From the IMG/VR virus record IMGVR_UViG_2877251553_000002: a stretch of DNA of 34,826 nt. One strand, given 5' to 3'. Below, one piece after another: positions 1-34,826 of the stretch. The notes below the pieces were generated by a model. The model was not told where the DNA came from, ran no database searches, and saw nothing but the letters and a program-made list of their open reading frames with translations. This stretch comes from a virus (taxonomy: Duplodnaviria > Heunggongvirae > Uroviricota > Caudoviricetes). How positions within the stretch are numbered: position 1 is the stretch's first letter; the number at the start of each line of letters is the position of its first letter. A program made the position numbers and the translations under genes.

Positions 1-381
1 ATGCAGAAAAATGTGAATCCCGGCAGGCGAAAAGGCTGCCCTAATTATCCTCCCGAATTTAAACAGCAGCTCGTTGCTGCCTCCTGTGAACCCGGGATAT
101 CCATCTCAAAACTTGCTCTTGAAAATGGCATTAACGCCAATCTGTTGTTCAAATGGCGACAACAATGGCGCGAGGGAAAGCTGCTATTACCTTCTTCAGA
201 GAGCCCCCAGCTACTTCCTGTGACTCTCGATGCAGCTGCCGAACAGCCAGAATCGCTCGCAGAGGATCCGGAAACCCTCAGTATCAGCTGTGAGGTAACG
301 TTCCGGCACGGGACGCTCCGCTTCAATGGCAATGTCAGCGAAAAGCTCCTGACTCTGCTGATACAGGAACTGAAGCGATGA
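1..381 (+). CDS. IS66-family accessory protein TnpA (orf1), possibly 5' partial at window edge
   Basis: ORF MQKNVNPGRRKGC... identical to orf1 of copies 2 and 3. Confidence 0.8.
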   Translation: MQKNVNPGRRKGCPNYPPEFKQQLVAASCEPGISISKLALENGINANLLFKWRQQWREGKLLLPSSESPQLLPVTLDAAAEQPESLAEDPETLSISCEVTFRHGTLRFNGNVSEKLLTLLIQELKR

Positions 382-725
382 TCCCGTTACCTTCCGGGAC
401 CAAAATTTGGCTGGTTGCCGGTATCACCGATATGAGAAATGGCTTCAACGGCCTGGCGGCAAAGGTGCAGACGACGCTGAAAGACGATCCGATGTCAGGT
501 CACGTTTTTATCTTCCGTGGGCGTAATGGCAGTCAGGTAAAGCTCCTCTGGTCTACCGGCGATGGACTGTGTCTGCTGACCAAACGGCTGGAGCGCGGCC
601 GCTTCGCCTGGCCGTCAGCCCGGGATGGCAAAGTGTTCCTCACACCGGCACAGCTGGCGATGCTCCTTGAAGGTATCGACTGGCGGCAGCCTAAAAGACT
701 GCTTACGTCCCTGACTATGTTGTAA
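378..725 (+). CDS. IS66-family TnpB (orf2)
   Basis: 115-aa ORF MIPLPSGTKIWLVAGITDMRNGF..., ATGA overlap with orf1, conserved IS66 orf2 family. Confidence 0.85.
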   Translation: MIPLPSGTKIWLVAGITDMRNGFNGLAAKVQTTLKDDPMSGHVFIFRGRNGSQVKLLWSTGDGLCLLTKRLERGRFAWPSARDGKVFLTPAQLAMLLEGIDWRQPKRLLTSLTML

Positions 726-773
726 GCCTCTTTATCCTGGTCGACGCTGAATGAGCCTGGTAATATACCCGGT

Positions 774-2311
774 ATGAGCAGCTCACTTCCTGACGATATC
801 AATGCACTGAAACGTCTCCTTGCCGAACAGGAGGCGCTGAACCGTGCCCTGCTGGAAAAGCTGAACGAGCGTGAACGCGAAATAGACCATCTGCAGGCAC
901 AGCTGGATAAGCTGCGCCGGATGAACTTCGGCAGCCGCTCCGAAAAAGTCTCCCGTCGTATCGCACAGATGGAAGCTGACCTGAAGGCACTTCAGAAAGA
1001 AAGTGATACCCTTACCGGTCGGGTTGACGACCCGGCCGTGCAGCGCCCGCTGCGTCAAACCCGCACCCGCAAACCGTTCCCGAATCACTCCCCCGCGATG
1101 AAAAACGGCTGCTGCCGGCAGCGTCATGCTGCCCGGAATGTGGAGGCTCACTGAGCTATCCGGGTGAGGATGCCGCCGAACAGCTGGAGTTGATGCGCAG
1201 CGTCTTCCGGGTTATCCGGACTGTACGTGAAAAGCATGCCTGTACTCAGTGCGATGCCATCGTGCAGGCCCCCGCGCCTTCACGGCCCATCGAGCGGGGT
1301 ATCGCAGGACCGGGGCTGCTGGCCCGCGTGCTGATCTCAAAGTATGCAGAGCACACCCCGCTGTACCGCCAGTATGAAATGTACGGACGCCAGGGCGTGG
1401 AGCTGAGTCGTTCACTGCTGTCGGGCTGGGTGGATGCATGCTGCCGGCTACTGTCACCGCTGGAAGAAGCGCTTCAGGACTATGTGCTGACTGACGGTAA
1501 GCTCCATGCTGATGACACGCCTGTCCCGGTGCTGTTGCCAGGCAATAAGAAAACGAAGACCGGGCGGTTATGGACCTACGTTCGTGACGACCGTAACGCC
1601 GGGTCAACGCTGGCGCCGGCGGTGTGGTTCGCTTACAGCCCGGACAGAAAAGGCATCCATCCGCAGACCCATCTTGCGGGGTTCAGTGGTGTACTGCAGG
1701 CGGATGCATACGCCGGGTTCAACGAGCTGTACCGGGATGGCCGGATAACGGAAGCCGCCTGTTGGGCTCACGCCCGCCGTAAAATCCACGATGTGCACGT
1801 TCGCACCCCGTCAGCCCTGACGGAGGAAGCGCTGAAACGGATCGGCGAACTGTACGCCATCGAGGCAGAGATAAGGGGAATGACGGCGGAGCAGCGCCTT
1901 GCCGAACGTCAGTTGAAAACGAAACCGCTGCTGAAATCCCTGGAAAGCTGGCTGCGTGAAAAGATGAAAACCCTGTCGCGACACTCAGAACTGGCGAAAG
2001 CGTTCGCATACGCCCTGAACCAGTGGCCGGCGCTGACGTACTATGCAGATGATGGCTGGGCTGAGGCGGACAATAACATCGCTGAAAATGCGTTGCGGAT
2101 GGTCAGTCTGGGCCGCAAAAACTACCTGTTCTTCGGTTCGGATCATGGAGGAGAGCGGGGAGCGCTGCTGTACAGCCTGATCGGGACGTGCAAACTGAAC
2201 GGAGTGGAGCCAGAAAGCTACCTCCGCTATGTCCTTGACGTCATAGCCGACTGGCCGATAAACCGGGTCGGCGAACTGCTCCCCTGGCGCGTAGCACTGC
2301 CGACTGAATAA
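774..2311 (+). pseudogene. IS66-family transposase TnpC (orf3), frameshifted
   Basis: ORFs 774-1154 and 1190-2311 together match the intact 512-aa TnpC of copy 3; C-tract at 1079-1081 has 3 C versus 4 C in copy 3. Confidence 0.8.
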
Positions 2312-2344
2312 CACATCCCCGTCAATACGGTTCTTGCTGCACGC

Positions 2345-2701
2345 TTACGATTTTGCCAGCATGACTACCGGGGACAGGCGGCCCAGTGAGTCGGGACCAG
2401 CATTCCAGATACGACCGTTCCATTCAAACGTGAACGGCTTCGCCTCCTGTTCTGCGCGCCATGCTTCAATTTCCTGACGTCTGGCCTCTCTGGCCGCTTC
2501 CTGCATTTCTGGTGTCACAGTGAATGGGGCTATCTCACCCCATTTGCCGCTTTGCAGTTCCTGCCAGATTTGCTGACCCGTCGGAGCGACATCATCAGCG
2601 GTGGCTGTGTAGGGGACTGCCTGGTCCCTGTCGTCAAAAAAAACGTCACAGTCTACTGCGCCACTTTCGGTATAACGGGGATTAATGATTTTTTTAGTTT
2701 C
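2345..2701 (-). CDS. tail fibre assembly (Tfa)-like protein, 3' end probably truncated by IS
   Basis: In-frame GTG at 2701 preceded by GAGGAA; product has no recalled match but sits in Tfa position after a fibre gene; stop codon 2345-2347 lies inside the IS66 terminal repeat. Confidence 0.4.
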   Translation of the reverse strand, partial: ETKKIINPRYTESGAVDCDVFFDDRDQAVPYTATADDVAPTGQQIWQELQSGKWGEIAPFTVTPEMQEAAREARRQEIEAWRAEQEAKPFTFEWNGRIWNAGPDSLGRLSPVVMLAKS

Positions 2702-2714
2702 CACGGTGCATTCC

Positions 2715-3068
2715 TCACGATGTGCGAATAAAAAGCCCGGGCATTGCGCCAGAGACATGTGCATCCGGCACCCCGGACAGGGCGCAATATGACCCCGGTA
2801 ATGAATGCTCTGAACATCCCGTAATGAAAAATTGTGGGGATGCTATATACGTTCCGGTGGGAGTACTGGGCACTGAAATCCCCACCGGTCCCAGTCGTGA
2901 GCCTCTGTATGACTGCCCCCTGACAAGTCTGATGACTTTATCACCGTCAGCTTCTCCCTGGTACGCAGCAATAATCAGCCCGCCAATGTCAGGGGCTCCC
3001 CATCTGTTGCGGACAGAGCTCGCCACGATTCTGTAAATAATATCTTCTGTGGTTATATTTATTTTCAC
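2715..3068 (-). CDS. hypothetical protein downstream of Stf-like fibre gene
   Basis: 117-aa ORF with 4-bp overlap to the upstream fibre gene; no recognisable family. Confidence 0.3.
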   Translation of the reverse strand: MKINITTEDIIYRIVASSVRNRWGAPDIGGLIIAAYQGEADGDKVIRLVRGQSYRGSRLGPVGISVPSTPTGTYIASPQFFITGCSEHSLPGSYCALSGVPDAHVSGAMPGLFIRTS

Positions 3069-4123
3069 CCAGTCAGTCTGGATATGGGCCAGTAGCAGTA
3101 GCGGGTGTGATAAATGGGGCCGTTAATGCCGTAAAAAGTAAGGGATTTGGCTCTGTACCGCGGTTCTGTTGTCTCAGGGCGTGCATCAGTCCACCGGATG
3201 CTGAGCACCCCTTCAAACCGTGTGTCGGGTATGATGCCCAGGCGGCCAGCAACGGAATACTCACCTGGCAGCGCATTCCTTACCCAGGCCAGGAAATCAC
3301 TCTTAGTGTCAAAACGGATAACATCTTCAGGCAGAAAAGCACACCCAAAGCCGAATGCGCCGGGTATCGCCAGACGGCCTTTTGTCCGGTCGTAAATGTC
3401 GCTCTGTGCTTCCATCGTGGCCGCACTTTTCAGCCCCAGATTATCCCGGGACTTCTGTTGTGCCTTTTCGCCTGCTGCTGCGATTTCTGACAGATGGTTA
3501 GCCATTTTCAGAGTGCCGGTAAGCGCAGCATCAATGTCATTTTTGGCCTGTTCTGCTGCGCGGGCATAACCTGCGGCATCCTGTGCGCTCTGTCCGGCTG
3601 CGGCTGCATTTGCTCCTGTGCTTGTCACATCTTCCGCAGTGGCCTTTCTGTCCTCAGCTGTGACGGTTGCATCCTGTCTGGCATTCTCCGCAAAACGTTG
3701 TGCATCATCACGGGCCGTTGCGGCTGCCGCCACATCCTGCGCCGTCTGCTGTGCGTTTCCGGCTGCGGCCCCGGCGCTCTGCTGCGCCTGCACCACCATT
3801 TCCTCAAAGCGTTTGACGACATCCGGTTTCAGGTCGCCCTCATCAGGAGCAATCAGAAAGTCATTCAGCGTGCCGGGCTTTGAGTCCTCATATACAGCAA
3901 TGTCGCCAACGTTGTACTCGTTGTGCCAGCCCGGTTTCAGATACACACCATATTTTCCAGTCCGCGCATGGAAACAGTATTCACCATCGTTTCCTGTCAT
4001 CACATCAGCAACAGTGTGCATCACCACTTCCGGGGTGTTTACCCGGGATTTCAGAATAATATGGTATCCGGACATGGGGATACCTGCGCCATCAGTCAGC
4101 GCACCTGATATCACTACAGACAT
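3065..4123 (-). CDS. lambdoid side tail fibre (Stf)-like protein, short form
   Basis: N-terminus with DIAVYEDSKPGTLNDFL motif resembling the prophage side-tail-fibre N-terminal domain, followed by Ala/Gln-rich low-complexity region; much shorter than typical Stf. Confidence 0.6.
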   Translation of the reverse strand: MSVVISGALTDGAGIPMSGYHIILKSRVNTPEVVMHTVADVMTGNDGEYCFHARTGKYGVYLKPGWHNEYNVGDIAVYEDSKPGTLNDFLIAPDEGDLKPDVVKRFEEMVVQAQQSAGAAAGNAQQTAQDVAAAATARDDAQRFAENARQDATVTAEDRKATAEDVTSTGANAAAAGQSAQDAAGYARAAEQAKNDIDAALTGTLKMANHLSEIAAAGEKAQQKSRDNLGLKSAATMEAQSDIYDRTKGRLAIPGAFGFGCAFLPEDVIRFDTKSDFLAWVRNALPGEYSVAGRLGIIPDTRFEGVLSIRWTDARPETTEPRYRAKSLTFYGINGPIYHTRYCYWPISRLTG

Positions 4124-4475
4124 AGTTTTTCTCGCGATAAATTAAATCAGGAAGAAATTTCCGGAGAGGCGGGCCATTCAATGGCGTTGTATGAGGTTTT
4201 ATCAGTGATGACACTGAAATCCATCGCCTGCAGCGATTTCGCGTAAATGCGGTACGCTTTCAGTTTTTCCCGGTCTTCGTCGCTGATTAGCCCCAGCAGC
4301 AGGTCTTCTTCCCATTCCCCTGTCCGGGCACTGACCTGAGCCAGAAGGGCATCACGCTCATCTTCCGCTTTGAGTCTGTAGTCAAAGACAAATTCATCAT
4401 TGCGGTAAAACCAGTAACCCGGCGCGGTAATGCGGCGGTTGGCGGTAATATCAGGAACTTGGTAATGACTCCAAC

Positions 4476-4979
4476 TTACTGATAGTGTTTTATGTTCAGA
4501 TAATGCCCGATGACCTTGTCATGCAGCTCCACCGATTTTGAGAACGACAGTGACTTCCGTCCCAGCCTTGCCAGATGTTGTCTCAGATTCAGATTATGTC
4601 GCTCAATGCGCTGAGTGTAACGCTTGCTGATAACGTGCAGCTTTCCCTTCAGGCGTGATTCATACAGCGGCCAGCCATCCGTCATCCATACCACGACCTC
4701 AAAGGCCGACAGCAGGCTCAGAAGACGCTCCAGTGTGGCCAGAGTGCGTTCACCGAAGACGTGCGCCACAACCGTCCTCCGTATCCTGTCATACGCGTAA
4801 AACAGCCAGCGCTGACGTGATTTAGCACCGACGTAGCCCCACTGTTCGTCCATTTCAGCGCAGACAATCACATCACTGCCCGGTTGTATGCGCGAGGTTA
4901 CCGACTGCGGCCTGAGTTTTTTAAGTGACGTAAAACCGTGTTGAGGCCAACGCCCATAATGCGTGCACTGGCGCGACAT
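4476..4979 (-). CDS. insB: IS1 InsB
   Basis: 167-aa [19 protein letters not shown]... characteristic of IS1. Confidence 0.85.
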
Positions 4980-5173
4980 CCGACGCCATTCATGGCCATA
5001 TCAATGATTTTCTGGTGCGTACCGGGCTGAGAGGCGGTGTAAGTGAACTGTAGTTGCCATGTTTTACGGCAATGAGAGCAGAGATAGCGCTGATGTCCGG
5101 CAGTGCTTTTGCCGTTACGCACCACGCCTTCAGTAGCGGAGCAGGAAGGACATCTGATGGAAATGGAAGCCAC
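4898..5173 (-). CDS. insA: IS1 InsA
   Basis: 91-aa [26 protein letters not shown]... characteristic of IS1. Confidence 0.85.
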
Positions 5174-5471
5174 GCAAGCACCTTAAAATCACCATCATAC
5201 ACTAAATCAGTAAGTTGGCAGCATTACCCAGGAACTTCAATAACACTGGCGTTACGGGGTTCAATGCCTGTCACATCCTTACCGACCCACACCACGCGAC
5301 CGTCTCCGGTGTAAGTTATTTTAATTGTGTCGCTGGCGAAATTCTTCAGCTCTTCATACCAGTTTTTTCCGTCTTCCGAAAAAAGCCAGGTGACATCATA
5401 TTGTTTTGTCAGCTGATATTGTTCCACGGTTTTCGGATTGCCCGCAGTAATATTTTTTAAATGCAACATTG

Positions 5472-6856
5472 TTAAACACTCGCCACGTTATACCAGGTGC
5501 CATTAATCAGTTTCTGAAGCGGGCGGTAATACACGCCGTTGACGTTATCCGCTGAGTCACGGCCGGTATCCGATATCGCTATCCCTGACAGCCCGTGTCC
5601 CGAAGGTGCGCGAAATCTCCACGAAACGGTGTTACTGCCGGGGCTGTAATACATTTCATGGCCATACCGTACATCCTGTACCCCCTCTGTTCGATATTTA
5701 TAGCGGGCATCGAAGTTTCCGTAATTTAACGGAATTACCTGTCCGTTTACGGCGAACGTGATGCTGTTATCTGTATTCCTCTGGCTGAAAAAATGCCAGC
5801 CTGAATCATCGCCAAGCTCTGCAACAACAGACCTGGATGGATTACCCCACAAATAAAACGCTGCATTTTTCGTGGAGTTGTTGGCGCTGGATAACGTGAA
5901 TTTTCTGGCAGTTCCGGCCTGAATATTCTTAAAAGCAATAGCCACTCCATTCTGAAAGCGGAATACACGCTGACTATTAGCATAAACATCCAGAATACCG
6001 TCTCCATTCTGTTTAAATCCGGTGTCATTATCACCAAGAACAATTGAATTCCCCCCAGGGCGTTCTGAACGCCGATACCCAGCGCACCATTGACCTGCGA
6101 ACCACCGCCAACAGACACTTTATGCGACATGGATATTTCACCCGTCCGCAAATTAATGGTGAACGGGCGCAGGGGACCAATATCGCCATTTTCCCCCTGA
6201 CCTTCACTGGTGGGAATAAGGTGCAGGCACTCTTCCGAACGACGAAAAATCAGGCCAAAAGCTTCGTTGAAAATCCTCAGCGCATTAACACCACGGATTT
6301 TCAGCTCTCCGGTTATTTTATCGCCTTCCCGATGAACATAGCGTTGATCTGACTGCTCTTTACTGTAAACCTGAAGATTATCCCGTGCCGTCCCTTTATT
6401 CTGAAGGTCTGACAGATTGTTCTTCTGCCGCAGGAATATCCTTTTCGGATCCTCAAGAAGATTTACCCAGCCCGCACTGTCGGAGCCTTCAGGATCGGTC
6501 AGGTTATCGTCTGTGGTATTCAGCCAGACCGCTGTTGTTGCGACTCCGGCGAGAATGGCTCCTTTTGCATATCCACCAATGGCCCCCGCAAAACCGGCAT
6601 TATACGTGTACAAACCGCCAGCTTGGGCGAACCGTATTGCTGCGGTAATATCGTACATCAGACCGTTAAAATCCTTGCCGTGTGGCGGTATACCTCCCGC
6701 TGAGACCGCTGTCATGGTCACCGGAGGAAAACCTGAATCATACGCAGCATTACCGCTCTCTCTGGTCTGCTGTGTCGCCTTGTCCGGGATACGGTTTTTA
6801 TCTCCGGTACTCGCAAAGGGGACCGCCAGCTGGCGGGGTTTATCACTGGCCTTCAT
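5472..6856 (-). pseudogene. tail fibre protein with P2 gpH-like C-terminal domain, frameshifted at a C6/G6 tract
   Basis: ORFs 5747-6856 and 5472-5945 overlap in different frames; C-terminal ORF ([11 protein letters not shown]...[11 protein letters not shown]...[11 protein letters not shown]) resembles the P2 gpH C-terminus; frames rejoin if the tract at 6058-6063 had one more base. Confidence 0.7.
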
Positions 6857-7259
6857 TACGGGACTCCTTTAAAACTACTGAAACATAAACACCCGGCGGG
6901 GACGGCAGTGCACCCGACGACTGGATAATCGCCAGTTCTGCCAACGAGAGCGCGGACTCAAAGATGTAACTCATCCTCAGCCCACCATTATTCAGAACAT
7001 AAGCCCGCCGTTTTTTTCCGAACATAAATCTCAGCATCCGGTTAATATCCGGAACGGAACAGTCAGTAATGTTCGACATGGCTTTCATCAGTATCAGCCG
7101 CCGGTATACAGCATCAGACAGGTCAACAGTCCGGGTATCCGATTTTCCGTTGTAAAACGGTGCCTGATTAGACTGGCCCCCTGAATCTCCAGACAACCAG
7201 TATCACTTAAATAAGTGATAGTCTTAATACTAGTTTTTAGACTAGTCATTGGAGTACAG

Positions 7260-7625
7260 ATGATTGATGTCTTAGGGCCGGAGAAACGCAGACGGCGTAC
7301 CACACAGGAAAAGATCGCAATTGTTCAGCAGAGCTTTGAACCGGGGATGACGGTCTCCCTAGTTGCCCGGCAACATGGTGTAGCAGCCAGCCAGTTATTT
7401 CTCTGGCGTAAGCAATACCAGGAAGGAAGTCTTACTGCTGTGGCCGCCGGAGAACAGGTTGTTCCTGCCTCTGAACTTGCTGCCGCCATGAAGCAGATTA
7501 AAGAACTCCAGCGCCTGCTCGGCAAGAAAACGATGGAAAATGAACTCCTCAAAGAAGCCGTTGAATATGGACGGGCAAAAAAGTGGATAGCGCACGCGCC
7601 CTTATTGCCCGGGGATGGGGAGTAA
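7260..7625 (+). CDS. insC: IS2 InsC (OrfA)
   Basis: [32 protein letters not shown]... characteristic of IS2. Confidence 0.85.
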
Positions 7626-8488
7626 GCTTAGTCAGCCGTTGTCTCCGGATGTCGCGTGCGCAGTTGCACGTCATTCTCAGACGAACCGATGACTGGATGG
7701 ATGGCCGCCGCAGTCGTCACACTGATGATACGGATGTGCTTCTCCGTATACACCATGTTATCGGAGAGCTGCCCACGTATGGTTATCGTCGGGTATGGGC
7801 GCTGCTTCGCAGACAGGCAGAACTTGATGGTATGCCTGCGATCAATGCCAAACGTGTTTACCGGATCATGCGCCAGAATGCGCTGTTGCTTGAGCGAAAA
7901 CCTGCTGTACCGCCATCGAAACGGGCACATACAGGCAGAGTGGCCGTGAAAGAAAGCAATCAGCGATGGTGCTCTGACGGGTTCGAGTTCTGCTGTGATA
8001 ACGGAGAGAGACTGCGTGTCACGTTCGCGCTGGACTGCTGTGATCGTGAGGCACTGCACTGGGCGGTGACTACCGGCGGCTTCAACAGTGAAACAGTACA
8101 GGACGTCATGCTGGGAGCGGTGGAACGCCGCTTCGGCAACGATCTTCCGTCGTCTCCAGTGGAGTGGCTGACGGATAATGGTTCATGCTACCGGGCTAAT
8201 GAAACACGCCAGTTCGCCCGGATGTTGGGACTTGAACCGAAGAACACGGCGGTGCGGAGTCCGGAGAGTAACGGAATAGCAGAGAGCTTCGTGAAAACGA
8301 TAAAGCGTGACTACATCAGTATCATGCCCAAACCAGACGGGTTAACGGCAGCAAAGAACCTTGCAGAGGCGTTCGAGCATTATAACGAATGGCATCCGCA
8401 TAGTGCGCTGGGTTATCGCTCGCCACGGGAATATCTGCGGCAGCGGGCTTGTAATGGGTTAAGTGATAACAGATGTCTGGAAATATAG
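7583..8488 (+). CDS. insD: IS2 InsD (OrfB transposase)
   Basis: 301-aa [33 protein letters not shown]... characteristic of IS2. Confidence 0.85.
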
Positions 8489-8784
8489 GGGCAAATCCAC
8501 TGATTAAACGGACAGGGATCATCCATTACCGGGGTGTCCATCCTGGACTCGCTGAAGCCCAGGTAATTAAAATCGTCCTTTACCGTCAGCCGGCGACTGA
8601 CACCCACAATCTTTCCCCAGACATCAAGACCATACTTTTCTGCGGTATCGATGTTCCAGATAAGACCATAAAAATCACTGATAAAACTGTCGGGGGAAAG
8701 CGCTGCGTTAAAGCTGTTAATGAGGGCATTGAGTCGGGGCTGGCAGCATACTGCGCAAGCACAGTGGCAGCCACATTCTGCACG

Positions 8785-10022
8785 TTATGCCTCCTGGAGT
8801 TTCACACTGATATCCGACACATCCAGAACCGGAATCTCATCTATCCCGAAAGTGACAGCCGTTGTCCATGACGAACCGTCACGGCTCACAGTAAGGCCCA
8901 GAATATCAATATGTTCCGGATCGGTTTTGTAAATGCCGGCATAGTAGCGCCCGGCAGAGACAACAGAGGCAACCCTTGCCCGCAGACCACCATCTGTACC
9001 ATTAAATGCGTCCAGCACGGATTGCTGTACCTGTCGGGTAATATCTGAAGGCAGGTAGTCACTTTTTTTCAGCGTCACACTGACATGCAGACTGACGGGT
9101 TTGAGTGTCTGCCAGCTGATTACGTATTCAGGATACGGCGGATCGTACTCCTTATCTGCAACAGTGAACGTTGTGTTGCCATTCATATCAATACCCGGCG
9201 GAGCCTTACGCCAGATGGCCGCCGCGATATCTGCCGGGCTGCCGCCGTACACGCCAACATAAAGCGAACCGGGTGTTAATGGATACTGACTGACTCCGGC
9301 TTTTTGTTCTGTTTTTTTCGGATTATGGGGGACGTAAACATCCACCACGTTTTCTACCGTGGAGAGTATTTCACCCCGGATGGCTTCCAGAATATTCCGG
9401 GCATTACGGGCAACTGAATTACGTCGGCGGTTTTCAAAGTCCGCACGGGTTTCCTCATCGCTGCCCGGCACACCGGCACGGGCGTTAGTGACACCTGACC
9501 AGCCAGGTATTGCCTTATAAATTTTATTCAGCGTCCCCACAGGACAGCCGACGGGGCCGGTGGACAAATTCAGAAATACCGCATCAACCTGCCCTGATGC
9601 GCCGATAGTGACGTCTGACTGACATACTTATAACCGGCCTCATCCTGCCCCATACTGCCCGCCGGGATCAGCGTGCCAACCAGCCCGGTACAGGTCGCTG
9701 TTACTGTCGTACCTGTGGCCCCACGGCGCTCCAGGAAATAAATCCTGCCTATTGCATCCTGAAAGCGACCACTGGAAAAGTCAGGGTTGATCTGGTTAAC
9801 GATATACAGCAACTGATCGTTTTTATCCGCAATAATGGCGCTTTCGCTGGATGCAAGTTGTCCCTGCGGACTGCTCAGACTGGTACTCATGGCCCCGCCC
9901 AGCGCCGCCGAAAAATCAGCAAGCCTGCCGCTCAGAATATCCGCTTCATCCGGCACATTCAGCCCGCTATCCGAAATCTGTACAGCGGGCACTGCGGTAG
10001 AAAAAGATTTATTTTCACTCAT
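8785..10022 (-). pseudogene. baseplate J-like protein, frameshifted
   Basis: ORFs 9570-10022 and 8785-9567 are adjacent in different frames and together resemble a ~410-aa baseplate J-family protein; frame change near a GTCAGTCAG repeat around 9600. Confidence 0.6.
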
Positions 10023-10375
10023 AGCAGTACCGTAAAAATGTCATTATTGGTATCTGTAATACGCAGCACACCTGTTACTGTCCGGGTTTGATCAGCTGTG
10101 ACCTGGCAGACAGCGGCGCTCACGGTCGGCAGTTTAAGTGCTTCCTGTTGCAGAGTGGCATTCACCAGTTGTGTGCCGGGCCAGTGTCCGAGGATGCGTG
10201 GCCAGTAAGGTATGCCAGCCGTTGAGTCGTACCAGCACTCCCCCAGAAAAGTACTGCACGCACACGCCACATCCTGAGCTACCGCATGGGGATTATCAGT
10301 AATGGCAAGATTTCCGGTATCATCAAGCAGGATATCCCATGTCCCGGTGTCAAGAAGAAGTGATCGTGACTGCAT
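10019..10375 (-). CDS. small baseplate protein (gpW position)
   Basis: 118-aa ORF between V-like and J-like genes; assignment by position only. Confidence 0.4.
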   Translation of the reverse strand: MQSRSLLLDTGTWDILLDDTGNLAITDNPHAVAQDVACACSTFLGECWYDSTAGIPYWPRILGHWPGTQLVNATLQQEALKLPTVSAAVCQVTADQTRTVTGVLRITDTNNDIFTVLL

Positions 10376-11063
10376 GTTTTCTCCTGTTTACCGGGATCCC
10401 TGCGTGGTTGAGCCGCCGGACTCAACGCCGCCGTGAACGTGGTTTCCAAAATCAATACCCCGATGTTCGAACCGCCGGAAAGCCTGGACTGCCCGGTAAC
10501 GTCAAGCCCCTTACTGACGGCGGTATCGCCGTTCAGCGCAATTTGTGGTGAGTTAACGGTGAAGCTTTTCGGCGCATTAATCACCCCCTCAGGCGCGGAT
10601 ATCTCCACTTTCCAGGGAGATACAATCCGTATCTGGTTGTCATCAAATACCACAAACTGGACGGGATCACCGTTGAGCACGCCACCCAGCCAGATGGCAT
10701 CAGCATAATTATGGGTACGCTTTGATCCCGGCATCGCAGCCTGACGCGTGGCTTTTACCGCACTGATATCCCGATCGCAGATGGCAAGAAAACCGATATC
10801 CCCCACATGTGGCGGGATAATCACCGCATTACCGCCCCCTGTAGTCGCCATACGGGAATGTTATAAATCACCTCATGTTCAACCGGGGAACCGTCTGCTG
10901 CAACGCCCATTACCATCGGTCGGGCCTCAATAAATCCCTCTTCCACGGCTACCACCCGTCCCAGAGTGATAAACGCATGACGTCCGAGAAACTGCCGCAG
11001 CATAAAGTCCTGTGCATTGATTTCGCTGTTCACGTCTGTCGGGTTACTGAGTGGTTGTGCCAT
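10279..11063 (-). pseudogene. baseplate assembly protein V-like (spike), frameshifted
   Basis: ORFs 10821-11063 and 10279-10851 overlap in different frames; position and size fit gpV/Mu gp45-type proteins. Confidence 0.45.
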
Positions 11064-11913
11064 TTTCTTCAGCCCTCATCATGGTACAGTTGGAACTCCA
11101 CGGACCGCCCACGGTTCGCGAAGTAATGGTGTGTATCACCCCTGTGATCGTATAATCGCCCGTCATATCAGGCAGTGACGATTCCAGATGCGCTGGCCTG
11201 CCAGTAAAGAGATCGGGGCAGAATATCGTGGTGGCGCTGAGTCCGGTCATGGTGTAAACCGGATAGCCAGTCAGTCCGTGATCCGGCGAAATCAGTACCG
11301 GCGGAATATTCCGGTTCTGCCCTTTCGGCCAGATGGTGACTTTCTCCACATTCCCCAGATCAATGTTAATATCGGCGGCTGAAGCGACATCCAGCATTTG
11401 TTGTACAACATTACCGGAAAAATGCGGGTCAGACAGACTGCGGCTGACCCCCTGGTTTTCAAATCCAAGCCCGACAGTTGACGCCAGCGCACGGATAATA
11501 TCTGCAACCGCAACATCGCCCTTTGCGCTGAAATCTGCCGCCGGCTGATTACGCAGATTAAAATGAATCTGTCCTGTCAGAATGAGCGGAATATCCGGCG
11601 CCTGGTTGTAGTCGGCGTATGCATCAGTAATATCACCTTCAAAAATAAGCCGCCCGTCGGCCCACAGCCGCATTTTATTTGCGGTACTCTGCTCCTGTCG
11701 CCACACACCGCGCCAGCTTAAATTCGTCATATGCGCCGGTGACATTCCCCAGATATACAGCGTGATTTGTGTACCAGCCACCCCTCCATATACGGCAATA
11801 CTGGCAAAACAGCTTGCGTCGGTAATGGTCAGCATATTGCCCTGGCCATTACCAAACGTTCGTCCGTCTGAAAGAGTGAACTCCACCGTTATTTTACGTT
11901 GTCTGTAGCTCAT
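11044..11913 (-). CDS. phage baseplate/tail protein (hub-like position)
   Basis: 289-aa ORF in tail-gene operon with overlapping start/stop to neighbours. Confidence 0.4.
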
Positions 11914-12212
11914 ATCAGTTCCTCAGGTAACAGCCAGTAGAGCCGGTACCGGGATCCGAGCCCCCGCCAGTCAGGGTCACTATTCCCCTCCGTGTCGGTA
12001 AAAAACAGATCCCCCTGAAACGGCAGGTATCCGTACCGGACAATCCGGTTATTATTCAGACACAGCACGCCATACAGGCACGGTTCACCATTAACAATGA
12101 TATCGATATACATCCCCGTAGTACGCTGATTCAGGCGAATGGTGCAGACCTGAGCGCCCAGTGTCACCGTAAACTGCTGGGCTTTAACGGGAGATAAAAC
12201 AATTTCCAGCAT
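11910..12212 (-). CDS. phage tail protein, hypothetical
   Basis: 100-aa ORF translationally coupled within tail operon. Confidence 0.35.
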
Positions 12213-12922
12213 CAGGTGATCCCCCTGTTCGTGGCGCTTCGTCTGTCAGCGTCTGACGGTTGTGTCTCCGACGCCGTAACTGGCTGCGTTTTAACCGATG
12301 CGGCCCCTTTTGCTTTATCGTTGTCCGTGGGAGACGACTTATCCGTACTTCCCACTGACACCTCTCCTGTATTCATTACGGTCTGAAATACCGCAGTAAC
12401 CGTCAGTAAGGTCGGACCATTATTACTTCGCATTCGGTAGTCATATTTCACAAGGTCGCAGGATGTCCATGTCTTGTCCGGCGTCTCAATATCGTAGAGT
12501 CCTGCCGTGGTACGCATCCTTTCAAGCGTTTCCAGCACATTCGTCCGCGAGGTGGTGGAAAAATTTGTCAGGTTCGGGACGGATCCGGAAAAGGCCGTCC
12601 ACCCCTCTACAGTGAAAGTCACATGCAGTTCCGGCGATCTCTGGATTTTATTAAAGGTGGTATAAGCCCCCTGCTCCACGGGGACGGTGGAAACAGAAGC
12701 CTCCGCGCCCACCTCAACGACAACAAAAGAATCCGGGGAGAAAGGTTTGCCACCCTTCTGATGGGCACCTGCCGGATCATTCCGTGCGTAATAAATACCG
12801 AATGACGGTGCCAGTACACTATTAATGAGTCCCAGGACACAGCCGCCACGAACTGCACTCAGTACGTTACTTTCACTGAGCGAAAAGTTATTCAGGGAAA
12901 TATTATCGAAAGAAAAACTCAT
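12212..12922 (-). CDS. phage tail protein, hypothetical
   Basis: 236-aa ORF immediately downstream of the tape measure gene. Confidence 0.35.
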
Positions 12923-14938
12923 CCTGTTACCCCGCTGGAATAAACCGACACAAGCGCCGAATTCGTGATACGCCGACGTGCGTCATCGGTAATACCCTTC
13001 ACATTGTCCGACGTTGTGGTGACATTCAGTGTCCCGATATGCGTGGTTTCCGTTACGGTGGACTGCGATACAGGCGCAGGATGGAGCGACCGTATGGCCA
13101 TTGCCGCACCCGGATAAGGCAGGTTCGCCAGCACCCGCGGAATATAGTTGCGGGTCTCCTCCGGAGCAGCAGCCAGTCCCTTACGCTGAACATTTCCCTC
13201 TCCACAGTTATATGCCGCCAGAGCCTTAGCCAGATCGCCATGAAAAAAACGTATCAGGCCACCAAGTTTTCTCGCGGCGGCATCAGCGGCTTTTTCGGGA
13301 TCAAAGGCATCGTTCCCCCTCAGACCAAATTCACTGGCCGTCTTCGGCATGAACTGAAACAGTCCCATCGCACCAGCAGGTGAGACGGCAAACTGATTAC
13401 CACGGGATTCGGTGATCGCAACGCTGCGCAGCAGTCCGGGCGGCAGGTTATATTTTTCCTCCAGTTGAGACAGTTTCGGTTGCAGCCAGCCTAACAGGGC
13501 TTCCCCGGTCTTCGTCGGTCGCTGGCGGTTTTGCATGGCATTACCGAGTTTTTCCTGCGTCGCACGCATACCCTGTAGCCAGGATTCACCGAAGGCTGCT
13601 TCCCTCCCGGTTGCCTGAGAAGCCTGAGTATCCAGCATGCCCTGCTGCCATACTGTGGGTGATTGTGCCCGGGTGATGTTGCCAGGCTTTTCTCCGGCAT
13701 CCAGTTTTGTCTGATACGTCTCCATCTCTTTCTTATTGAAAAAGAAAGTCCCGTCTGAAGCCCAGAAAAAACCATGTGAATCCAGCCAGTCCTTATTTTC
13801 CCTGCCAACAATGGATGTCAGTAATCCGTCAACAACCGGGTAAAGCGCCGTTATCGCAAAAAGAAGGCCTCCGGGGCCACTGAGGGCTTTTGTCAGCCCC
13901 CGCACCCATGACGCCACTTTCAGCCCGATCAGCGTAATAATGACATTCTGCCAGCCCCCAGTTCTCCGGCAGCCTTATTCGCTAGGGAGGCCACTGACTC
14001 AACGTCATTCAGAAATGTGGTGATAAACCTGTTCACTTCCTCCGGATGTTGCTGCATCCAGTCACCGAGTGTCTCCAGCCAGTGGCTGAGCTTCAGCGCG
14101 TACGGCATCAACGCGGTGCTAATCGTCATCCCGATGCCGGACCAGGTCTGATCGAGCTCAACAAGCTCTTTTCGTAGCTTACGGGCCAGCGCTGTACGCC
14201 CCGGCGTAACCTGCGAACGGGAAGTAAATTCGTCCACATCTTTCAGCGCATGACCGGAGCCAAGAAACTGCTGTCCGGCATAACTGAAGCCCAGCGCGTT
14301 GCCGTAGGCAGTTTGTTCGGACTTTGTCAGTCGCGGAAAAATAACCGCCAGCTTGCGCATGATGGCTTCAGTGCTGTCAGTATTTAAATCAACACTAATG
14401 CCCGCCCTGGCTGCAACCTGAAACAAATCCTGTAACACAGGATCAAAGGACCTTCCGGCTCTGAAGGCCGCTTTTGCATTTGCAAGCCGGGAAAATGCCC
14501 CAGACATTTCCCCTTCATCAACATTATTTGCCCGCGCAGCCCGTAACCATCCGTCCAGATTTCTGGCCTTCATGCCAAAAGCATCGGATTCCACGGACAG
14601 ACGGTTCAGATCACGGGCAAAACCTGTTACCAGGTTCTTCAGCCCCCCAGCGTCAGACTGACACCCGCAAGAGCCAGAATCTCGCTACGGATTCCTGAAA
14701 AAAAACGGGACGCCCGTTTCCCGGCATCTTCCATTCGACGGGCCGTTTTATCAGCATCTTTTCCGGTTTTTTCCAGTGATTCACTGGTTTTCTTCTGTCC
14801 CTGACTGAATGTGTCAGCGACACCTTCCATCACCGTCGTGAGCCGGTTAAGGGCAGCATGTACTGCCTGTTCCCCGGCAGTAAAGTCCCTGTCATCAATC
14901 CCGAGGGACAGAACAAGCTCATCAAGTACCTGCGCCAT
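12919..14938 (-). pseudogene. tail tape measure protein with C-terminal lytic transglycosylase (SLT) domain, split over three frames
   Basis: ORFs 14639-14938, 13929-14594 and 12919-13917 are consecutive in different frames; the last has an SLT-like signature (ESRGNQFAVSPAGAMGLFQFMP...AAYNCGEGNV). Confidence 0.55.
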
Positions 14939-15290
14939 TTCTGTTCTCCTGTATCACCTGTTCGTTATGGGCATCCACATGAATTATTTCCAGCAGATCC
15001 CATAAGTCCTGCACACCAAGGACAGAATCCAGTTCAGCTTTTGAAGCCTTACCGGAGGAGATAACGGTCGCAATGGTACGGGGAACATTAACGTAATCCA
15101 CCACCCCGAACGGTCTGTCGGGGTCGAGATAACGCGGGGGATATCTAGCTGACGACGGTAGCGAAAAAATCCACATGCAGCTTAAAGACCTCCGCACGCA
15201 GATTAAGACGGGTAATGATTTCTTCAATATCCTCTTCAACAAGCGGTCTCCGGATGCTGCGTTTTTTCGGATCGGGAACAAACTGCACAC
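14922..15290 (-). CDS. ORF overlapping the 3' end of the tail chaperone gene in the +1 frame (possible frameshift extension)
   Basis: Protein-like acidic sequence (...PFGVVDYVNVPRTIATVISSGKASKAELDSVLGVQDLWDLLEIIH...) spanning the chaperone-tape measure gap; no convincing own start signal. Confidence 0.3.
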   Translation of the reverse strand: MCSLFPIRKNAASGDRLLKRILKKSLPVLICVRRSLSCMWIFSLPSSARYPPRYLDPDRPFGVVDYVNVPRTIATVISSGKASKAELDSVLGVQDLWDLLEIIHVDAHNEQVIQENRNGAGT

Positions 15291-15549
15291 AGTCCATCAT
15301 TTCATCCATCAACGGACGCGCCTCATCAGGCGGAATTTTCGATAATGCTTTCAGCCCTTCAAGGGCAAGCGCAGCCATCCCCAGACTACGAACATCATCC
15401 GGTAACTCCACGCCACCACGCCCCATTGCCATAATGGCACGCATCGCCCACCATTCCGCCTGTGAGGCAGACATTTCGGTAAGATGAAATACCTTGCCCT
15501 TATCCCGTCCCTGACCTTCAATAGTGATAAATTTCTCTTTACGGGCCAT
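15145..15549 (-). CDS. tail assembly chaperone
   Basis: 134-aa helical acidic protein between tube and tape measure genes, the conserved chaperone position; ends with a T-rich heptamer (GAT TTT TTC). Confidence 0.5.
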   Translation of the reverse strand: MARKEKFITIEGQGRDKGKVFHLTEMSASQAEWWAMRAIMAMGRGGVELPDDVRSLGMAALALEGLKALSKIPPDEARPLMDEMMDCVQFVPDPKKRSIRRPLVEEDIEEIITRLNLRAEVFKLHVDFFATVVS

Positions 15550-15887
15550 CAGTTAAAAACCTCCGGAGTAATGGTTTCCCACTCAATAACCGCCTGCCCT
15601 GGCTGCAACGTACGAGCTGCATCAGGCAGCGCTTTCCATTGTTTGAGTACGCCATTCACGCAGGTATATTTACGGCCAATCGCCGGAAGCAGGACGACAG
15701 CGTTACAACGGAATACAGCCCGACTGGCCCGGATGTGGTTGACCAGGTATCAAAAATATCCCGGCTGGGGGAATCCGGCATGATATGAAACGTCTGGATA
15801 ATGTTGCTGTACACAAATCCCGCGGACAGTTTGGTAATGCTGCCAACTTACTGATTTAGTGTATGATGGTGATTTTAAGGTGCTTGC

Positions 15888-16163
15888 GTGGCTTCCATTT
15901 CCATCAGATGTCCTTCCTGCTCCGCTACTGAAGGCGTGGTGCGTAACGGCAAAAGCACTGCCGGACATCAGCGCTATCTCTGCTCTCATTGCCGTAAAAC
16001 ATGGCAACTACAGTTCACTTACACCGCCTCTCAGCCCGGTACGCACCAGAAAATCATTGATATGGCCATGAATGGCGTCGGATGTCGCGCCAGTGCACGC
16101 ATTATGGGCGTTGACCTCAACACGGTTTTCCGTCACTTAAAAAACTCAGGCCGCAGTCGGTAA
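15888..16163 (+). CDS. insA: IS1 InsA
   Basis: 91-aa ORF, two substitutions relative to the copy at 4898-5173. Confidence 0.85.
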
Positions 16164-16189
16164 CCTCGCGCATACAACCGGGCAGTGAT

Positions 16190-16585
16190 GTGATTGTCTG
16201 CGCTGAAATGGACGAACAGTGGGGCTACGTCGGTGCTAAATCACGTCAGCGCTGGCTGTTTTACGCGTATGACAGGATACGGAGGACGGTTGTGGCGCAC
16301 GTCTTCGGTGAACGCACTCTGGCCACACTGGAGCGTCTTCTGAGCCTGCTGTCGGCCTTTGAGGTCGTGGTATGGATGACGGATGGCTGGCCGCTGTATG
16401 AATCACGCCTGAAGGGAAAGCTGCACGTTATCAGCAAGCGTTACACTCAGCGCATTGAGCGACATAATCTGAATCTGAGACAACATCTGGCAAGGCTGGG
16501 ACGGAAGTCACTGTCGTTCTCAAAATCGGTGGAGCTGCATGACAAGGTCATCGGGCATTATCTGAACATAAAACACTATCAGTAA
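16190..16585 (+). CDS. insB: IS1 InsB (N-terminal region carries a TGG to TGA change relative to copy 1)
   Basis: 131-aa ORF matching the C-terminal 131 aa of InsB; the upstream in-frame segment has a stop at codon 11. Confidence 0.7.
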
Positions 16586-17949
16586 GTTGGAGTCATTACC
16601 GACAGTTTACCGTCAATACCGCGGGCAGTTTCCGCCAGTACCAGTGGATCGGTGCCATAAACGTTATCTGTTGCAAATCCCTGAAGTCGTACGCCGGAGG
16701 GATACAGATTATTCACTGTCAGCGTGATAATGGCATCCGCCGCAGTGATGGTGTTGTTGTTACCCGACATTTACTGGACCTCCGTGGATGCAATAACAAG
16801 TTTCTGGATACTACCGCCGTCACAGTACCAGAGCGTACAGGACGGACTGCTACGGGTTGCCCGCAAAGAGGGAAGCATATCGCCGATATACAGGTAATAG
16901 CCGGTGGCAAACAACGTTGAAGAAACATCTGCCTCCACAACATTGTTAATCTGTTTCTTCTGCGCCTCCGTCAGTGTCACCCCTTCACGGATCCCTCCCC
17001 AGCGTTTGTACTGCTGGATAACGTCACTCATTGACGCTGCAACCAGCGCCCGCCCTTCATTGTTGTAGGGGACCGTCTGGTTTGACTTGAATAATGCGAT
17101 CACCGCCCCTGCAAACTGGCATTCAGCCAGATTTGCCCGCAGAAACTGTCCAGCCATTTAAAATCACCGGTAATAGTGCCATCCGCCCAGTAATCTTCCA
17201 CCACACTGTTTTCCGCATATTTTCCGTAGAAATTGTAACCTGCGGCGATCAGCGCATCATAATCGCTGCCACTGGTAACATCAGCGGCCAGCCCCTCATA
17301 CTCGCGGAACTTGAATGATACACGCCCCTCTGGTCGGATAAAATCAAGGCACGCTGCATACCCCAGTACCGCTGCAGCCCGGTTACCATCAGTCGCGAAA
17401 ACAGGTACAACAGAGCTGTAGTTATTGACAGCAATTATCTGGTAAGCGATGTGTTCAGTACTGCCTTTTACTCTGGCGTTGCCGCTGGTTGTCCATGCCA
17501 CATAAAAGTAACGCTTGCCCTGCCCGTTTGCCCATGCAGAAAACGCCAGGTGTTGCTCGTCAGTGACCTCAGATACCGTGGAAAAACCCGCCCATTGCTG
17601 GGAAGCGGCCTTAATGGCTGCCATTGTGTCAGGGACATCAGATACAGGCGCGCCCCGGGATATCACCGCACCGGTGTTACTGGTCATCTTCAGGAGTTCT
17701 GCTGCCGATCCACTGCCGAACGTTATCGTGGTACTCCCGGGTTTCGCCCCGGCGACAGTAATGACAAAAGCATTCTGTGTGGTATCGAATACCACTGTAG
17801 CCACTGCTGCGGTCAGCGCTGTCTGTAGTGCCGTTGCAGCAGCGGCGAAGCTGGCGACACCGTTAAAATTCACTTCAATGCTGACGCTTTTCCCGTTAAT
17901 ACTCAGCATCAGCGTAAGCGTGCAGCAAGAACCGTATTGACGGGATGTG

Positions 17950-19487
17950 TTATTCAGTCGGCAGTGCTACGCGCCAGGGGAGCAGTTCGCCGACCCGGTT
18001 TATCGGCCAGTCGGCTATGACGTCAAGTACATAGCGGAGGTAGCTTTCTGGCTCCACTCCGTTCAGTTTGCACGTCCCGATCAGGCTGTACAGCAGCGCT
18101 CCCCGCTCTCCTCCATGATCCGAACCGAAGAACAGGTAGTTTTTGCGGCCCAGACTGACCATCCGCAACGCATTTTCAGCGATGTTATTGTCCGCCTCAG
18201 CCCAGCCATCATCTGCATAGTACGTCAGCGCCGGCCACTGGTTCAGGGCGTATGCGAACGCTTTCGCCAGTTCTGAGTGTCGCGACAGGGTTTTCATCTT
18301 TTCACGCAGCCAGCTTTCCAGGGATTTCAGCAGCGGTTTCGTTTTCAACTGACGTTCGGCAAGGCGCTGCTCCGCCGTCATTCCCCTTATCTCTGCCTCG
18401 ATGGCGTACAGTTCGCCGATCCGTTTCAGCGCTTCCTCCGTCAGGGCTGACGGGGTGCGAACGTGCACATCGTGGATTTTACGGCGGGCGTGAGCCCAAC
18501 AGGCGGCTTCCGTTATCCGGCCATCCCGGTACAGCTCGTTGAACCCGGCGTATGCATCCGCCTGCAGTACACCACTGAACCCCGCAAGATGGGTCTGCGG
18601 ATGGATGCCTTTTCTGTCCGGGCTGTAAGCGAACCACACCGCCGGCGCCAGCGTTGACCCGGCGTTACGGTCGTCACGAACGTAGGTCCATAACCGCCCG
18701 GTCTTCGTTTTCTTATTGCCTGGCAACAGCACCGGGACAGGCGTGTCATCGCATGGAGCTTACCGTCAGTCAGCACATAGTCCTGAAGCGCTTCTTCCAG
18801 CGGTGACAGTAGCCGGCAGCATGCATCCACCCAGCCCGACAGCAGTGAACGACTCAGCTCCACGCCCTGGCGGCCGTACATTTCAGACTGGCGGTACAGC
18901 GGGGTGTGCTCTGCATACTTTGAGATCAGCACGCGGGCCAGCAGCCCCGGTCCTGCGATACCCCGCTCGATGGGCCGTGAAGGCGCGGGGGCCTGCACGA
19001 TGGCATTGCACTGAGTACAGGCATGCTTTTCACGTACAGTCCGGATAACCCGGAAGACGCTGCGCATCAACTCCAGCTGTTCGGCGGCATCCTCACCCGG
19101 ATAGCTCAGTGAGCCTCCACATTCCGGGCAGCATGACGCTGCCGGCAGCAGCCGTTTTTCATCGCGGGGGAGTGATTCGGGGAACGGTTTGCGGGTGCGG
19201 GTTTGACGCAGCGGGCGCTGCACGGCCGGGTCGTCAACCCGACCGGTAAGGGTATCACTTTCTTTCTGAAGTGCCTTCAGGTCAGCTTCCATCTGTGCGA
19301 TACGACGGGAGACTTTTTCGGAGCGGCTGCCGAAGTTCATCCGGCGCAGCTTATCCAGCTGTGCCTGCAGATGGTCTATTTCGCGTTCACGCTCGTTCAG
19401 CTTTTCCAGCAGGGCACGGTTCAGCGCCTCCTGTTCGGCAAGGAGACGTTTCAGTGCATTGATATCGTCAGGAAGTGAGCTGCTCAT
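17950..19487 (-). pseudogene. IS66-family transposase TnpC, frameshifted
   Basis: ORFs 18513-19487 and 17950-18732 match the intact copy-3 TnpC; 1-bp deletion near 18750 (GTCATCGCATGG versus GTCATCAGCATGG). Confidence 0.8.
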
Positions 19488-19535
19488 ACCGGGTATATTA
19501 CCAGGCTCATTCAGCGTCGACCAGGATAAAGAGGC

Positions 19536-19883
19536 TTACAACATAGTCAGGGACGTAAGCAGTCTTTTAGGCTGCCGCCAGTCGATACCTTCAAGGAGCA
19601 TCGCCAGCTGTGCCGGTGTGAGGAACACTTTGCCATCCCGGGCTGACGGCCAGGCGAAGCGGCCGCGCTCCAGCCGTTTGGTCAGCAGACACAGTCCATC
19701 GCCGGTAGACCAGAGGAGCTTTACCTGACTGCCATTACGCCCACGGAAGATAAAAACGTGACCTGACATCGGAGCGTCTTTCAGCGTCGTCTGCACCTTT
19801 GCCGCCAGGCCGTTGAAGCCATTTCTCATATCGGTGATACCGGCAACCAGCCAAATTTTGGTCCCGGAAGGTAACGGGATCAT
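19536..19883 (-). CDS. IS66-family TnpB (orf2)
   Basis: 115-aa ORF, one substitution relative to the other copies. Confidence 0.85.
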   Translation of the reverse strand: MIPLPSGTKIWLVAGITDMRNGFNGLAAKVQTTLKDAPMSGHVFIFRGRNGSQVKLLWSTGDGLCLLTKRLERGRFAWPSARDGKVFLTPAQLAMLLEGIDWRQPKRLLTSLTML

Positions 19884-20281
19884 CGCTTCAGTTCCTGTAT
19901 CAGCAGAGTCAGGAGCTTTTCGCTGACATTGCCATTGAAGCGGAGCGTCCCGTGCCGGAACGTTACCTCACAGCTGATACTGAGGGTTTCCGGATCCTCT
20001 GCGAGCGATTCTGGCTGTTCGGCAGCTGCATCGAGAGTCACAGGAAGTAGCTGGGGGCTCTCTGAAGAAGGTAATAGCAGCTTTCCCTCGCGCCATTGTT
20101 GTCGCCATTTGAACAACAGATTGGCGTTAATGCCATTTTCAAGAGCAAGTTTTGAGATGGATATCCCGGGTTCACAGGAGGCAGCAACGAGCTGCTGTTT
20201 AAATTCGGGAGGATAATTAGGGCAGCCTTTTCGCCTGCCGGGATTCACATTTTTCTGCATATCTGACACTTTGGTTCCCAC
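19880..20281 (-). CDS. IS66-family TnpA (orf1)
   Basis: 133-aa ORF MGTKVSDMQKNV...; true start may be the internal Met at 20260. Confidence 0.8.
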   Translation of the reverse strand: MGTKVSDMQKNVNPGRRKGCPNYPPEFKQQLVAASCEPGISISKLALENGINANLLFKWRQQWREGKLLLPSSESPQLLPVTLDAAAEQPESLAEDPETLSISCEVTFRHGTLRFNGNVSEKLLTLLIQELKR

Positions 20282-20681
20282 TACTTATTTGGTGGACACC
20301 ACTTTGTCTAATTCGTCAGATTCTGACCAGACGGTTCAGGCTGTACGCTTACGCATCAGCGTGCCGGAAAGTTTTTGTAGCTGTTCAACAGTCGCGCCCT
20401 TAAACGAACCGCTACGTAACCAGGCCGCCGATGGGGCAGGACTGAAACGGGAAAACAACAATTGCCCCGGCGTCCTGGTGGCATTTTTGAAGCCCTGGAA
20501 ATAAAGCTGAGCGCGTGCGTACTCATCGGATAATGCACCAAAATACGCGGCCACATCATCCGGAGAGGAAAACGGAACCACAGTGCCGACCGGAAGTAAC
20601 GGATTACTGGTCAACAGCAGGCCGTTAAGATCGACGGCATTACCCGCCACAGCCAGCACACCGGGATTTATCTGTACATCT

Positions 20682-21107
20682 TTACTGAGTGGAATTGGCA
20701 TTATCAGCCTCCGTTGTCCGGGTGATCACGTTGTCAAAAAACATCAGGGAAGTTGTGACCACAGGGTTAATCTGCATCTGAATATCAAGCGTCCAGCGCG
20801 GTTCATACTGTTGCTGACCGTTGGGGAATGTGGTGTTAAAGGGCTCTGAGCAATACAGCGGGGAAATCAGCCCACCGCCCTGCCGGAAAAGCCGTACGGA
20901 AAATTCAGACCGGAAAAGCGTTGCCAGCACCTGAGCGTTATCTGCCGCGTGAGGGCCGTAGAAATCAAGCTGGCAACGCCATTTTGTGGTACGGGTGATA
21001 TGCTGAGAGCCCTCACCAGCCTGCGCTGGCGCAGAATATGCCACTACCGCAGTGGATAATCCGGTAACATCAATGCCCGTCATGGTGATGAAATTCCCCT
21101 GAGGCAT
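20682..21107 (-). CDS. hypothetical phage structural protein upstream of sheath
   Basis: 141-aa ORF; start of sheath gene overlaps its 3' end. Confidence 0.35.
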   Translation of the reverse strand: MPQGNFITMTGIDVTGLSTAVVAYSAPAQAGEGSQHITRTTKWRCQLDFYGPHAADNAQVLATLFRSEFSVRLFRQGGGLISPLYCSEPFNTTFPNGQQQYEPRWTLDIQMQINPVVTTSLMFFDNVITRTTEADNANSTQ

Positions 21108-21213
21108 CGGGACCTGGTTCTGCTGCGTTCGTTCAATCCCGGCATCAGAAAAAAGCCCCGGTGATAATCACCGAGGGCCTGATAAAGAGCGCTTTCCGTA
21201 ACGGAGAGGGTCA

Positions 21214-21575
21214 CACCTGAAGGCATACAATAACCCTCGTCCAGTCAGGCCAGATTTCCAGTACCTCAATCACCAGCCACGTTTCATCGCCAATAACAAA
21301 TTTATCGCCTCCCTGTTGCCGGGCACGGTTAAGCCCGCACCAGTTACCATCGGTATACAATGTGGCGAAAACTCCCTGCTGGTTAAGATTATCAAGATGA
21401 CGTAAATCAGCCTGGGTGACAGCCTGCTTTTGCCCCTGACGGAAACCGGATCTTCATACTCAGGTACGCGGGAATAATCTGCCTGCTGTGTACTCCCGCG
21501 GGAACGATAAACCAGCGCGTCTGTAAAGGGATTTACCCGACGTACTGCGCCGGAAACAATACCGTGAAAGTTCAT
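21214..21575 (-). pseudogene. hypothetical phage structural protein, frameshifted
   Basis: ORF 21270-21575 shifts near the C4/G4 tract at 21433-21436 into a frame that stays open to a stop at 21211-21213. Confidence 0.35.
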
Positions 21576-21826
21576 TTTTTGCCCCCGTCTACAGAATAAT
21601 CAACGCTGTCCATCATATGTCCGGTTTCAATAAGCGGGTTGTTAAAACCCTTTTGCCGGGCAGTGGATGCAGCGTTGGACGGACTTTCCCAGTCGCGAAC
21701 AGACATCTGCAACTGCCCTTTGATATGTTCTCCCATACACACCAGAGCGGTCGCAGTATCAAAATCATTCGCCCGTAATAAGGTCGCCATTTTTTCGCCC
21801 CATTCGGGACTTTTATGTTCGATCAT
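21572..21826 (-). CDS. hypothetical phage head-tail joining protein
   Basis: 84-aa ORF translationally coupled to neighbours. Confidence 0.35.
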   Translation of the reverse strand: MIEHKSPEWGEKMATLLRANDFDTATALVCMGEHIKGQLQMSVRDWESPSNAASTARQKGFNNPLIETGHMMDSVDYSVDGGKK

Positions 21827-22155
21827 CTTACGGAAGAACGGACGGGGGGAATGGTGACCGTGTGCTCAGGAATAACCACATCCTGAACAAAATTCCCTTT
21901 ACCGGCTTTGACAAAGCGGTGCCCGGTTTCTCCCGTTTTTTCGTTATAGCGAAAGTGGAGCGTCTGCTCACGGGCGGGTATGACCGCTCTTCCACCAAAC
22001 TCCTGAACTGCGGCAATATAAGCCACTGACGTACCGTCAGGGTAAGTTGCTCCCTCAAGAAAACCCACTTTGAGTTTTTTACCCAATGAAAGGTTCGCGG
22101 CAACCTGTTTCAGCTTCTGCCGGAACTGTTTGCCACCTGTGACTTTATTTACCAT
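21823..22155 (-). CDS. hypothetical phage head-tail/neck protein
   Basis: 110-aa ORF in a run of overlapping minus-strand ORFs. Confidence 0.4.
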
Positions 22156-22604
22156 CGACGCCCCCTCCCGTATCCCCGGTAATAATGCCCCGGATATCGC
22201 GAAGGTGCCCCCCCGGAATGATACTGCATTGAGCGGTATGGCGCTGTCGCCTGCCAGTAGTCAGCACCCCAGGGGGTCTGGAGATACCACCACGACGCAT
22301 CATTACTGCCGCTATTATCCACCGATACCGATACAGAACCTTCCGACGCACTGGTGATACGCCCCACCAGACCAGCCTGCCCGTCTCTCCCGTTTCCCAG
22401 CCCCCGCAATGCGCACAGATGCGCAACCAGCAGGAACAGAAGCTGTTCCCGCTCCTTCAGGTCGGTAACCGGACTGTCGTCCGTGTTATCCAGGTACAAC
22501 GCGGTCGCCCGGTTAAACACCGCCGTCAGTAGCTCCGGTGTCACCGTGGAAAACTCCGGGTACAGACTGACAAACATCCGACAGTCAAACGTCACCGTAC
22601 CCAT
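22149..22604 (-). CDS. hypothetical phage head-tail connector-type protein
   Basis: 151-aa ORF upstream of the neck/tail genes. Confidence 0.4.
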
Positions 22605-22609
22605 AGCGT

Positions 22610-23677
<1,068 letters not shown>

Positions 23678-23686
23678 ATGGCGACA

Positions 23687-23902
23687 TTATTCACCTCTCG
23701 CAGCCTTACGCTTATCTTCTCTTATTTTGAAATACAGATTCGTCAGATAAGTCAGAAGCCCCAGAAGCAGACTTCCCAGCACACCAATCGCAGCCCACTG
23801 TGATGGACTGACCTGATCCAACCACTGCAAAAACCAGTAGCCGGCACTGCCGGCGGAGGTGCCGTAGGCAATGCCCGTTGAAATTTTGTCCATGGATTTC
23901 AT
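23687..23902 (-). CDS. class II holin (phage 21 S / EssD-like)
   Basis: 71-aa protein [30 protein letters not shown]... with two hydrophobic segments and charged C-terminus, closely resembling lambdoid S21-type holins. Confidence 0.8.
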
Positions 23903-24194
23903 AGCCTCACCTCCGCAAATAACGGATGGCGTAGTTTTACACTGAGAAATGAAAGGGATTTGAAAAGAAAAAAACGCAAAAGCGGGCGAAACGATATATA
24001 CAGTAAGGAAAGCACTCTATCCAACAAACCACCCACAGTTAATCGGAATAAAAGCAGAGTGCTTATGAATGATCGCACGCCCGAAGGTTAGTATTTCTGC
24101 ACAGCAATTTTGCAAAAAAAGGCGATCATTCATAACTTAAACGTCTTTCAGTCACTCCGGGATTTCCCATCATCGCAGACTGAAAGACTCTGAC

Positions 24195-24269
<75 letters not shown>

Positions 24270-24272
24270 ATA

Positions 24273-24348
<76 letters not shown>

Positions 24349-24350
24349 GC

Positions 24351-24427
24351 TGGCCCACCACCGAGGACTCGAACCTCGCACCGTCAACTTAGAAGGTTGA
24401 TGCTCTATCCGGATGAGCTAGTGGTGG
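24351..24427 (-). tRNA. tRNA-Arg (anticodon UCU)
   Basis: Reverse complement CCACCACTAGCTCATCCGGATAGAGCATCAACCTTCTAAGTTGACGGTGCGAGGTTCGAGTCCTCGGTGGTGGGCCA; 7-bp acceptor stem, anticodon loop CTTCTAA. Confidence 0.75.
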
Positions 24428-24428
24428 T

Positions 24429-24505
24429 TGGTGGCCCTTGCTGGACTTGAACCAGCGACCTGGCGATTATGAGTCGCTCGCTCTGACCAACTGAGCTAAA
24501 GGGCC
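24429..24505 (-). tRNA. tRNA with CAU anticodon (tRNA-Ile2-like, or Met)
   Basis: Reverse complement GGCCCTTTAGCTCAGTTGGTCAGAGCGAGCGACTCATAATCGCCAGGTCGCTGGTTCAAGTCCAGCAAGGGCCACCA; resembles ileX-type tRNA. Confidence 0.8.
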
Positions 24506-24585
24506 GGAGGCAGAATAATAACCATATGTCATCACATCTGCAAACTCATCTGACCACCAGCACGTTTAACGTCCTGTGCCGTTTT

Positions 24586-25886
<1,301 letters not shown>

Positions 25887-26224
25887 CTGATAAAAGCGCC
25901 CTGTACTGGTTAGCAATAGCAAATTTACTACCAGCTGCTCTGATTTCAAGAAAGCTGTACACCTCCCTTATGCCTATATTTTTAACCGGAACACCACCAA
26001 AGTATTCACTTATGATTTTCAACCTCTGGTTGTGTCTTTTCATGGTGTTTGTGCTTAATTGTCTACGCTCTATTTCATTTCTGAAATTTAATATCAGCTC
26101 GCAGAATAATGTTACGCTATTACCTTTTATTCTATCCAGTAAGCTTATATGTTGCGTGGATAATAATTCCATATTTGCCGCAATAGCCTCATTAACTGCA
26201 ATTCTTTTGTCTCTTCCGATTCCA
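25887..26224 (-). pseudogene. lambda-family integrase, internal N-proximal fragment
   Basis: Reads ...GIGRDKRIAVNEAIAANMELL...NSVTL...AIANQYRALLS up to the IS911 junction, colinear with lambda Int residues ~36-160; 5' end replaced by an IS1 terminus at 26225. Confidence 0.8.
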
Positions 26225-26352
26225 GGTGATGACTCCAACTTACTGATAGTGTTTTATGTTCAGATAATGCCCGATGACCTTGTCATGCAGCTCCACCGAT
26301 TTTGAGAACGACAGTGACTTCCGTCCCAGCCTTGCCAGATGTTGTCTCAGAG
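26225..26352 (-). mobile_element. IS1 terminal fragment (~128 bp)
   Basis: GGTGATGACTCCAACTTACTGATAGTGTTTTATGTTCAGATAATGCCCGATGAC... matches the IS1 end at 4461-4590, then is cut by the ISEc8-like terminus at 26353. Confidence 0.8.
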
Positions 26353-26388
26353 TAAGCGTGCAGCAAGAACCGTATTGACGGGGATGTG

Positions 26389-27927
26389 TTATTCAGTCGG
26401 CAGTGCTACGCGCCAGGGGAGCAGTTCGCCGACCCGGTTTATCGGCCAGTCGGCTATGACGTCAAGTACATAGCGGAGGTAGCTTTCTGGCTCCACTCCG
26501 TTCAGTTTGCACGTCCCGATCAGGCTGTACAGCAGCGCTCCCCGCTCTCCTCCATGATCCGAACCGAAGAACAGGTAGTTTTTGCGGCCCAGACTGACCA
26601 TCCGCAACGCATTTTCAGCGATGTTATTGTCCGCCTCAGCCCAGCCATCATCTGCATAGTACGTCAGCGCCGGCCACTGGTTCAGGGCGTATGCGAACGC
26701 TTTCGCCAGTTCTGAGTGTCGCGACAGGGTTTTCATCTTTTCACGCAGCCAGCTTTCCAGGGATTTCAGCAGCGGTTTCGTTTTCAACTGACGTTCGGCA
26801 AGGCGCTGCTCCGCCGTCATTCCCCTTATCTCTGCCTCGATGGCGTACAGTTCGCCGATCCGTTTCAGCGCTTCCTCCGTCAGGGCTGACGGGGTGCGAA
26901 CGTGCACATCGTGGATTTTACGGCGGGCGTGAGCCCAACAGGCGGCTTCCGTTATCCGGCCATCCCGGTACAGCTCGTTGAACCCGGCGTATGCATCCGC
27001 CTGCAGTACACCACTGAACCCCGCAAGATGGGTCTGCGGATGGATGCCTTTTCTGTCCGGGCTGTAAGCGAACCACACCGCCGGCGCCAGCGTTGACCCG
27101 GCGTTACGGTCGTCACGAACGTAGGTCCATAACCGCCCGGTCTTCGTTTTCTTATTGCCTGGCAACAGCACCGGGACAGGCGTGTCATCAGCATGGAGCT
27201 TACCGTCAGTCAGCACATAGTCCTGAAGCGCTTCTTCCAGCGGTGACAGTAGCCGGCAGCATGCATCCACCCAGCCCGACAGCAGTGAACGACTCAGCTC
27301 CACGCCCTGGCGGCCGTACATTTCAGACTGGCGGTACAGCGGGGTGTGCTCTGCATACTTTGAGATCAGCACGCGGGCCAGCAGCCCCGGTCCTGCGATA
27401 CCCCGCTCGATGGGCCGTGAAGGCGCGGGGGCCTGCACGATGGCATCGCACTGAGTACAGGCATGCTTTTCACGTACAGTCCGGATAACCCGGAAGACGC
27501 TGCGCATCAACTCCAGCTGTTCGGCGGCATCCTCACCCGGATAGCTCAGTGAGCCTCCACATTCCGGGCAGCATGACGCTGCCGGCAGCAGCCGTTTTTC
27601 ATCGCGGGGGAGTGATTCGGGGAACGGTTTGCGGGTGCGGGTTTGACGCAGCGGGCGCTGCACGGCCGGGTCGTCAACCCGACCGGTAAGGGTATCACTT
27701 TCTTTCTGAAGTGCCTTCAGGTCAGCTTCCATCTGTGCGATACGACGGGAGACTTTTTCGGAGCGGCTGCCGAAGTTCATCCGGCGCAGCTTATCCAGCT
27801 GTGCCTGCAGATGGTCTATTTCGCGTTCACGCTCGTTCAGCTTTTCCAGCAGGGCACGGTTCAGCGCCTCCTGTTCGGCAAGGAGACGTTTCAGTGCATT
27901 GATATCGTCAGGAAGTGAGCTGCTCAT
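26389..27927 (-). CDS. IS66-family transposase TnpC, intact (512 aa)
   Basis: Single uninterrupted ORF; the only intact TnpC among the three copies. Confidence 0.85.
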
Positions 27928-27975
27928 ACCGGGTATATTACCAGGCTCATTCAGCGTCGACCAGGATAAAGAGGC

Positions 27976-28323
27976 TTACAACATAGTCAGGGACGTAAGC
28001 AGTCTTTTAGGCTGCCGCCAGTCGATACCTTCAAGGAGCATCGCCAGCTGTGCCGGTGTGAGGAACACTTTGCCATCCCGGGCTGACGGCCAGGCGAAGC
28101 GGCCGCGCTCCAGCCGTTTGGTCAGCAGACACAGTCCATCGCCGGTAGACCAGAGGAGCTTTACCTGACTGCCATTACGCCCACGGAAGATAAAAACGTG
28201 ACCTGACATCGGATCGTCTTTCAGCGTCGTCTGCACCTTTGCCGCCAGGCCGTTGAAGCCATTTCTCATATCGGTGATACCGGCAACCAGCCAAATTTTG
28301 GTCCCGGAAGGTAACGGGATCAT
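27976..28323 (-). CDS. IS66-family TnpB (orf2)
   Basis: 115-aa ORF identical to copy 1. Confidence 0.85.
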   Translation of the reverse strand: MIPLPSGTKIWLVAGITDMRNGFNGLAAKVQTTLKDDPMSGHVFIFRGRNGSQVKLLWSTGDGLCLLTKRLERGRFAWPSARDGKVFLTPAQLAMLLEGIDWRQPKRLLTSLTML

Positions 28324-28721
28324 CGCTTCAGTTCCTGTATCAGCAGAGTCAGGAGCTTTTCGCTGACATTGCCATTGAAGCGGAGCGTCCCGTGCCGGAA
28401 CGTTACCTCACAGCTGATACTGAGGGTTTCCGGATCCTCTGCGAGCGATTCTGGCTGTTCGGCAGCTGCATCGAGAGTCACAGGAAGTAGCTGGGGGCTA
28501 TCTGAAGAAGGTAATAGCAGCTTTCCCTCGCGCCATTGTTGTCGCCATTTGAACAACAGATTGGCGTTAATGCCATTTTCAAGAGCAAGTTTTGAGATGG
28601 ATATCCCGGGTTCACAGGAGGCAGCAACGAGCTGCTGTTTAAATTCGGGAGGATAATTAGGGCAGCCTTTTCGCCTGCCGGGATTCACATTTTTCTGCAT
28701 ATCTGACACTTTGGTTCCCAC
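28320..28721 (-). CDS. IS66-family TnpA (orf1)
   Basis: 133-aa ORF; alternative start at 28700. Confidence 0.8.
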   Translation of the reverse strand: MGTKVSDMQKNVNPGRRKGCPNYPPEFKQQLVAASCEPGISISKLALENGINANLLFKWRQQWREGKLLLPSSDSPQLLPVTLDAAAEQPESLAEDPETLSISCEVTFRHGTLRFNGNVSEKLLTLLIQELKR

Positions 28722-28818
28722 TACTTATTTGGTGGACACCACTTTGTCTAATTCGTCAGATTCTGACCAGACGGTTCAGGCTGTACGCTTACGTTTTTAT
28801 AATCCGGCCATGACATTT

Positions 28819-29178
28819 TTACAACATTGTCAGTGCGTTAAGGCGGGATGTTTTTGGCTGACGCCAGTCCAGCTTATCGAGGAGCATTGCCAGTTGCGAG
28901 CGGGTAATGGATACCTTGCCGTCACGCACAGCAGGCCAGATAAACTGGCCTTCCTCCAGGCGTCTGGTGAACAGGCACAGACCATCAGCATCAGCCCACA
29001 GGATTTTAATCATGTCACCCCGTCGGCCACGGAAGATGAACAGGTGACCGGAGAAGGGATTATCATTCAGCACATGCTGTACCTGTTCACCCAGCCCGTT
29101 GAAAGACTTACGCATATCGGTTATCCCAGCAACGAGCCAGATGCGGGTGCCTGACGGGAGTGAGATCATCGTCCCCAC
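28819..29178 (-). CDS. IS66-family TnpB-like protein (divergent)
   Basis: MGTMISLPSGTRIWLVAGITDMRKSFNGL..., roughly 60 percent identical by eye to the ISEc8-like TnpB. Confidence 0.75.
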   Translation of the reverse strand: MGTMISLPSGTRIWLVAGITDMRKSFNGLGEQVQHVLNDNPFSGHLFIFRGRRGDMIKILWADADGLCLFTRRLEEGQFIWPAVRDGKVSITRSQLAMLLDKLDWRQPKTSRLNALTML

Positions 29179-29597
29179 CCGGTCAGTTCACGGATCAACA
29201 CTGTGAGCAGCTCTGGTGAAGGATTTTCCAGCGTCATGTTACCGTGACGGAACTCCACCTTGCAGGAGCTGGCACTAACTGTAGTCTGAGTAGATAAAGA
29301 CGGAGTAAGAGCAGCCACCGGTTCTTTCGGCTCATCCGGCGTTATCTCCACAGGTAATAATTCAACGCCAGTGTCAGAAGAGGTTGTTACCGGAAGACGC
29401 CGCGATATGCGCCCTTCGTTCTGCCAGAGCCTGAGCCATTTGAACAGCAGGTTATCATTGATATCGTGTTCCCGGGCAATACGGGCAACAGAGGCTCCTG
29501 GTTGTGAAGCCAGTTTAACCATTTGAAGTTTAAACTCATTTGAAAATGATCTGCGGGTTCTGCAGATAATGCTTTCTGTTCCATAACAGGTGTCCAC
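29166..29597 (-). CDS. IS66-family TnpA-like protein (divergent); start uncertain
   Basis: Contains the conserved ...DNLLFKWLRLWQNEG... segment of IS66 orf1 proteins. Confidence 0.65.
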   Translation of the reverse strand: MDTCYGTESIICRTRRSFSNEFKLQMVKLASQPGASVARIAREHDINDNLLFKWLRLWQNEGRISRRLPVTTSSDTGVELLPVEITPDEPKEPVAALTPSLSTQTTVSASSCKVEFRHGNMTLENPSPELLTVLIRELTGWGR

Positions 29598-29670
29598 TAG
29601 TTGAAAAGGTGGGCACCTACGTTACCAATACAGGCTTAATGGCTACATACGGCGGTCAGTTTACGCTTAC

Positions 29671-29944
29671 CAAAATACGCTGTTGCTTTTTTTAATATAT
29701 ATCGCTCAAGGCGAGCTTCATTTAACGCCTTACGCAGTTGCAGAATTTCAGATTCCAGTTCAGCCACCGTGCGGGAACCAGGAGTACCGAGCCCTTTTCT
29801 GGCGGCGGTAACCCATTGTCCTAAAGTGCCTTCAGGAAGGGATAATCGGGAAGCGCCTTCACTGATCGAAAGTTGATTTTCAAGAACCGTTCTGACAGCT
29901 TCGGCTTTGAACTCTTTAGAGTAACGTTGGTTTTTTCTGCTCAT
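29671..29944 (-). pseudogene. IS3-family OrfA, 3' truncated
   Basis: First ~91 codons of an IS600-like OrfA; ORF tail at 29636-29670 is IS66-derived. Confidence 0.6.
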
Positions 29945-30008
29945 TATTAGCTCCTTCTGATGCCATTCTATTTCAGGAAGGAGTGTCCGTTAAACTCAGG
30001 CTACCTCA
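29671..30008 (-). mobile_element. IS3-family element 5' fragment (IS600-like)
   Basis: Left end TGAGGTAGCCTGAGTTTAACGGACAC (as reverse complement at 29983-30008) and OrfA N-terminus MSRKNQRYSKEFKAEAVRTVLENQLSISEGASRL..., cut at 29670 by the IS66-family terminus. Confidence 0.6.
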
Positions 30009-30067
30009 GCCTGAGGGCAGGTGTAAAACAATAATCAAGCATGGGGTTCATATCCATAGCTCCATTT

Positions 30068-30613
30068 TTATTTTAAGGAAAGCAACTGCTCTACGGTCAT
30101 GTTTTTAATTGCGCCCCGGTTTACAAGAGTCCAGCCCTGTTTTTCCAGATAAAACCGGAAAGTCTCCAGGGTACAGACCAGTGCGCCATCAGGAACGGTT
30201 TCGGTGAATTCGACATTGCCGAATTTGTCGAAGTGAACAACCAGAGTGCGACCATCACCCGGAATCATCTTGTCAGCAGGTGGGGTGTTATTCTGGCGCA
30301 GTTCGGCCTCCATGCGGTCGAACTCAGCAATGTAGGCTTCCTTGAATGTGGCGGCTTTTTTGCCCGTGAAGCCCATCACCAGGAAAACGAAGCCGTTTTT
30401 GGTGATTTGGTAGGCGTTATAAGAATTGCCGCGGTGTTCGAATTTAACCCGCGAAAAGTTGCTGGTTAAAAATAGTTCAGAACATTCGAGGGATTCTATT
30501 TTTTGAACAACATGGTGATGCTGCTTGCCAAAAAACTCAGCAATCGAAATAGAAGTAGTGACGGCGCGACCATTTTCGATGGTTACGTCAGGGTGAGAAA
30601 GGGTAGTAGCCAT
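30068..30613 (-). CDS. rha: phage regulatory protein Rha (antirepressor-like)
   Basis: Start ATG at 30613 with GAGGA 7 nt upstream; Rha-family signature ...SISIAEFFGKQHHHVVQKIESL...YQITKNGFVFLVMGFTGKKAATFKEAYIAEFDRMEAEL... Confidence 0.75.
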   Translation of the reverse strand: MATTLSHPDVTIENGRAVTTSISIAEFFGKQHHHVVQKIESLECSELFLTSNFSRVKFEHRGNSYNAYQITKNGFVFLVMGFTGKKAATFKEAYIAEFDRMEAELRQNNTPPADKMIPGDGRTLVVHFDKFGNVEFTETVPDGALVCTLETFRFYLEKQGWTLVNRGAIKNMTVEQLLSLK

Positions 30614-30695
30614 AATGACATCCTCAAGTGATAAGTTAATTAACTCACCAGCAGAGGTGCTAATCTCATGGGTGGTGAGACGCACAGGGTTAGCA

Positions 30696-30908
30696 CTACC
30701 GGTCACTCGAGAACCCGGCCAGCCTTGCGGCTGCCCCGCACGCCTCACCATAATTTGAATGTGGCTGTGCATTACGCATAAAAAAAACCGCTTCAGCGCG
30801 GTTATGCGCTCGAGTAACTTTCGGGGTGCTAATCCCGGCGCCCGTTTTATGAGGTGCAGGTGCATTATAATTCCACCCGTTCTGGTTTTCAATAGCTACA
30901 TTCAACAT
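30696..30908 (-). CDS. hypothetical 70-aa ORF with good ribosome site but an intrinsic terminator inside it
   Basis: AGGAAAGAG upstream of ATG at 30908; hairpin plus T8 at 30780-30803 lies mid-ORF, so coding status is doubtful. Confidence 0.2.
   Translation of the reverse strand: MLNVAIENQNGWNYNAPAPHKTGAGISTPKVTRAHNRAEAVFFMRNAQPHSNYGEACGAAARLAGFSSDR
30780..30803 (-). terminator. rho-independent terminator, minus strand, upstream of rha
   Basis: ACCGC-GCTGAA-GCGGT hairpin followed by 8 T on the minus strand, embedded in a longer palindrome CGCATAA...TTATGCG. Confidence 0.5.
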
Positions 30909-30930
30909 TTTCTCTTTCCTTTCATCACCG

Positions 30931-31085
30931 AAGTGAATTTTGTGATGCGGTGCCTAGTGCCTCCAGGTGACGTTAACCAGTTAACAATTACAGTCGGCTT
31001 TCCCACCCAAACCAATAAGGACTAACATGACTTTTAACTGTGCCGCGTGCGCTTAGCCGCATTCACCGCATCACAAAATTCACTT
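30931..31085. repeat. pair of 22-bp perfect inverted repeats (AAGTGAATTTTGTGATGCGGTG) separated by 111 bp
   Basis: Arm 1 at 30931-30952, reverse-complement arm at 31064-31085; spacer contains GTTAACCAGTTAAC. Confidence 0.8.
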
Positions 31086-31140
31086 TAAAAAGGGCGGACA
31101 TCAGCCAGCAATTAAACCGATGCCGCCAACTGGTACTTCA
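31086..31140 (-). ncRNA. DicF-like small RNA with intrinsic terminator
   Basis: Minus-strand sequence ...AGUUGGCGGCAUCGGUUUAAUUGCUGGCUGAUGUCCGCCCUUUUU resembles the DicF sRNA of the Qin dicB operon (GGCGG...CCGCC stem, U-run) and lies in the equivalent position downstream of the dicA-like gene; ends approximate. Confidence 0.45.
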
Positions 31141-31329
31141 CACAGCAATGTCGTTATTTACAACCGGAAGCGCACTCCCACCATTTAAATTTCACAGACA
31201 AGACCGACTCTTTATGAATACCGGAAATGCGCCTTCGTGTTGTGCCCGGTTTTATTTCACCACCTCCGGGCTTTGGTGGCCTCGGCTATACCTCTACAGC
31301 GAGAATATTGAATTAATCCAATAAATGGA

Positions 31330-31482
31330 TTAGCTGGTATTTTTGGCAAGCCAGCGACGTGCGCCAGCTTCGGTTTTAAACGTTTTGCTTTTGGTATACG
31401 TCATGGCGGTGAATGTGCCGTCCTGATTGGGAAACACGCCACACACTAGGGATTCGTTGTTGCCAAGATCGATAGTATCCAT
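31330..31482 (-). CDS. small protein (50 aa), YdfA-like
   Basis: ATG with GAGG 8 nt upstream; MDTIDLGNNESLVCGVFPNQDGTFTAMTYTKSKTFKTEAGARRWLAKNTS; first ORF downstream of the repressor gene. Confidence 0.5.
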   Translation of the reverse strand: MDTIDLGNNESLVCGVFPNQDGTFTAMTYTKSKTFKTEAGARRWLAKNTS

Positions 31483-31682
31483 GCTGACCTCATTTCCCTT
31501 AACGCCGGGTAGCGGAACTGTTTGCTGAGAACACCGTGCGGTGTCTTGATGAATGAAATTTAGAATAACCTAAGGTGTTGGGTTAAGATTTTATGTAGAA
31601 AAACCTAAGTTTTTTTGATGTAAAAAACACAAGTGTTTGAAAGTTTGTGCTTTTTATTACAGGGTGTGGAGAAAAAAGGGGA

Positions 31683-32089
31683 TTATTTGTTTGCGCTTCT
31701 TTTGCGAGCTTTGAGTAGTTCTTCAAAAAGTTTGTTGAAATTTTCAACTCGAGCACGCATCTCTGACAACAGGGCCTTTTGCTCTGACTCAGGCAGTGCG
31801 TCGAACAGTTGAAGTAACTCTTTTTGATCTTCTGTCAGAATGGCTGGCTGATTATCCGGGATCGGTTCGCCTGGTTGTTTATCTTCATCCCAAAAAGAAG
31901 CCAAGTCGGTGAGCACTGAAGCGCTTGGCTCAGTGCGAATAATCTTTTCCCCGCCGGCTGTGTTTCATCTCTTTCCCATTGAGAAATTGTTACGTGAGCC
32001 ACTTTGACCAGCTTACCTAATGCGGCCTGAGACAGTTTTAATTTTTTACGCCTATGTAAGAGGCGAGCACCGAAGGTTTCGTTTTTCAT
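31683..32089 (-). pseudogene. dicA: DicA-like HTH (XRE/cI-type) repressor, frameshifted
   Basis: ORFs 31835-32089 (HTH: ...LSQAALGKLVKVAHVTISQWERDETQPAGKRLFALSQALQCSPTWLLFG) and 31683-31916 (...LPESEQKALLSEMRARVENFNKLFEELLKARKR) overlap in different frames and together resemble DicA. Confidence 0.7.
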
Positions 32090-32165
32090 ATTAGGGAATT
32101 CTAATTTTTCTTGACTTAGGTTTCTCTACGAGCTAGTTTCCTTAGGAAAATCTAAGGAGCTCGAT
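32090..32165. promoter_or_regulatory. divergent promoter/operator region between repressor and cro-like genes
   Basis: TTGACTTAGGTTTCTCT and palindrome-like CCTTAGGAAAATCTAAGG; similar CCTAAG/CTTAGG motifs recur at 31560-31640. Confidence 0.4.
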
Positions 32166-32373
32166 ATGTTGAAAATTGATGCTATAGCGTTTTTTGGCAG
32201 CAAAACAAAGCATTGCCAATGCCGCAGGAGTTAGGCTGGCAAGCATTGCTGCATGGGGGGAACTGGTTCCTGAAGGTCGCGCGATGCGCCTGCAAGAGGC
32301 ATCTGGCGGGGAACTTCAGTACGACCCAAAGTTTATGACGAATATCGTAAGGCAAAACGACCTGGGAAGGTGA
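32166..32373 (+). pseudogene. dicC: DicC-like Cro-type regulator, frameshifted
   Basis: MLKIDAIAFFGSKTK then a 1-bp insertion; the other frame continues IANAAGVRLASIAAWGELVPEGRAMRLQEASGGELQYDPK..., resembling DicC. Confidence 0.65.
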
Positions 32374-32376
32374 TTC

Positions 32377-32798
32377 ATGAAAATCAGGCATGAGCACATC
32401 GAATCAGTGCTGTTAGCCCTGGCAGCCGAAAAAGGGCAGGCGTGGGTCGCTAACGCAATTACTGAAGAATATCTGCGGCAGGGGGCGGCGAATTGCCTCT
32501 GGTACCAGGCAAGGACTGGAACAATCAGCAGAATATCTATCACCGTTGGTTGAAAGGTGAAACGAAAGCGCAAAGGGAAAAAATTCAGAAACTGATCCCT
32601 GCGGTTCTGGCAATTCTTCCGCGTGAGCTGCGTCACCGACTCTGTATCTTCGATACCCTGGAACGCCGTGCATTACTGGCGGCGCAGGAAGCGTTGAGTA
32701 CGGCAATTGATGCGCATGATGACGCAGTTCAGGCCGTTTACCGGAAAGCACATTTCAGCGGTGGTGGGTCGTCCGACGATTCTGTCGTTGTGCATTGA
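32377..32798 (+). pseudogene. YdaT-like protein, frameshifted
   Basis: MKIRHEHIESVLLALAAEKGQAWVANAITEEYLRQG.. then a frame change into ..LPLVPGKDWNNQQNIYHRWLKGETKAQREKIQKLIPAVLAILPRELRHRLCIFDTLERRALLAAQEAL... Confidence 0.65.
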
Positions 32799-32888
32799 TG
32801 TTTATGCCGAACCTCCTCTGGTTCTGTTGATTGGGGAATCACAGATTATATCCGGAGGAAGGTTCGGCACCAGACGAGGTTTCTATAT

Positions 32889-32970
32889 ATGAGCATGAAA
32901 CTAATGGCAAAAGCAATGGAAATTAAAGTGGGTAATCCATTGCGTAAGCTGGTTCTGATTAAGCTGGCTG
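32889..32970 (+). pseudogene. 5' fragment of a gene cut by IS911 (possibly replication-initiator O-like)
   Basis: MSMKLMAKAMEIKVGNPLRKLVLIKLA runs directly into the IS911 left end at 32971. Confidence 0.3.
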
Positions 32971-33042
32971 TGAAGTGGCACACTGAATTTGGCCACCTGA
33001 ACAGAGGTGATATGCTCACCTCAGAACAACACAGGTGCTCCA

Positions 33043-34826
<1,784 letters not shown>

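Follow-up and report, generated by a model that had tools for sequence, protein, structure and literature searches.

Intact and frameshifted copies of an ISEc22-like element in a prophage region of Shigella dysenteriae

Three Copies of an IS66-Family Element in a Decayed Prophage

The window analyzed here, a stretch of 34,826 nucleotides, maps exactly into the Shigella dysenteriae chromosome CP026825.1, a PacBio assembly (GCA_002949915.1) recognized as its source through exact protein matches. It contains a decayed ipaH-associated prophage, located between zitB and the gal/mod region. Comparison of the window flanks with complete E. coli genomes and plasmids gave partial matches only, the closest being EIEC prophages, and a literature search by the accession numbers of the assemblies retrieved no paper naming them. 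Within the window, we identified three near-identical copies of a 2,441-bp element with a tnpA-tnpB-tnpC layout (table 1). The leftmost 92 nt of copy 1 lie outside the window; they are present in the source record (L017) and identical to those of copy 3. The truncation of copy 1 thus reflects the window edge, not biology.

The three copies show the hallmarks of the IS66 family. Three consecutive genes encode a TnpA with a helix-turn-helix domain (HTH_Tnp_1, PF01527), a TnpB similar to IS66 Orf2 (TnpB_IS66, PF05717), and a DDE transposase, TnpC, with LZ (PF13007), zf (PF13005), DDE_Tnp_IS66 (PF03050), and IS66_C (PF13817) domains, all scoring above the curated Pfam cut-offs. The tnpA stop and tnpB start codons overlap (ATGA, within GCGATGATCC at 376-385), and a short spacer separates tnpB, which ends at 725, from tnpC, which starts at 774. 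The imperfect terminal inverted repeats start with 5'-GTAAGCG and match at 21 of their first 27 bases (left, GTAAGCGTACAGCCTGAACCGT; right, GTAAGCGTGCAGCAAGAACCGT). The perfect 8-bp target duplication that a first-pass annotation had reported for copy 2 is indeed found, GCTGATGC being present on both sides. In sister genomes, more than 12 further sites of the element carry perfect and distinct 8-bp duplications.

Table 1. Features of the three IS66-family copies and of neighboring IS1 sequences in the window
Feature	Position	Strand	Description and basis
Copy 1	1-2348	+	IS66 family, ISEc22-like; aligned to copy 3
Copy 1 tnpA	1-381	+	ORF, Pfam
Copy 1 tnpB	378-725	+	ORF, Pfam
Copy 1 tnpC fragments	774-1154 (126 aa) and 1193-2311 (372 aa)	+	Split by the C-run contraction
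Copy 1 C3 run	1079-1081	+	C4 in copies 2 and 3; IS position 1171; alignment
Right flank of copy 1	2349-2356	+	GATTTTGC; half of a duplication; in sister genomes, the partner is found at a different IS junction
Copy 2	17914-20352	-	2,439 bp; interrupts a prophage tail-sheath-like gene (E217_gp31_N)
Copy 2 tnpA	19880-20260	-	ORF
Copy 2 tnpB	19536-19883	-	ORF
Copy 2 tnpC, N-terminal fragment	18513-19487	-	324 aa; split by the T deletion
Copy 2 tnpC, C-terminal fragment	17950-18732	-	Split by the T deletion
Copy 2 missing T	18750/18751	-	GCTGATGAC to GCGATGAC; IS position 1603; alignment
Copy 2 second 1-bp deletion	17943-17945	-	C4 to C3; IS position 2410; right-end noncoding, just inside the terminal repeat
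Copy 2 left target duplication	20353-20360	-	GCTGATGC (element strand); flank comparison
Copy 2 right target duplication	17906-17913	-	GCTGATGC (element strand); flank comparison
Copy 3	26352-28792	-	Complete, 2,441 bp; alignment, Pfam
Copy 3 tnpA	28320-28700	-	Private E67D; ORF
Copy 3 tnpB	27976-28323	-	ORF
Copy 3 tnpC	26389-27927	-	512 aa, all four IS66 transposase domains; ORF, Pfam
IS1 end fragment	26225-26351		Adjoins the right end of copy 3; 98% identical to complete IS1 ends
Complete IS1 copies	4461-5228, 15833-16600		Repeat comparison

Pairwise alignment showed that the three copies differ at the two sites where tnpC is split, so the splits are not ORF-calling artifacts. Each copy has open tnpA and tnpB reading frames, as previously annotated, but the encoded proteins vary, with D37A in the TnpB of copy 2 and a private E67D in the TnpA of copy 3. 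The TnpC of copy 3 matches exactly a "MULTISPECIES [Shigella]" protein encoded on 39 contigs. Copy 3 is the canonical intact element, complete and potentially autonomous, and from its intact ORFs and ends it is predicted to be active.

An Old Frameshift in the tnpC Gene of Copy 2

The tnpC gene of copy 2 is split, as first annotated, by the loss of one T between 18751 and 18750. This T lies outside any homopolymer, and its deletion shifts the frame before HADDTP, a motif with which the DDE domain opens; the same TnpC also carries D161N. Recoding (programmed frameshifting or slippage) was set aside for both lesions, as GCGATG offers no slippery context and the C3 run of copy 1 is short. At the copy-2 site, the T deletion is shared by five assemblies, with the same haplotype in CP026807, CP026815, CP026832, and CP026825. 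It was also found in UYIT01 at another site, in CP026834, PSST01, CP026828, and CP026840, and in the draft genome of strain CDC 74-1112 (EFW50046.1). It occupies at least six sites, each with its own distinct perfect duplication, and seven protein variants display the same frameshift. These lesion-bearing copies were sampled by searching for lesion products, and allele frequencies among them are therefore biased. Given its position outside a homopolymer, its sharing by five assemblies at one site, and its presence at the other duplication-bearing sites, we consider the T deletion a real, old, and lineage-wide lesion and copy 2 truly defective.

A second 1-bp deletion in copy 2, absent from the first-pass annotation, contracts a C4 run at 17943-17945. 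Among the assemblies sharing the copy-2 insertion, only this genome has it, and it is probably a consensus error. It might be proposed that all three single-base deletions, including that of the T, are assembly artifacts and that every copy is intact in the cell, in view of the high indel error of the assembly and of the intact TnpC encoded by UYIT01 at the copy-2 site. This is extremely unlikely: the T deletion is outside a homopolymer, and it recurs at the same site in the cleanest assembly (CP026807) and four others, as well as at another site in UYIT01 and in an independent draft genome. Furthermore, the UYIT01 copy also differs by four SNPs and hence represents a different allele, not a corrected error, and the repaired D161N protein of copy 2 was not found in a collection of 15 billion sequences.

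Spread of the T-Deletion Allele

For IS679 and IS66, tnpA, tnpB, and tnpC are each reportedly required for transposition, and a tnpC frameshift should accordingly render a copy non-autonomous. The presence of a perfect duplication around copy 2 had led to the proposal that it transposed before acquiring its lesion or was mobilized in trans. The second route is plausible, as the T deletion occurs at sites with different perfect duplications. However, the proposal was incomplete, because a third route, gene conversion, is directly supported at the copy-2 site. There, within the same duplication, UYIT01 harbors an intact copy differing from that of the window by four SNPs in addition to the deletion, whereas the flanks show zero substitutions, which indicates that IS copies exchanged sequence after insertion. 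Considering the copy-1 and copy-2 sites together, the window and UYIT01 differ by 7 substitutions over 4,882 bp of IS sequence and by 1 over 9,349 bp of flanking DNA (Fisher p = 0.003). Lesion class also combines in all four possible ways with the SNPs at 579 and 2326. Gene conversion at the copy-2 site is thus directly indicated by these sequence comparisons, and the lesion of copy 2 may have arrived by gene conversion, trans-mobilization, or both. Since resident IS copies exchange sequence without changing site, a target duplication around a lesion-bearing copy does not date the lesion. In principle, misassigned reads in one assembly could also produce such an inter-strain difference at this site.

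The T-deletion allele is old and widespread, and at its many sites the tnpA and tnpB genes and the terminal repeats are intact. Its truncated product, with 246 native N-terminal residues, retains the LZ and zf-IS66 domains and lacks the catalytic domain. These features would fit a sub-lineage kept for a useful product, either a regulator or inhibitor of transposition or two TnpC pieces that reassemble. We consider this improbable. Missense changes are scattered across the copies (D161N, M50T, A21V, D85N, and S54G), as in neutral decay, and spread by conversion or trans-mobilization needs no selective benefit. It is equally improbable that the allele represents a successful non-autonomous IS66 sub-lineage, repeatedly mobilized in trans, whose truncated TnpC would modulate intact copies. 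If this were true, a truncated TnpC with the DNA-binding half would be a natural inhibitor born of a frameshift.

A Probable Assembly Artifact in the tnpC Gene of Copy 1

In copy 1, tnpC reads CCC where copies 2 and 3 read CCCC, in agreement with the previous annotation. This contraction shifts the reading frame by −1 once TnpC residue 103 has been passed; the protein also carries S201Y. In 10.5 kb of non-IS DNA compared between the window and CP026807, we counted 8 losses of a single base and just 2 substitutions. All 8 losses, at 13955, 14643, 15136, 17106, 21156, 21433, 21844, and 24705, are on the window side and each affects a G/C run; such losses are homoplasic among the assemblies. According to the true run length, contraction affects 1 of 64 4-runs, 5 of 15 5-runs, and 2 of 3 runs of both 6 and 7. 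The contractions of 5-runs expected from this flank rate were not found in the three IS copies.

Two near-identical genomes provide a direct comparison. CP026807 and CP026823 show zero substitutions over the compared 20.5 and 12 kb. CP026823 carries the contraction at IS position 1171 at two sites, and CP026807 is intact at both. As the contraction is confined to one member of such a pair, it corresponds there to an assembly difference, and at both comparable sites it is confined to the assembly showing one-directional G/C-run losses in unique DNA. We rejected the idea that short-read polishing had homogenized the cleaner assembly, as the IS copies in it still differ in their SNP haplotypes and the T deletion is among the differences retained. 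In addition, the repaired copy-1 protein exists: the S201Y variant WP_046891813.1 is intact on 6 contigs. At the site of copy 1, the TnpC of UYIT01 is likewise intact. The copy-1 SNP haplotype is found at the copy-1 site in none of the sister assemblies, which offer no like-for-like comparison.

The lesion of copy 1 is of the same type as the G/C-run losses of its assembly, it is absent from the better assembly in near-identical strains, and the repaired protein exists. For these reasons, the contraction is quite likely a PacBio consensus under-call or assembly artifact, as judged from the assembled sequences. In the cell, copy 1 probably encodes the intact S201Y TnpC. The earlier statement that only copy 3 has an intact TnpC is therefore correct for the deposited sequence but probably not for the cell, the change in copy 1 matching pervasive G/C under-calls.

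Alternatively, both frameshifts could be real and result from independent decay, copies 1 and 2 being non-autonomous and TnpC being provided by copy 3 only. The deposited sequence does contain both lesions, and the background error at 4-runs in this genome is only 1 in 64. The recurrence of the 1171 contraction, in at least 12 copies from five assemblies, is far above that of other 4-runs; two assemblies share it at one orthologous site (L002/L005), and contraction of the homologous C-run is also seen among related IS66 elements that come from other data sources (P0075 and P0084). On the basis of these three observations, some instances of the contraction could be real. For copy 1, however, the assembly specificity seen in the near-identical pair, the existence of the intact S201Y protein, and the intact UYIT01 copy make independent decay rather unlikely compared with an under-call. 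We also rejected a proliferating defective lineage marked by the 1171 contraction: the sample was picked by lesion product, and the near-identical pair shows assembly specificity.

Swapped Flanks at Copies 1 and 3

Unlike copy 2, copies 1 and 3 lack a target duplication. Copy 1 has zitB on its left and a tail-fiber gene, at 2349+, on its right. Copy 3 is flanked by ATAAAAAC and TCTGAGAC. Copy 1 has the structure ACTTAACT|IS|GATTTTGC, its left flank being outside the window, and sister genomes display the reciprocal arrangement GATTTTGC|IS|ACTTAACT (L010/L011). The flanks of these copies are thus swapped, and the absence of duplications is explained by recombination between the IS copies of the region.

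Discussion

Taken together, we consider the following explanation likely. Copy 3 is the intact element. Copy 2 belongs to an old defective sub-lineage, whose TnpC is cut short by a single-T deletion immediately ahead of the catalytic DDE domain. The allele, which occupies numerous sites across many S. dysenteriae genomes, may have spread through TnpC supplied in trans by intact copies, through conversion between resident copies, or through both; we infer this process from the allele distribution and sequence differences that we observed. The C4 to C3 change of copy 1 would be a PacBio under-call hiding an intact S201Y TnpC, and recombination between IS copies would have exchanged the sequences flanking copies 1 and 3.

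None of this departs from ordinary Shigella IS biology: in an IS-rich genome, a mix of defective and intact copies of a known IS66-family element, together with IS-mediated rearrangement, is expected, and the biological importance is small. The practical consequence concerns annotation. In this and sister CDC PacBio assemblies, read support is needed before a single-base "lesion" in a G/C run is taken as pseudogenization, a caution that extends to the many split prophage genes of the window.

By its nucleotide sequence, the element can be described as ISEc22-like and as a more distant relative of ISEc8. Its full-length identity reaches 99.7% with a copy on the E. coli plasmid NZ_CP025893.1 and 97.8-98% with many others labeled "IS66-like element ISEc22 family transposase"; the range of 97.8-99.7% refers to copies that PGAP labels as ISEc22 family. 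Likewise, the TnpC of copy 3 is named [quoted passage not shown] However, many ISEc22-labeled copies align only from position 360 on, and the left end and tnpA region diverge in part of the ISEc22 family. ISEc8, an IS66-family element of about 2.44 kb from E. coli O157:H7, matches the Shigella element in size, gene arrangement, terminal repeats, and 8-bp duplications, and the two align collinearly from end to end. Nucleotide identity with O157:H7 copies annotated as ISEc8 family is nevertheless only 88.5-88.6% across all 2,441 bp. By the usual ISfinder convention, isoforms share about 95% nucleotide identity or more, a level that the Shigella element does not reach with ISEc8. The element, initially designated "ISEc8-like," is closer to ISEc22.

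The three-ORF organization and 8-bp duplications are also those of IS679 and IS66, which are other members of the family. Hawkey et al. (2020, PMC7373316), in the part of their text concerned, list "ISEc8" among six ISs of S. dysenteriae Sd197. In the corresponding parts of that study and of Seferbekova et al. (2021, PMC8072062), insertion sites are counted, and allele-level sub-lineages of an IS66-family element are not resolved. Both describe, in these parts, Shigella genomes with numerous IS copies, pseudogenes, and IS-to-IS inversions, and the flank exchange at copies 1 and 3 is an event of this kind.

Three copies of one IS66-family element

Repeat finding and a three-way alignment bore out that the window carries three copies of a single element (see table). 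The Pfam domains of its genes place it in the IS66 family: HTH_Tnp_1 in tnpA, TnpB_IS66 in tnpB, and LZ_Tnp_IS66, zf-IS66, DDE_Tnp_IS66, and the IS66 C-terminal element in tnpC. tnpA and tnpB overlap by ATGA, and the terminal repeats, which open with GTAAGCG, match at 21 of 27 bases. The window corresponds to positions 2263460-2298285 of Shigella dysenteriae CP026825.1, in which the 92 nt of copy 1 beyond the window edge were found.

Coordinates of insertion sequences and associated features in the window
Feature	Coordinates	Strand	Description
Copy 1	1-2348	+	
Copy 2	17914-20352	-	
Copy 3	26352-28792	-	2,441 bp
IS1	4461-5228 and 15833-16600		complete, 768 bp; two inverted copies, 100% identical
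IS1 end fragment	26225-26351		127 nt; abuts copy 3 right end
tnpA-like and tnpB-like genes	28819-29597	-	different IS66-family element; 118 aa (HTH_Tnp_1) and 116 aa (TnpB_IS66)
Inverted repeat pair	24620-25887 and 32970-34237		1,268 bp, 99% identical; IS3-family OrfA and OrfB
Third copy of this repeat	22958-23613		partial
Called product	33558-34826	+	422 aa; rve (IS3-family integrase core) and Phage_integrase domains

Copy 3 encodes the 512-aa TnpC previously reported for it and is an intact copy. Missense differences absent from the first-pass annotation are TnpB D37A and TnpC D161N in copy 2, TnpC S201Y in copy 1, and TnpA E67D in copy 3. The last results from a private T at window position 28500 (IS position 293), where all of the approximately 45 other copies examined have a G; the exact E67D protein occurs on the CP026825.1 contig only, and a real mutation and a substitution error are both possible. 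The S201Y allele is also found on S. dysenteriae pINV virulence plasmids (retrieved loci L016, L045, L046, and L047), where the element lies between ospC and haem-uptake genes. The copy-1 haplotype 1467A, 1480A, 2326C (IS positions) is that of the plasmid copy in CP176670.1, position 750 excepted, a match hinting that plasmid and chromosome copies may exchange sequence.

The two inverted IS1 copies bracket 10.6 kb of a prophage tail/baseplate module. Directly left of copy 3, the tnpA-like and tnpB-like genes are followed by no tnpC; copy 3 is therefore placed in or against the remnant of another IS66 relative. The annotation of E. coli records matching the 1,268-bp repeat points to an IS600-like element. 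The 422-aa product, whose gene lies at the prophage edge on the modABC side, suggests an in-frame insertion of an IS into the prophage integrase gene, or a fusion of the two.

Probable indel errors in the assembly

The non-IS DNA of the window was aligned against orthologous stretches in sister assemblies. Over 10.5 kb, the window and CP026807 differ by two substitutions and eight one-base differences; in all eight, the window is one G or C short in a run of 5-7 (true length). In CP026825.1, contraction becomes more frequent as runs lengthen, from 1/64 at four bases to 5/15 at five and 2/3 at both six and seven. The distribution of run losses among assemblies is not tree-like. The single contracted run of four in the flanks lies in zitB (7743-8683 of L017, the source record, just left of the window), which a C4 to C3 contraction splits into 174 and 139 aa; zitB is intact in UYIT01 (313 aa).

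Compared with sister assemblies, the 1-bp losses at window positions 13955, 14643, 15136, 17106, 21156, 21433, 21844, and 24705 all fall in G/C runs, and a 4-bp CAGT is absent at 3069. These base losses are most likely consensus errors, and the apparent prophage pseudogenes are therefore unreliable. The SLT-domain gene, 673 aa in CP026807, is broken into 99, 169, and 332 aa in the window, where the sheath-like gene falls into pieces of 269 and 128 aa. Homopolymer indels in the CP026825.1 assembly thus call for caution.

Nature of the tnpC lesions

Alignment placed the copy-1 contraction where it had been reported, at 1079-1081 (IS position 1171), with CCC against CCCC in the other two copies. 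It splits tnpC, leaving an N-terminal product of 126 aa and a C-terminal ORF of 372 aa. A -1 shift anywhere in codons 75-125 leads to one common stop and a 126-aa product, and 126-aa TnpC products with differing shift points are frequent in databases. The sequence comparisons make it probable that this lesion is an assembly artefact, most likely a consensus error. The repaired S201Y TnpC occurs intact as WP_046891813.1 on six contigs, and the TnpC found at the copy-1 site of UYIT01 is intact. CP026807 and CP026823 are free of substitutions relative to each other in the stretches aligned (20.5 kb and 12 kb), yet CP026823 has 12 G/C-run losses. Two of these reproduce the copy-1 contraction exactly; they lie at the MFS-gene and Gam/exonuclease VIII sites, where the CP026807 copies are intact. 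Homogenisation of CP026807 is ruled out because its copies retain distinct haplotypes, including the copy-2 T deletion. Against an artefact, contraction is far commoner at position 1171 than at other runs of four, one site is contracted in two assemblies alike (loci L002 and L005), and the homologous run is contracted in IS66 relatives taken from other data sources.

The 1-bp deletion reported near 18750 in copy 2 was likewise correctly located: a T is missing between 18751 and 18750 (GCTGATGAC to GCGATGAC), outside any homopolymer. The product is 324 aa long, the native frame being lost just ahead of HADDTP, the motif with which the DDE domain begins. At the copy-2 site, the haplotype 579C, 1346A, 1603delT is identical in CP026807, CP026815, CP026832, and CP026825, and the deletion also occurs in UYIT01, CP026834, PSST01, PSSQ01, CP026828, CP026840, and, as EFW50046.1, the older CDC 74-1112 draft. 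Its frameshift is common to seven protein variants, and it is found at six sites, each with its own perfect 8-bp duplication (GCTGATGC, ATATGAAC, ATTTAGTG, CATTATCT, GATAATGC, and TCCTGTGG). The "repaired" D161N TnpC has no match among 15 billion sequences. These data show that the deletion is real and copy 2 genuinely and anciently defective. A second copy-2 deletion, a C4 to C3 contraction near 17945 missing from the first-pass annotation, is present at this site only in CP026825 and, like the copy-1 contraction, is probably a consensus error. The earlier claim that only copy 3 encodes an intact TnpC thus describes the deposited sequence and stands for copy 2, but in copy 1 the lesion is probably artefactual.

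Sequence exchange between copies

Copy 2 is flanked on both sides by GCTGATGC, confirming its perfect 8-bp duplication. UYIT01 shares this insertion and its duplication, but the element there is intact and differs from copy 2 at IS positions 579, 1346, 1462, and 1573 and by the T deletion; the flanks show no substitution in 5.1 kb. With the copy-1 and copy-2 sites pooled, the window and UYIT01 differ by 7 substitutions within the IS (4,882 bp) and by 1 in the flanks (9,349 bp; p = 0.003). Lesion class occurs in all four combinations with the alleles at 579 and 2326. Substitution-rich elements, clean flanks, and this reassortment indicate that IS copies exchange sequence after insertion, and a duplication therefore gives no date for a lesion. 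Full-length T-deletion haplotypes are identical at two sites of one genome in two locus pairs (L009/L010 and L024/L026), fitting either whole-element conversion or movement of the defective copy by TnpC provided in trans. To the two routes first proposed for copy 2, transposition before its lesion or mobilisation in trans, these data add conversion, which the copy-2 site itself indicates directly; mobilisation in trans is plausible. History should be read from target duplications with caution.

Flank comparison, a point absent from the first-pass annotation, found no target duplication at copies 1 and 3. Copy 1 lies between ACTTAACT on the zitB side (left) and GATTTTGC in a prophage tail-fibre gene (right). 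In CP026807 and CP026823, the IS has GATTTTGC on its left and ACTTAACT on its right, adjoining ybgS-aroG. The two arrangements are the two products of recombination between a zitB/ybgS insertion and a tail-fibre-gene insertion. On its right, copy 3 borders TCTGAGAC, the IS1 end fragment; in UYIT01 (locus L038), this flank is joined with GATTTTGC as left flank.

Relationship to known elements

The finding is an ordinary one: the IS66-family element is already known, and the Shigella genome in which it lies is rich in IS. ISEc8 is one of the IS that Hawkey et al. (PMC7373316) record for S. dysenteriae Sd197. The initial "ISEc8-like" label is loose: the element is 88.6% identical to ISEc8 of O157:H7 and 97.8-99.7% identical to copies that PGAP names ISEc22 family, and ISEc22-like is therefore the closer name.

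Follow-up and report, generated by a model that had tools for sequence, protein, structure and literature searches.

The window analysed here is a stretch of 34,826 nucleotides from a Caudoviricetes record (IMGVR_UViG_2877251553_000002), the first 14,123 bases of which are 100% identical to CP026825.1, a sister record of S. dysenteriae 14 ATCC 49346. The region from 2345 to 6856 is the right end of a Shigella prophage with IS elements throughout, and it carries four tail genes on the minus strand, namely a baseplate fibre (fibre 1), a Tfa gene, a second fibre (fibre 2) and a DUF4376 gene. The first-pass annotation had recorded their common direction correctly, within a range (2345-5469) that holds the last three genes and leaves out fibre 1. 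All four genes are inactivated. The damage by IS elements reported earlier applies to Tfa, which is interrupted by IS1, and to the DUF4376 gene, which is cut by ISEc8, whereas fibre 1 was hit by a 1-bp frameshift and fibre 2 by a 4-bp deletion.

Fibre 1 (6856 to 5472, minus strand) has lost one G from a G7 run at approximately 6057 and is thereby split into 369 and 157 aa; it is intact in S. dysenteriae 14 ATCC 49346 (461 aa), and the 1-bp loss could be a homopolymer sequencing error. Beside it lies the C-terminal part of a DUF2612 (baseplate wedge) gene (6843..7168, minus strand; Pfam PF11041 on the called gene, with E 2.7e-65 for the intact homologue), which is split by a 1331-bp IS2 (7169..8499, plus strand) with the 5-bp target duplication CTGAT. 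The Tfa gene (5469 to 4147, including IS1) starts 2 nt past the fibre 1 stop codon. Its 768-bp IS1 (4461..5228, minus strand) is a simple insertion with a 9-bp target duplication, AAGTTCCTG, at 4452-4460 and 5229-5237, and the insertion point falls on the boundary between two Tfa domains (codon ~80). The N-terminal part (5229..5469, minus strand), which corresponds to the fibre-tip-binding domain, shares 59-61% identity with P2 G, Mu U and phiP27 L55 over their first 80 aa, and the C-terminal part (4147..4460, minus strand), a conserved helical domain, is 85% identical to that of L55. After IS1 and one duplication copy were taken out, the rejoined 181-aa protein belonged to Pfam PF02413 Caudo_TAP (90.2 bits versus a cut-off of 22.1, E 1.7e-25), in line with the earlier description of a Tfa gene broken by IS1.

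Fibre 2 (2715..4123, minus strand) is one gene in two frames, from 4123 to 3065 (352 aa) and from 3068 to 2715 (117 aa). A 4-bp deletion near 3072 (one CTGG gone from GACTGACTGGCTGG), which we mapped against a 99%-identical O121 copy, splits the gene; in EIEC strain RMDEC465 it is intact and encodes 470 aa, and the two parts in the window share 92% and 89% identity with the matching parts of that protein. The 117-aa ORF that had been listed separately is therefore the C-terminal third of fibre 2, cut off by the deletion. The lambdoid Stf-type N-terminus already attributed to this gene was recovered by Pfam, with residues 1-131, counted from the start at 4123, belonging to phage_tail_N (PF08400; 225.8 bits versus a cut-off of 26.6, E 1.9e-67).

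The DUF4376 gene (2345..2764, minus strand) is cut at 2349 by ISEc8 (IS66 family; 1..2348, plus strand), an element with tnpA, tnpB and tnpC ORFs whose matching E. coli sequences are annotated as ISEc8. The element is itself cut by the window's left end, and its right terminus, ...CGCTTAC, finishes at 2348. The stop codon, TAA at 2345-2347, lies wholly within the ISEc8 terminus GTAAGCG, as the first-pass annotation had seen. The gene keeps 139 of 207 annotated codons, and over these 139 aa its product shares 91% identity with the 207-aa protein of EIEC; comparison with phiP27 L57 makes a GTG at 2706, behind GAGGA, the likelier true start than the annotated-type one. Against Pfam PF14301 (DUF4376) the truncated copy scored 23.1 bits, short of the cut-off of 25, with 59.1 bits (E 6.8e-16) for the intact homologue from EIEC and 66.4 bits for phiP27 L57. 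The ancestral gene clearly belonged to this family; for its subgroup, a chaperone function is putative. The gene had been taken for a second Tfa-like gene, a description that did not hold, as neither the window copy nor the intact homologue matched Caudo_TAP in Pfam and the protein showed no detectable similarity to the neighbouring Tfa (BLASTP E 16). PHROG family 11571 was matched by the N-terminal part of Tfa and the C-terminal part of the DUF4376 protein, an overlap that hints at a shared modular design and not at homology. A PDB sequence search with the DUF4376 protein returned only noise, and NCBIfam gave no match for any of the four cassette proteins.

The two flanks of ISEc8 differ in the parent genome (GCAAAATC versus AGTTAAGT); ISEc8 therefore marks a rearrangement or deletion junction, which adjoins zitB-pnuC-nadA. 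This rearrangement would have removed whatever stood downstream of the DUF4376 gene, and neither the missing 3' end of that gene nor an ipaH gene was present elsewhere in the window. An exact scan of a contig collection (one genome per species) found no DUF4376/ISEc8 junction. We considered whether the IS junction was shared with the O121 copy, which is also cut by an IS66-family element, and rejected this on alignment, which revealed a different element at a different position. For an IS600-type transposase ORF in the right half of the window, a look-up gave no record.

Conservation and mosaic structure of the cassette

When the whole region was compared with E. coli genomes by megablast, IS matches drowned out the rest, and IS-free sub-queries were used instead. 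At least part of the block was matched in 198 of 5426 complete E. coli genomes, and partial matches among the matches listed span the Tfa/fibre-2 junction. The complete genomes of phiP27, Rac-SA53 and vB_Apl-pPE4 carry these four genes with order and direction unchanged, as do prophages of EIEC and commensal E. coli, and the four-gene order was found also in E. coli NRZ103545 and SE11. The Tfa/fibre-2 junction is 95% identical at the DNA level in six loci, including the 23 nt that separate the Tfa stop from the fibre 2 start (4124..4146, minus strand). This spacer is constant in length and almost constant in sequence across all six, and reading it by eye revealed no hairpin resembling a terminator. 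Because the same four genes stand intact in complete phage genomes, the region from 2345 to 6856 is an ordinary, already known kind of four-gene tail cassette, neither switchable nor newly joined.

The Stx2e-converting phage phiP27 carries, as L54-L57 at the prophage end beside attR, a fibre, a Caudo_TAP chaperone, a phage_tail_N fibre and a DUF4376 gene with the same 23-nt spacer. Identity to the window is 85% for the C-terminal half of Tfa, 81% for the Stf N-domain and 76% for DUF4376, but only 50% for the fibre-1 tip and 29% for the distal part of fibre 2. The phiP27 genes are intact, and its baseplate gene set is a different one with no DUF2612 match; its annotation places no accessory gene immediately behind L57, where a small hypothetical ORF, L58, reaches attR. 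The LT-II prophage Rac-SA53 (tail1-tail4, beside attB) and vB_Apl-pPE4 (gp67-gp70, beside the integrase gene) have the same cassette 3' of baseplate J; they differ from the window in that all genes are intact, fibre 2 has 1061 and 667 aa, respectively, and baseplate J is only 23% identical. The closest relatives are the ipaH-linked prophage ends of EIEC RMDEC465, where the cassette is followed by ipaH3, next to pphA, in a prophage with contractile-tail genes and by ipaHd in a lambdoid prophage. The baseplate genes and fibre-1 N-terminus of the window are 99% identical to these ends and the cassette 93-94%; the EIEC copies have intact fibre 2 and DUF4376 genes with ipaH downstream, whereas in the window DUF4376 is cut by ISEc8 and ipaH is lacking. 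Of five related E. coli loci that were examined, three have ipaH or another accessory gene 3' of the cassette, and in the two EIEC prophages this gene is ipaH.

Fibre 1 is a three-part mosaic, and the alignments place the true mosaic boundary inside this gene. Its first ~130 aa are of the DUF2612 lineage and resemble fibres of Pantoea and Klebsiella phages with a DUF2612-type baseplate, the middle is similar to phiP27 L54, and the last ~190 aa resemble P2 gpH and lambdoid Stf. The earlier label of a P2 gpH-type fibre is accurate for these last ~190 aa, with only gpH residues 480-669 matching (60% identity, E 3e-58); the N-terminus of gpH, which binds the baseplate, found no match in fibre 1. 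The domain search that the first-pass annotation had proposed returned phage_tail_N for the N-terminus of fibre 2; that of fibre 1 is of the DUF2612-lineage type by its match to phage fibres. Homology to the lambdoid EIEC prophage starts at ~6055-6086 and runs unbroken across Tfa, fibre 2 and DUF4376 up to ISEc8. The first-pass annotation was right that host-range modules have been exchanged, and this exchange was horizontal. The cassette probably moves between unrelated tail types via recombination in the fibre-1 shaft. Within RMDEC465, the contractile-tail and lambdoid prophages share a block that is 99.97% identical from the fibre shaft into the 3' half of ipaH, which points to recent exchange between prophages in one cell.

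Predicted roles of the two fibres and their partners

[quoted passage not shown] Fibre 1 would be bound to the baseplate by its N-terminus. Tfa would serve as its chaperone, its N-terminal domain binding the tip of the fibre while trimerisation is driven by the conserved C-terminal one; this two-domain design (PMC9608196) fits the co-variation of the N-terminal half of Tfa with the fibre-1 tip. Fibre 2 is a complete second fibre, and its N-terminal domain, of the Stf type, would build a ring or collar on the virion. Its residues 1-92 match the collar domain of Ur-lambda Stf (PDB 9E7M/9MGH; phmmer E 2e-15; 41-45% identity), which forms a collar or ring around the tail (PMC12617516), and residues 1-188 match the collar spike protein of XM1 over its N-terminal 179 residues (E 5e-6), a myophage in which the homologous N-domain docks the spike at the neck (PMC10457771). 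Lambda has one side fibre, a Caudo_TAP chaperone and a non-contractile tail, whereas in the window the Stf-type fibre comes second, is partnered by DUF4376 and belongs to a prophage with contractile-tail baseplate genes. Among phages with baseplate or sheath genes, intact fibre 2 ORFs range from 470 to 1061 aa, with N-domains 81-82% identical and distal parts 27-29% identical; a conserved docking end with a very variable distal part is what one would look for in a functional receptor-binding protein. The two fibres were most likely made together and mounted at different virion sites, and a working phage would then display two receptor specificities at once, without inversion switching.

The DUF4376 protein may be the chaperone of fibre 2. 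One member of the family, gp27 of Alteromonas phage V22, has been shown experimentally to be a fibre chaperone: its gene lies directly behind the fibre gene gp26, V22 being a myophage whose baseplate includes a DUF2612 protein, and gp27 is required for the fibre to be active. The V22 fibre has no Stf-type N-domain, the relationship is distant, and the likeness to the window is at the level of the family. The DUF4376 proteins are 66-93% identical from residue ~46 on, whereas their partner fibre tips are only 34-39% identical. A chaperone specific for the tip would be expected to vary along with it, and this mismatch counts against our main reading.

We weighed whether fibre 2 and DUF4376 ever worked on the virion in DUF2612-type prophages, or instead came along with ipaH as passengers through recombination in the fibre-1 shaft. 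The closest relatives of the baseplate, in Pantoea phage PA-1 and Klebsiella phage ST15-VIM1phi2.1, come with a fibre and a tailspike and no Stf-type fibre; the cassette was therefore imported into the DUF2612 lineage, and fibre 2 might be a passenger. The DUF2612 baseplate type is present in only 9 of 5426 E. coli genomes, and all nine carry the fibre 2/DUF4376 block at ≥80% coverage; the near-identity of the block in the two RMDEC465 prophages also speaks for recent transfer. Against this, at least three complete phage genomes that have baseplate or sheath genes carry the cassette undamaged, the distal parts of their fibre 2 have diversified, and the homologous N-domain docks the collar spike on the neck of XM1. 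We regard a passenger origin as rather unlikely. It seems improbable, further, that the stretch from the fibre-1 shaft through DUF4376 is a self-contained, portable double receptor-binding unit used on at least three to four unrelated tail architectures (lambdoid, phiP27-type, Rac-SA53-type and DUF2612-type). The most conserved stretch of the cassette comprises the Tfa C-domain and the Stf N-domain, and the Tfa C-domains are 58-88% identical among cassette carriers versus 23-27% in P2, Mu and lambda, which have no downstream fibre. These identities allow a functional contact, and the conservation could reflect, for example, a branched fibre with fibre 2 docked on a cassette product; alternatively, the stretch may be a recombination hinge, and physical linkage explains the Tfa C-domain identities equally well.

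Prophage-junction and invertible-segment models

Two further origins of the co-directional sets were weighed, the junction between two prophage remnants that the first-pass annotation had offered and the fossil of an invertible segment. That separate remnants, each with a fibre and chaperone pair, were set side by side would be in keeping with a region full of IS elements, with the rearrangement junction at the left-end ISEc8 and with the different kinds of N-terminus on the two fibres. We nevertheless judge this very improbable, since the Tfa/fibre-2 junction is free of IS, highly conserved and identically spaced in the six loci, complete phage genomes included, and homology to other loci crosses it without a break.

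Two fibre specificities are likewise carried by the Mu G, P1 C and e14 P segments, and a former switch would be in keeping with the kinship of fibre 1 and Tfa to P2 H/G and to Mu S/U (S C-terminus 43%, U N-terminal half 59%), Mu being a phage that uses one. The second set of Mu lies next to gin in inverted orientation and has no fibre N-terminus of its own, whereas nothing is inverted in the window and fibre 2 is complete. A tblastn search with Mu Gin, which recovered Mu itself as a positive control (E 1e-131), found no serine invertase in the window (best E 1.5), in the 7 kb left flank of the parent genome or in eight related loci (best E 0.26), which agrees with the earlier remark that none was visible. 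Between 2349 and 7214 the only strong inverted repeat is formed by the IS1 ends, and a gix-like 26-mer pattern had no match with up to three mismatches. Adjacent invertase and crossover sites had been named earlier as the finding that would point to a standard inverted set; both were absent from this region and from the relatives checked, and the invertase also from the left flank. Given that fibre 2 has its own start codon and N-terminal docking domain and that both sets point in the same direction in every locus, a Gin/Pin/Cin-type switch fixed in one orientation after invertase loss is scarcely credible; the logic of inversion does not apply, because fibre 2, far from being an alternative C-terminus, is whole and brings a virion-docking domain of its own. 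Both models were rejected on the conserved junction and the absence of every switch part.

With all four genes inactivated and the prophage riddled with IS elements, the cassette is of little importance for the S. dysenteriae genome itself. Its wider meaning lies in a recurrent two-fibre arrangement, which in two EIEC prophages stands directly upstream of ipaH effector genes. Co-directional fibre and chaperone pairs at a prophage end should not be taken as broken invertible switches or as prophage junctions. Where the Stf-type second fibre sits on contractile-tailed temperate phages is a question for intact phages such as phiP27, and not for the S. dysenteriae remnant.

Layout and lesions of the fibre cassette

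The relevant genes all lie on the minus strand and read from high to low coordinates, so the first-pass annotation was right to describe co-directional tandem fibre sets. First comes a DUF2612 baseplate-wedge gene interrupted by IS2 (7169-8499; 5-bp duplication CTGAT), then the baseplate fibre gene (fibre 1, 6856 to 5472) and the gene for its Caudo_TAP chaperone Tfa (5469 to 4147), which is split by IS1 (4461-5228; 9-bp duplication AAGTTCCTG at 4452-4460 and 5229-5237). After a 23-nt spacer come an Stf-type fibre gene (fibre 2, start at 4123) and a DUF4376 gene that ISEc8 truncates at 2349. The latter element ends at 2348, and the stop codon of the DUF4376 gene, TAA at 2345-2347, comes from the terminal GTAAGCG of the IS, as had been proposed. 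With IS1 and one copy of the duplication removed, Tfa has 181 aa and matches Pfam Caudo_TAP (E 1.7e-25); the IS1 site happens to coincide with the boundary between its two domains. Residues 1-131 of fibre 2 match Pfam phage_tail_N (E 1.9e-67).

Damage had been attributed to insertion sequences, which holds for Tfa (IS1) and the DUF4376 gene (ISEc8), but the two fibre genes carry small lesions instead. Fibre 1 is frameshifted: at ~6057 one G is missing from a G7 run that is complete in the Shigella dysenteriae 14 ATCC 49346 gene (intact, 461 aa), and this may be a homopolymer sequencing error. Compared with a 99%-identical O121 copy, fibre 2 lacks 4 bp near 3072, one CTGG of GACTGACTGGCTGG; this lesion is real, because four database contigs encode the resulting product of 352 aa. 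The 117-aa ORF (3068 to 2715), previously listed on its own, belongs to fibre 2 as its C-terminal third, split off by the 4-bp loss: the intact homologue in enteroinvasive E. coli (EIEC) is a single 470-aa protein, 92% identical to the 352-aa ORF and 89% to the 117-aa ORF. Nor is the last gene a second Tfa-like gene (BLASTP against Tfa, E 16); it encodes a DUF4376 protein, for which an intact homologue scores 59.1 bits and the shortened window copy 23.1 bits, under the profile cut-off of 25 bits.

The cassette in other genomes

The four genes recur in the same order and direction in phiP27 (L54-L57, adjoining attR), Rac-SA53 (tail1-tail4, adjoining attB) and vB_Apl-pPE4 (gp67-gp70, adjoining the integrase gene), and stand 3' of a baseplate J gene in E. 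coli NRZ103545. EIEC RMDEC465 carries two copies, one with ipaH3 and pphA after it, in a prophage that shares this baseplate type, and one in a lambdoid prophage with the order J-lom-Stf-Tfa-fibre 2-DUF4376-ipaHd. Only the downstream part (Tfa or a Tfa remnant, fibre 2 and DUF4376) is kept in an O121 Rac remnant beside sitABCD and in an E. coli SE11 lambdoid prophage, the fibre gene upstream being degraded in both. Across six of these loci, the 107 nt comprising the Tfa end, the 23-nt spacer and the fibre 2 start are 95% identical. In the phage collection, this junction occurs only in phiP27, pPE4 and Rac-SA53, all with baseplate or sheath genes, and the block is matched at least in part in 198 of 5426 complete E. 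coli genomes. It is an ordinary block of genes, of a kind already known, and is decayed here.

The suggested junction between two prophage remnants is rejected, given the four-gene order and direction shared with phiP27, Rac-SA53, pPE4 and E. coli prophages and the near-identical Tfa/fibre 2 boundary. A fossil invertible switch is likewise rejected, as the genes run in the same direction in all relatives checked, and the searches below yielded neither an invertase nor crossover sites. The earlier impression that no invertase is visible was confirmed by tblastn with Mu Gin, which gave at best E 1.5 in the window, no match in the 7 kb to its left and at best E 0.26 in eight related loci (positive control Mu itself, E 1e-131). 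Inverted repeats in 2349-7214 were unremarkable except for the pair of IS1 ends, and no match was found to a gix-like 26-mer.

Exchange of the cassette and decay of the prophage

Fibre 1 is a three-part mosaic of a DUF2612-lineage N-terminus, a middle and a tip. The N-terminal ~130 aa match the fibres of two phages, Pantoea PA-1 and Klebsiella ST15-VIM1phi2.1, which also carry the baseplate J and DUF2612 genes closest to those of this prophage; the middle is like phiP27 L54 and Rac-SA53 tail1 (81-90% identity), and the tip resembles P2 gpH and lambdoid Stf. A P2 gpH-type label fits the last ~190 aa alone (60% identity). Homology to the EIEC lambdoid prophage begins within fibre 1 (~6055-6086) and runs on via Tfa, fibre 2 and DUF4376 up to the IS. 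Because such boundaries fall inside fibre 1, the idea of host-range module exchange is upheld, the exchanged unit being the entire double cassette, not just fibre 2 with its DUF4376 partner. Within RMDEC465, the two prophages are 99.8-99.97% identical from fibre-1 codon ~177 as far as the 3' half of ipaH, which points to recent exchange or gene conversion between prophages of one cell, with the conserved C-terminal half of ipaH as its limit. The stretches compared are 6666-12659 of one locus (L001) and 7666-12221 of the other (L002); the tail types differ, yet each prophage has the same protein accessions for fibre 2 and for DUF4376. The first-pass account stands for part of its observations (genes, orientation, IS damage) and for module exchange, and falls for the junction, the fossil switch, the Tfa-like last gene and the separate 117-aa ORF.

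The first 14,123 bases of the window are 100% identical to CP026825.1, the window is 99.9% identical to CP026832.1 (S. dysenteriae 14 ATCC 49346), and the entire prophage is decayed. Since the left-end ISEc8 (window 1-2348; 11776-14216 in loci L006/L007) has unlike 8-bp flanks (GCAAAATC vs AGTTAAGT) and adjoins zitB-pnuC-nadA in the parent genome, it sits where a rearrangement or deletion took place and is no simple insertion. Neither the missing DUF4376 3' end nor any ipaH gene was found in the window.

Another ISEc8 copy (17914-20352), unlike the left-end one, has a clean 8-bp duplication, GCATCAGC, and a further IS1 lies at 15833-16600. Several other tail genes (region 9570-14594) look split into two ORFs, namely baseplate J (8785-9567 and 9570-10022), the spike gene (10279-10851) and an SLT/tape-measure-like gene (12919-13917 and 13929-14594). 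A lambda-Int-like tyrosine integrase lies in two halves of opposite orientation ~8 kb apart (25795-26238, minus strand; ~34255-34826, plus strand), each abutting an IS600/IS3-type copy (24586-25850, minus; 33007-~34250, plus); this looks like an inversion via recombination between the two inverted IS copies.

Conservation pattern and proposed function

Tfa proteins combine a variable N-domain for binding to the fibre tip with a helical, conserved C-domain for trimerisation (PMC9608196). Identities of the fibre-1 tip and the Tfa N-half co-vary (76/92, 74/91, 50/57 and 49/25%). For the Tfa C-domain, identity is 58-88% within the group of cassette carriers vs 23-27% in P2, Mu and lambda; linkage or a recombination hinge is the simple reading of this difference, and a functional contact an unlikely one. 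Conservation within the cassette (loci L002, L004, L005, L015 and L018) is highest in the Tfa C-domain, spacer and Stf N-domain, and the fibre tips to both sides vary.

DUF4376 proteins are 66-93% identical from ~residue 46 on, and the last 90 aa of their partners 34-39%; the fibre-2 tips, which these proteins would be expected to serve, are far less conserved than they are. Their genes are also matched in P-EibA, C, D and E (AF151091, AF151674-AF151676) and SerU-LTIIb (KU052038) prophage fragments, and in L018 a DUF4376 gene is followed by a gene annotated 'zygote formation protein zyg1' and then uspF. Together with ipaH in EIEC, this hints that the structural genes often end with DUF4376, ahead of accessory cargo at the end of the prophage.

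The Stf N-domain forms a 12-subunit tail collar with four trimeric side fibres in Ur-lambda (PMC12617516), and in the myophage XM1 the collar spike protein, present as six trimers, binds the neck through an N-terminal domain of ~100 residues (PMC10457771). Residues 1-188 of fibre 2 match the N-terminal 179 residues of the XM1 collar spike (E 5e-6). Because its N-domain is 81-82% conserved, its distal 200 aa only 27-29% identical and its ORF intact in every relative examined (470-1061 aa), fibre 2 shows the hallmarks of a receptor-binding protein that works and is diversifying. It is rather unlikely that in the DUF2612 baseplate lineage fibre 2 is a passenger that arrived with ipaH and, like DUF4376, never functioned on the virion, as might be argued from the absence of an Stf-type fibre in the nearest relatives of that lineage. 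Most probably, in a working phage fibre 2 would be made with fibre 1 from one late transcript, and the two, mounted at separate virion sites, would provide two specificities at once.

Follow-up and report, generated by a model that had tools for sequence, protein, structure and literature searches.

The window (the whole 34,826-nucleotide stretch analysed) contains the tail module of a defective, decaying myovirus-like prophage, whose sheath and tube are related to those of Pseudomonas phage E217. Four genes of this module, all on the minus strand, are each interrupted by an insertion sequence (IS): a tail fibre assembly (Tfa) gene (4147..5469), a DUF2612 baseplate-wedge gene (6843..8783), a tail tube gene of the E217_Gp32 family (15549..16770) and a tail sheath gene of the DUF3383, E217 gp31-like type (16771..20701). 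A baseplate J/gp47 gene (8785..10022, minus strand) lies in the same module. The four IS fall within about 13.5 kb, and about 39% of the window is IS sequence. A second IS66-family copy, at 26352-28792, is intact. An element of the IS3 family, further right than the interrupted genes, was considered as a candidate IS600 and rejected, since BLAST did not match it to the IS600 annotated in L003. In related genomes an ipaH effector gene adjoins the module, and the chromosomal locus of the module adjoins zitB-pnuC-nadA. A search of the phage collection gave no nucleotide-level relative of the module except for the tail-fibre/Tfa cassette.

Positions 1-15469 of the window are 100% identical to GenBank CP026825.1, an accession within the PacBio historical Shigella series; CP026832, whose accession lies in that range too, was PacBio-sequenced from S. 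dysenteriae 14 ATCC 49346. The source is presumably a Shigella chromosome, the species and serotype being judged from this accession series and from absence from the E. coli collection (see below).

The Tfa gene is identified by a Pfam Caudo_TAP match to its intact homologue (E=1e-25). It is interrupted after nt 232 by IS1 copy a (4461-5228, 768 bp, minus strand), which carries insA and insB on the minus strand in ORFs 4898-5173 (91 aa) and 4476-4979 (167 aa). The target-site duplication (TSD) is the 9-bp CAGGAACTT, at 4452-4460 and 5229-5237. The tube gene is interrupted after nt 162 (codon 54) by IS1 copy b (15833-16600, 768 bp, plus strand), with insA and insB in ORFs 15888-16163 and 16190-16585. 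Its TSD is GACAGTTT, at 15825-15832 and 16601-16608, and is 8 bp only, a 9-bp reading being impossible. The two copies are 100% identical to each other and begin and end with GGTAATGACTCC.../GGTAATGCTGCC..., with imperfect terminal inverted repeats starting GGTAATG. Homologous copies are labelled IS1 family by PGAP, and the same IS1 in relatives matches Pfam Zn_ribbon_InsA and DDE_Tnp_IS1. IS1 generates a TSD of 9 bp, less often 8 bp, and both lengths occur here, each target being single-copy in intact relatives.

The tube gene matches Pfam E217_Gp32 (E=1.8e-17, 63.8 bits against a cutoff of 27) and directly follows the sheath gene; a direct PDB sequence search with it gave no match. The Pfam text for this family reads 'tail fiber protein gp32'. 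We take the gene to encode the tube from its position, its size and the E217 structure paper.

The DUF2612 gene is interrupted after nt 279 (codon 93) by IS2 (7169-8499, 1331 bp, plus strand), which has the ends TAGACTGG...GCAAATCCA and termini ...AATCCA. Its orfA and orfB are intact and overlap (7215-7625 and 7583-8488), in the layout of programmed frameshifting. In relatives the same IS2 is annotated with a product of 409 aa that contains HTH_Tnp_1 and rve domains, and IS2 copies elsewhere in enteroinvasive E. coli (EIEC) genomes are named by PGAP 'IS3-like element IS2 family transposase', all in keeping with an IS2 of the IS3 family. The TSD of IS2 is 5 bp; here it is CTGAT, found at 7164-7168 and again at 8500-8504, and the empty site of L001-L004, the EIEC prophage copies, contains it once. 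The interrupted gene had been called an I-like baseplate gene in the earlier note. A Pfam search gave no P2 gpI family match, only DUF2612 (E=1.7e-65), and the closest solved structure is PDB 7kh1, 'baseplate wedge protein gp17' (E=3.7e-8). The likeness to P2 gene I is one of position, after baseplate J and before the tail fibre, and the gene is better described as a DUF2612 baseplate-wedge gene in the gene I position.

The sheath gene matches Pfam DUF3383 nearly end to end (residues 6-491 of 494, E=2e-140) and the E217 'Sheath protein gp31' of PDB 8env/8fvg (E ~1e-16). It is interrupted after nt 341 by an IS66-family element (17914-20352, 2439 bp, minus strand) with a tnpA-tnpB-tnpC layout, termini GTAAGCG...CGCTTAC and ends GTAAGCGT...ACGCTTAC. 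In relatives its 126-, 115- and 512-aa products match Pfam HTH_Tnp_1, TnpB_IS66 and DDE_Tnp_IS66. Over 2440 bp the element shares 99.7% identity with copies named ISEc22 by PGAP, so the earlier description as ISEc8-like is replaced here by ISEc22-like. IS66-family elements produce an 8-bp TSD, and GCATCAGC is found on both sides (17906-17913 and 20353-20360) and just once where the site is empty. The element has 2439 bp here versus 2441 bp in relatives. A 1-bp A deletion near 18750, common to the window, L006, L009, L013 and L014, splits tnpC into ORFs of 324 and 260 aa, leaving no intact transposase, and a G4-to-G3 change near 17942 is private to the window. These indel states were scored on the sheath copy only; the anchors also match other IS copies. 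With its frameshifted tnpC, the sheath copy is probably non-autonomous by itself.

The positions and direct repeats of all four insertions are thus exactly as the earlier note described them. The chance of exact repeats abutting the IS termini is 4^-9 for IS1 copy a, 4^-5 for IS2, 4^-8 for IS1 copy b and 4^-8 for the IS66-family element. Removing each IS together with one repeat copy gives a region that aligns to the intact EIEC prophage L001, used as reference, as a single colinear HSP of 12,092 columns (about 12.1 kb) at 99.58% identity. Each target sequence is single-copy in the intact EIEC prophage, and the four 40-mers spanning the empty sites are present verbatim in intact relatives. Complete IS ends, TSD lengths typical of each family and single-copy targets bear out the earlier reading as simple transpositions.

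The further claim that excision restores every reading frame exactly holds in part. A full ORF is regained for Tfa only (546 nt, 181 aa). In the restored tube and sheath genes the translation is correct across the junctions and agrees there with the reference protein, but both stop early, the tube at aa 113 of 149 and the sheath at aa 385 of 495, with deletions near 15731 and 17106, respectively. The restored DUF2612 gene has its first stop at aa 66 of 202, with a 1-bp deletion near 8736; it loses its frame as early as about codon 16, before the junction is reached, which leaves only the DNA colinear there.

These small deletions are of two kinds. The tube deletion (GGG to GG, near 15731) is common to all Shigella loci covering the site and is judged to be real. 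The tube IS1 and the tube frameshift are both found in every carrier examined. The baseplate J gene has lost one 4-bp CTGA repeat unit near 9615; the deletion is found in every Shigella locus covering the site and is absent from L001-L004, and its distribution marks it as a real frameshift, independent of any IS. The DUF2612 deletion (G5 to G4) is absent in the closest relatives, L015-L018, and the sheath deletion (C5 to C4) is found only in the window and L012. Both of these 1-bp deletions in G/C homopolymers are most likely PacBio consensus errors, since such deletions are scattered across related assemblies in a way that does not follow relatedness. For the same reason, the view that the many 1-bp deletions represent real pseudogenisation was rejected for most of them. 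The suspect homopolymer sites are those at 8736, 10458, 10835, 13955, 14643, 15136, 17106, 17942, 21156 and 21434. The public assembly has many G/C-homopolymer deletions that mimic pseudogenes, and frameshift-based pseudogene calls in it are therefore untrustworthy without read support.

Among related Shigella loci, the sheath IS66-family insertion and the tube IS1 are each present in all nine that cover the respective site, and the inverted locus L011 retains one sheath junction. The DUF2612 IS2 is present in all six full-length loci (L011, L015-L019), with one junction on the short contig L020. An index of public assemblies contains the corresponding fusion ORFs in 153 (sheath::IS66), 51 (tube::IS1) and 50 (DUF2612::IS2) blocks. 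The Tfa IS1 is the only polymorphic insertion: its site is occupied in five Shigella loci and empty in L011, whose Tfa carries a different IS1 isoform, 91% identical, 120 bp away. All four sites are empty in the EIEC prophage copies, whose divergence is 0.4-0.5%; the empty alleles come from L001-L004 (all four for IS2; L001 and L004 for the Tfa site). None of the four junctions is present in 5,426 complete E. coli genomes, and an exact 24-mer across the sheath target (TTCCCGTTAATACTCAGCATCAGC) had no match in the GTDB species-representative genomes. The IS2 annotated under the E. coli matches H6, H8 and H9 was considered as a shared insertion and rejected, those copies sitting elsewhere in the annotated regions.

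By this comparison, all four insertions are younger than the separation of this prophage from the EIEC copies. Those in the sheath, tube and wedge genes appear to predate the split of the related Shigella genomes examined, having been present in their common ancestor, and the Tfa insertion appears to be later. The earlier view of the insertions as relatively recent is borne out with respect to EIEC and the E. coli collection, but three of the four are alleles common to all related Shigella loci covering the respective site.

The region very probably reflects ordinary IS-driven decay of an ipaH-linked Shigella prophage through four conventional transpositions, a process already well documented. 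Resident IS would have moved separately into the Tfa, baseplate-wedge, tube and sheath genes, each transposition duplicating a staggered-cut target sequence, which is 9 bp and 8 bp long at the two IS1 copies, 5 bp at IS2 and 8 bp at the IS66-family element, and each insertion truncating its host gene. The matching repeats would have been kept because no later IS-IS recombination took place at the four copies in the source strain. The insertions may have built up in DNA that was already, or was soon to be, non-functional, and the tube and baseplate J genes have, in addition, their own small frameshifting deletions. We infer both the order of the inactivating events and the neutrality of their accumulation. 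No observation contradicts simple transposition.

Repeated insertion could instead be adaptive, if selection for inactivation of the tail and lysis functions of the ipaH prophage secures the effector gene and blocks induction, with the module struck above background. Four IS in about 13.5 kb is denser than the average expected from some 200-300 IS copies per chromosome of about 4.7 Mb. Two IS1 isoforms have also struck Tfa in separate events, each at its own site and in its own lineage, and the homologous sheath gene of EIEC O121 has IS600, IS421 and a nested IS1/IS66 at other sites. A single sheath or tube knockout, however, already ends tail assembly, so that extra insertions bring no gain; an excess of IS is predicted by neutral build-up in dispensable DNA, and other genes of the module decay through small deletions too. 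Adaptive insertion is considered unlikely, and the broader proposal, that in Shigella and EIEC the tail module of ipaH prophages is favoured or selected as a site of IS insertion, so that the effector prophage is immobilised as opposed to undergoing neutral decay, is somewhat less likely again.

Import of the IS-bearing alleles by homologous recombination, from an already disrupted copy of the same prophage family, would merely shift the transpositions to the donor. Donors are possible in principle, as Shigella and EIEC genomes have several copies of this prophage family and related EIEC genomes have up to six to eight places that match the module, but none of the loci has a second copy with the junctions, and the sequences flanking the four IS show a uniform identity of about 99.9% among carriers and no mosaic boundary, which makes import very improbable. 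It is scarcely credible that long-read assembly created the insertions or their perfect repeats by collapsing or misplacing IS copies. The source accession does belong to a PacBio series and has evident homopolymer consensus errors, but such errors would not produce 0.8-2.4-kb insertions with TSDs, and the junctions recur in 10 or more independent assemblies, including GCA_900618175 and many contigs shorter than 5 kb. Conventional transposition into a decaying prophage is the preferred reading. The four junctions can be used as lineage markers, three being present in every relative examined and one polymorphic.

The contractile tail of Pseudomonas phage E217 (sheath gp31, tube gp32) belongs to the same Pfam families as the module, whose sheath also has a sequence match to the solved sheath of E217. 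E217 is only a distant relative (E ~1e-16 to 1e-17), and the module described here belongs to an Enterobacteriaceae prophage that is ipaH-adjacent in relatives and non-functional. The IS themselves agree with E. coli and Shigella IS1, IS2 and ISEc22/ISEc8 in length (768, 1331 and about 2441 bp), termini, TSDs (8-9, 5 and 8 bp) and gene content; the sheath copy differs from ISEc22/ISEc8 by its frameshifted tnpC, and PGAP names its nearest relatives ISEc22. The closest parallel is the IS-mediated pseudogenisation and prophage decay of Shigella, a genus in which the median IS copy number is about 190-290 depending on the species (Hawkey et al. 2020, PMC7373316) and in which conserved pseudogenes are mostly IS-interrupted, some with further inactivating mutations (PMC7373316). 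The same elements are involved here (IS1, IS2 and IS66-family elements of the ISEc8/ISEc22 type, with IS911-like copies nearby), with the same high IS load and the same combination of IS-interrupted genes and additional inactivating mutations in some of them. There is no difference in kind, and the import of the region beyond its annotation is small: it is one locus of a genome-wide process, the known IS expansion that erodes Shigella prophages.

IS1a lies in the Tfa gene (4147-5469, minus strand; a Caudo_TAP protein), where the element (4461-5228, 768 bp) is flanked by the 9-bp repeat CAGGAACTT at 4452-4460 and 5229-5237. IS2 (7169-8499, 1331 bp, with ends TAGACTGG...GCAAATCCA) interrupts a gene for a DUF2612 protein (6843-8783, minus strand) between copies of CTGAT at 7164-7168 and 8500-8504. 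IS1b (15833-16600, 768 bp) is 100% identical to IS1a in inverted orientation, and sits in the tube gene (15549-16770, minus strand; E217_Gp32 family) with the 8-bp repeat GACAGTTT at 15825-15832 and 16601-16608. The tube gene directly follows the sheath gene (16771-20701, minus strand; DUF3383), which matches Pseudomonas phage E217 sheath gp31, a protein of solved structure, and carries an IS66-family element (17914-20352, 2439 bp, GTAAGCG...CGCTTAC) within the 8-bp repeat GCATCAGC at 17906-17913 and 20353-20360. The reading frames of IS1a, IS1b and IS2 are intact, and IS sequences make up about 39% of the window. Every coordinate and repeat in the earlier note was borne out by direct re-reading of the sequence, and repeats of 9, 5, 8 and 8 bp exactly at the IS termini are not chance matches (4^-9 to 4^-5 each).

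When the region was compared by megablast with 5,426 complete E. coli genomes, a handful proved to have a near-identical tail module, uninterrupted and with an ipaH gene next to it; EIEC strain CFSAN029787 is an example. After each IS and one repeat copy were removed in silico, the window aligned to the intact EIEC module L001 as a single colinear HSP (12,092 columns, 99.58%), with a block of lower identity (~95%) at Tfa and the tail-fibre cassette. The four 40-mers expected at empty sites were looked up in the intact relatives. Those for the IS2, IS1b and IS66 sites occur verbatim in all four EIEC copies (L001-L004), and that for the Tfa site in L001 and L004, so all four sites are found empty. 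The insertions were therefore precise, with each target single-copy in the ancestral state, and the transpositions can be called simple, as first proposed.

The claim that excision restores every host frame holds in part. Translation across the tube and sheath junctions is correct, but a complete ORF (181 aa) is regained in Tfa alone. The restored DUF2612, tube and sheath genes meet their first stops at residues 66 of 202, 113 of 149 and 385 of 495, respectively. The DUF2612 frame is lost upstream of the IS2 junction, so colinearity there is in DNA only. These early stops arise because the window differs from the intact module by 12 small indels, and the spike, tape-measure, neck-terminator and other genes are broken by them too. 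In ten of the 12, a G/C run of 4-7 bases has changed by a single base (nine losses, one gain); of the remaining two, one is GGG->GG in the tube gene and one removes a CTGA repeat unit from baseplate J.

Exact searches with the IS-gene fusion ORFs recovered this locus in at least 13 further assemblies, and indel states were tabulated at every site across 15 related loci. The tube (~15731) and 4-bp baseplate-J (8785-10022; ~9615) deletions are in every covering Shigella locus and absent in all EIEC copies; they are therefore real frameshift mutations, independent of the IS elements. The other indels, including those in DUF2612 (~8736) and the sheath gene (~17106), scatter at odds with relatedness, and the -1 changes in G/C runs form a different, private set in every assembly. 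The 8736 deletion is absent in the window's closest relatives (L015-L018), and three assemblies (L005, L007 and L008) lack all of the variable deletions at those ten window-indel sites that they cover. CP026825.1, which its accession range appears to place in a set of PacBio assemblies, is identical to window 1-15469 without a gap. The single-base homopolymer deletions (8736, 10458, 10835, 13955, 14643, 15136, 17106, 17942, 21156, 21434 and 21844) produce apparent frameshifts in the DUF2612, spike, tape-measure, sheath, neck-terminator and other genes. Since they vary among related PacBio assemblies against relatedness, they are probably residual long-read consensus errors and not inherited.

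The same 5,426 E. coli genomes contain none of the four IS-gene junctions, and the EIEC prophage copies have other IS elements at other sites. Among related Shigella loci, the IS1b and IS66 junctions are present in all nine that cover them. The IS2 insertion is in six of six full-length loci, and one of its junctions is on the short contig L020. The Tfa insertion is in five full-length loci and missing from L011 (CP026840.1), where the site is empty and an IS1 isoform (91% identical) lies 120 bp away at 15026-15793 with its own 8-bp duplication, an independent insertion into the same gene. Just 5-17 substitutions separate one carrier from another over the 12-20 kb aligned, and the EIEC copies differ by 0.4-0.5%. 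All four insertions are thus younger than the split from the EIEC copies; those in the sheath, tube and DUF2612 genes were already in the common ancestor of the examined carriers, and the Tfa insertion arose later. They are recent only when set against the arrival of the prophage.

At 2439 bp, the sheath ISEc22-like copy is two bases shorter than its 2441-bp counterparts in relatives. The first of these losses, a private G4->G3 change, is probably an error. The second, an A deletion outside homopolymers that splits tnpC, is probably real because it is common to four other assemblies. The other two ISEc22-like copies (1-2348 and 26352-28792; cf. 13122-15561 in the related locus L019) have no matching flanking repeats (GCAAAATC/AGTTAAGT and GTCTCAGA/GTTTTTAT), and the latter adjoins a 127-bp IS1 end fragment (26225-26351). 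Rearrangement or nested insertion is therefore involved at both, in line with the earlier note, which set clean copies apart from rearranged ones. Recombination in L011 between the sheath copy and the inverted one from the left end of the window has turned around the tail genes between them (10349-20366), so that the tail-fibre genes now come after the sheath N-terminus.

A lambda-type integrase gene is split (25795-26238, minus strand; 34238-34826, plus strand). An IS911-like copy adjoins its N-terminal (arm-binding/SAM-like) half, and a second copy, inverted and 8 kb away, adjoins the catalytic half (~24639-25886 and ~32971-34237), which suggests IS insertion followed by inversion between the two copies. 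The stretch from Tfa to the left ISEc22-like copy (2349-4146) contains a second tail-fibre set, with a phage_tail_N protein (3065-4123), DUF4376-like fragments and a 4-bp indel (~3070) relative to the EIEC copies. Just beyond it in relatives is ipaH, and one EIEC genome has a pinE invertase nearby. In L019, sequence to the left of the window (15595-20246) has the prophage remnant beside zitB-pnuC-nadA-cpoB; zitB and nadA are called split or shortened there, which may reflect either genuine Shigella pseudogenes or more homopolymer errors. At the DUF2612 site, where the window has one IS2, three relatives (L015, L016 and L018; ~5630-8300) carry a second IS2 arrangement that is partial, as judged from end coordinates in L015 and L018 and from gene calls in L016.

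Repeated IS hits could be read as selection to immobilise an ipaH-carrying prophage, but one insertion in the sheath or tube gene is enough to abolish the tail, so this reading is not needed. The four insertions represent conventional transposition, by IS elements already resident, into a decaying prophage that was dispensable, and the copies were then retained. Shigella genomes contain hundreds of IS copies each in published surveys, and most conserved Shigella pseudogenes are IS-interrupted, some with further inactivating mutations (PMC7373316). The biology of the four insertions is ordinary; their anatomy was correctly described, with frame restoration and recency slightly overstated.

Two names need revision. 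The sheath element, previously labeled ISEc8-like, shares 99.7% identity along its length with elements named ISEc22 by the NCBI pipeline. The IS2 target had been called I-like, and its closest solved relative is annotated as "baseplate wedge protein gp17". Because it is a DUF2612 gene with no match to a gpI family, its likeness to P2 gene I is one of position only: like gene I in P2, it comes after baseplate J.

Follow-up and report, generated by a model that had tools for sequence, protein, structure and literature searches.

The fibre locus and the surrounding prophage

The stretch of DNA analysed, referred to below as the window, is 34,826 nucleotides long and is a stretch of CP026825.1, to which it was 100% identical over 7110 nt. 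It carries a prophage with an E217/P27-type contractile-tail module. In this module a tail fibre gene on the minus strand, lying between a DUF2612 baseplate-wedge gene upstream and an assembly (chaperone) gene downstream, loses its reading frame at a run of six G, and both neighbours are cut by IS elements (Table 1). The assembly gene is intact in sister records, where it encodes a 181-aa PF02413 (Caudo_TAP) protein downstream of the fibre, so that the fibre gene has a gpG-like neighbour.

The tube gene is interrupted by a second IS1 and the sheath gene by an IS66-family element, and lysis and head genes, ~9.4 kb in all, have been lost. The baseplate J gene is split into 150 and 251 aa by a 4-nt deletion at ~9623 (minus strand), which was common to all Shigella copies examined. 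Judged from its sequence, the prophage is a defective, IS-riddled remnant that would be dead whatever the frame of the fibre gene, and for this reason the fibre frame would have no biological consequence in this genome.

Two further observations concern the same prophage. Within the baseplate J gene, GTCA and AGTC are repeated two or three times at two separate places, and records differ there by the gain or loss of one unit; a difference of a repeat unit was also present between two of the Logan contigs with eight G that are described below (220-223 of one). In an ORF of 484 aa or more at 33372-34826 (plus strand), an IS3-family transposase core (rve, residues ~30-257) is followed by a phage-integrase catalytic domain (329-475). 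Presumably an IS has landed in the integrase gene of the prophage and reads on into it, or this is a further artefact of the frame.

The fibre ORF had been described in the earlier note as reading ...GVQNALGG and then running into an implausible hydrophobic tail, and this is what the ORF at 5747-6856 (minus strand) contains: 269 native residues followed by 100 out-of-frame residues. A one-base frameshift in a G/C homopolymer of this gene was likewise found as described, but the position given for it, 6058-6063, was 7 nt off; those letters are CCC/T just upstream of the run, not the homopolymer itself. Insertion of one G in the run gave a 461-aa ORF ending at 5472.

Table 1. Positions in the window of the fibre locus, the adjoining IS elements and the runs found to be one base short. 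Arrows give the length in the compared records and the length in the window.
Feature	Position	Strand	Remarks
Run 4 → 3, IS66-family copy other than that at 17942	1079..1081	.	Transposase thereby split
IS1, 768 bp, in assembly gene	4461..5228	-	9-bp target duplication CAGGAACTT at 4452-4460 and 5229-5237
Assembly (chaperone) gene, 5' fragment	5224..5469	-	81 codons, cut by IS1
Fibre gene, true 3' part, P2 gpH-like tip	5472..6050	-	Residues 270-461 and stop, after G restored
Out-of-frame stretch	5747..6050	-	100 codons after the run in ORF 5747-6856
G6 run, break of fibre frame	6051..6056	-	C6 (CCCCCC) on plus strand
Fibre gene, native 5' part	6051..6856	-	Codons 1-269, ending ...NALGG
IS2, 1331 bp, in DUF2612 baseplate-wedge gene directly upstream of fibre gene	7169..8499	+	5-bp target duplication CTGAT
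C5 → C4, 5' part of DUF2612 gene	8736..8739	-	
G5 → G4, spike gene	10458..10461	-	Second hit in this gene
G6 → G5, spike gene	10835..10839	-	225-aa gene
G6 → G5, tape-measure gene	13955..13959	-	Second hit in this gene
G7 → G6, tape-measure gene	14643..14648	-	SLT domain
C6 → C5, upstream of tape-measure gene	15136..15140	-	Between 134-aa and 60-aa genes
G5 → G4, 3' part of sheath gene	17106..17109	-	
Run 4 → 3, end of IS66-family copy	17942..17944	.	Other window copy has 4
G5 → G4, tail-terminator gene	21156..21159	-	
G4, second site of the earlier note	21433..21436	-	G5 in four sisters, GGGTG in EIEC; breaks 121-aa gp28-like gene
C7 → C6 (coding strand), structural gene	21844..21849	-	194-aa gene

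Make-up of the fibre protein

The repaired frame was colinear with a P2 gpH-type tip, as the earlier note had proposed. Residues 255-461 aligned with gpH 477-669 at 61% identity over 207 aa (E 3e-79), and the alignment reached the C-termini of both proteins. Outside residues 255-461 no significant gpH alignment was found, and hence no gpH-like N-terminal baseplate-attachment region; the likeness to gpH does not extend to the full length of the protein. The N-terminus matched fibres of the EIEC/P27 type.

At the DNA level, nucleotides 1-540 (about 99-99.5% identity) and ~930 to the end (~99%) of the fibre gene matched an intact 466-aa fibre in a prophage of the enteroinvasive E. coli (EIEC) RMDEC364, which adjoins ipaH. 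Nucleotides 540-815 were a phiP27/Rac-SA53-like cassette, and ~90 nt right after the run were 95% identical to P2 gene H. At 5950-6320 (minus strand) the fibre gene is accordingly a three-way mosaic, with ends of the EIEC-prophage type, a middle cassette resembling P27 and a P2 H stretch of 90 nt. By these alignments the gene is a mosaic tail fibre of P27 type and P2 gpH type, and because the P2 H homology begins directly after the G run, the run would sit at a module junction.

Relatives encode the same Leu-Gly-Gly-Asn through an interrupted GGGYGGAAAC, so that the uninterrupted run is the derived state. In E. coli FDAARGOS_944 the run is an uninterrupted G7 and the gene is intact. Among the complete genomes of E. 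coli and in the phage collection, no record exceeded 96.5% identity across the whole fibre gene, and the matches there were relatives only.

Length of the G run in other records

The frameshifted 369-aa product was found by exact look-up on two contigs only, CP026815.1 and CP026825.1. The repaired 461-aa protein, by the same kind of look-up, was present verbatim on 41 contigs (63 index blocks) and was listed under the name 'phage tail protein [Shigella dysenteriae]'. Its carriers include short-contig drafts, a Logan run, an NCTC assembly, CP045784.1 and two records of the accession block that holds the six-base run.

The comparison of tract length in relatives that the earlier note had suggested was carried out, and 14 distinct, independent records had seven bases; these were drafts, complete genomes and one metagenome contig, the latter being the one contig returned by a single metagenome scan. 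The draft assemblies and the one Logan run with the intact protein all had G7. Six bases were found in three distinct records, CP026805.1, CP026815.1 and CP026825.1, all in one accession block, and the same lesion occurred in none of the independent assemblies of relatives outside that block, contrary to what would be seen for a fixed pseudogene. The IS layout differs among all three G6 records, and each layout was also seen with G7 in a sister record. When the G6 records were compared with the G7 sisters of the same layout, there were 0 substitutions over 5.5-6.4 kb, and homopolymer contractions were the sole differences.

A 157-aa C-terminal ORF on 76 contigs was considered as a sign of a widespread break and was rejected; these are short contigs that start inside the gene, where the gene caller took an internal GTG. 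Where the tract was present on contigs with this ORF, it was G7.

A run of eight G was found in four read-derived Logan contigs (ERR14995163, SRR16101226, ERR15561421 and SRR25476566, with the tract within 2113-2150, 2109-2146, 1128-1165 and 862-899, respectively). G8 gives a truncated 275-aa product, and this exact product was found in the Logan assemblies of four runs. Two haplotypes carry it: one contig has the S. dysenteriae-type haplotype, and the other three have a second one, in which the DUF2612 wedge gene is uninterrupted. Over 1.0-2.2 kb the G8 contigs showed no further differences at homopolymers. The presence of G8 in four read-derived contigs suggests that the run can vary in length in nature, and G8 may be a real +1 lineage variant. 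If the G8 runs are short-read data, the tract would indeed undergo natural changes of length, in line with G7 being a hot spot; the six-base reading would not be rescued by this.

One-base contractions in the window and its flanks

A second shift of the same type had been placed by the earlier note at 21433-21436, and this position was exact. One G added there restored a 121-aa protein identical to that of the sister.

The window was compared with four sister assemblies that share its IS66-family and IS1 insertions position for position. Between 11 and 13 one-base deletions set it apart from them, and all of these except one lay in G/C runs; from CP026807.1, the closest sister, it differed by 11 one-base deletions and 1 substitution in 13.6 kb. 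An error profile by run length was obtained from 20.87 kb aligned to CP045784.1. Every G/C run of seven (3/3) or six (3/3) bases in this comparable stretch was one base short in the window, and a fraction of the shorter ones were: 5/29 at length five, 2/99 at length four and 0/376 at length three. No run in the 20.87 kb was lengthened, and no A/T run was credibly affected. Within 21 kb, 13 G/C runs of the record lacked one base, which breaks about 9 prophage genes; among the genes hit in the window, those for the 673-aa tape measure and the 225-aa spike, with others, are intact in the sisters.

An error at a Dcm site (CCWGG) was considered as the cause of the fibre contraction (the tract reads CCTGGGGGG) and was rejected, since other contracted runs have no such sites. 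An A7/A6 difference from CP045784.1 was not counted as a contraction; it falls in the A6C slippery site of IS1, where the canonical A6 is present in the window. In CP045784.1 (16745-17443, ~window 4923) it is the IS1 in the chaperone gene that has A7, not the canonical A6, at the programmed-frameshift site. This A7 would fuse InsA and InsB in frame, and it may be real or an error of CP045784.1.

Two sites in the window depart from the pattern. The C7 run at 22208-22214 has the same length as in the EIEC relative; since it was not shortened, the undercall would not be universal, unless the true length there is 8. At 18751 a one-base deletion outside any homopolymer splits the transposase of one of the IS66-family copies, which lie at ~17900-20350 and ~26347-28793. 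This deletion was common to the window and CP026807.1 and absent in the three other sisters, and because CP026807.1 shares it, it is probably a real mutation, not an undercall.

No housekeeping gene was available as a control inside the window, the right-hand end of which consists of the prophage early region and IS elements, and the 10-kb flanks of the source record beyond the window served as the chromosomal control. There zitB, which adjoins the prophage, is split into 174 and 139 aa, compared with 313 aa, by a change from G4 to G3, and nadA has G5 in place of G6; these lesions lie at 16982-21110 of the chromosomal flank of the source record. CP026825.1 and CP026815.1 each have a private subset of contracted G/C runs, in IS2 copies and chromosomal genes as well.

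Prophage, IS elements and chromosome were thus all hit by G/C-biased homopolymer deletions that rose in frequency with run length, indels far outnumbered substitutions, and the variants were absent from the independent short-read-based assemblies compared. Shortening of long G/C runs in one direction only, with 1 substitution, and independently in sister strains, argues against a real mutational process.

Origin of the six-base run

We put at about 90% the probability that the six-base run is a homopolymer consensus undercall in an unpolished long-read assembly, and that the strain itself has G7 and an intact 461-aa fibre ORF. A long-read (PacBio) assembly without short-read polishing, as we infer CP026825.1 to be, would drop one base at long G/C runs; a true G7 would then be reported as G6, giving an apparent frameshift in an otherwise intact fibre ORF. 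The earlier note had left three options open for the shift, and of these the homopolymer sequencing error is favoured by the 14 G7 records and the restriction of G6 to one block, fixed decay is not supported, and phase variation is unlikely for this locus, the prophage being defective. In all probability, the frameshift is an assembly artefact and not a real feature, and would have no biological importance.

The assignment of CP026825.1 to a set of unpolished PacBio genomes was drawn from its accession block and error profile, not read from the record. Two other records of its block, CP026832 and CP026840, appear in citations as members of the PacBio set of Kim et al. 2018. Yassine et al. [quoted passage not shown] The ARAMIS paper (PMC8574707) describes deletions that recur systematically in G and C homopolymers when bacteria, E. 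coli among them, are assembled from PacBio RS II data alone.

A real one-base deletion from G7 to G6, fixed in the strain by mutational decay at a slippage-prone run of a defective prophage, is improbable. It would suit a prophage under no selection, which has IS1, IS2 and IS66-family insertions and a deletion of head genes, and in which the one-base deletion at 18751, outside any homopolymer and shared with CP026807.1, is probably real. Homopolymers are natural indel hot spots, and the occurrence of G8 on two haplotypes agrees with this, three of the G8 runs being from different accession series, which looks like a fixed lineage variant. Decay would, however, require three independent identical events, in three sublineages of a single sequencing batch, since G6 is restricted to the three records of one block and G7 sisters with the same layouts show no substitutions. 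It would also leave aside that all six G/C runs of at least 6 in the compared 21 kb, and a run in zitB too, are short by one, with one substitution against the closest sister. Moreover, a run with a true length of 6 would be expected to read 5 in this assembly.

Slipped-strand phase variation, in which the G run at the junction of shaft and tip would switch the receptor-binding fibre on (G7) or off (G6 or G8), is less probable still. Lengths of 6, 7 and 8 are on record for this one tract, the tract lies exactly where the gpH-type tip homology starts, and the uninterrupted run is derived; poly-G tracts in receptor-binding genes of Campylobacter phages have been reported to be hypermutable. Against this, 7 G make a short run by the standard of enterobacterial contingency loci, all G6 instances are accounted for by an assembly artefact, and apart from the three G6 records and the four G8 contigs the run was G7 in 14/14 records. 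The prophage cannot make a tail or virion, so there would be no functional system here and nothing on which selection could act. True variability of the run would make it a rare example, among enterobacteria, of a phage fibre gene switched by a homopolymer, a reading that the present data do not support. It is equally hard to credit that the run is a true hypermutable switch (G6/G7/G8) turning the fibre on and off in P27/E217-type prophages of Shigella, EIEC and E. coli, which the defective Shigella copy merely preserves.

Under the undercall reading, apparent frameshifts in G/C runs of CP026825.1, and probably of its sister records too, should be distrusted unless they are confirmed by short reads. 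The genes under suspicion are those for the tape measure, spike, terminator, sheath and wedge, together with zitB and nadA. Pseudogene counts and inferences of 'genome decay' drawn from these records would be inflated.

Comparison with known systems

Unpolished PacBio (RS II) assemblies show the same errors as the window: they are single-base and deletion-only, they become more frequent with run length, and nearly all are in G/C runs. The likeness extends to their distribution, with prophage, IS elements and chromosome hit alike, a stochastic occurrence between near-identical assemblies, and absence from independent ones. No difference in kind was seen, for a record whose platform we infer.

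The fibre run resembles homopolymer contingency loci in being a G run within a coding sequence whose length sets the frame, and in having more than one length on record. It differs from them in that the run is short (7), the G6 state is very probably artefactual and the gene lies in a defective prophage.

As regards the protein, the repaired fibre tip is colinear with P2 gpH, and in sister records a Caudo_TAP chaperone gene follows the fibre gene, as in the gpH/gpG pair of P2. A conserved C-terminal module is common to P2 gpH and to the P27, Rac-type and T-even fibres, and the fibre tip described here belongs with it. The fibre differs from gpH in its length (461 aa vs 669 aa) and in its N-terminal 250 residues, which are unrelated to gpH; these match the fibre of the ipaH-associated prophage of EIEC/Shigella with its E217/P27-type baseplate, in addition to which the gene has a P27-like middle cassette.

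What the first reader, a model, noticed from the sequence alone, without database searches (positions are those of the whole stretch)
14922..15549. Tail chaperone with overlapping downstream ORF: frameshift-extension candidate in the +1 frame
The chaperone ORF ends at a T-rich heptamer (GAT TTT TTC), and a second protein-like ORF overlaps its last 145 nt and extends to the tape measure start, the arrangement of conserved G/GT-type programmed frameshifts. However the extension lies in the +1 frame, not -1, and the -1 frame, although open for 56 codons, encodes an Arg/Trp/Pro-rich junk-like sequence. Either this is a rare +1 programmed shift, an independent small gene with a non-canonical start, or a mutational indel in this decayed prophage.
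Basis: partly seen in the sequence, partly recalled or inferred. Interest (0 to 1): 0.4.

Follow-up and report, generated by a model that had tools for sequence, protein, structure and literature searches.

The report
Tail chaperone frameshift broken by deletion
This is the ordinary −1 "G/GT" frameshift site of a phage tail-assembly chaperone; a one-base deletion inherited in this bacterial lineage has moved the downstream part into the +1 frame, so it is a mutated prophage gene and not a rare +1 recoding signal.

Summary
On the minus strand, a 134-aa tail assembly chaperone (15549..15145) carries an in-frame T_TTT_TTC heptamer (15169..15163). A protein-like extension runs to 14922, where the tape-measure gene starts, and lies in the +1 frame.

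The +1 frame comes from a mutation. An intact E. coli prophage is identical over 661 nt except that a C6 run, 5 nt after the chaperone stop, is C5 here (15140..15136). With C6 the extension is in the −1 frame, and a slip on T_TTT_TTC gives a 209-aa fusion.

I analysed 111 homologous loci from Enterobacterales, Burkholderia, Pseudomonas, Aeromonas, Acinetobacter and Acetobacteraceae.
- The extension is in the −1 frame in 100 loci.
- It is in the +1 frame only in the window and six near-identical assemblies of the same lineage.
- 107 loci keep an in-frame T6 heptamer.

The C5 allele also occurs in other assemblies, including a read-run (Logan) assembly, so it looks inherited and not a sequencing error. 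A −1 frameshift was already proposed for the homologous Burkholderia phage ΦE067 chaperone (PMC7266877).

Verdict: a known mechanism, inactivated here. Low interest.

The parts
15145..15549 (-). Tail assembly chaperone gene (G-like), 134 aa, intact
   Evidence: ORF list. phrog_1932 'tail assembly chaperone' E=3e-59. 100% identical to the intact E. coli prophage gene WP_000101350.1.
15163..15169 (-). In-frame −1 slippery heptamer T_TTT_TTC (codons GAT TTT TTC = D127 F128 F129)
   Evidence: Sequence. An in-frame T6 heptamer sits at the same place in 107 of 111 homologous loci: 102 TTTTTTC, 3 TTTTTTT, 2 TTTTTTA. Two more loci have GGGTTTT. Neighbouring synonymous sites vary freely.
15136..15140 (-). 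C5 homopolymer, the site of a 1-nt deletion (C6 in intact relatives). It would encode I-P-P of the fusion linker in the −1 frame.
   Evidence: It is the only difference in the 661-nt alignment to E. coli CFSAN029787. C5 occurs only in the window's lineage, C6 elsewhere, and C7 in L031.
14922..15144 (-). T-like extension domain, now in the +1 frame and uncoupled from the slippery site. Ancestrally it was in the −1 frame.
   Evidence: phrog_3976 E=4e-32. tblastn places the homologous segment in the −1 frame in 100 of 111 loci.
14984..15181 (-). −1 frame open stretch. Its first 9 residues after the slip (RYRRQLDIP) are the true linker; the rest is out-of-frame junk caused by the deletion.
   Evidence: Window −1 product...HVDFF|RYRRQLDIPRVISTPTDRSGWW...; intact product...HVDFF|RYRRQLDIPPRYLDPDRPFG...
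12919..14938 (-). Tape measure / lytic tail protein gene with an SLT domain. It is one 673-aa ORF in intact relatives. Here it is split into three ORFs (14938..14639, 14594..13929, 13917..12919) by G-run contractions at 14649 and 13960.
   Evidence: phrog_2013 E=8e-246 for the intact version.
15833..16600 (.). IS1 copy inserted in the tail tube gene directly upstream of the chaperone gene
   Evidence: The alignment to L001 breaks at window 15832/16601. InsA/InsB ORFs. IS1 matches.

Best explanation
The locus is a standard lambda-G/GT-type pair of tail assembly chaperone products from a contractile-tailed (E217/Pam3-like tail module) prophage. In the ancestral, intact form most ribosomes finish the 134-aa chaperone. 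A minority slip −1 on T_TTT_TTC, 22 nt before the stop, and continue through a short linker (RYRRQLDIPP) into an ~70-aa T-like domain, giving a 209-aa fusion that ends where the tape-measure gene starts.

In the window's lineage one C was lost from a C6 run 5 nt past the chaperone stop. The chaperone ORF and slippery site are untouched. A −1 slip now gives a 188-aa product with 50 junk residues, and the real T domain is stranded in the +1 frame.

Shown: the frames, the deletion, and conservation of the −1 arrangement and heptamer. Inferred: that slippage occurs, that the fusion is needed for tail assembly (by analogy with lambda G/GT), and that the deletion therefore abolishes function.
For: - The alignment with the intact E. 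coli CFSAN029787 prophage is identical over 661 nt except C6 against C5. There the −1 frame is open from 12 nt upstream of the heptamer to the tape-measure start.
- Of 111 homologous loci, the T homology is in the −1 frame in 100. It is in the +1 frame only in the window and 6 near-identical assemblies, and in frame 0 in one locus with C7.
- The in-frame heptamer is conserved: 102 TTTTTTC, 3 TTTTTTT, 2 TTTTTTA, 2 GGGTTTT. Asp is always GAT and the first Phe always TTT, while the nearby Phe is mostly TTC and the His and Val codons vary.
- The predicted intact fusion is 209 aa. The window's −1 product diverges exactly at the deleted base.
- The C5 allele recurs in CP034935.1, UGGJ01000001.1 and the Logan assembly of run ERR5984625, where the tape measure is intact at 673 aa. 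So the deletion is inherited and older than the other damage.
- A −1 programmed frameshift (GGGTTTT, 204-aa gp16.1) was already proposed for the homologous chaperone of Burkholderia phage ΦE067 (PMC7266877). That phage is hit H34, 49.6% identical.
- The G/GT mechanism is reviewed in PMC5009743.
Against: - No experiment on this family shows the fusion protein. In the paper passage I read the ΦE067 frameshift is presented as a sequence-based prediction.
- No stimulatory RNA structure is detectable downstream (z=−0.78). From my own knowledge, lambda G/GT needs none.
- One homologue, Klebsiella phage ST15-VIM1phi2.1 (L018), has the −1 arrangement without a canonical heptamer.
- Assemblies of this lineage carry scattered G-run indels that look like long-read errors, so a systematic miscall of the C run is not fully excluded.
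Confidence: 0.9

Rival explanations
1. This is a genuine programmed +1 (or −2) frameshift. Ribosomes shift forward on the T6 run and make a G-T fusion with the linker (S)LPSSARYPP, so the C5 lineage keeps a working chaperone pair by a rare recoding mode.
For: - tRNA-Phe can re-pair perfectly after a +1 move on UUU UUC, and the predicted +1/−2 products (208/209 aa) carry the complete T domain.
- The C5 allele occurs in some assemblies whose sheath, tube or tape-measure genes are still intact (L113, L114, L115).
Against: - The +1 arrangement is confined to one near-clonal lineage. All other relatives (100 of 111 loci) use −1 with the same heptamer, which is a −1 motif.
- There is no +1 stimulator: no in-frame stop or rare codon in the A site after the T run. 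The next codon is GCT.
- The linker differs from the conserved RYRRQLDIPP/LDIPP.
- The prophage in the window is dead anyway, with IS1 in the tube gene, an IS66-family element in the sheath gene and a split tape measure.
Confidence: 0.03
2. The missing C is an assembly or sequencing error in a homopolymer. The real genome has C6 and a normal −1 arrangement.
For: - All six 1-nt indels between the window and the intact relative over 6.9 kb are contractions of G/C runs.
- Near-identical assemblies of this lineage differ from each other almost only by scattered, phylogenetically incoherent G-run indels. This is typical of unpolished long-read assemblies.
Against: - C5 is present in every assembly of the lineage examined (window, L022-L024, L026-L028, L111-L115), from several projects and including a Logan assembly of run ERR5984625. 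I did not verify that run's sequencing platform.
- Other assemblies of the same accession series show C6 (L021, L025, L029).
- In L022-L028 and L113, C5 goes with the IS1 insertion in the tube gene, which fits shared ancestry; L114 carries C5 with an uninterrupted tube gene.
- The random-looking errors occur in only 1 to 4 of 7 assemblies per site.
Confidence: 0.05
3. The downstream ORF is an independent small gene with its own start, as PGAP annotates it in E. coli (60 aa, GTG start). No frameshift is involved in any relative.
For: The records annotate it as a separate 'hypothetical protein' of 48 to 70 aa. Some relatives have ATG codons in the linker.
Against: - Homology in the −1 frame (LDIPPRY..., conserved from E. 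coli to Pantoea, Serratia and Xenorhabdus) begins across the chaperone stop codon, upstream of the annotated starts.
- The frame relation (−1), the open overlap and the heptamer are conserved at 36-100% protein identity. An independent gene would not need any of these.
- Phe codon choice at the heptamer is fixed against the local preference.
Confidence: 0.04

Closest known systems
Phage lambda G/GT tail assembly chaperones (−1 programmed ribosomal frameshift; Levin et al. 1993, Xu et al. 2004, reviewed in PMC5009743)
   Same: - Gene order is tube, then chaperone, then extension, then tape measure.
- The short chaperone ORF has an in-frame X_XXY_YYZ heptamer near its 3' end.
- The extension is in the −1 frame in intact relatives and ends at the tape-measure start.
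- No downstream RNA structure is evident.
   Different: - There is no detectable sequence similarity to lambda G/T, and no Pfam hit.
- The heptamer is T_TTT_TTC; lambda's is G_GGA_AAG (own knowledge).
- The tail here is contractile (DUF3383/E217_gp31 sheath).
- In the window the extension is knocked into +1 by a deletion.
Burkholderia phage ΦE067 ORF16/ORF16.1 (PMC7266877)
   Same: It is a true homologue, with 49.6% identity to the window's chaperone over 129 aa (H34), and sits at the same position before the tape measure. The published prediction is a −1 frameshift giving a 204-aa fusion; the intact E. coli relative gives 209 aa.
   Different: - The slip site there is GGGTTTT, not TTTTTTC.
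- In the sister phage phiE131 (L015) the chaperone has a longer C-terminal tail, and an HNH endonuclease gene lies between the extension and the tape measure.
- That phage is functional and was isolated from a B. thailandensis strain (PMC7266877).
Phage P2 E/E+E' (−1 frameshift in a myovirus)
   Same: It is a contractile-tail phage using the same G/GT logic between the tube and tape-measure genes (PMC5009743).
   Different: I tested no sequence relationship. P2's slip site is reportedly also T-rich, but that is from my own knowledge and unverified here.
Known +1 frameshifts in tailed-virus tail or structural genes (for example the haloarchaeal myovirus HSTV-2, per PMC5009743)
   Same: Only the superficial +1 frame relation seen in the window.
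   Different: The +1 relation here is unique to one mutated lineage and arises from a documented 1-nt deletion. It is not a conserved design.

Membership tests
G/GT-type tail assembly chaperone pair with −1 programmed frameshift | The two ORFs lie between the tail tube gene and the tape measure gene | tested here: met
   The order is tube (E217_Gp32 family), then chaperone, then extension, then an SLT-domain tape measure, in the window and in L001.
G/GT-type tail assembly chaperone pair with −1 programmed frameshift | The second ORF overlaps the 3' end of the first in the −1 frame | tested here: not met
   In the window it is +1. It is met in 100 of 111 homologous loci, including an E. coli copy that differs by one base over 661 nt. 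The ancestral locus is therefore a member, and the window holds a mutated one.
G/GT-type tail assembly chaperone pair with −1 programmed frameshift | An in-frame X_XXY_YYZ slippery heptamer lies inside the overlap | tested here: met
   T_TTT_TTC at 15169..15163 lies inside the −1-open stretch that starts at 15181. It is conserved in 107 of 111 loci.
G/GT-type tail assembly chaperone pair with −1 programmed frameshift | A fusion protein is made at a low, fixed ratio and is required for tail assembly | not testable with these tools
   This needs proteomics or genetics. For this family I found only a prediction from sequence, for ΦE067.
phrog_1932 (tail assembly chaperone) and phrog_3976 (unannotated small ORF downstream) | A profile match over the full length | tested here: met
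   Chaperone residues 1-131 match profile positions 1-131 of 134, E=3e-59. The extension matches positions 7-66 of 67, E=4e-32.
Programmed +1 ribosomal frameshift site | The +1 frame relation is conserved among homologues | tested here: not met
   It is +1 only in the window and 6 near-identical assemblies that share the C5 deletion.
Programmed +1 ribosomal frameshift site | A slow-to-decode A-site codon (stop or rare codon) follows the shift codon | tested here: not met
   The codon after TTT TTC is GCT (Ala), and the stop is 5 codons further on. Rarity was judged from my general knowledge of E. coli codon usage and was not computed.

The most novel reading that the evidence does not exclude
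The C5 allele might be tolerated because the T6 run supports enough +1/−2 slippage to make a working G-T fusion with an altered linker. One heptamer would then serve either direction of shift, and C5/C6/C7 length changes in the C run (all three are seen) would act as a switch for tail production in these prophages.
Probability: 0.03. Interest if true: 0.55.

Novelty: already known. Interest (0 to 1): 0.08.

Why it matters
It matters mainly for annotation.
- In this phage family (phrog_1932 + phrog_3976) the extension is annotated as a separate 'hypothetical protein' in the E. coli RefSeq record and in all five phage records I fetched that annotate it. It should instead be joined to the chaperone by a −1 frameshift at T_TTT_TTC.
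- An apparent '+1' arrangement in an IS-riddled prophage should first be checked against intact relatives for a homopolymer indel.

It opens no new biological question.

Tried and rejected
- DNA search of the phage collection with the 1.3-kb region gave only IS1 hits and one weak Pantoea hit. The protein search was needed to find relatives.
- Pfam has no family for the chaperone, the extension or the N-terminal tape-measure fragments.
- I looked for a stimulatory RNA structure downstream of the heptamer in the intact version. Its MFE is not different from shuffles (z=−0.78), so I dropped it.
- I considered that the whole +1 appearance is a long-read homopolymer error. The indel pattern made this attractive. 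I rejected it as the main explanation because the C5 allele recurs across projects, including a Logan read-run assembly, and in most carriers goes with the IS1 insertion.
- I considered a +1/−2 rescue. The products are possible on paper, but nothing in the comparative data supports them.
- I could not name the source organism. The window is 100% identical over 6.3 kb to GCA_002949915.1 / CP026825.1, but no tool gave that record's organism name. The IS load suggests Shigella or an IS-rich E. coli, which is my own inference.

Full report
**Observation**

The genes are on the minus strand.
- A 134-aa ORF (15549..15145) ends ...KLHVDFFATVVS-TAG.
- A second ORF (15290..14922) overlaps its last 146 nt. 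It is offset by +1 and stops 17 nt inside the next gene, whose ATG is at 14938.
- The first ORF matches phrog_1932 'tail assembly chaperone' at E=3e-59.
- The part of the second ORF beyond the chaperone stop matches phrog_3976 at E=4e-32.
- The downstream gene is a tape measure / lytic tail protein with an SLT domain.
- The codons GAT TTT TTC (15171..15163) contain an in-frame T_TTT_TTC heptamer 22 nt before the stop.
- The −1 frame is open from 15181 to 14984 but reads as low-quality sequence.

**What decides the frame question**

Eight complete E. coli genomes carry this segment over its full length at 99.5-99.8% identity, each spanning 662 nt against the 661-nt query. A ninth matches only the first 381 nt.

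I aligned one of them, strain CFSAN029787, whose prophage has an uninterrupted sheath, tube, chaperone and 673-aa tape measure. The two sequences are identical except for one base. A run of six C's lying 5 nt after the chaperone stop is five C's in the window, at 15140..15136.

With C6 the extension is in the −1 frame, and that frame is open from 12 nt upstream of the heptamer to the tape-measure start. A −1 slip on T_TTT_TTC then gives ...HVDFF-RYRRQLDIPPRYLDPDRPFGVVDYVNVPRTIATV...NGAGT, 209 aa in all. In the window the same slip gives ...HVDFF-RYRRQLDIP-RVISTPTDRSGWW..., 188 aa.

**Comparative test**

I collected homologues from three sources:
- the phage record collection (then);
- one genome per species;
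- IMG/VR.

For each locus I located the chaperone and the T-like segment by tblastn and recorded their frame relation. Across 111 loci, chaperone identity to the window ranged from 36% to 100%. The hosts were E. coli, Serratia, Xenorhabdus, Pantoea, Winslowiella, Klebsiella, Edwardsiella, Aeromonas, Pseudomonas, Acinetobacter, Burkholderia and acetic acid bacteria.

| T-like segment relative to the chaperone | Loci |
|---|---|
| −1 frame | 100 |
| +1 frame (the window and six near-identical assemblies) | 7 |
| Frame 0 (L031, where the same run is C7) | 1 |
| Not detected by BLAST, although the −1 frame is open | 3 |

An in-frame slippery heptamer inside the −1 overlap was found in 109 loci: TTTTTTC in 102, TTTTTTT in 3, TTTTTTA in 2 and GGGTTTT in 2.

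Among the 42 distinct sequences that carry the T-run site, which were picked by searching for GATTTTTT itself, the flanking His, Val, Leu and Lys codons vary synonymously. The Phe five codons upstream is TTC in 31 and TTT in 8. Fixing of the run is therefore shown by the 107/111 count, not. Together this points to selection on the nucleotide run itself.

In the −1 frame a conserved LDIPP motif is encoded directly across the chaperone stop codon. That is upstream of the start codons annotators gave the small ORF, which argues against an independent gene.

**Is the deletion real?**

There is reason for caution.
- All six single-base indels between the window and the intact relative over 6.9 kb are contractions of G/C runs.
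- Near-identical assemblies of the same lineage differ from one another mostly by scattered G-run indels with no coherent distribution. This looks like residual long-read assembly error.

The C5 allele behaves differently.
- It is present in all assemblies that share the IS1 insertion in the tube gene.
- It is present in CP034935.1, in UGGJ01000001.1 and in a Logan assembly of run ERR5984625.
- It is absent from other assemblies of the same accession series (L021, L025, L029).
- In CP034935.1 and the Logan contig the tape measure is an intact 673-aa ORF.

The C deletion therefore appears inherited and older than the other lesions. Conversely, the two tape-measure frameshifts in the window (14649 and 13960) may be recent mutations or assembly errors. 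I put about 5% on the C5 call being an artefact.

**State of the prophage**

Relative to the intact E. coli copy, the window has:
- IS1 inserted in the tail tube gene (15833..16600);
- an IS66-family element in the sheath gene (17909..20353);
- a further G-run difference that splits the sheath 3' part;
- a 1-nt loss in the tube gene (15733);
- the two tape-measure breaks;
- G-run losses in the spike gene (10840, 10462);
- a 4-nt loss in the baseplate J gene (9624).

The element cannot make tails, whatever happens at the chaperone.

**Mechanism**

By analogy with lambda G/GT (PMC5009743), the chaperone coats the tape measure and the rarer fusion uses its T domain to recruit the tube protein. 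The frameshift sets the ratio of the two products.

- Shown here: the sequence anatomy and its conservation.
- Inferred: slippage, stoichiometry and function.

I found no downstream stimulatory structure. A sequence-based prediction of the same −1 event has been published for the homologous chaperone of Burkholderia phage ΦE067 (GGGTTTT, 204-aa gp16.1; PMC7266877). That phage is among my hits at 49.6% identity.

**Rivals**

- A true +1/−2 shift on the T run would rebuild a fusion with the linker (S)LPSSARYPP. It has no comparative support, no +1 stimulator and a non-conserved linker.
- An independent small gene is contradicted by the conserved frame, overlap and heptamer.
- A sequencing artefact is unlikely, as discussed above.

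**Verdict**

This is a known mechanism in a known family. It is inactivated here by a one-base deletion that mimics a +1 arrangement. Its only practical value is for annotation.

Noticed in passing
window 10462, 10840, 13960, 14649, 15140, 15733, and 17110/17000 compared with L022-L028: Every 1-nt indel relative to the intact E. coli prophage is a contraction of a G/C homopolymer. Near-identical public assemblies of this lineage differ from each other almost only by scattered G-run indels, with 0 to 5 substitutions over 6.3 kb. This looks like long-read assembly error, so some 'pseudogenes' in this window, including the split tape measure, may be artefacts.
   Followed up: partly
L031 (IMGVR_UViG_2537561977_000012), the homologue of window 15136..15140: The same C run is C7 in this contig, which puts the T domain in frame 0 behind the stop. 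C5, C6 and C7 alleles all exist, so the run is either a mutational hotspot or a sequencing hotspot.
   Followed up: no
window 1..2349, 17909..20353, 26347..28793; 4456..5228, 15833..16607; 22958..23688, 24628..25887, 32970..34227: The window is crowded with insertion sequences: three copies of a 2.45-kb IS66-family element (one cut by the window edge), two IS1 copies plus a 127-bp IS1 fragment at 26225..26351, and three copies (one partial) of a 1.26-kb IS. The IS66-family copies differ by a few substitutions and 1-nt indels. One of these indels splits the transposase of the copy at 17950..19487.
   Followed up: partly
L018 (Klebsiella phage ST15-VIM1phi2.1), 1908..2198: This homologue has the T domain in the −1 frame with a 67-nt open overlap, but no canonical X_XXY_YYZ heptamer; the equivalent site reads GCT TTT GTA. 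Where it shifts, if it does, is unclear.
   Followed up: no
L015 (Burkholderia phage phiE131), 2114..2605: An HNH homing endonuclease gene sits between the chaperone extension and the tape measure gene. This interrupts the otherwise tight chaperone / extension / tape-measure arrangement.
   Followed up: no
window 9621..9627: A 4-nt deletion (GTCA of a GTCAGTCAGTCA repeat) relative to the intact relative falls in the baseplate J/gp47-family gene.
   Followed up: no
L001 6458..6640; L002 4435..4617; L016 1896..2072; L017 1986..2132; L019 1941..2153; L020 1944..2096: In the E. coli RefSeq record and in these five phage records the T-like extension is annotated as a free-standing 'hypothetical protein'. 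The starts chosen differ from record to record, and none annotates the −1 frameshift fusion.
   Followed up: yes

Follow-up and report, generated by a model that had tools for sequence, protein, structure and literature searches.

The spacer between a tRNA array and a holin gene in a prophage carries a conserved RNA structure, a conclusion that we hold with high confidence. In particular, three adjacent domains, named I3, I2 and H3, extend over about 180 nt (about 220 nt with the terminator included), and their helices are kept through compensatory and G-U changes in homologues down to about 70% identity. On balance, we lean towards a reading in which this element is the 3′ trailer belonging to a tRNA operon of the phage; it would be released as a stable RNA and would act through its loops. 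In other words, the element is a candidate for a new phage small RNA, previously unannotated.

Genomic setting and the inverted repeat

The window, that is the whole stretch of 34,826 nucleotides analysed (IMG/VR record IMGVR_UViG_2877251553_000002, Caudoviricetes), presents the following features around the element, from higher to lower coordinates.

24639 to about 25890: right IS911 copy, annotated as IS911 family in E. coli genomes
24599 to 24620, minus strand: tR′-like intrinsic terminator, CCCGC-UUUAU-GCGGG followed by U7 (read from the sequence)
24515 to 24544, minus strand: promoter-like site of sigma-70 type, TTTGCA-18-TATTAT or TTGCAG-17-TATTAT, whose −10 hexamer ends 9 nt before tRNA-Met (scan)
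24195 to 24505, minus strand: tRNA array (ARAGORN; Rfam tRNA model, 56-70 bits)
24429 to 24505, minus strand: tRNA-Met(CAU) (ARAGORN)
24351 to 24427, minus strand: tRNA-Arg(UCU) (ARAGORN)
24273 to 24348, minus strand: tRNA-Thr(UGU) (ARAGORN)
24195 to 24269, minus strand: tRNA-Gly(UCC) (ARAGORN)
24143 to 24188, minus strand: domain I3 (inverted repeat and alignment A4)
24063 to 24135, minus strand: domain I2, the feature originally reported (repeat search, fold and alignment A3)
24012 to 24062, minus strand: domain H3 (fold and alignment)
23968 to 23988, minus strand: decayed intrinsic terminator, CGCCCGC-UUUU-GCG-UUUUUUU (alignment with relatives)
23687 to 23902, minus strand: S21-type (class II) holin gene, 71 aa, with the dual start MKSM (ORF list)
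22958 to 23677: left IS911 copy, truncated, 720 bp

All genes around the element lie on the minus strand, and the tRNA-holin spacer measures 291 nt. As the first-pass annotation had placed it, the reported feature lies between tRNA-Gly, which ends at 24195, and the holin gene, which starts at 23902 and is annotated in relatives as holin or class II holin; this gene is a neighbour and lies outside the RNA. A 961-bp segment (23678-24638) comprising tR′, the tRNAs, the element and the holin gene is flanked by inverted copies of IS911. What distinguishes the left copy from the right one is an indel of 1 nt within a C-run (near 23608-23613). Two further minus-strand frames were characterized from their translations: a 147-aa ORF (25795-26238) resembles an N-terminal integrase fragment, and a 512-aa product (26389-27927) resembles a transposase of the IS66 TnpC type, IS66 being also the annotation found in related records.

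The tR′-like terminator is located upstream of the promoter-like site of the tRNAs, with the IS911 end 18 nt further upstream; it is kept in relatives downstream of a Q-like gene and is absent from the list returned by the terminator scan. Sub-threshold Rfam matches also fall on it (Trp_leader, 27.7 bits; isrK, 16.7 bits). A more intact arrangement is found in E. coli FDAARGOS_943, in which a Q-like (DUF1133) gene, tR′, the tRNAs, the spacer, the class II holin, lysozyme and Rz genes, terminase and structural genes succeed one another on a single strand. With respect to the intact relative L309, the window lacks Q, pR′, lysozyme and Rz, and IS911 replaces the lysis genes past the holin. Given that Q and pR′ are lost and that the terminator following the element is decayed, the window copy may be vestigial, sitting in an IS911-disrupted prophage remnant.

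The inverted repeat has its arms at 24063-24076 (TTATGAATGATCGC) and 24122-24135 (GCGATCATTCATAA). A repeat search returned exactly the coordinates and the complementarity that had been claimed, that is 14 of 14 complementary positions with 45 nt in between. This pair is the longest local perfect inverted repeat of the window and the one and only perfect 14-mer pair with a loop of at most 100 nt; since any such 14-nt pair arose in just 2 of 300 dinucleotide-preserving shuffles of the window, a chance origin is unlikely. The next-longest local perfect repeats have arms of 11 nt (20918-20928/20969-20979, inside phage structural genes) and of 10 nt (32805-32814/32860-32869), and their loops measure 40-45 nt.

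Folding of the minus-strand RNA agrees with the existence of a structure. Specifically, the interval 24050-24145 reaches −25.6 kcal/mol (z = −2.73) and the entire tRNA-holin spacer −92.9 kcal/mol (z = −3.5), the latter folding into three adjacent domains. The first-pass annotation had also remarked that no T-run adjoins the repeat and had judged a simple terminator unlikely. Both remarks hold: no T-run directly follows the stem on either strand, and no terminator is listed there by the scan. Moreover, an intrinsic terminator was rejected as an identity for this helix because the stem is A/U-rich and encloses 45 nt.

Architecture and conservation of the RNA

Domain I3 starts 7 nt after tRNA-Gly and is closed by an 11-bp stem (24178-24188 paired with 24143-24153). 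Inside this stem, an invariant asymmetric internal loop (UGCGAUGAU opposite GGAGU) is followed by a GGG/CCC inner stem and by a variable apical loop. When compared by eye with the cores of K-turn, C/D-box, sarcin-ricin and hammerhead motifs, the internal loop gave no fit. In domain I2, the two arms of the repeat form helix P1, which closes a three-way junction holding hairpins A and B. Hairpin A pairs 24111-24118 with 24094-24101 and exposes a near-invariant 9-nt loop, AAAUUGCUG, at 24102-24110; hairpin B (CC-UUCG-GG, 24080-24087) is seen in the RIBOSUM consensus. Finally, H3 is a bipartite hairpin that directly abuts P1 and contains a near-invariant G/U-rich stretch, GGGUGGUUUGUUGG. The picture of a free-standing hairpin with a 45-nt loop, from which the analysis had started, thus has to be replaced by that of one helix of a three-way junction, which encloses two hairpins and is itself part of a three-domain RNA of about 180 nt.

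The conservation of this architecture was evaluated by RNAalifold and by pair counts on alignment A3, which comprises 49 distinct sequences of I2 and H3. In this alignment, P1 has 15 pairs, of which 5 are changed on both sides, and is 98.6% paired; hairpin A has 8 pairs, 3 of them changed on both sides, and is 99% paired; and the outer stem of H3 (8 pairs, 4 changed on both sides, 99.7% paired) occurs in at least three different compensated versions. The inner stem of H3 is 97.5% paired and varies by one-sided G-U changes only. Single positions illustrate the behaviour of the helices: among homologues, pair 3 of P1 switches between U-A and A-U, and pair 11 is found as G-C, U-A or A-U. The RNAalifold consensus predicts P1, hairpin A and the bipartite H3, with a total of 40 pairs; 12 of these show both-side changes, which mostly separate two main clades and a few sub-lineages, so that the independent compensatory events are modest in number.

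Controls in which the 3′ partners were slid by 1-3 columns retain far less pairing: 39-50% of the cells are paired, as opposed to 98.7% in the proposed structure, and the cells changed on both sides number 41 at most, versus 144. In addition, the observed score for pairing and covariation was reached by none of 500 shuffles. The same holds for I3 in alignment A4 (29 distinct sequences), where 97.8% of the cells are paired, versus 35-60% after sliding, and 4 pairs are changed on both sides. Rather than being absent from all homologous leaders, the structure recurs in them.

A perfect 14-bp inverted repeat could also be a property of the DNA, forming the terminal inverted repeats of a miniature transposable element (MITE), a cruciform, or an operator bound by a dimeric protein, all the more so as the folds of the single sequence are nearly equal on the two strands (−25.6 versus −23.7 kcal/mol). 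The alignment, however, distinguishes the strands. G-U cells number 263 on the strand of the tRNAs and late genes and 7 on the opposite one, an asymmetry not expected from DNA symmetry, and the consensus energy computed by alifold is lower in sense (−71.7 kcal/mol) than in antisense (−52.1 kcal/mol); a DNA-level palindrome is therefore argued against. Furthermore, the inner hairpins and H3 covary as well, the arms in HK639-type copies carry one mismatch and one G-U pair, and the sequence on either side of the element shows no target-site duplication. As for a MITE or IS identity, it was rejected on the strand-asymmetric conservation, on the lack of unrelated contexts and on a median of one copy per genome, the element occupying one genomic context with no plasmid copies. 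Altogether, we regard a DNA-level function as highly improbable. The G-U bias agrees instead with the earlier proposal of a structure at the RNA level, on the strand of the late transcript, where the fold is conserved.

Even less credit, close to none, can be given to the idea that the region encodes a peptide. A frame of 38 codons (MNDRLFLQNCC...) does exist in the window, its ATG lying inside the 5′ arm at 24131-24133 on the minus strand, and HK639 has a frame that by eye is partly similar. The T-run between P1 and hairpin A, however, varies by 1-3 nt among close relatives, and since such length changes shift the 38-codon frame, a coding function was rejected. In HK639-type copies there is no ATG at that place and a stop follows after 27 codons; moreover, no Shine-Dalgarno sequence lies upstream, and substitutions follow the pattern of paired helices.

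The element is not confined to the window. Four phages (phi467, which is a Stx phage, 689R5, PhiR47_1 and 606R7) share the spacer at 97% identity and the late leader of HK639 at 75%, and a distant blastn search of the spacer against 50,697 phage records gave 6 matches, all lambdoid. Among complete E. coli genomes, 536 of 5426 (about 10%) carry it, with a median of one copy per genome; all matches are chromosomal, none lies on a plasmid and none is annotated. At least 138 loci with the element, at 70-100% identity, were collected from viral contigs by a pattern scan followed by a blastn filter. Species-representative genomes with the element include those of E. coli, Shigella flexneri, Enterobacter hormaechei, Phytobacter ursingii, Yokenella regensburgei and Citrobacter sedlakii, of which those of E. 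coli and S. flexneri match the window at 100% along the 241 nt included in the comparison. Intact copies are carried, for instance, by EAEC 042 (NZ_CP042934.2, about 1637718-1637922) and by lysogens of phi467 or HK639. An exact 23-nt match to the H3 pattern was also encountered in a contig of a Cloacimonadota MAG (L224, 2922-2944); blastn shows no homology to the element there, and this match is probably due to chance or contamination.

The three domains are not inseparable. I3 is missing at loci L186, L207 and L228, and H3 at L006, L010 and L053; because of these partial copies, the domains may be independent modules rather than parts of one RNA. A covarying copy of I3 was also observed alone in Yokenella regensburgei (L227, 14-66, minus strand), directly after tRNA-Ser, and in this guise I3 looks like an independent module trailing a tRNA.

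Loss or exchange of domains in some lineages, together with the state of the window copy, which sits in a decayed prophage with a broken terminator, is what could be expected of a passenger, that is a structured spacer without a function of its own that hitch-hikes with the tRNA-Gly cassette during lambdoid recombination. A passenger, however, would hardly be expected to show compensatory changes in its helices and invariant loops at an overall identity of 70-80%; compensated helices and invariant loops argue for purifying selection on the RNA fold. As the element is moreover found across several enterobacterial genera, we judge the passenger reading quite unlikely.

Searches of known RNA families did not identify the element. 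Specifically, an Rfam 15 cmscan of the window interval 23600-24700 and of the HK639 interval L004:2240-3200, with E-values up to 10, placed no family on it, the overlapping matches being noise (for example sR38 with 12 bits, or istR with 26 bits where 45 would be required). The same scans recovered tRNAs and STnc100 where they are expected. Likewise, strings of characteristic element sequence had no relevant match in the searchable full-text literature.

Linkage to the tRNA array and to the late genes

The most constant neighbour of the element is a tRNA gene. Of 106 distinct upstream contexts, 88 have an intact tRNA-Gly(UCC) immediately before the element and on its strand, and the remaining ones mostly show another tRNA or a remnant of tRNA-Gly. 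The distance from the tRNA to the start of I2 is 58-59 nt in copies with I3 and 1-3 nt in copies without it. At the other end, 35 of 56 distinct downstream contexts have a terminator-like hairpin with a U-run 10-45 nt past H3, and at least five unrelated sequences are used for this purpose. In the other 21 contexts, window included, the scan did not find a strong terminator after H3. Relatives have GCCCGC-UUUU-GCGGGC/U followed by a U-run, and in the window GCGGG has changed into GCGUU. The element therefore lies between the last tRNA of the array and a terminator, on the same strand, which is the position of a 3′ external transcribed spacer (3′ETS), and we consider it probable that it is the trailer unit of the tRNA array.

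The array itself may have a promoter of its own. Most arrays that begin with tRNA-Met, of both element types, are preceded by TTGCAA-17-TATTAT or TATCAT, ending 9 nt before the tRNA; the site is also present in the intact relative L309, and phage 689R5 keeps the hexamers although the spacer has diverged. Lying downstream of tR′, this conserved promoter-like site points to a transcription of the tRNA array that does not depend on Q. In most lineages, promoter-like site, tRNAs, RNA and terminator look like one autonomous unit that was inserted downstream of tR′. The second slot of the array is hypervariable according to ARAGORN: it holds Arg(UCU) in the window (24351-24427) and Lys(UUU), Phe(AAA/GAA) or Leu(UAA) elsewhere. 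In other arrays the anticodon in this slot is UUA, labelled 'Stop', which would be suppressor-like, and some anticodon loops are abnormal ('???').

The link with the holin is much weaker. Of 80 viral loci encoding the same holin (89-100% identity), only 26 carry the element; in HK639 and L127, moreover, it precedes unrelated lysis genes. Because most of these holin loci lack the element and unrelated cassettes can follow it, the element is, from its distribution, part of the tRNA array rather than a regulator associated with the holin. Between the element and the lysis genes there can be as little as about 100 nt or over 500 nt, the latter in copies of the HK639 type. The first-pass annotation had presented the repeat as a feature of the holin leader, an attribution that gives way to the association with tRNA-Gly(UCC). 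As a whole, its interpretation as a conserved RNA structure on the late strand, other than a terminator, stands; a lone hairpin and an attachment to the holin do not.

HK639 offers a further view of this region. There, UCAAAUUCAAAUA followed by GCCUCGCUUCGGCGAGG and U6 is one example of a feature that relatives show, a terminator hairpin with a U-tail behind an A/U-rich single strand, which was looked for as a mark of Hfq-dependent prophage sRNAs and is weakened in the window. After the element's terminator come STnc100 with its own terminator (52.6 bits against a threshold of 47) and then a further terminator. This copy of STnc100 (RF02076; L004, 2754-2959, plus strand) is above the gathering score. 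The HK639 late leader is a chain of RNA units, each with its own terminator, with four sense terminators between Q and the lysis genes. No promoter-like site was found in HK639 between tR′ and the element, and for this reason the RNA would come from readthrough only in this phage; a Q-modified polymerase would ignore the terminator of the element, which weighs against a discrete trailer RNA in this case.

These data also bear on a role in cis, in which the element would be the leader of the late lysis mRNA; after tRNA excision, its stacked hairpins would provide this mRNA with a 5′ end protected from RNase E attack of the 5′-end-dependent kind, or they would be a processing site for RNase III or RNase E at which the tRNAs are uncoupled from the lysis and morphogenesis message. 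This possibility, the main alternative but one that we consider rather unlikely, is in line with the location of the element, which is always found past the Q-dependent promoter region and ahead of the lysis genes, in the same orientation, and with the short distance (1-7 nt) of I3 or I2 from the tRNA 3′ end, the place at which a new 5′ end would arise; the A/U-rich linkers and the lack of an internal promoter in HK639 would fit as well. A mere stabiliser or cleavage site, however, needs no near-invariant loops over about 180 nt. Besides, the lysis genes of most lineages lie beyond a terminator that follows the element, the distance from the element to them varies, with another sRNA gene lying in between, and two thirds of the leaders with the same holin are without the element. 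As regards RNase III, a typical substrate is double-stranded RNA that stays largely regular for about two turns of the helix, whereas P1 runs for 13-15 pairs before meeting the junction and I3 has 11 + 3 pairs with a large internal loop; the 14-bp P1 is, in other words, shorter than such a substrate. Since a terminator follows the element and the array has a promoter-like site, a discrete RNA product is favoured over the processing or regulatory role in the late transcript that the first-pass annotation had considered and that the element may nevertheless have.

Proposed role and comparison with known systems

We therefore return to the tRNA-operon trailer, for which a course of events can be proposed; beyond a conserved RNA structure downstream of tRNAs, its steps are ones that we infer. 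The element would be co-transcribed with the tRNAs; in lysogens, transcription would start at the promoter of the array itself, and in lytic growth at pR′, with Q as antiterminator. By analogy with 3′ETS-leuZ, the RNA could then be cut free upon maturation of the tRNA-Gly 3′ end, by RNase E acting in A/U-rich linkers, and release as a stable small RNA is, on this analogy, the most likely outcome. Its helices and the terminator hairpin would protect it, allowing it to persist. The near-invariant sequences AAAUUGCUG, UGCGAUGAU/GGAGU and GGGUGGUUUGUUGG would act on a protein or RNA partner, and the RNA might serve as a small regulatory or sponge RNA resembling 3′ETS-leuZ and the neighbouring prophage sRNAs. 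That it works in trans as a discrete RNA is a tentative proposal, to which we give somewhat less than even chances. Within the window, sequences complementary to the loop of hairpin A or to the G/U stretch of H3 were found at chance level only, or on the element's own opposite strand. A more specific function as partner of the tRNA array, different from that of an ordinary base-pairing sRNA, in which the RNA would be a decoy or inhibitor of a host defence nuclease that targets tRNAs or would sequester, to the benefit of the phage, a host factor for RNA processing or chaperoning (RNase E, Hfq or ProQ), the invariant loops being sites of protein recognition, is a long shot.

Prophages of pathogenic E. 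coli and Shigella are a reservoir of sRNAs that rewire host regulation, and the stretch from Q/pR′ to the lysis genes is a hot spot for them. The element would add a large, structured and widespread member, unseen by annotation pipelines and Rfam models. The covariance model built in this work would permit its systematic annotation, and the conserved loops are targets for mutagenesis. If the reading as nuclease decoy or sequestering RNA were true, it would represent a new class of counter-defence or host-takeover RNA of phages, inherited together with tRNA-Gly(UCC). In addition, given its strict linkage to the tRNA array, one may ask if RNAs other than tRNAs travel as cargo in the tRNA clusters of phages, and the stable RNAs of T4 prompt the same question.

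The T4 'species 1 and 2' (RNA C and RNA D) are stable RNAs encoded at the distal end of the T4 tRNA cluster. They are structured RNAs made in one transcript with a phage tRNA cluster, at whose distal end they lie, as is proposed for the element, and to our knowledge their function is still unexplained. They belong, however, to an unrelated phage group, and blastn against the 50,697 phage records detected no similarity between them and the element.

Closer to the lambdoid context, the put antiterminator RNAs of HK022 and HK639 are cis-encoded, consist of two stem-loops over about 70 nt and replace the N protein (PMC9378689). Put RNAs and the element share the character of stem-loop-rich nascent RNAs of lambdoid phages upstream of terminators. 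Put RNAs, which make RNA polymerase resistant to terminators in cis, are located just downstream of early promoters, whereas the element occupies the Q-dependent late region and shows no link to antitermination; a put-type antiterminator was rejected as an identity, as tR′ and the tRNAs precede the element.

The region 3′ of pR′ is a documented hot spot of sRNAs (PMC4104026; bioRxiv 10.64898/2026.05.13.724894), and STnc100, PasD, PasA/PasC and AgvB/AsxR are all encoded between Q/pR′ and the lysis genes (PMC4104026; PMC8550237; bioRxiv 10.64898/2026.05.13.724894). These prophage sRNAs and the element share the same 'moron' niche 3′ of pR′, are structured and end in intrinsic terminators; in particular, the Pas sRNAs adjoin holin/lysozyme operons, and in HK639 the element and STnc100 are adjacent units. 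The resemblance does not extend to identity. The window has no RF02076 match, STnc100 is a separate unit in HK639, and the published PasD1 stretch (PMC8550237) differs. Over the partial sequences of the E2348/69 genes that were compared, the PasA stretch (AAGUACAUCUAUCC...) is unrelated, which led to the rejection of PasA and PasC, and PasB lies between tail genes. AgvB and AsxR, which measure 51-60 nt, are convergent to the late transcript, whereas the element lies on the sense strand and is linked to tRNAs. Judged by the Rfam scans and these partial Pas sequences, the element is not a Pas sRNA, AgvB/AsxR, STnc100 or Esr41.

A further comparison is with 3′ETS-leuZ, an RNA of about 50 nt of which the tRNA-linked element would be the phage counterpart. 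This host RNA is the 3′ external transcribed spacer of the glyW-cysT-leuZ transcript of E. coli and Salmonella (Lalaouna et al. 2015, cited in PMC5222698) and is excised from the tRNA precursor by RNase E (PMC5222698). The two have no sequence similarity in common, and they differ in several respects: 3′ETS-leuZ is chromosomal and a proven Hfq-bound sponge, whereas the element is prophage-borne, about 180-220 nt long, composed of three covarying domains and known from sequence. Both, however, lie between the last tRNA of a polycistronic transcript and an intrinsic terminator.

Follow-up and report, generated by a model that had tools for sequence, protein, structure and literature searches.

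Nested insertion sequences and a 5-kb deletion probably account for an IS pile in a decayed lambda-like Shigella prophage

The insertion sequence (IS) DNA at positions 26225-30008 of the window, by which we mean the whole 34,826-bp stretch of DNA analysed here, is with high probability the outcome of nested insertions followed by a 5-kb deletion, leaving a non-functional scar within a decayed lambda-like prophage next to ybhA in the Shigella chromosome. Over 14.8 kb the window matches a sequence deposited at NCBI (CP026825.1, our locus L012) at 100% identity, and the same arrangement is found in three further related loci (L005, L007 and L009). Comparison of the pile with related genomes gave the order of the insertions and the extent of the deletion, the most informative loci being L004, L006, L011 and L013, which was the way of ordering the events proposed in the initial annotation of this DNA.

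Composition of the pile

The pile is made up of four abutting IS pieces, namely an IS1 end, a complete IS66-family element, a partial IS66-family element and the start of an IS600, and their identities of 99-100% to full-length copies rule out a chance origin. The leftmost piece (26225-26351, minus strand) aligns with the 3′-terminal 127 bp of IS1, positions 642-768 of 768, and carries the right inverted repeat with its adjoining sequence, and IS1 is thus represented as a fragment only. Identity of this fragment is 100% to the IS1 found at the same site in L011, 99.3-99.6% to the two full-length IS1 copies that the window has in other places, and 93.7% to IS1A. One copy of the target repeat of the neighboring element, GTCTCAGA, lies inside it at 26344-26351.

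That neighbor is a complete IS66-family element of 2,441 bp and of the ISEc22 type (26352-28792, minus strand), with its right tip at 26352 and its left tip at 28792. It has the family order tnpA-tnpB-tnpC, with tnpC at 26389-27927, tnpB at 27976-28323 and tnpA at 28320-28721 (all minus strand), the last two overlapping by 4 bp, and encodes a TnpB of 115 aa and a DDE transposase TnpC of 512 aa. NCBIfam models score 97 bits (IS66 TnpA), 120 bits (IS66_TnpB) and 465 bits (transpos_IS66). Both tips read GTAAGCG, and the terminal inverted repeats, imperfect in their match (GTAAGCGTGCAGC at 26352 and the reverse complement of GTAAGCGTACAGC ending at 28792), are likewise those of the IS66 family. 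An IS1 end cut by an intact IS66-family copy had been described from the sequence alone, and all four pieces lie within a base or two of the coordinates then stated. The name then used, “ISEc8-like,” is acceptable at the level of the family but not as ISEc8, since identity to the annotated ISEc8 of EHEC (E. coli O121:H19, CFSAN004176) is 88.5%, while RefSeq copies named “ISEc22 family” (E. coli B7A and others) match over the full length at 99.7%. By the usual naming convention, copies of one IS share at least ~90-95% nucleotide identity with the reference, and in annotation the element is better called ISEc22 than ISEc8. The matches of the pile in O121:H19 and CFSAN004176 (87-89% identity) lie in other islands and proved to be clusters of ISEc8, IS66 and IS600 unrelated to it. 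With both ends and three intact genes, the ISEc22 copy is likely the only part of the pile that could be active today.

The tnpC of this copy is also the only intact IS66-family transposase gene in the window, as had been claimed, and this is true as the sequence reads: the IS66-family copies at 1-2348 and 17914-20352 each have a 1-bp deletion in tnpC. One of these deletions falls within a CCCC run, where it might be an error of long-read assembly. The related assemblies appear to be long-read based (PacBio is documented only for L009, CP026832, S. dysenteriae 14 ATCC 49346), so that single-base frameshifts, such as those of the “broken” tnpC genes, may include sequencing errors.

A second, unnamed IS66-family element follows at 28793-29670 (minus strand), whose nearest named relative is the “ISEc43 family” at 93%. 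It comprises the 5′ 878 bp, including the left inverted repeat, and is 99.8% identical to positions 1-880 of a full copy in L011. The full copy measures ~2.5 kb; here tnpC and the right end are deleted, and the initial annotation was right in crediting this different, abutting element with its first two genes only, tnpA at 29166-29597 and tnpB at 28819-29178 (minus strand). The sequence stops 26 bp past the tnpB stop codon and, with L011 as the reference, 4-5 bp short of the tnpC start. The deletion endpoint is at 28792/28793, with one base (G) ambiguous.

The last piece (29671-30008, minus strand) is the 5′ 338 bp of the 1,264-bp IS600, a member of the IS3 family, and is 99.4% identical to full IS600 copies. 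It has the left inverted repeat TGAGGTAGCC and an orfA cut at about codon 91, and had already been recognized as a truncated IS600-like OrfA; nothing of the orfB part remains in the window. The orfA fragment reads on into a 102-aa chimeric ORF at 29636-29944. This ORF and that at 25795-26238, both “hypothetical,” are junction chimeras, and the recorded sources of junction-spanning ORFs are Shigella only. Next to the IS600 piece lie the first ~49 bp of the phage gene ydaE (30009-30057, minus strand), the original IS600 target, for which L004 provides the empty site.

Order of the insertions and the 5-kb deletion

No matching repeats flank any pile element within the window, as had been noted for its junctions, and the ISEc22 copy stands between GTCTCAGA and GTTTTTAT, which do not match. 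Its sister copy at 17914-20352 is flanked on either side by GCTGATGC, as in a normal insertion. The reference for the history of the pile is L011 (CP026828.1), which matches the window at 34826-28792 and again at 26351-22958, with 5.0 kb between the two in place of ISEc22.

Comparison with these relatives shows that IS600 inserted first, at the 5′ end of ydaE, and that its 3-bp repeat is GGC. The site is uninterrupted in L004 (CCCTCAGGCAGACC), GGC stands on both sides of the split IS600 in L011, and GCC at 30009-30011 is one copy in the window. The ~2.5-kb second IS66-family element then entered IS600 orfA, a step likewise shown by the relatives: judged against intact IS600, the element has the 8-bp repeat GTATTTTG in L011, where the rest of IS600 (936 bp) comes after it. 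We infer that IS1 came next, with the DNA that follows ydaE on one side of it and int from about codon 36 on the other. At the pile site L011 has the whole 768-bp IS1 (a 769-bp alignment), containing TCTGAGAC once, and no 9-bp target repeat was found around it. Since IS1 is without a target repeat even in L011, the 5′ end of int, xis and the recombination genes were probably lost at IS1, and this loss of early-left genes would predate the deletion described below.

ISEc22 followed by inserting into IS1 at position 641-649. Its 8-bp repeat TCTGAGAC, absent as a duplication in the window itself, is established by reconstruction from the relatives: it is the left flank of ISEc22 in L006 and L013, where the junction reads IS1(1-649)-TCTGAGAC and then ISEc22, it is the right flank in the window, and it occurs once in L011. 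The last step was a single deletion of 5,012 bp, the extent of which is given by comparison with L011, with one end exactly at the left tip of ISEc22 and the other in the second IS66-family element, 26 bp past tnpB. The missing segment holds the tnpC of the second element, an IS110-family element, the 3′ part of IS600, the 3′ part of ydaE and the 5′ part of IS1; only 279 bp of it, the 3′ end of ydaE, is phage DNA, and the remainder is IS DNA. One deletion thus leaves three junctions in the window without matching repeats, and the ISEc22 copy lacks its left-hand target repeat because the deletion removed it. As one ISEc22 copy bridges both junctions, the 5-kb segment was deleted and not inverted in place. 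Of the earlier proposal of successive insertions followed by IS-adjacent deletions of phage early genes, the nested insertions and a trim anchored at an IS end hold, but not the removal of early genes by what is, at the pile, one deletion with 279 bp of phage DNA. An intermediate with two ISEc22 copies flanking the 5 kb, or with ISEc22 in a complete IS1 with both flanks, was found in no genome, and the ancestor has therefore been rebuilt from two half-junctions held in different strains.

How the deletion formed can be read in two ways. We lean, with about even confidence, to the insertion of a second ISEc22 into the second IS66-family element, where its site would be ATAAAAAC, after which the two copies, in direct orientation, would have recombined homologously. 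Such exchange between ISEc22 copies can be seen directly in the lineage: in L010 the 3′ side of the pile copy is flanked by GATTTTGCCAGC, the sequence that flanks the ISEc22 copy at 1-2348 in the window. This observation tells against intramolecular transposition by ISEc22, an adjacent deletion in which the left end in IS1 attacks the second IS66-family element 5 kb off and no second copy ever exists, and which we hold as a tentative reading, rather doubtful though worth weighing. It has in its favor that it needs one event fewer, that the deletion endpoint agrees with the left tip of ISEc22 to the base, and that none of the related chromosomes shows a second ISEc22 copy or the reciprocal junction. 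The latter, joining the right tip of ISEc22 to the tnpC start of the second element, had no match in species-representative genomes or metagenomes, in which Shigella is scarce. Sixteen ISEc22 copies compared with each other have 13 variable sites with gene-conversion-like patterns, which do not discriminate between the two mechanisms. To our knowledge, the chemistry and pathway of IS66-family transposition have not been worked out, and a literature search on IS66 and adjacent deletion returned, as far as titles and abstracts tell, only plasmid-sequencing work and nothing on the topic. If the deletion was the work of ISEc22 itself, through intramolecular strand transfer, the pile would be natural evidence for one-ended adjacent deletions by the IS66 family.

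The junction of the two IS66-family elements might also be taken for a mobile composite unit, with the left end of the second element and the right end of ISEc22, or for a misassembly of repeats; the two elements do share a terminal GTAAGCGT motif and lie head to tail. We give this next to no credence. In Shigella assemblies the junction is always at one locus and beside the same IS600 fragment, the 3.3-kb unit has no flanking 8-bp repeat, and the junctions are shared by at least six independent assemblies (L005, L007, L009, L010, L012 and L014). The junction had no match in a scan of species-representative genomes, and neither the whole pile nor its junctions were present in the complete E. 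coli genomes searched. That the pieces are neither full-length elements with normal duplications throughout nor a known composite was thus rightly anticipated, given the element alignments, the missing flanking duplication and the single locus. Nested insertions trimmed by one deletion, by either of the two routes, remain our preferred account.

Prophage setting and the IS911 inversion

The initial annotation had placed the pile where replication and Q genes would be expected. That it replaced these genes through several IS-adjacent deletions at its junctions has in its favor that, in the window, the pile does have the immunity region (rha, cI, cro) on one side and the tRNA/holin late region on the other, and that the window indeed lacks replication, nin and Q genes. 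This reading is nevertheless very improbable. In the undisturbed E. coli relative FDAARGOS_943 (L015) the order is ybhA-int-recE′-ydaE-rha-cI and, from there on, cro-ydaT-replication-nin, and E. coli O121 strain 201805972 agrees, with replication genes beyond ydaT and with recE and int beyond ydaE. On the right of the pile, rha (30068-30907, minus strand; TIGR02681 phage_pRha, annotated Rha in L004 and L015) is the first phage gene left intact; its transcription runs leftward, toward the pile, and that of cro and ydaT runs away from the pile. Downstream of cro and ydaT an 82-bp replication-gene stub (about 32889-32970, plus strand) is cut by an IS911 copy: in alignment, window 32371-32970 is 97.7% identical to L004 11995-12595 and reaches 82 bp into the L004 gene 12514-13269, which precedes a replicative helicase. 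Judged from these alignments, the stub is the former site of the replication genes; the immunity region separates it from the pile, which occupies the early-left int/xis/recombination arm, with ydaE/rha on one side and int on the other. The gap left by the replication-to-Q block is at two inverted IS911 copies that lie outside the pile; the deletion within the pile took only the 279 bp of phage DNA, and the adjacency to the late region is a product of the inversion that split int.

The first IS911 copy (24639-25886, minus strand; termini TGAAGTGG...CCACTTCA) is full length, 99.6% identical to an annotated IS911 in L004 and recognized by NCBIfam as an IS3-family transposase; its right end (24639) adjoins DNA upstream of the tRNA genes and its left end (25886) an N-terminal fragment of integrase. 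The second (32971-34218, plus strand), also full length, inverted with respect to the first and 99.8% identical to it, adjoins the replication-gene stub on its left and a C-terminal integrase fragment on its right. By alignment to lambda Int, the N-terminal fragment (25887-26224, minus strand) covers about residues 36-148 and is interrupted by IS1 on its upstream side and by IS911 on its downstream side, with CTG at 25887-25889 as one copy of the IS911 target repeat; the C-terminal fragment (34219-34826, plus strand) holds the catalytic domain and starts with the CAG target repeat. Joined minus one CAG, the halves are in frame, colinear with lambda Int residues 36-352 (E 1e-66) and gap-free at the junction, as for a lambda-type tyrosine integrase, and they are contiguous in FDAARGOS_943 with CAG once. 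Being split and without about 35 N-terminal codons, int is a pseudogene. IS911 inserted into int with the repeat CAG, and recombination with a second, inverted IS911 flipped an 8-kb segment containing the pile and the immunity region, putting the pile beside the tRNA/holin late region. This inversion may have come before or after the events inside the pile.

The late side is marked by a prophage tRNA cluster found by ARAGORN (24195-24505, minus strand), with tRNAs for Gly-UCC, Thr-UGU and Arg-UCU and one with a CAU anticodon, annotated Ile in RefSeq, just upstream of the holin gene. E. coli FDAARGOS_944 has the cluster annotated as well and, upstream of it, ORF6N, a DUF1133 protein and nin genes (DUF1364, DUF1367); homology to that genome ends at the IS911 junction at 24639. 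Beyond the end of the window, in related loci, ybhA and modCBA follow the C-terminal integrase fragment, and the ybhA/mod genes adjoin the equivalent integrase ORF (PF00589) in L005-L014.

Comparison with known systems

The pile serves as a worked example of how IS elements without target repeats can result from ordinary insertions with normal duplications and then one deletion, and of how an IS911 inversion can mislead the reading of a prophage map, as gene order alone pointed to the wrong missing genes. Beyond such bookkeeping its significance is small, with no evident bearing on phage biology or virulence.

In its genes the prophage resembles the IS-interrupted, defective lambdoid prophages known from E. 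coli K-12 and Shigella, with a lambda-type Int, a Rha/DUF1391/cI/cro/YdaT module and tRNAs upstream of the holin gene, and a RecE-type early-left arm, as in Rac-like prophages of the ydaE/ydaT/rha type, is present in its relatives. It differs from them in that only a split int, a 3-kb immunity block, the tRNAs and the holin gene are left, in an order scrambled by the IS911-bounded inversion. The ISEc22 copy has the three genes and both inverted repeats of the ISEc22/ISEc8 group (tnpA-tnpB-tnpC, GTAAGCG termini, 8-bp repeats). In Shigella genomes IS1, IS2, IS4, IS600, IS911 and “ISEc8” have expanded, and ISs have mediated deletions and rearrangements there (Hawkey et al., 2020, PMC7373316). The pile is a typical case of this already known genome decay, with the same elements, host group and outcomes (nesting, repeat-less copies, deletions, inversions between copies) and no difference in kind, but here the history of a single locus has been traced base by base through sister genomes.

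Four abutting IS elements

The pile of insertion sequences at 26225-30008, located in a decayed lambda-like Shigella prophage beside ybhA, was mapped by reading the sequence and aligning it to full-length copies from annotated genomes, and it consists of four abutting pieces, all on the minus strand. It opens with the last 127 bp of IS1 (26225-26351; positions 642-768, right inverted repeat included), followed by a complete IS66-family element of 2,441 bp (26352-28792) with GTAAGCG at both tips and the genes tnpA, tnpB (115 aa), and tnpC (512 aa), these calls being backed by NCBIfam profile matches. Next come the first 878 bp of a second, different IS66-family element (28793-29670; left inverted repeat, tnpA, and tnpB plus 26 bp) and the first 338 bp of IS600 (29671-30008; left inverted repeat and an orfA cut near codon 91). 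The alignments and gene calls bear out the coordinates and description of the pile in the initial annotation, although the name "ISEc8-like" proved inexact, the intact element sharing 99.7% identity from end to end with RefSeq "ISEc22 family" copies and only 88.5% with EHEC ISEc8. Two further ISEc22 copies in the window (1-2348 and 17914-20352) each carry a 1-bp deletion in tnpC, so that the pile does hold, as the sequence reads, the only intact IS66-family transposase in the window. One of these deletions falls within a CCCC run and may be a sequencing error, since at least one related assembly is documented as PacBio. Judged from its sequence, the ISEc22 copy in the pile is probably still mobile; the IS1, second IS66, and IS600 pieces are dead fragments.

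Position of the pile and the IS911 inversion

To the right of the pile lie rha, DUF1391, and the cI-like repressor gene on the minus strand, then cro and ydaT on the plus strand. Past ydaT, DNA homology to E. coli O121 strain 201805972 covers the first 82 bp of the gene before its replicative helicase and is cut by IS911 at 32970/32971, which places the replication genes on the right-hand side, not the side of the pile. In E. coli FDAARGOS_943 a prophage of this type occupies the same site on the chromosome, with its gene order undisturbed: ybhA - int - (IS600, recE', IS600, IS1) - ydaE - rha - DUF1391 - cI / cro - ydaT - replication genes - hok - nin. By this gene order the pile is assigned to the early-left arm, the place of int, xis, and the recombination genes. 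The initial annotation had set it where replication and Q genes would be expected, a claim that fails on both the replication stub and the FDAARGOS_943 order; its observation is otherwise confirmed, and its interpretation is supported in part.

An inversion alone makes the pile seem to stand between the immunity genes and the late genes. A lambda-type integrase gene is split into an N-terminal part immediately left of the IS1 end (25887-26224) and a C-terminal part forming the last 608 bp of the window (34219-34826). Each fragment adjoins one of two mutually inverted IS911 copies (copy 1, 24639-25886; copy 2, 32971-34218) and bears the same 3-bp repeat CAG, and in FDAARGOS_943 the halves are contiguous with CAG present once. 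When joined, they are in frame and match residues 36-352 of lambda Int colinearly (E 1e-66). Since the integrase halves are oppositely oriented, as are the two IS911 copies, we infer that an inversion between these copies flipped an 8-kb segment in which both the immunity region and the pile lie. With the inversion undone, the genes fall into the usual lambdoid order, int ... ydaE-rha-cI-cro-ydaT-(IS911)-tRNAs-holin. It is at this second IS911, between ydaT and the tRNAs and lacking a target repeat, that the replication-nin-Q block is missing, and not at the pile. Homology to FDAARGOS_944 upstream of the tRNAs ends exactly at IS911 copy 1, and beyond this breakpoint FDAARGOS_944 carries ORF6N, a DUF1133 protein, and nin genes.

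Order of insertions and origin of the 5,012-bp deletion

Because sister Shigella chromosomes differ at this locus, the events at the pile can be ordered. CP026828.1 (L011) matches the window on either side of ISEc22, in whose place stand 5.0 kb comprising the remainder of the second IS66 element (tnpC, 530 aa), an IS110-family element within the right inverted repeat of the latter, the missing 936 bp of IS600, the remainder of ydaE, and a full-length IS1. In this chromosome IS600 has GGC on both flanks, and E. coli O121 strain 201805972 has the empty site CCCTCAGGCAGACC; the second IS66 element has GTATTTTG on both flanks, which occurs once in intact IS600. No 9-bp repeat was found at the flanks of IS1, which has DNA from downstream of ydaE immediately on one side and int, from about codon 36, on the other. 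Two other loci (L006 and L013) have the L011 structure plus ISEc22 within IS1, with ...GAATCTGAGAC adjoining GTAAGCG. The ISEc22/IS1 junction of the window reads CGCTTAC followed by TCTGAGACAACATC, and the uninterrupted IS1 site in L011 is GAATCTGAGACAACATC, with the 8-mer present once. Together, these two flanks and the single 8-mer indicate that the entry of ISEc22 into IS1 produced the normal 8-bp duplication, TCTGAGAC, and that the two sides of this insertion are now preserved in different strains.

Compared with the reconstructed ancestor, the window has a single 5,012-bp deletion (L006 coordinates 11154-16165), with one end at the left tip of ISEc22 and the other inside the second IS66 element, 26 bp past its tnpB stop codon and 4-5 bp short of where tnpC begins, joining GGATTATAAAAAC to the ISEc22 left tip. 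Only 279 bp of the removed 5 kb are phage DNA. This single deletion took the far side of three insertions, which explains why no element of the pile has matching repeats in the window, and since its endpoint is an IS tip to the base, the deletion was IS-mediated.

As to how it arose, we lean slightly to a route, given about an even chance, in which a second, directly oriented ISEc22 copy would have inserted at ...ATAAAAAC and then undergone homologous recombination with the first. Both steps are demonstrably active here, because ISEc22 inserts with repeats (the copy at 17914-20352, which lies in the sheath gene, has GCTGATGC) and its copies swap flanks (in CP026819.1, L010, the pile ISEc22 carries GATTTTGCCAGC, the flank of the window copy at 1-2348). 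Intramolecular transposition by the ISEc22 copy already in IS1 would require one event fewer, but it rests on behavior that we did not find documented for the IS66 family, a literature search judged on titles and abstracts having returned no IS66-family adjacent deletions, and we regard it as possible but rather doubtful. SNPs among the ISEc22 copies fit both routes alike, and scans for the reciprocal junction (ISEc22 right tip joined to ATAAAAACGGCCATGAATC) found no match among species-representative genomes and metagenomes, collections in which Shigella is scarce.

Surrounding rearrangements and distribution

The IS110-family element (~1.5 kb; L011:12779-14295 and L014:11158-12678, 99% identical) occurs in related loci and is absent from the window. 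It sits 5 bp from the tip (after GTAAG) of two different IS66-family inverted repeats, one being that of the right end of the second IS66 element (L011, L006, and L013) and the other that of the left end of ISEc22 (L014), a placement suggestive of site-specific targeting of the ends of IS66-family elements. RefSeq labels such a gene beside an IS66 element "IS110 family RNA-guided transposase."

The left two-thirds of the window (1-23000) is an E217-like myovirus tail/baseplate module, including a tail fibre N-terminal domain, a gp41-like baseplate hub, an SLT transglycosylase, and a DUF3383 sheath. Several IS elements interrupt this module: two full IS1 copies (4461-5229 and 15833-16600), an IS3-family element near 7215-8488, and the two frameshifted ISEc22 copies, of which that at 1-2348 is inverted relative to the pile copy. 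In CP026819.1 the pile ISEc22 has the right-hand flank of the 1-2348 copy (L010:13555-13634 against window 2349-2360), which implies a ~26-kb inversion between those two copies in that strain. A 720-bp partial IS911 (22958-23677; positions 2-720) links the lambdoid holin gene directly to this tail module, which comes from a different prophage (DUF3383 sheath, DUF4054, tail terminator), and the lysozyme and remaining lysis cassette are gone. Upstream of the holin gene are four prophage tRNA genes (24195-24505; Gly-UCC, Thr-UGU, Arg-UCU, and one with a CAU anticodon); the last is called Met by ARAGORN and Ile by RefSeq, and from the RefSeq label it is probably an AUA-reading isoleucine tRNA. The cI-like repressor gene (31683-32089) consists of two overlapping ORFs (77 and 84 aa) in the window and CP026825.1, whereas most sister genomes have one ORF of 135 aa; the split reflects either a mutational frameshift or an error in long-read assembly.

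By exact-sequence look-up, the 102-aa ORF across the IS600/IS66 junction was found on 18 contigs, 12 of which belong to chromosome-scale assemblies. Every source name given for this ORF, or for the one across the IS1/int/IS911 junctions, is Shigella (S. dysenteriae, S. boydii, "MULTISPECIES Shigella"). CP026825.1, which is among these contigs, matches the window at 100% identity over 14.8 kb, and CP026832, another related locus, belongs to S. dysenteriae 14 ATCC 49346 (PMC10132075). The pile and each of its junctions were absent from all complete E. coli genomes, searched for both. The pile is a scar, and nothing suggests a function. IS-driven decay of Shigella genomes through nested insertions, repeat-less IS copies, deletions, and inversions is well described (PMC7373316), and the pile is an instance of this decay.

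Follow-up and report, generated by a model that had tools for sequence, protein, structure and literature searches.

The founding member of the Rfam family RF01695 is the C4 RNA of the immI locus of phages P1 and P7. In P1 this RNA is cut out of the operon transcript, with RNase P acting at its 5′ end, and in the P1/P7 pair differences in the a and b sequences give heteroimmunity; the a and b sites and the heteroimmunity were reportedly described by Citron and Schuster in 1990 and by Biere et al. in 1992. Related RNAs act in P4 and in the Salmonella prophage Gifsy-1, and the outputs of the three systems differ: translation is blocked, with Rho termination, in P1, transcription is terminated in P4, and IsrK activates in Gifsy-1.

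The P4 immunity region consists of seqA, the CI RNA and seqC within the nested eta/kil frames. CI lies inside eta, as does the constitutive promoter, and full-length eta is translated only from an upstream promoter; this translation prevents RNA-dependent termination (PMC10111431). In Gifsy-1 the corresponding locus is isrK-orf45-anrP, in which orf45 is also known as STnc1160 (Hershko-Shalev et al., 2016; PMC4825925). One helix of the Gifsy-1 “structure A,” helix b-I (a1:a′), was proven there by the compensatory mutation pairs G28A/C162U and G31A/C159U, and the effect of IsrK on translation was 139-fold (PMC4825925). Hfq binding, and trans-activation by IsrK of translation of the read-through mRNA, are known only for Gifsy-1 (PMC4825925).

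The window analyzed here is a 34,826-nt stretch of DNA from a virus of the class Caudoviricetes (IMG/VR record IMGVR_UViG_2877251553_000002), and it carries a further instance of the kind represented by P1/P7 c4, P4 CI/seqA and Gifsy-1 IsrK/STnc1160. A first-pass annotation, made from the letters alone, had noted a 70-codon ORF with a terminator in its middle upstream of rha, had judged it to be a structured-RNA control element for rha more than a protein gene, and had suggested structure prediction and a covariance search as a check. We carried out both, and they returned a tandem of two known RNAs: isrK (RF01394; 63.8 bits vs. a gathering score of 50, model positions 1–77 of 77) and, starting 25 nt downstream of it, C4 (RF01695; 78.6 bits vs. 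45, full length, model positions 1–87 of 87). With both matches above their gathering scores, covariation in C4, and C4 loops that are complementary to the ribosome site of rha, the structured-RNA view is supported. The gene downstream is indeed rha; its 181-aa product matches Pfam Phage_pRha (PF09669) with 92.3 bits against a cut-off of 29.9 over residues 19–102. Coordinates of all features are collected in Table 1.

The same arrangement, isrK and then C4 about 24 nt apart, was present in all 15 annotated relatives that we fetched, among them Stx phages, ST64B, cdtI, P88, a Yersinia phage, an Actinobacillus phage and Gifsy-1. The record of one Stx phage already lists both RNAs as annotated features. 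In the satellite phage P4 the isrK model falls on the seqA region and the C4 model on CI, and the IsrK-like RNA of the window is the equivalent of P4 seqA and of the a1/b1 leader of P1.

Table 1. Features of the putative IsrK-C4-rha module, its surroundings in the window, and matching modules in two other phages.
Feature	Position	Strand	Description
Putative RNA immunity module, whole	30892..30611	-	
70-codon ORF of the first-pass annotation	30696..30908	-	5′ part of the long “Ash-Rha” frame of relatives, cut by an extra T
Predicted sigma-70 promoter of the IsrK/C4/rha transcript	30864..30892	-	TTGAAA, 17-nt spacer, TATAAT
IsrK-like small RNA	30857..30781	-	Rfam RF01394; two 5′ hairpins and a terminator hairpin
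Box a1 (UUAGCAC)	30826..30832	-	Loop of IsrK hairpin 2; 7/7 Watson-Crick pairs with a′ of C4
Box b1 (UUACUCGAGCG, core ACUCGAG)	30807..30817	-	In IsrK; 10/11 pairs with loop b′ of C4
Intrinsic terminator	30780..30803	-	Stem AACCGC/GCGGUU and U8; 3′ end of short IsrK
C4/CI-type antisense RNA	30755..30668	-	Rfam RF01695; 17-bp closing helix, hairpin 1, hairpin 2 with loop b′
Conserved AUG in the 5′ arm of C4	30749..30751	-	Equivalent to the Gifsy-1 orf45 start (numbering from PMC4825925)
Loop b′ (GUUCUCGAGUGA; CUCGAGUGA)	30703..30714	-	In C4 hairpin 2
a′ (GUGCUAA)	30690..30696	-	Single-stranded, in C4; the UAG stop of the 70-codon ORF falls here
Box a2 (GAUUAGCACC)	30656..30665	-	In the rha leader, just after C4; exact 10-nt repeat of the a1 region
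Box b2 (UCACUUGAGGA)	30621..30631	-	Complementary to loop b′; holds the rha Shine-Dalgarno sequence GAGGA (30625..30621)
rha, putative regulated gene, 181 aa	30068..30613	-	ATG at 30613; Pfam PF09669 Phage_pRha; PHROG 995/518, Rha-like regulator
DicF-like RNA	31092-31142	-	Weak match to RF00039
155-bp inverted-repeat element	30931-31085		
HTH (DicA-like) repressor	31683-32089	-	Split into two overlapping ORFs
IS genes	28819-29944	-	IS3-family HTH_Tnp_1 OrfA, second HTH_Tnp_1 ORF, IS66 TnpB
Four clustered tRNA genes	24198-24505	-	Rfam tRNA, 56–70 bits
Same module in phage P88 (L011)	857-1087		
Same module in P4 (L136)	7888-8175		

The promoter agrees with the consensus at 11 of 12 positions. 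Its −10 element ends 7 nt upstream of where the isrK model begins, which puts the predicted +1 at about 30857. The 70-codon ORF contains this promoter and has its ATG upstream of it. Across all 16 aligned loci, TTGA and TAnAnT stand at a constant distance from the 5′ end of isrK, despite differing flanks. The terminator that had been placed inside the ORF was recovered by our scan (AACCGCGCUGAAGCGG followed by U8), and the larger palindrome said to surround it corresponds to 30809..30774 (fold −16.1 kcal/mol, z = −2.1). The window thus has the promoter and the Rho-independent terminator (stem and U8) that belong to an isrK locus, and read-through of the terminator is predicted. Folded alone, IsrK was no more stable than shuffled sequence (z = −0.66); the single-sequence fold being uninformative, we therefore relied on comparative evidence, and hairpins 1 and 2 co-vary among 72 sequences. 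The separate Rfam model for the upstream boxes, c4-a1b1 (RF03163), gave no match in the window at E ≤ 1, though the a1 and b1 boxes are present; among relatives, Gifsy-1 (L002), L010 and L012 pass this model, and L013, L009 and P4 score below threshold.

For C4, folding and covariation agree. The window C4 alone folds into the family consensus (MFE −46.9 kcal/mol, z = −4.15), with the a′ stretch single-stranded and a conserved CACCACC tail at the 3′ end. In an alignment of 64 diverse sequences, the consensus comprises 27 pairs, and 99.7% of cells are paired, compared to 35–48% in slid controls. Compensatory changes occur in 14 of the pairs, with 200 double-change cells, a level reached by none of 500 shuffles.

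The earlier reading had also pointed to an imperfect inverted repeat flanking the terminator. The repeat is real, with arms at 30687-30696/30826-30835 and 30702-30711/30809-30818, and it is the pairing of the IsrK boxes a1 and b1 with a′ and b′ of C4. In a 258-nt read-through RNA the arms come together in a single long helix (−104.2 kcal/mol, z = −4.8; 0 of 200 shuffles were as stable). The positions of the Gifsy-1 compensatory mutations fall in a1 and a′ in our alignment, and the window helix is the homolog of helix b-I. Downstream, a′ pairs with a2 at 7/7 positions and b′ with b2 at 11/11, two of them G-U; the complementarity of b1 to b′ is weaker than that of b2. As in P1 and P7, a′ and b′ can pair with two sites upstream and two downstream, and the downstream pair covers the ribosome site.

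We scanned viral contigs with a C4 pattern and obtained 95 non-identical canonical modules; six chance matches of the pattern (e.g., L024, L028 and L091) were removed by requiring the T-run and hairpin 2. With loop b′ taken by fixed-position parsing, the 95 modules hold 15 a′ types and 37 b′ types in 55 combinations. In the alignment of relatives a1, a′ and a2 change together, and likewise b1, b′ and b2, and the complementarity of the inverted repeat is kept with different sequences in the 55 distinct related modules, beyond chance. Duplex energies with the C4 core set the real target apart from shuffled ones only slightly in the case of IsrK (−33.3 against −23.9 ± 3.5) and more clearly in that of the rha leader (−31.1 against −17.7 ± 3.1), and we therefore compared complementarity in cognate and non-cognate combinations. 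Full complementarity of a′ to a2 was found in 100% of cognate combinations (55/55) vs. 3.9% of non-cognate ones; the values for a′ to a1 were 93% of the 55 combinations vs. 7.7%, and those for b′ to b2 were 71% vs. 7.8%.

Taken at about 85% probability, our main reading is that the stretch is an RNA immunity module of the P1-c4/P4-CI/Gifsy-1-IsrK type that gates the antirepressor-like gene rha. Transcription would start from the sigma-70 promoter inside the apparent ORF, and most transcripts would end at the GC-stem/U8 terminator as a short IsrK carrying boxes a1 and b1. Transcripts that read through would yield C4, whose long closing helix would present loop b′ and the single-stranded a′; these would pair with a2 and b2 of the rha leader, leaving rha silent. 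Because b2 contains the rha Shine-Dalgarno sequence, this pairing should block translation of rha, and it may also favor premature termination, as in P1 and P4. IsrK has the same two boxes and so, acting in cis or in trans, would compete for the C4 loops, shifting the balance toward rha expression, a titration of the sort shown for Gifsy-1 IsrK. The conserved AUG in C4 precedes the rha ATG by 46 codons in the same frame, so a ribosome starting there would run into rha; 64 of 91 modules have this AUG in phase with the downstream ATG. Since the P1, P4 and Gifsy-1 relatives differ in output, we can only infer in which direction, and chiefly at which level, this locus is controlled. Processing of the RNAs is predicted as well.

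It is possible, if rather doubtful, that the module acts mainly through transcription termination as in P4, and that occlusion of the rha ribosome site is incidental. P4 has the same isrK-like and C4-like pair, and its CI:seqA/seqC pairing controls termination (PMC10111431; PMC4825925); here, the terminator sits between the a1/b1 boxes and C4, and b1 abuts the extended terminator stem. However, the overlap of b2 with the Shine-Dalgarno sequence is kept in almost all modules while the b sequences change, which points to selection for occlusion of the ribosome site, and the Gifsy-1 effect is mostly translational (139-fold vs. 8-fold; PMC4825925).

The 70-codon ORF itself is present as listed, with an ATG start and a 70-aa product, and its ribosome site is plausible (GAUGAAAGGAAAGAGAA before the AUG, with AGGA 7 nt from it); both ATG and ribosome site are probably genuine. 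Yet this form of the ORF is peculiar to the window. Among 51 Rha-type modules the T-run of the terminator is T6 in 34, T7 in 16 and T8 in the window only, one U more than in any relative examined, and the ORF exists in the window because of this one extra T. In the closest relative, which is 99.6% identical over 1271 nt, the extra T is the sole indel. All eight relatives that share the ATG have T7; in each of them a single long ORF extends the frame through C4 and into rha, and the stop and last 28 residues of the 70-codon ORF are absent. Because of a 1-nt difference in the T-run, then, the C-terminal third of the 70-aa product is missing even from the 99.6%-identical relative. Exact searches of complete E. 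coli genomes and of a set with one genome per species found no T8 version, and the extra T is either a real mutation or a sequencing error.

Matches of the 70-aa product to protein families are likewise confined to the part encoded before the T-run. PHROG 995 matches residues 1–45 only, and Pfam Phage_ASH (PF10554) matches residues 14–54 only, at 17.6 bits and below its cut-off of 26 bits. The first-pass annotation had named amino-acid conservation of the product, with variation at synonymous sites, as the observation that would speak for a protein, and we compared conservation of the ORF with that of the structure: the RNA pairs are compensated and the codon positions are flat, and given this and the unshared C-terminal third, no such conservation was found. 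To read the ORF as an independent small-protein gene, or as a classical leader peptide in trp-type attenuation, is scarcely credible to us. A good ribosome site, an ATG and a terminator in mid-ORF are what such a reading would draw on; the promoter that feeds the terminator, however, lies downstream of the ORF's ATG, the frame has no coding periodicity, the family matches cover only the part before the T-run, and 8/8 relatives with the same ATG are without the stop. Together, these results largely refute it. Judged from the sequences compared here, the 70-codon ORF is neither a gene of its own nor a conserved gene.

What the ORF does represent is the start of a longer frame. In relatives the long ORF is a 279-aa “Rha family” protein of PGAP, which applies the Rha annotation to the long form in at least 394 E. 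coli genomes. In 49 of 51 Rha-type modules the long rha frame can be followed upstream across C4, IsrK and the promoter without a stop. Column frequencies over 58 sequences predict about 47 stops in the rha frame, and none is seen in this sample, which was chosen for open frames (the unconditional count is the 49 of 51); the other two frames hold stops near expectation by the same approximation, 152 observed vs. 132 expected and 229 vs. 233. Position counts, also an approximation, give 0 polymorphic stop positions in the rha frame vs. 23 and 22 in the other two, with the rha frame holding about 27% of the single substitutions able to create a stop. On the unbroken frame, Phage_ASH scores 61 bits in L003 and 55 bits in L006, and this Pfam family matches exactly the translated RNA module.

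One could take these results to mean that the long “Ash-Rha” frame encodes a genuine two-domain protein, that the RNA matches are secondary, and that the window carries a frameshifted pseudogene. The curated Pfam match in L003 and L006, the avoidance of stops in the frame, the PGAP calls and the overlapping stop and start codons of tandem Ash-Rha copies would fit that account. We nevertheless consider it very unlikely. Nucleotide diversity of the long frame at codon positions 1/2/3 is 0.294/0.305/0.297, unlike that of the adjoining rha CDS (0.315/0.254/0.498), so that the third-position excess of a sequence evolving as protein is absent from the translated module. Substitutions instead follow RNA pairing, as in the 14 compensatory pairs of C4, and the a and b boxes are swapped as complementary triplets that alter the “protein” of the Ash frame radically. 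A conserved promoter and terminator also lie inside the frame, and the P4 ORF that matches Phage_ASH is the old “cI protein” ORF over the CI RNA.

Avoidance of stops without coding periodicity instead fits translation through the module, as in P4 eta, and by this analogy the long frame is probably translated through in some transcripts without being conserved as a protein. Transcripts arriving from the early-left operon upstream would include the ATG at 30908, and in relatives ribosomes would translate them through the module, overriding the RNA block. That translation of the long ORF from an upstream promoter would suppress the block is something we infer from the stop avoidance and from P4 (PMC10111431). 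The eta/kil-type long ORF into rha is present in 8/8 relatives with the same ATG and is broken in the window by the T8 frameshift. As the window frame stops inside C4 at UAG 30698..30696, either the override is broken here or the extra T is an error. For rha itself, the start is most likely the ATG that follows GAGGA, not the TTG at 30892 or an upstream ATG.

Public annotations of several relatives stretch the Rha or “antirepressor” CDS over IsrK and C4 (L003, 2582-3421; L006, 244-1395; L007; L008), and in ST64B, cdtI and Stx2a_WGPS2 the annotated CDS reaches a further 360 nt upstream, to the cII stop codon. In some viral contigs (L048, 9289-11266 on the minus strand, and also L033 and L125), two or three IsrK-C4-Rha units follow one another at intervals of about 656 nt, each with its own combination of a and b boxes. 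The stop and start codons of these tandem Ash-Rha ORFs overlap, and one contig has three units with three a/b specificities; they resemble arrays of heteroimmune antirepressor cassettes.

The module is part of a Rac-like prophage, where the order on the minus strand is HTH repressor (frameshifted), DUF1391 gene, DicF-like RNA, 155-bp inverted-repeat element, IsrK-C4-rha and IS elements; Cro-like and YdaT-like genes diverge from the repressor on its other side. The repressor is split by an indel at 31891, where its G-run is GGG vs. GGGG in the intact 135-aa protein of E. coli ETEC1738, and there are several other homopolymer-length differences nearby. Either the prophage is decaying or the sequence contains homopolymer errors; IS elements also sit directly downstream of rha, and the module may no longer be functional in this prophage. 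The DicF-like RNA (28.6 bits, below the gathering score of 48; E = 7e-4) comes with a stem-loop and T-run of its own, with a terminator-like site at 31124..31097, and is placed between the DUF1391 gene and the IsrK promoter, as dicF is in the dicB operon of the Qin prophage.

A perfect 22-nt inverted repeat (AAGTGAATTTTGTGATGCGGTG) delimits the 155-bp element, which weakly matches Rfam STnc100 (30.7 bits vs. 47). Of 5426 complete E. coli genomes, 4577 carry the element, at a median copy number of 2 and a maximum of 9. It is also found in many phages, and it adjoins dicB in Qin-like prophages; it might be a processing hairpin of the early-left transcript. On the other side of the module, the IS genes begin about 60 nt past the end of rha. 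Homology to the related prophage does not extend beyond about 30009, and the ydaE-recE portion of the early-left operon has accordingly been displaced or lost. The window also holds a cluster of four tRNA genes (Table 1).

Among the described systems, Gifsy-1 (L002) resembles the locus in its two Rfam RNAs, which agree in kind, order and spacing, in an IsrK with its own promoter and a leaky terminator, in a conserved AUG in the 5′ arm of C4, and in an antirepressor-type gene downstream. That gene is ORF6N/AnrP in Gifsy-1 and Rha here; the 45-codon orf45 of Gifsy-1 is a frame of its own, its stop overlapping the start of anrP, whereas in the window the frame is fused in phase to rha. The box sequences also differ (GGCGU in Gifsy-1 vs. 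AGCAC here), as does position, after Q in Gifsy-1 and in the early-left operon of a Rac-like prophage in the window. The likeness to P4 is in the constitutive promoter inside a long ORF begun upstream and in the Ash match of the translated module. Relatives of the window resemble P4 in having a long frame open through the module, unlike the window itself, where that frame is broken by the T8; the two RNAs are about 107 nt apart in P4 vs. 25 nt here, and the target in P4 is termination in the replication (alpha) operon, not rha. In P1, icd lies between c4 and ant, and Ant is regulated; the window has Rha and no separate icd or orf45 cistron. By these comparisons, the window would differ from the studied cases in the regulated gene, in the missing icd/orf45 cistron and in a/b specificity. 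The IsrK-C4 module precedes different genes in different phages, namely Rha, ORF6N/AnrP and the P4 epsilon-type “Derepression” protein, and from its position before various anti-repressor functions it appears to be a portable cassette.

For the window, the annotation should be corrected by dropping the 70-codon ORF as a gene, annotating two non-coding RNAs and giving 30613 as the most likely start of rha. Gene callers and Pfam have taken the translated RNA module for the “Ash” domain of Rha proteins, a domain listed as one of unknown function in work on Stx phages (PMC8951638). We tentatively suggest, at somewhat less than even odds, that “Ash” (PF10554) of the Rha regulators in lambdoid and Stx prophages is no protein domain but the translated IsrK-C4 module. 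Its frame would be kept free of stops, without amino-acid constraint, to let ribosomes that travel on early transcripts from upstream pass through the module and switch off the RNA block. The idea of the Ash domain as an RNA switch kept open for ribosomes is only partly anticipated in the literature. If it is true, the eta mechanism of P4 would be generalized to antirepressor control in hundreds of prophages, and specificity would be encoded by combinations of a and b boxes (15 × 37 types, sometimes with three modules in tandem). Because the switch would control antirepressor-type genes, it would therefore control prophage induction, in Stx phages and in other prophages.

Follow-up and report, generated by a model that had tools for sequence, protein, structure and literature searches.

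A 22-bp inverted repeat closes a conserved multi-helix RNA domain behind a putative DicF-family small RNA in a Caudoviricetes genome

Introduction

Among the prophage products that arrest host cell division or bring about induction are the DicF-family RNAs and the genes that follow them (dicB, kilR, antirepressors). Two reports that give product sizes (PMC5069750, PMC9438474), both with reference to Faubladier et al. 1990, place the end of a 53-nt DicF at the terminator and that of an RNase III-dependent 72-nt DicF 19 nt past the 53-nt form. The DicF stretch AGUUUUACUCCG pairs with the ribosome-binding site of ftsZ (PMC5069750). RNA-seq of a wild type and an rnc mutant placed an rnc-dependent site, labelled 'dicF-dicB' and known, at position 1649470, with low counts (PMC5371410 Table S1). 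A 2023 study puts its weight on another RNase III cut, upstream of DicF; there the enzyme generates the 5' terminus of a DicF species of 190 nt and stabilises the operon transcript in its upstream portion, and a downstream cut is not discussed (PMC10448788). The RNase III dimer accommodates about 22 bp and cuts with a stagger of 2 nt, which leaves a 2-nt 3' overhang; of the two pairs that lie between the cuts, at least one is usually G-C (PMC6212723).

Two further groups of RNAs are relevant for comparison. KilS, which is the sRNA b4833 in the 5' UTR of kilR in the prophage Rac, has been confirmed by Northern blot and appears in Hfq RIL-seq data (PMC8175672). The RNAs from STnc100 copies are abundant, one having been detected by Northern blot in EHEC (PMC5331693), and both STnc100 and PasD have been treated as base-pairing sRNAs (bioRxiv 10.64898/2026.05.13.724894). 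Our literature search found no paper connecting STnc100 with the dicF-dicB spacer.

Here we describe a locus in a 34,826-nt stretch of phage DNA (IMG/VR record IMGVR_UViG_2877251553_000002), which in its entirety is called the window below. A first-pass annotation made from the letters and predicted reading frames had pointed to a DicF-like sRNA followed by a perfect 22-bp inverted-repeat pair, for which it suggested an RNase III processing site, a pair of recombination sites or a MITE-like insert.

Operon layout and the small RNA

The functional signals of the region are all located on the minus strand, in the order dicA-like repressor, ydfA-like DUF1391 gene, DicF-family sRNA, repeat-bounded element, isrK, C4 and Rha-family gene (Table 1). 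Both upstream genes were already recognised in the first-pass annotation as a DicA-like repressor and a YdfA-like ORF, and both assignments hold. The N-terminal part of the repressor matches HTH_3 with 53.2 bits and its intact relative resembles DicA, and the syntenic counterparts of the ydfA-like gene in E. coli genomes carry the DUF1391 annotation. The repressor gene is split by the loss of 1 nt from a run of G near 31888-31891; a related locus (L005) holds an intact gene of 135 aa, and in the alignment the window copy lacks a single G and is otherwise identical. A sieB remnant between the ydfA-like gene and the sRNA was considered and rejected, the short ORF there being unrelated to K-12 SieB. 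The absence of a dicB-like division inhibitor after the repeat was likewise noted correctly, since in the window no dicB lies downstream of the element, which is followed instead by isrK (terminator at 30803..30786 in the terminator scan), C4 and a Phage_pRha gene. This last gene takes the place of dicB or kilR, and the syntenic E. coli gene is annotated as Rha family. The prophage as a whole looks IS-riddled and decaying.

Table 1 Features of the operon and of the repeat-bounded element in the window
Feature	Coordinates	Strand	Evidence or remark
dicA-like HTH repressor gene, frameshifted	31683..32089	-	two overlapping ORFs, 31835..32089 and 31683..31916
ydfA/ydaF-like small gene (DUF1391)	31330..31482	-	DUF1391 102.7 bits, E 7.9e-30
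Predicted DicF-family sRNA, KilS type	31087..31181	-	95 nt by homology with the 98-nt KilS of Rac
Repeat-bounded element	31085..30931	-	helices P1-P5
Helix P1 5' arm, AAGUGAAUUUUGUGAUGCGGUG	31064..31085	-	inverted repeat and covariation
Invariant junction AAU	31063..31061	-	precedes P2
Helix P2 hairpin, GCGGCUAAGCGCACGC	31045..31060	-	5 pairs, 99.4% paired in the family
Helix P3 (GGC/GCC)	30996..31044	-	encloses the variable insert 31041..30999 with the 15-codon ORF
Helix P4, GACUGUAAU-UGUUAACUG-GUUAACGUC	30969..30995	-	compensatory changes at 5/9 pairs in the family
Helix P5 hairpin, CCUGG-AGGCA-CUAGG	30953..30967	-	most conserved part; common to STnc100 and the phage P1/P7 copies
Helix P1 3' arm, CACCGCAUCACAAAAUUCACUU	30931..30952	-	inverted repeat
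Sigma-70-like promoter of isrK	30864..30892	-	TTGAAA-17-TATAAT, 11/12 matches; end 7 nt ahead of the Rfam isrK start
isrK-family Hfq-binding RNA with terminator	30781..30857	-	Rfam isrK 63.8 bits, gathering score 50
C4-type antisense RNA (immI-like module)	30668..30755	-	Rfam C4 78.6 bits, gathering score 45
Rha-family regulatory (antirepressor-like) gene	30068..30613	-	Phage_pRha 92.3 bits

The small RNA shares with DicF the operon context, the terminator stem GGCGG...CCGCC with its U run, and the position directly upstream of the P1 stem, within a dicA-ydfA operon that is syntenic with Qin and Rac. The terminator scan places the Rho-independent stem at 31124..31097, followed by CGCCC and U5 at 31091..31087. 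However, the Rfam DicF model (RF00039) matches 31142..31092 on the minus strand with 28.6 bits, below its gathering score of 48, while the same tool gives 76-77 bits for canonical DicF and 54.7 bits for the O157 variant. The 5' single-stranded part of DicF is not kept in the window, and in the alignment the DicF stretch AGUUUUACUCCG is replaced by GGUUUAAUUGCU, so that the ACUCCG loop which pairs with the ftsZ ribosome-binding site is absent. Duplex energies for ftsZ pairing, computed for the whole RNA and in 16-nt windows, do not separate even authentic DicF from shuffled controls.

The homologous stretch in K-12 Rac is the annotated ncRNA kilS, and the K-12 kilS locus is 83% identical to the window sRNA over 105 nt. 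Both have the terminator stem and a nearly identical 5' extension of about 45 nt, which DicF lacks, and the variable insert of the downstream element is also of Rac type. The difference from KilS lies in the terminator hairpin loop (GGUUUAAUUGCUGG against CAGUUUUUUUCUUGAAGUUCGG), which is unlike that of both DicF and KilS, and in the neighbourhood: kilR and sieB are missing from the window, and the sRNA is not in a kilR 5' UTR, being followed by the isrK-C4-rha module. Judged by its sequence, the window RNA is thus a predicted DicF-family sRNA of the KilS type rather than of the Qin DicF type. The DicF likeness and the terminator noted in the first-pass annotation stand, with the allele corrected to the Rac KilS type. 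The allele is rare, as it was found at a minimum of 95% identity in about 26 of the 5426 complete E. coli genomes.

The inverted repeat as helix P1 of an RNA domain

The perfect inverted-repeat pair itself was confirmed. Its two arms (30931-30952, which reads AAGTGAATTTTGTGATGCGGTG, and 31064-31085) are 22 nt long and 100% complementary, and enclose 111 nt. By a rough estimate, chance alone would produce about 6e-7 such pairs in 35 kb. With up to 3 mismatches tolerated, the 22-mer has only these two sites in the window (shuffles expect 0). The recurrence that was to be checked is therefore not seen elsewhere in the window, although the element is present in the Qin and Rac prophages of K-12. 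The folding of a 261-nt transcript of the region, which had also been proposed as a check, is more stable than that of shuffled sequences (z = -5.0). In the single-sequence fold, the terminator U tract pairs with a downstream GAAAGG and lengthens the stem; this extension was set aside, as it is absent from the conserved features of dicB- or kilR-type copies.

We found that the 22-bp repeat is helix P1, the closing stem of a conserved multi-helix RNA domain roughly 155 nt long. Scanning species-representative genomes and viral contigs with a pattern gave 137 further loci, which reduced to 68 distinct variants from E. coli, Shigella, E. albertii, E. ruysiae, Citrobacter, Raoultella and viral contigs. 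The RNAalifold consensus contains five helices, P1 included. Across the 42 pairs of these 68 variants, 98.5% of the 2853 pair cells are standard pairs, and compensatory changes occur at 14 of the 42 pairs (57 cells), values reached by none of 500 column shuffles; when the partners were slid by 1-3 columns as a control, pairing fell to only 30-43%. P1 alone accounts for seven pairs with compensatory changes, and in Raoultella (L015) and one further locus (L139) the P1 arms are very different in sequence and still pair. In P3, pair 50/122 changes from A-U to C-G in 13 sequences.

The pairs also carry the signature of RNA. G·U pairs are common in the fold (pair 9/190 is G·U in 52 of the 68 variants), and the covariance model built from dicF-adjacent copies scores 165 bits on the minus strand vs 41 bits on the plus strand. 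Since G·U changes would break the pairing in DNA or on the opposite strand, and because of this strand asymmetry, selection acts at the RNA level on the operon strand. The perfect 22-bp P1 of the window is exceptional in this respect, as the helix contains wobble pairs and a bulge of one base in most homologues.

Within the alignment of homologues, the core is nearly invariant and the flanks and the insert are variable. The insert in P3 varies in length and sequence, and the 15-codon ORF (minus strand, 31028..30981, product MLVLIGLGGKADCNC) is not conserved because it lies in this insert, which homologues replace by unrelated sequence. The ORF noted in the first-pass annotation is therefore present, although without conservation, and the idea that the repeats bracket nothing but this ORF and GTTAACCAGTTAAC has to be replaced: they close a conserved, covarying five-helix domain, and GTTAACCAGTTAAC itself (30972-30985) is located inside helix P4. 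According to cmsearch, P4 of the window has two non-standard pairs. The window element is a hybrid, with the insert and the 5' strand of P4 of Rac type and the 3' strand of P4 of Qin type, and the two mismatched pairs in P4 result from this combination. These mismatches, together with the frameshifted repressor gene upstream, suggest that the locus may be decaying.

Distribution and mosaic context

The same element is present in the dicF/dicB spacer of K-12 Qin and in the kilS/kilR spacer of K-12 Rac. By blastn it was found in 4642 of 5426 complete E. coli genomes (about 86%), with 1-9 copies per genome (median 2), a number that tracks the number of prophages. Of 144 copies, 141 immediately follow a DicF-like terminator and all of these point the same way; the remaining three belong to phage operons as well.

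The upstream and downstream neighbours of these 144 copies come in many combinations. With canonical DicF upstream, the element is followed by dicB in 80 copies, by kilR in 3 and by isrK in 2; with a KilS-type sRNA upstream, the corresponding numbers are 1, 27 and 1, and the window-type sRNA is combined with isrK in 6 copies and with dicB or kilR in none. The element is thus a constant hinge, around which the upstream sRNA alleles and the downstream modules combine freely. The Qin homology of the window stops within a few bases of the 3' arm, and in each downstream module a start codon follows about 15-30 nt past P1; in the window, the first one is the ATG at 30908.

The closest described counterpart, the RNase III site of Qin dicBF, has an orthologous sequence in the same position directly after the sRNA terminator, the same P1-P5 domain and the 22-bp stem. 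Overall, the Qin element is about 83% identical to that of the window (blastn) and nearly identical outside the variable insert. They differ in that the window has no dicB downstream and a different sRNA allele upstream, that its P1 is perfect whereas K-12 Qin has three G·U pairs at positions that are G-C in the window, and that its P4 has the two mismatches described above.

Relationship to STnc100 and the ban operons of phages P1 and P7

The Rfam model of STnc100 (RF02076) matches the window at 31080..30939 with 30.7 bits against a threshold of 47, covering model positions 21-154 of 206, and at the dicF-adjacent element its threshold was reached in none of 16 related loci. In the other direction, a model built from dicF-adjacent elements only (R1) finds the 933W STnc100 downstream of stx2 with 63.3 bits (E about 1e-19), a site that the Rfam STnc100 model scores at 207.7 bits. 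The likeness, which is thus reciprocal, comprises the GGUGAAU junction, P2, P4, the P5 hairpin with its AGGCA loop and the GGCACC closing strand, and extends to PasD. By these model matches, the element is a distant relative of STnc100. STnc100 is a stand-alone RNA of about 206 nt, with its own 3' terminator, a short P1 and a late-region position such as that in 933W, whereas the window element lacks the 3' third, lies in an early-left operon and has a P1 of 22 bp.

R1 also finds a full copy in the ban operon of phage P7, just upstream of terB (118 bits), and a partial copy in the ban operon of phage P1, upstream of tciA (67 bits). The record of phage P1 annotates a 'dicF-like region' in the ban operon. 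A second R1 copy in the window was not found, and R1 had no match in the immunity/early region of HK022. The put-type antiterminator RNA of HK022, which had been considered for the early-left position, was dropped, since R1 finds nothing in HK022. At permissive thresholds, the only credible Rfam matches in the region of the sRNA and the element were the sub-threshold ones to DicF and STnc100.

The P1 helix is only about 9 bp long in the copies of P7, 933W STnc100 and a further locus (L096). For this reason, the long P1 and the competence for RNase III look like a trait of the DicF-adjacent subfamily.

Correspondence with RNase III cleavage in K-12

From the product sizes given in the two reports, the end of the 72-nt DicF of K-12 maps to position 13 of the 22-nt 5' arm, with an uncertainty of a few nt because the sizes come from gels. 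The rnc-dependent K-12 position 1649470 falls 8 nt inside the element. In the window, P1 consists of 22 consecutive Watson-Crick pairs, which corresponds to the dsRNA size of about two helical turns for RNase III. Transferring the cut from the K-12 orthologue and applying the rule of the 2-nt overhang, cleavage in the window would be expected after 31073 and between 30942 and 30941, which would leave a G-C and a U-A pair between the cuts. Of the three suggestions made for the repeat in the first-pass annotation, the RNase III processing site is the one that K-12 orthology and the 22-bp stem support.

Discussion

The arrangement described here is largely known, and the window holds an ordinary copy of it. 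In our main reading, P1 closes a conserved RNA domain behind the terminator of a DicF-family sRNA in an early-left operon of the dicB type, and RNase III cuts P1; we give this reading a probability of roughly 65%. Transcripts that stop at the intrinsic terminator would yield the short sRNA, while read-through transcripts would fold P1 into a duplex of 22 bp, a size that fits RNase III. The enzyme would then cut both arms at the two sites given above, which would release a longer form of the sRNA with about 19 extra nt and would detach the downstream RNA, the leader into isrK-C4-rha, with a short new 5' end. The RNase III dependence and the 72-nt product belong to the literature on the K-12 orthologue, and by homology the same cut would be expected in the window copy. 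The intercistronic RNase III sites of the phage T7 early mRNA and the lambda N leader are comparable in that a hairpin in a long transcript lies just upstream of a ribosome-binding site and that a cut there parts the RNA products and determines the 5' leader of the gene that follows. The sequences of these sites are, however, unrelated to the window element, and in place of a five-helix domain they form a simple hairpin that has an internal loop.

The amounts of the sRNA and of the downstream product depend on termination and processing at exactly this spot, where the sRNA terminator meets P1. The locus is an ordinary early operon of the Rac/Qin type, probably decaying, with a rare KilS-like sRNA allele and a standard processing hairpin. 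The covarying five-helix domain, which is found in about 86% of complete E. coli genomes and is common to phages P1/P7 and STnc100, lies under every Rfam threshold and may merit a family definition of its own, although the gain would be incremental.

Nevertheless, RNase III cleavage is not the whole or the original function of the domain, because the inner part is over-conserved and is also present with a P1 of only about 9 bp. The conservation of the inner helices P2-P5 exceeds the needs of an RNase III stem, and they are the sole part that might repay experiments. We therefore considered, as a possible but rather unlikely account, that P2-P5 are the functional unit, an RNA of the STnc100/PasD kind acting alone, with the long P1 merely excising or insulating it. 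Such a unit might persist as a stable RNA after excision, act as a sponge, or bind a protein, RNA polymerase or the ribosome, and so control the following gene; it would be compatible with the RNase III explanation. The nearly invariant core between variable flanks and insert points in this direction, as do the matches of R1 to STnc100 of 933W and to the copies of P7 and phage P1, the short P1 of the 933W and P7 copies, and the abundance and presumed base pairing of STnc100 RNAs (PMC5331693; bioRxiv 10.64898/2026.05.13.724894). The element is followed by dicB, kilR, tciA or an antirepressor module, several of which carry annotations as toxic genes or inhibitors of division. Against it, the 3' third of the STnc100 model, terminator included, is missing from the window copy, which scores 30.7 bits against a threshold of 47.

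We speculate, equally tentatively, that P2-P5 form a separate class of phage RNA modules, as yet without a name and with its own activity, to which the 22-bp P1 was added later for excision by RNase III. The features of such a module are kept from Qin/Rac-type prophages to the ban operon of P1/P7 and to STnc100/PasD; they include the invariant GGUGAAU junction and a CCNGG-AGGCA-CCNGG hairpin that displays GGAGG, and a toxic or regulatory gene always follows closely. Such a module could bind a host factor or the ribosome, or it could act as a stable RNA once excised.

That the element is a DNA linker, kept at a module boundary for homologous recombination among lambdoid prophages and folding only incidentally, is improbable. 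One element does join many combinations of sRNA alleles and downstream cassettes, and the window copy looks like a hybrid of Rac-type and Qin-type parts. However, the compensatory double changes, the changes that preserve G·U pairs and the strand asymmetry show that the RNA fold is itself under selection, beyond DNA identity alone, and reassortment is a by-product expected of any conserved stretch.

Far less probable still is the reading of the repeats as terminal inverted repeats of a miniature mobile element or as crossover sites of an invertible segment, for which the perfect 22-bp inverted repeat around a short segment is the only argument. The flanks (TTTTTA and CGGTGA) lack a target-site duplication, the copies are not dispersed but sit behind DicF-like terminators or in other phage operons, their number per genome follows that of the prophages, and the window has no second copy, so the MITE-like insert of the first-pass annotation finds no support. 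The pair of recombination sites fares no better, as none of the 141 DicF-adjacent copies is inverted, and the substitutions preserve G·U pairs, which are relevant only in RNA; owing to these pairs and the bulge, the arms are not even perfect DNA repeats in most homologues. We also consider it very doubtful that the segment codes for a small protein, either the 15-codon ORF or a frame reading ...IVNWLTSPGGTRHRITKF..., for although the second frame is open through P4-P5-P1 in most variants and some phage annotations use it to lengthen DicB by 32 codons, the 15-codon ORF lies in the non-conserved insert, insert lengths differ by non-multiples of 3, the start codon is not conserved (GTG, TTG, ATG or none), the frame end varies with the downstream module, and a frequent change in the arm replaces Arg by Cys, which is radical for a protein and G·U-neutral for the RNA.

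Genes on either side of the RNA element

Downstream of the roughly 155-nt RNA element, in the place taken by dicB in Qin and kilR in Rac, stands an immI-like module (Table), whose isrK is an Hfq-binding RNA like that of Gifsy-1 (PMC4825925). A 274-aa long ORF, like the PGAP-style Rha calls in relatives, spans isrK and C4, and the true start of the Rha-family gene is therefore probably the ATG at 30613. A 70-aa ORF that begins shortly after the 3' arm of the closing stem P1 overlaps the isrK promoter, isrK itself and some of C4; its Ash-family match is weak (17.6 bits, below the cut-off), and it may be spurious. On the other side of the element, the dicA-like repressor gene is split by a frameshift into two ORFs, and sequence comparison showed that the intact 135-aa gene of E. 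coli FDAARGOS_943 is identical to it apart from the missing nucleotide. If this deletion is true rather than a sequencing error, the downstream dicB-type promoter may be derepressed.

Table. Features of the window and copies of the RNA domain in other phages
Feature	Sequence	Position	Strand	Remark
Four tRNA genes, cluster	window	24198-24505	-	Rfam tRNA, 56-70 bits
immI-like module	window	30068-30892	-	strong promoter-like site, isrK, C4 antisense RNA, Rha-family gene
70-aa ORF	window	30696-30908	-	starts 23 nt past the P1 3' arm
dicA-like repressor gene, two ORFs	window	31683-32089	-	1-nt deletion in G run near 31888-31891
RNA domain copy	phage P7 (L145)	2480-2642		short P1 helix
RNA domain copy	phage P1 (L146)	2499-2622		short P1 helix
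RNA domain, two copies	viral contig L096	3475-3590 and 4283-4407	-	37.6 and 123 bits

Variation of the element and possible processing upstream of KilS

In helix P4 of the window copy (30969-30995, minus strand), a 5' strand of the Rac type faces a 3' strand of the Qin type, which leaves two neighbouring pairs mismatched; from these sequence types, the P4 loop TGTTAACTGGTT looks like the site of a recombination junction. In phage mEp460 (L002, 2295-2579), the annotated DicB carries 32 extra N-terminal codons across P4, P5 and the P1 3' arm; the gene has probably been called too long, since K-12 DicB starts at an ATG 3' of the element. A table of rnc-dependent RNA-seq sites (PMC5371410) lists one in K-12 Rac at genome position 1418510 (about 2011 of locus L006), with 41 reads in the rnc mutant versus 0 in the wild type, these counts being low. 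The site lies 8 nt upstream of the annotated 5' end of KilS, the DicF-like sRNA of Rac. Action of RNase III 5' of the sRNA, which has been reported for the 190-nt DicF precursor (PMC10448788), may also occur at KilS.

Domain copies and tRNA genes

In P7, 933W and L096, the RNA domain or the related sRNA STnc100 shares an operon region with phage tRNA genes, whereas no copy of the domain adjoins the tRNA cluster of the window. The copies in phages P7 and P1 directly precede terB/tciA in the ban operon, which is under C1 control and also contains tRNA genes; the phage P1 record annotates a 'dicF-like region' in this operon. Both copies in L096 are interspersed with four tRNA genes.

Putative insertion-sequence remnants

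ORF translations suggested several insertion-sequence remnants in 28320-29944 and 33007-34826. These would include IS66-family-like ORFs, an IS911-like orfA/orfB continuing into a presumably phage-integrase-like C-terminus and, immediately 3' of the Rha gene, an IS600-like orfA fragment. This density of insertion sequences, together with best matches to Shigella flexneri loci, suggests a Shigella-type genome.

Follow-up and report, generated by a model that had tools for sequence, protein, structure and literature searches.

In the Qin prophage of E. coli K-12, DicA and DicC repress dicBp and play roles like those of CI and Cro (PMC10448788). In the Rac prophage, RacR represses ydaS and ydaT, which are toxic when expressed (PMC5700373, PMC5700377), and YdaT has been described as an equivalent of CII (PMC9986795, PMC5917428). 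We analyzed a stretch of 34,826 nucleotides from a tailed phage genome in IMG/VR (IMGVR_UViG_2877251553_000002), hereafter referred to as the window, with a focus on positions 31330 to 32798, which probably form the immunity switch of a lambdoid prophage remnant that is riddled with IS elements and resides in the Shigella-type chromosome CP026825.1. Positions 22493 to 34826 of the window are identical to this chromosome (locus L007), which was retrieved with a 101-aa YdaT fragment as the query. All components of the switch are members of known families, with proteins identical to RefSeq entries, and the pattern of frameshifts within it is largely of a known assembly-artefact type.

The locus is similar to Qin of K-12 (L022) in that a repressor gene of the HTH_3 family is divergently oriented relative to a gene of the P22_Cro type, with ydfA (DUF1391) located downstream of the repressor, but differs from it in that the rightward operon contains ydaT rather than ydfX/ydfW (Table 1). 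As in Qin, where the order is dicA-ydfA, the ydfA-like gene appears to be the first gene of a leftward transcription unit controlled by the repressor. The dicF RNA, which is present in Qin, was not detected in an Rfam scan of the whole window. No dicB gene was noticed in the window, although no dedicated search was made for it. The placement of ydaT after the cro-type gene, in the position of CII, is shared with RacR-YdaS-YdaT of Rac in K-12 and with YdaS/YdaT of CP-933P in O157:H7, and, as in Rac, silencing of the cro-ydaT operon by the repressor is expected (PMC5700373, PMC5700377). The difference from Rac is that the repressor and the cro gene are of the Qin type, rather than RacR and YdaS. 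Since a repressor and a cro gene of the Qin type are joined to a ydaT gene of the Rac type, the module, as judged from its gene families, is a mosaic, and biologically the locus is a lambdoid immunity region of the standard mosaic kind. The initial annotation of a DicA/DicC-type module with ydaT was thus borne out, both by the Pfam matches to HTH_3, P22_Cro and YdaT_toxin and by the identities to K-12, which amount to 62% over 131 aa for the corrected repressor and DicA, 75% for the corrected Cro and DicC and 92.4% at the DNA level for ydaT and its Rac homolog.

Table 1. Features of the immunity region and its right-hand border. Positions are those of the window; gene lengths in aa refer to the intact forms.
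Feature	Position	Strand	Evidence
ydfA-like gene (DUF1391, 50 aa), intact	31330-31482	-	Pfam PF07151, E=7.9e-30; gene order as in K-12 dicA-ydfA
Two 1-bp deletions in the region upstream of ydfA: C4 to C3 after 31495, G4 to G3 after 31506	31495-31507		Alignment to comparators
Two candidate OL-like operator sites (TTAGGN4TCTAM): 31560-31573, 31595-31608	31560-31608	-	Located between the repressor stop and ydfA
DicA-like, CI-type repressor gene (135 aa)	31683-32089	-	HTH_3, PF01381, E=7.8e-14
Three candidate OR-like operator sites: 32091-32104, 32116-32129, 32142-32155	32091-32155	+	Located in the 76-bp divergent intergenic region
DicC/Cro-like gene (75 aa)	32166-32393	+	P22_Cro, PF14549, E=3.1e-13
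ydaT, CII-equivalent regulator (140 aa)	32377-32798	+	YdaT_toxin, PF06254, E=5.1e-11
HTH_36 replication-initiator-like gene, first 27 codons, truncated by IS911	32889-32969	+	Comparison with L032
IS911 copy, closing the immunity region	32970-34227	+	Self-BLAST to other IS911 pieces of the window; Pfam HTH_Tnp_1 and rve in L007

The ydaT gene sits directly after cro, and its start overlaps the cro end. For 172 bases past the ydaT stop the window is identical to a related locus (L032), in which the uncut replication gene (174 aa) precedes a gene for a DnaB-like helicase; from position 32971, the window diverges into IS911 sequence. Past the IS911 copy, only a fragment of an integrase gene is left, while a Rha/Ash gene, the C4 and isrK RNAs, several IS elements and a myovirus-like structural region are located upstream. 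Cut up by insertions of IS911, IS66-family elements and IS1, the remnant is defective regardless of the state of its switch. The frameshifts had at first been seen as consistent with a prophage that can no longer be induced. The inference that they are the cause is not supported, since IS elements already cut up the remnant and the IS911 insertion at 32970 truncates the replication gene; non-inducibility is thus due to the IS damage and not to the frameshift lesions.

The 14-nt motif TTAGGN4TCTAM was matched five times in the window, as compared to 0.07 matches expected by chance. All five matches are confined to the two intergenic regions that flank the repressor gene, and the two on the left are inverted repeats relative to the three on the right. 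Judged from the enrichment of the motif, these five sites are candidate operators of the OL/OR type. The motif was not found in the Qin region of K-12, implying a different immunity specificity. In analogy to the systems of Qin (DicA/DicC) and Rac (RacR/YdaS/YdaT), the repressor would bind to the five sites and thereby shut off the leftward (ydfA) and the rightward (cro-ydaT) promoters; we infer both this binding and the functional state of the switch. The simpler motif CCTWAGG was also considered as an operator and rejected, as it showed no enrichment, in contrast to the 14-nt motif. The best match to the published YdaT site, TTGATTN6AATCAA, was located at 32370-32387 and contained two mismatches, which is at the level of chance. 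A consensus scan for sigma-70 promoters and terminators gave nothing above background; when read by eye, a possible -35 element (TTGACT, 32111-32116) and a Shine-Dalgarno sequence (AAGGAG, 32154-32159) can be seen, neither of which was called in the scan.

We aligned the region base by base to FDAARGOS_943 (L001), the best complete match in E. coli (97.7% identity), which served as the intact reference, and recorded the presence or absence of each allele in a comparator set of 25 related loci. These include S. flexneri serotype 6 strain 64-5500 (CP026811) and S. boydii 600657 (CP049281, PacBio plus Illumina). The alignment to intact homologs, which had been proposed as a check, pinpointed four 1-bp indels within genes and two in intergenic DNA. 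The ORF listing and the alignment agree with the initial annotation that all three regulatory genes are frameshifted in the deposited sequence. A single frame change per gene was seen in the repressor gene and in ydaT, as had been stated, but the cro gene contains two, such that the genic indels are four in number and not three.

The repressor gene is split into two ORFs of 84 and 77 aa in the deposited sequence, with one C missing from a C4 run after 31888 (31889-31891 being CCC). After correction, the 135-aa protein matches both WP_000787424.1 and the protein of the reference with 100% identity. The 77-aa fragment was found on a single contig in the whole public collection, namely CP026825.1 itself, and a protein look-up of the 84-aa N-terminal fragment returned no record, while exact copies of the intact protein are present on at least 1000 contigs. 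Since the C4 run is of full length in 25 of the 25 comparator loci, the deletion is in all likelihood an artefact of the assembly.

The cro gene as deposited stops after 22 codons from 32166. This is due to an inserted A at 32212, which changes AAG CTT GCC into AAG CAT TGC C and affects codon 16; the initial annotation had placed an insertion directly after codon 15 (AAG-C-ATT), which is correct with regard to the position, but the inserted base is A and not C. A second lesion, the loss of one C from a C4 run after 32324, puts the frame back. With both indels corrected, the 75-aa protein shows 100% identity to both WP_000912291.1 and the protein of the reference, and a copy of the cro-like protein with 96.5% identity has been named DicC by PGAP. 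Apart from the indels, no amino-acid substitutions were observed in either the repressor or Cro relative to the proteins of the reference. The deletion after 32324 was seen in none of the 25 comparators and is very probably an assembly artefact. The inserted A is located outside any homopolymer and is common to four assemblies: the window, its sibling record CP026823.1 (L004), and two further loci (L023 and L031; UYIT01000003.1 and CP026834.1). These assemblies belong to one coherent haplotype clade and to at least two accession series; no match to the allele was obtained in the species-representative genomes that were scanned. The position outside a homopolymer and the sharing among four assemblies make us confident that the insertion at 32212 is a genuine mutation, inherited by a small clade. 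Other cro lesions were identified in relatives, namely the nonsense mutation Q51* at 32317 (S. boydii 600657 and two others) and a G6 to G5 change at 32255. The repressor protein is invariant across the loci that carry cro lesions.

In ydaT, a G6 to G5 change at 32476-32480 has produced ORFs of 58 and 101 aa in the deposited sequence. The corrected protein of 140 aa is 97.9% identical to WP_000702036.1, which is the intact protein of the reference, and every match to the gene in E. coli is one base longer. The G5 allele is common to the window and CP026823.1, which also share two private SNPs, and the closest relatives with the inserted A in cro (L023 and L031) have G6. The exact intact protein is present on 494 contigs (827 index blocks) versus 34 contigs (40 blocks) for the G5 product, and is thus about 15 times commoner; the 58-aa and 101-aa pieces recur in dozens of contigs, and G5 and G7 alleles were also seen in short contigs of public sequencing runs, the runs with one or the other allele being SRR29762669/70, SRR315557xx-8xx and ERR3133901. 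Among the assembled loci, where the counts are biased because loci were retrieved by look-up of one allele or the other, the run is shortened in five CP0268xx accessions (G5 in CP026811, CP026823, CP026824 and CP026825; G4 in CP026842), of full length (G6) in CP026731, CP026834, CP026839 and CP026866, and likewise G6 in each of the six retrieved assemblies that belong to other series. Within the CP0267xx-CP0268xx range, which we take to be a PacBio-only series from the CDC, the split between short and full runs does not correspond to haplotype. The near-universal presence of G5 in L004-L021 was initially considered as proof of a real allele, an argument that was dropped due to ascertainment bias, as these loci had been retrieved via the frameshift products.

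The origin of the ydaT change is evenly balanced between a true slippage mutation in a sub-lineage and the same kind of artefact as in the repressor gene. The affected run is of the error class, with three of seven six-base G/C runs under-called in CP026825.1; on the other hand, CP026823.1 is otherwise clean, and an allele shared between two sister genomes makes phylogenetic sense. The occurrence of the G5 allele in a clean sibling and in public contigs means that some G/C-run deletions in the window need not be errors.

We compared the genome of the window to CP026823.1, with which it is colinear over 20.3 kb, and found 9 SNPs and 11 one-base indels, 10 of which are deletions within G/C runs in the genome of the window. 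When the counts were pooled from the comparisons to CP026823.1 and to a copy of the structural region from E. coli (L003), 19 of 145 G/C runs of at least four bases (13%) were one base short, versus 0 of 352 A/T runs (Fisher p=3e-11), and deletions outnumbered insertions by approximately 19 to 1. The fraction of shortened G/C runs increased with run length from 1/532 for runs of three bases to 5/107 (5%), 9/29 (31%), 3/7 (43%) and 2/2 (100%) for runs of four, five, six and seven bases. The pattern extends to K-12 housekeeping DNA (ybhA to galT, 7.6 kb), in which the same 111 SNPs were identified in CP026823.1 and the genome of the window. Three of four G5 runs are short in the genome of the window, breaking modB, modF and galT, while none of 20 G/C runs of at least four bases is short in CP026823.1. 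Of the three IS911 copies in the genome of the window, two have G4 in place of a G5 run that is of full length in every copy in CP026823.1 and L005, and three IS66-family copies within the window differ from each other by run-length indels. In CP026842.1, under-calling was likewise seen at the runs that were checked, those of modB and IS911, the same modB run being short. As to the two intergenic deletions, the C after 31495 is otherwise missing in CP026866.1 (L026), from the same CP0267xx-CP0268xx range, and is present in all other comparators that cover the site, while the G after 31506 is present in all comparators that cover it. We judge both to be artefacts of the assembly, the former probably representing a recurrent site-specific error.

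Taken at the level of the runs, this pattern has the signature of consensus under-calling rather than of mutation. Errors in long reads are known to pseudogenize genes (PMC12007338), and the homopolymer under-calling of long-read-only assemblies likewise yields one-base deletions that depend on run length, generate false pseudogenes, are absent from siblings and are inconsistent among copies of a repeat (PMC12007338). The present case differs from under-calling in general in that only G/C runs are affected and that at least one lesion of the region, the inserted A at 32212, is of another type.

Judged by comparison among assemblies, the genic indels are likely to be of mixed origin, with the deletions in the repressor gene and at the second site in cro being artefacts, the inserted A in cro a true mutation and the ydaT change falling either way. 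The deletions in the repressor gene, at the second cro site and at the two intergenic sites would then be consensus errors that resulted from under-calling of G/C homopolymers, and in the living strain an intact repressor would still keep the promoters on either side silent. Most likely, the strain carries an intact repressor, a dead cro gene and possibly a dead ydaT gene within a remnant crippled by IS elements. Of the claim that neither the repressor nor cro is functional, the part that concerns cro stands, the frameshift at codon 16 being genuine; the part that concerns the repressor does not, since that frameshift is seen in CP026825.1 only, is absent from the 25 related loci and is of the G/C-run error class. 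The accompanying caveat that error-prone sequencing could produce such lesions holds for no fewer than two of the four genic indels. Apparent pseudogenes at G/C runs in CP026825.1 can thus not safely be taken as biology, and any count of pseudogenes or of genome decay that is based on this record will be inflated.

Shigella genomes gather real pseudogenes, and homopolymers are hot spots for real slippage. All four frameshifts might accordingly be real, with the switch of repressor, cro and ydaT wholly dead through decay of the Shigella style. The many pseudogenes and IS elements in Shigella lineages, the visible decay of the remnant and the independent hits to cro in relatives (the inserted A, Q51* and the shortened G6 run) are consistent with such a scenario. 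We nevertheless consider it quite improbable, given that the deletions in the repressor gene and at the second cro site were found in one assembly only and that, relative to a sibling that carries the same SNPs, the differences depend on run length and consist solely of deletions in G/C runs. Moreover, run differences are also seen in housekeeping genes and vary among the copies of one IS element, and the repressor and Cro contain no amino-acid substitutions besides the indels.

The opposite scenario, in which every indel is an artefact, including the inserted A in cro and the G5 run in ydaT, and in which the switch of the strain is fully intact, would be in line with the error-prone assembly and with the error class of the ydaT change. 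It would also agree with the shortening of the ydaT run in five CP0268xx accessions independently of haplotype, with G6 in all other series in what is a biased sample, and with the rarity of the G5 product relative to intact YdaT. This scenario is very unlikely in view of the inserted A at 32212, which is not in a homopolymer and is found in four assemblies that make up one haplotype clade and derive from two or more accession series, and of CP026823.1, which has the same G5 run in ydaT and yet shows 0 of 20 under-called G/C runs relative to K-12.

It could also be envisioned that a mismatch-repair mutator strain was behind CP026825.1, such that the deletions in G/C runs are biological and very recent. 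Indel rates in homopolymers rise in mutators, and the deletions are here concentrated in runs. However, mutator spectra consist mostly of transitions, and A/T runs are affected too. In unique sequence the indels exceeded the SNPs in the comparison to CP026823.1 (8 versus 3), the changes hit 13% of the G/C runs and no A/T runs with a strong excess of deletions, the same run change occurred in different IS911 copies of one genome and the same modB run was short in CP026842.1, from the same accession range. We regard a mutator origin as highly improbable. Finally, the idea that natural, shorter paralogues or a programmed-frameshift arrangement account for the split genes deserves hardly any credence and was dropped: although the 58-aa and 101-aa pieces of YdaT are recurrent, single-base corrections restore full-length proteins of 135, 75 and 140 aa that are 98-100% identical to widespread ones, which identifies the split genes as frameshifted full-length genes, the breaks fall inside HTH domains, and neither a slippery site nor a conserved two-ORF architecture was seen.

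The cro gene is inactivated by lesions that differ from one sub-lineage to another, with conservation of the repressor, a pattern that fits the known toxicity of Cro/CII-type genes of cryptic prophages when derepressed. A broader proposal, which we consider speculative and rather unlikely, is that the rightward regulators have been knocked out repeatedly and independently in Shigella and E. coli carriers, with the repressor kept invariant, under selection to disarm potentially toxic regulators of the Cro/CII type, comparable to YdaS/YdaT of Rac, and that the G6 tracts in cro and ydaT may act as slippage-prone, possibly reversible switches. The signal of cro inactivation is partly homopolymer-based. 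Across lineages, the G-run of ydaT was observed as G4, G5 and G7 alleles.

Among relatives of the window, lesions in the cro-like and ydaT-like genes of the DicA-type switch recur in several forms. At the position equivalent to 32317 in the window, cro carries a C-to-T nonsense substitution (Q51*) in three of the related loci compared (L025, L026 and L029), each from a different assembly, among them S. boydii 600657. A G6-to-G5 shortening of the tract equivalent to 32250-32255 was found in cro in six assemblies of uncertain reliability (L006, L009, L012, L019, L020 and L021), and the repressor gene is intact in nearly all relatives with either of these cro lesions. The G tract of ydaT was recovered in four lengths among the records (G4, G5, G6 and G7), of which G4 is represented by one complete assembly (CP026842.1, L006) and G7 by one short public contig (ERR3133901, L008).

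Towards the end of cro, the sequence GTGATTCATGAAAATCAG (32370-32387) agrees with the published YdaT operator, TTGATTN6AATCAA, with two mismatches, and such matches occur across the window at chance level. OM of CP-933P has the same relative position. The switch is adjoined by a possible second regulatory unit, in which a gene for a Rha/Ash-family regulator is directly preceded by two Rfam matches, one to the C4 antisense RNA with 78.6 bits and one to isrK with 63.8 bits, an arrangement that resembles the antirepressor control unit of P1/P7 immI. Coordinates are collected in the table.

Features in the window and next to it (window coordinates unless otherwise stated)
Feature	Position	Strand	Remarks
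IS66-family element, three copies	1-2348, 17909-20353, 26347-28793		2.45 kb
IS1, two copies	4461-5228, 15833-16600
Myovirus-like structural module	8500-22955		DUF3383 sheath, DUF1073 portal, baseplate and lytic transglycosylase genes
IS911, three pieces	22958-23688, 24628-25887, 32970-34227
tRNA genes Gly-tcc, Thr-tgt, Arg-tct, Met-cat	24195-24505	minus	four prophage genes
Rha/Ash-family regulator gene	about 30068-30865		C4 and isrK directly upstream
C4 antisense RNA and isrK RNA	30668-30857	minus	Rfam matches
484-aa ORF	33372-34826		chimeric, IS911 orfB into phage integrase fragment
modB, modF, galT	14563, 17359, 20069 of L007 (CP026825.1)		just past right end of window; G5 to G4 in each

The structural module is 99.5% identical to that of an E. 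coli FDAARGOS_943 prophage, is broken up by IS1 and IS66, and contains many scattered deletions in G/C runs; the transglycosylase gene (2022 bp), for example, is distributed over two ORFs, 12919-13917 and 13929-14594. Copies of any given IS element within the window are distinguished by 1-bp indels in G/C runs and a few substitutions. The transposase of the IS66 copy at 17909-20353 is broken into ORFs of 260 and 324 amino acids, while that of the copy at 26347-28793 has 512 amino acids.

Single-base deletions of the same type were observed in the housekeeping genes beyond the window. The shortened runs in modF and galT are confined to the CP026825.1 assembly, while that in modB is shared with CP026842.1, and all three runs are G5 in the sibling CP026823.1 and in K-12. 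At 34148, a C5-to-C4 deletion, absent from the sibling assembly, helps the read-through that produces the chimeric 484-aa ORF.

The first tRNA gene of the cluster contains one additional G, at 24201, and the corresponding cluster in the E. coli relative is annotated differently, as Val, Thr, Arg and Ile.
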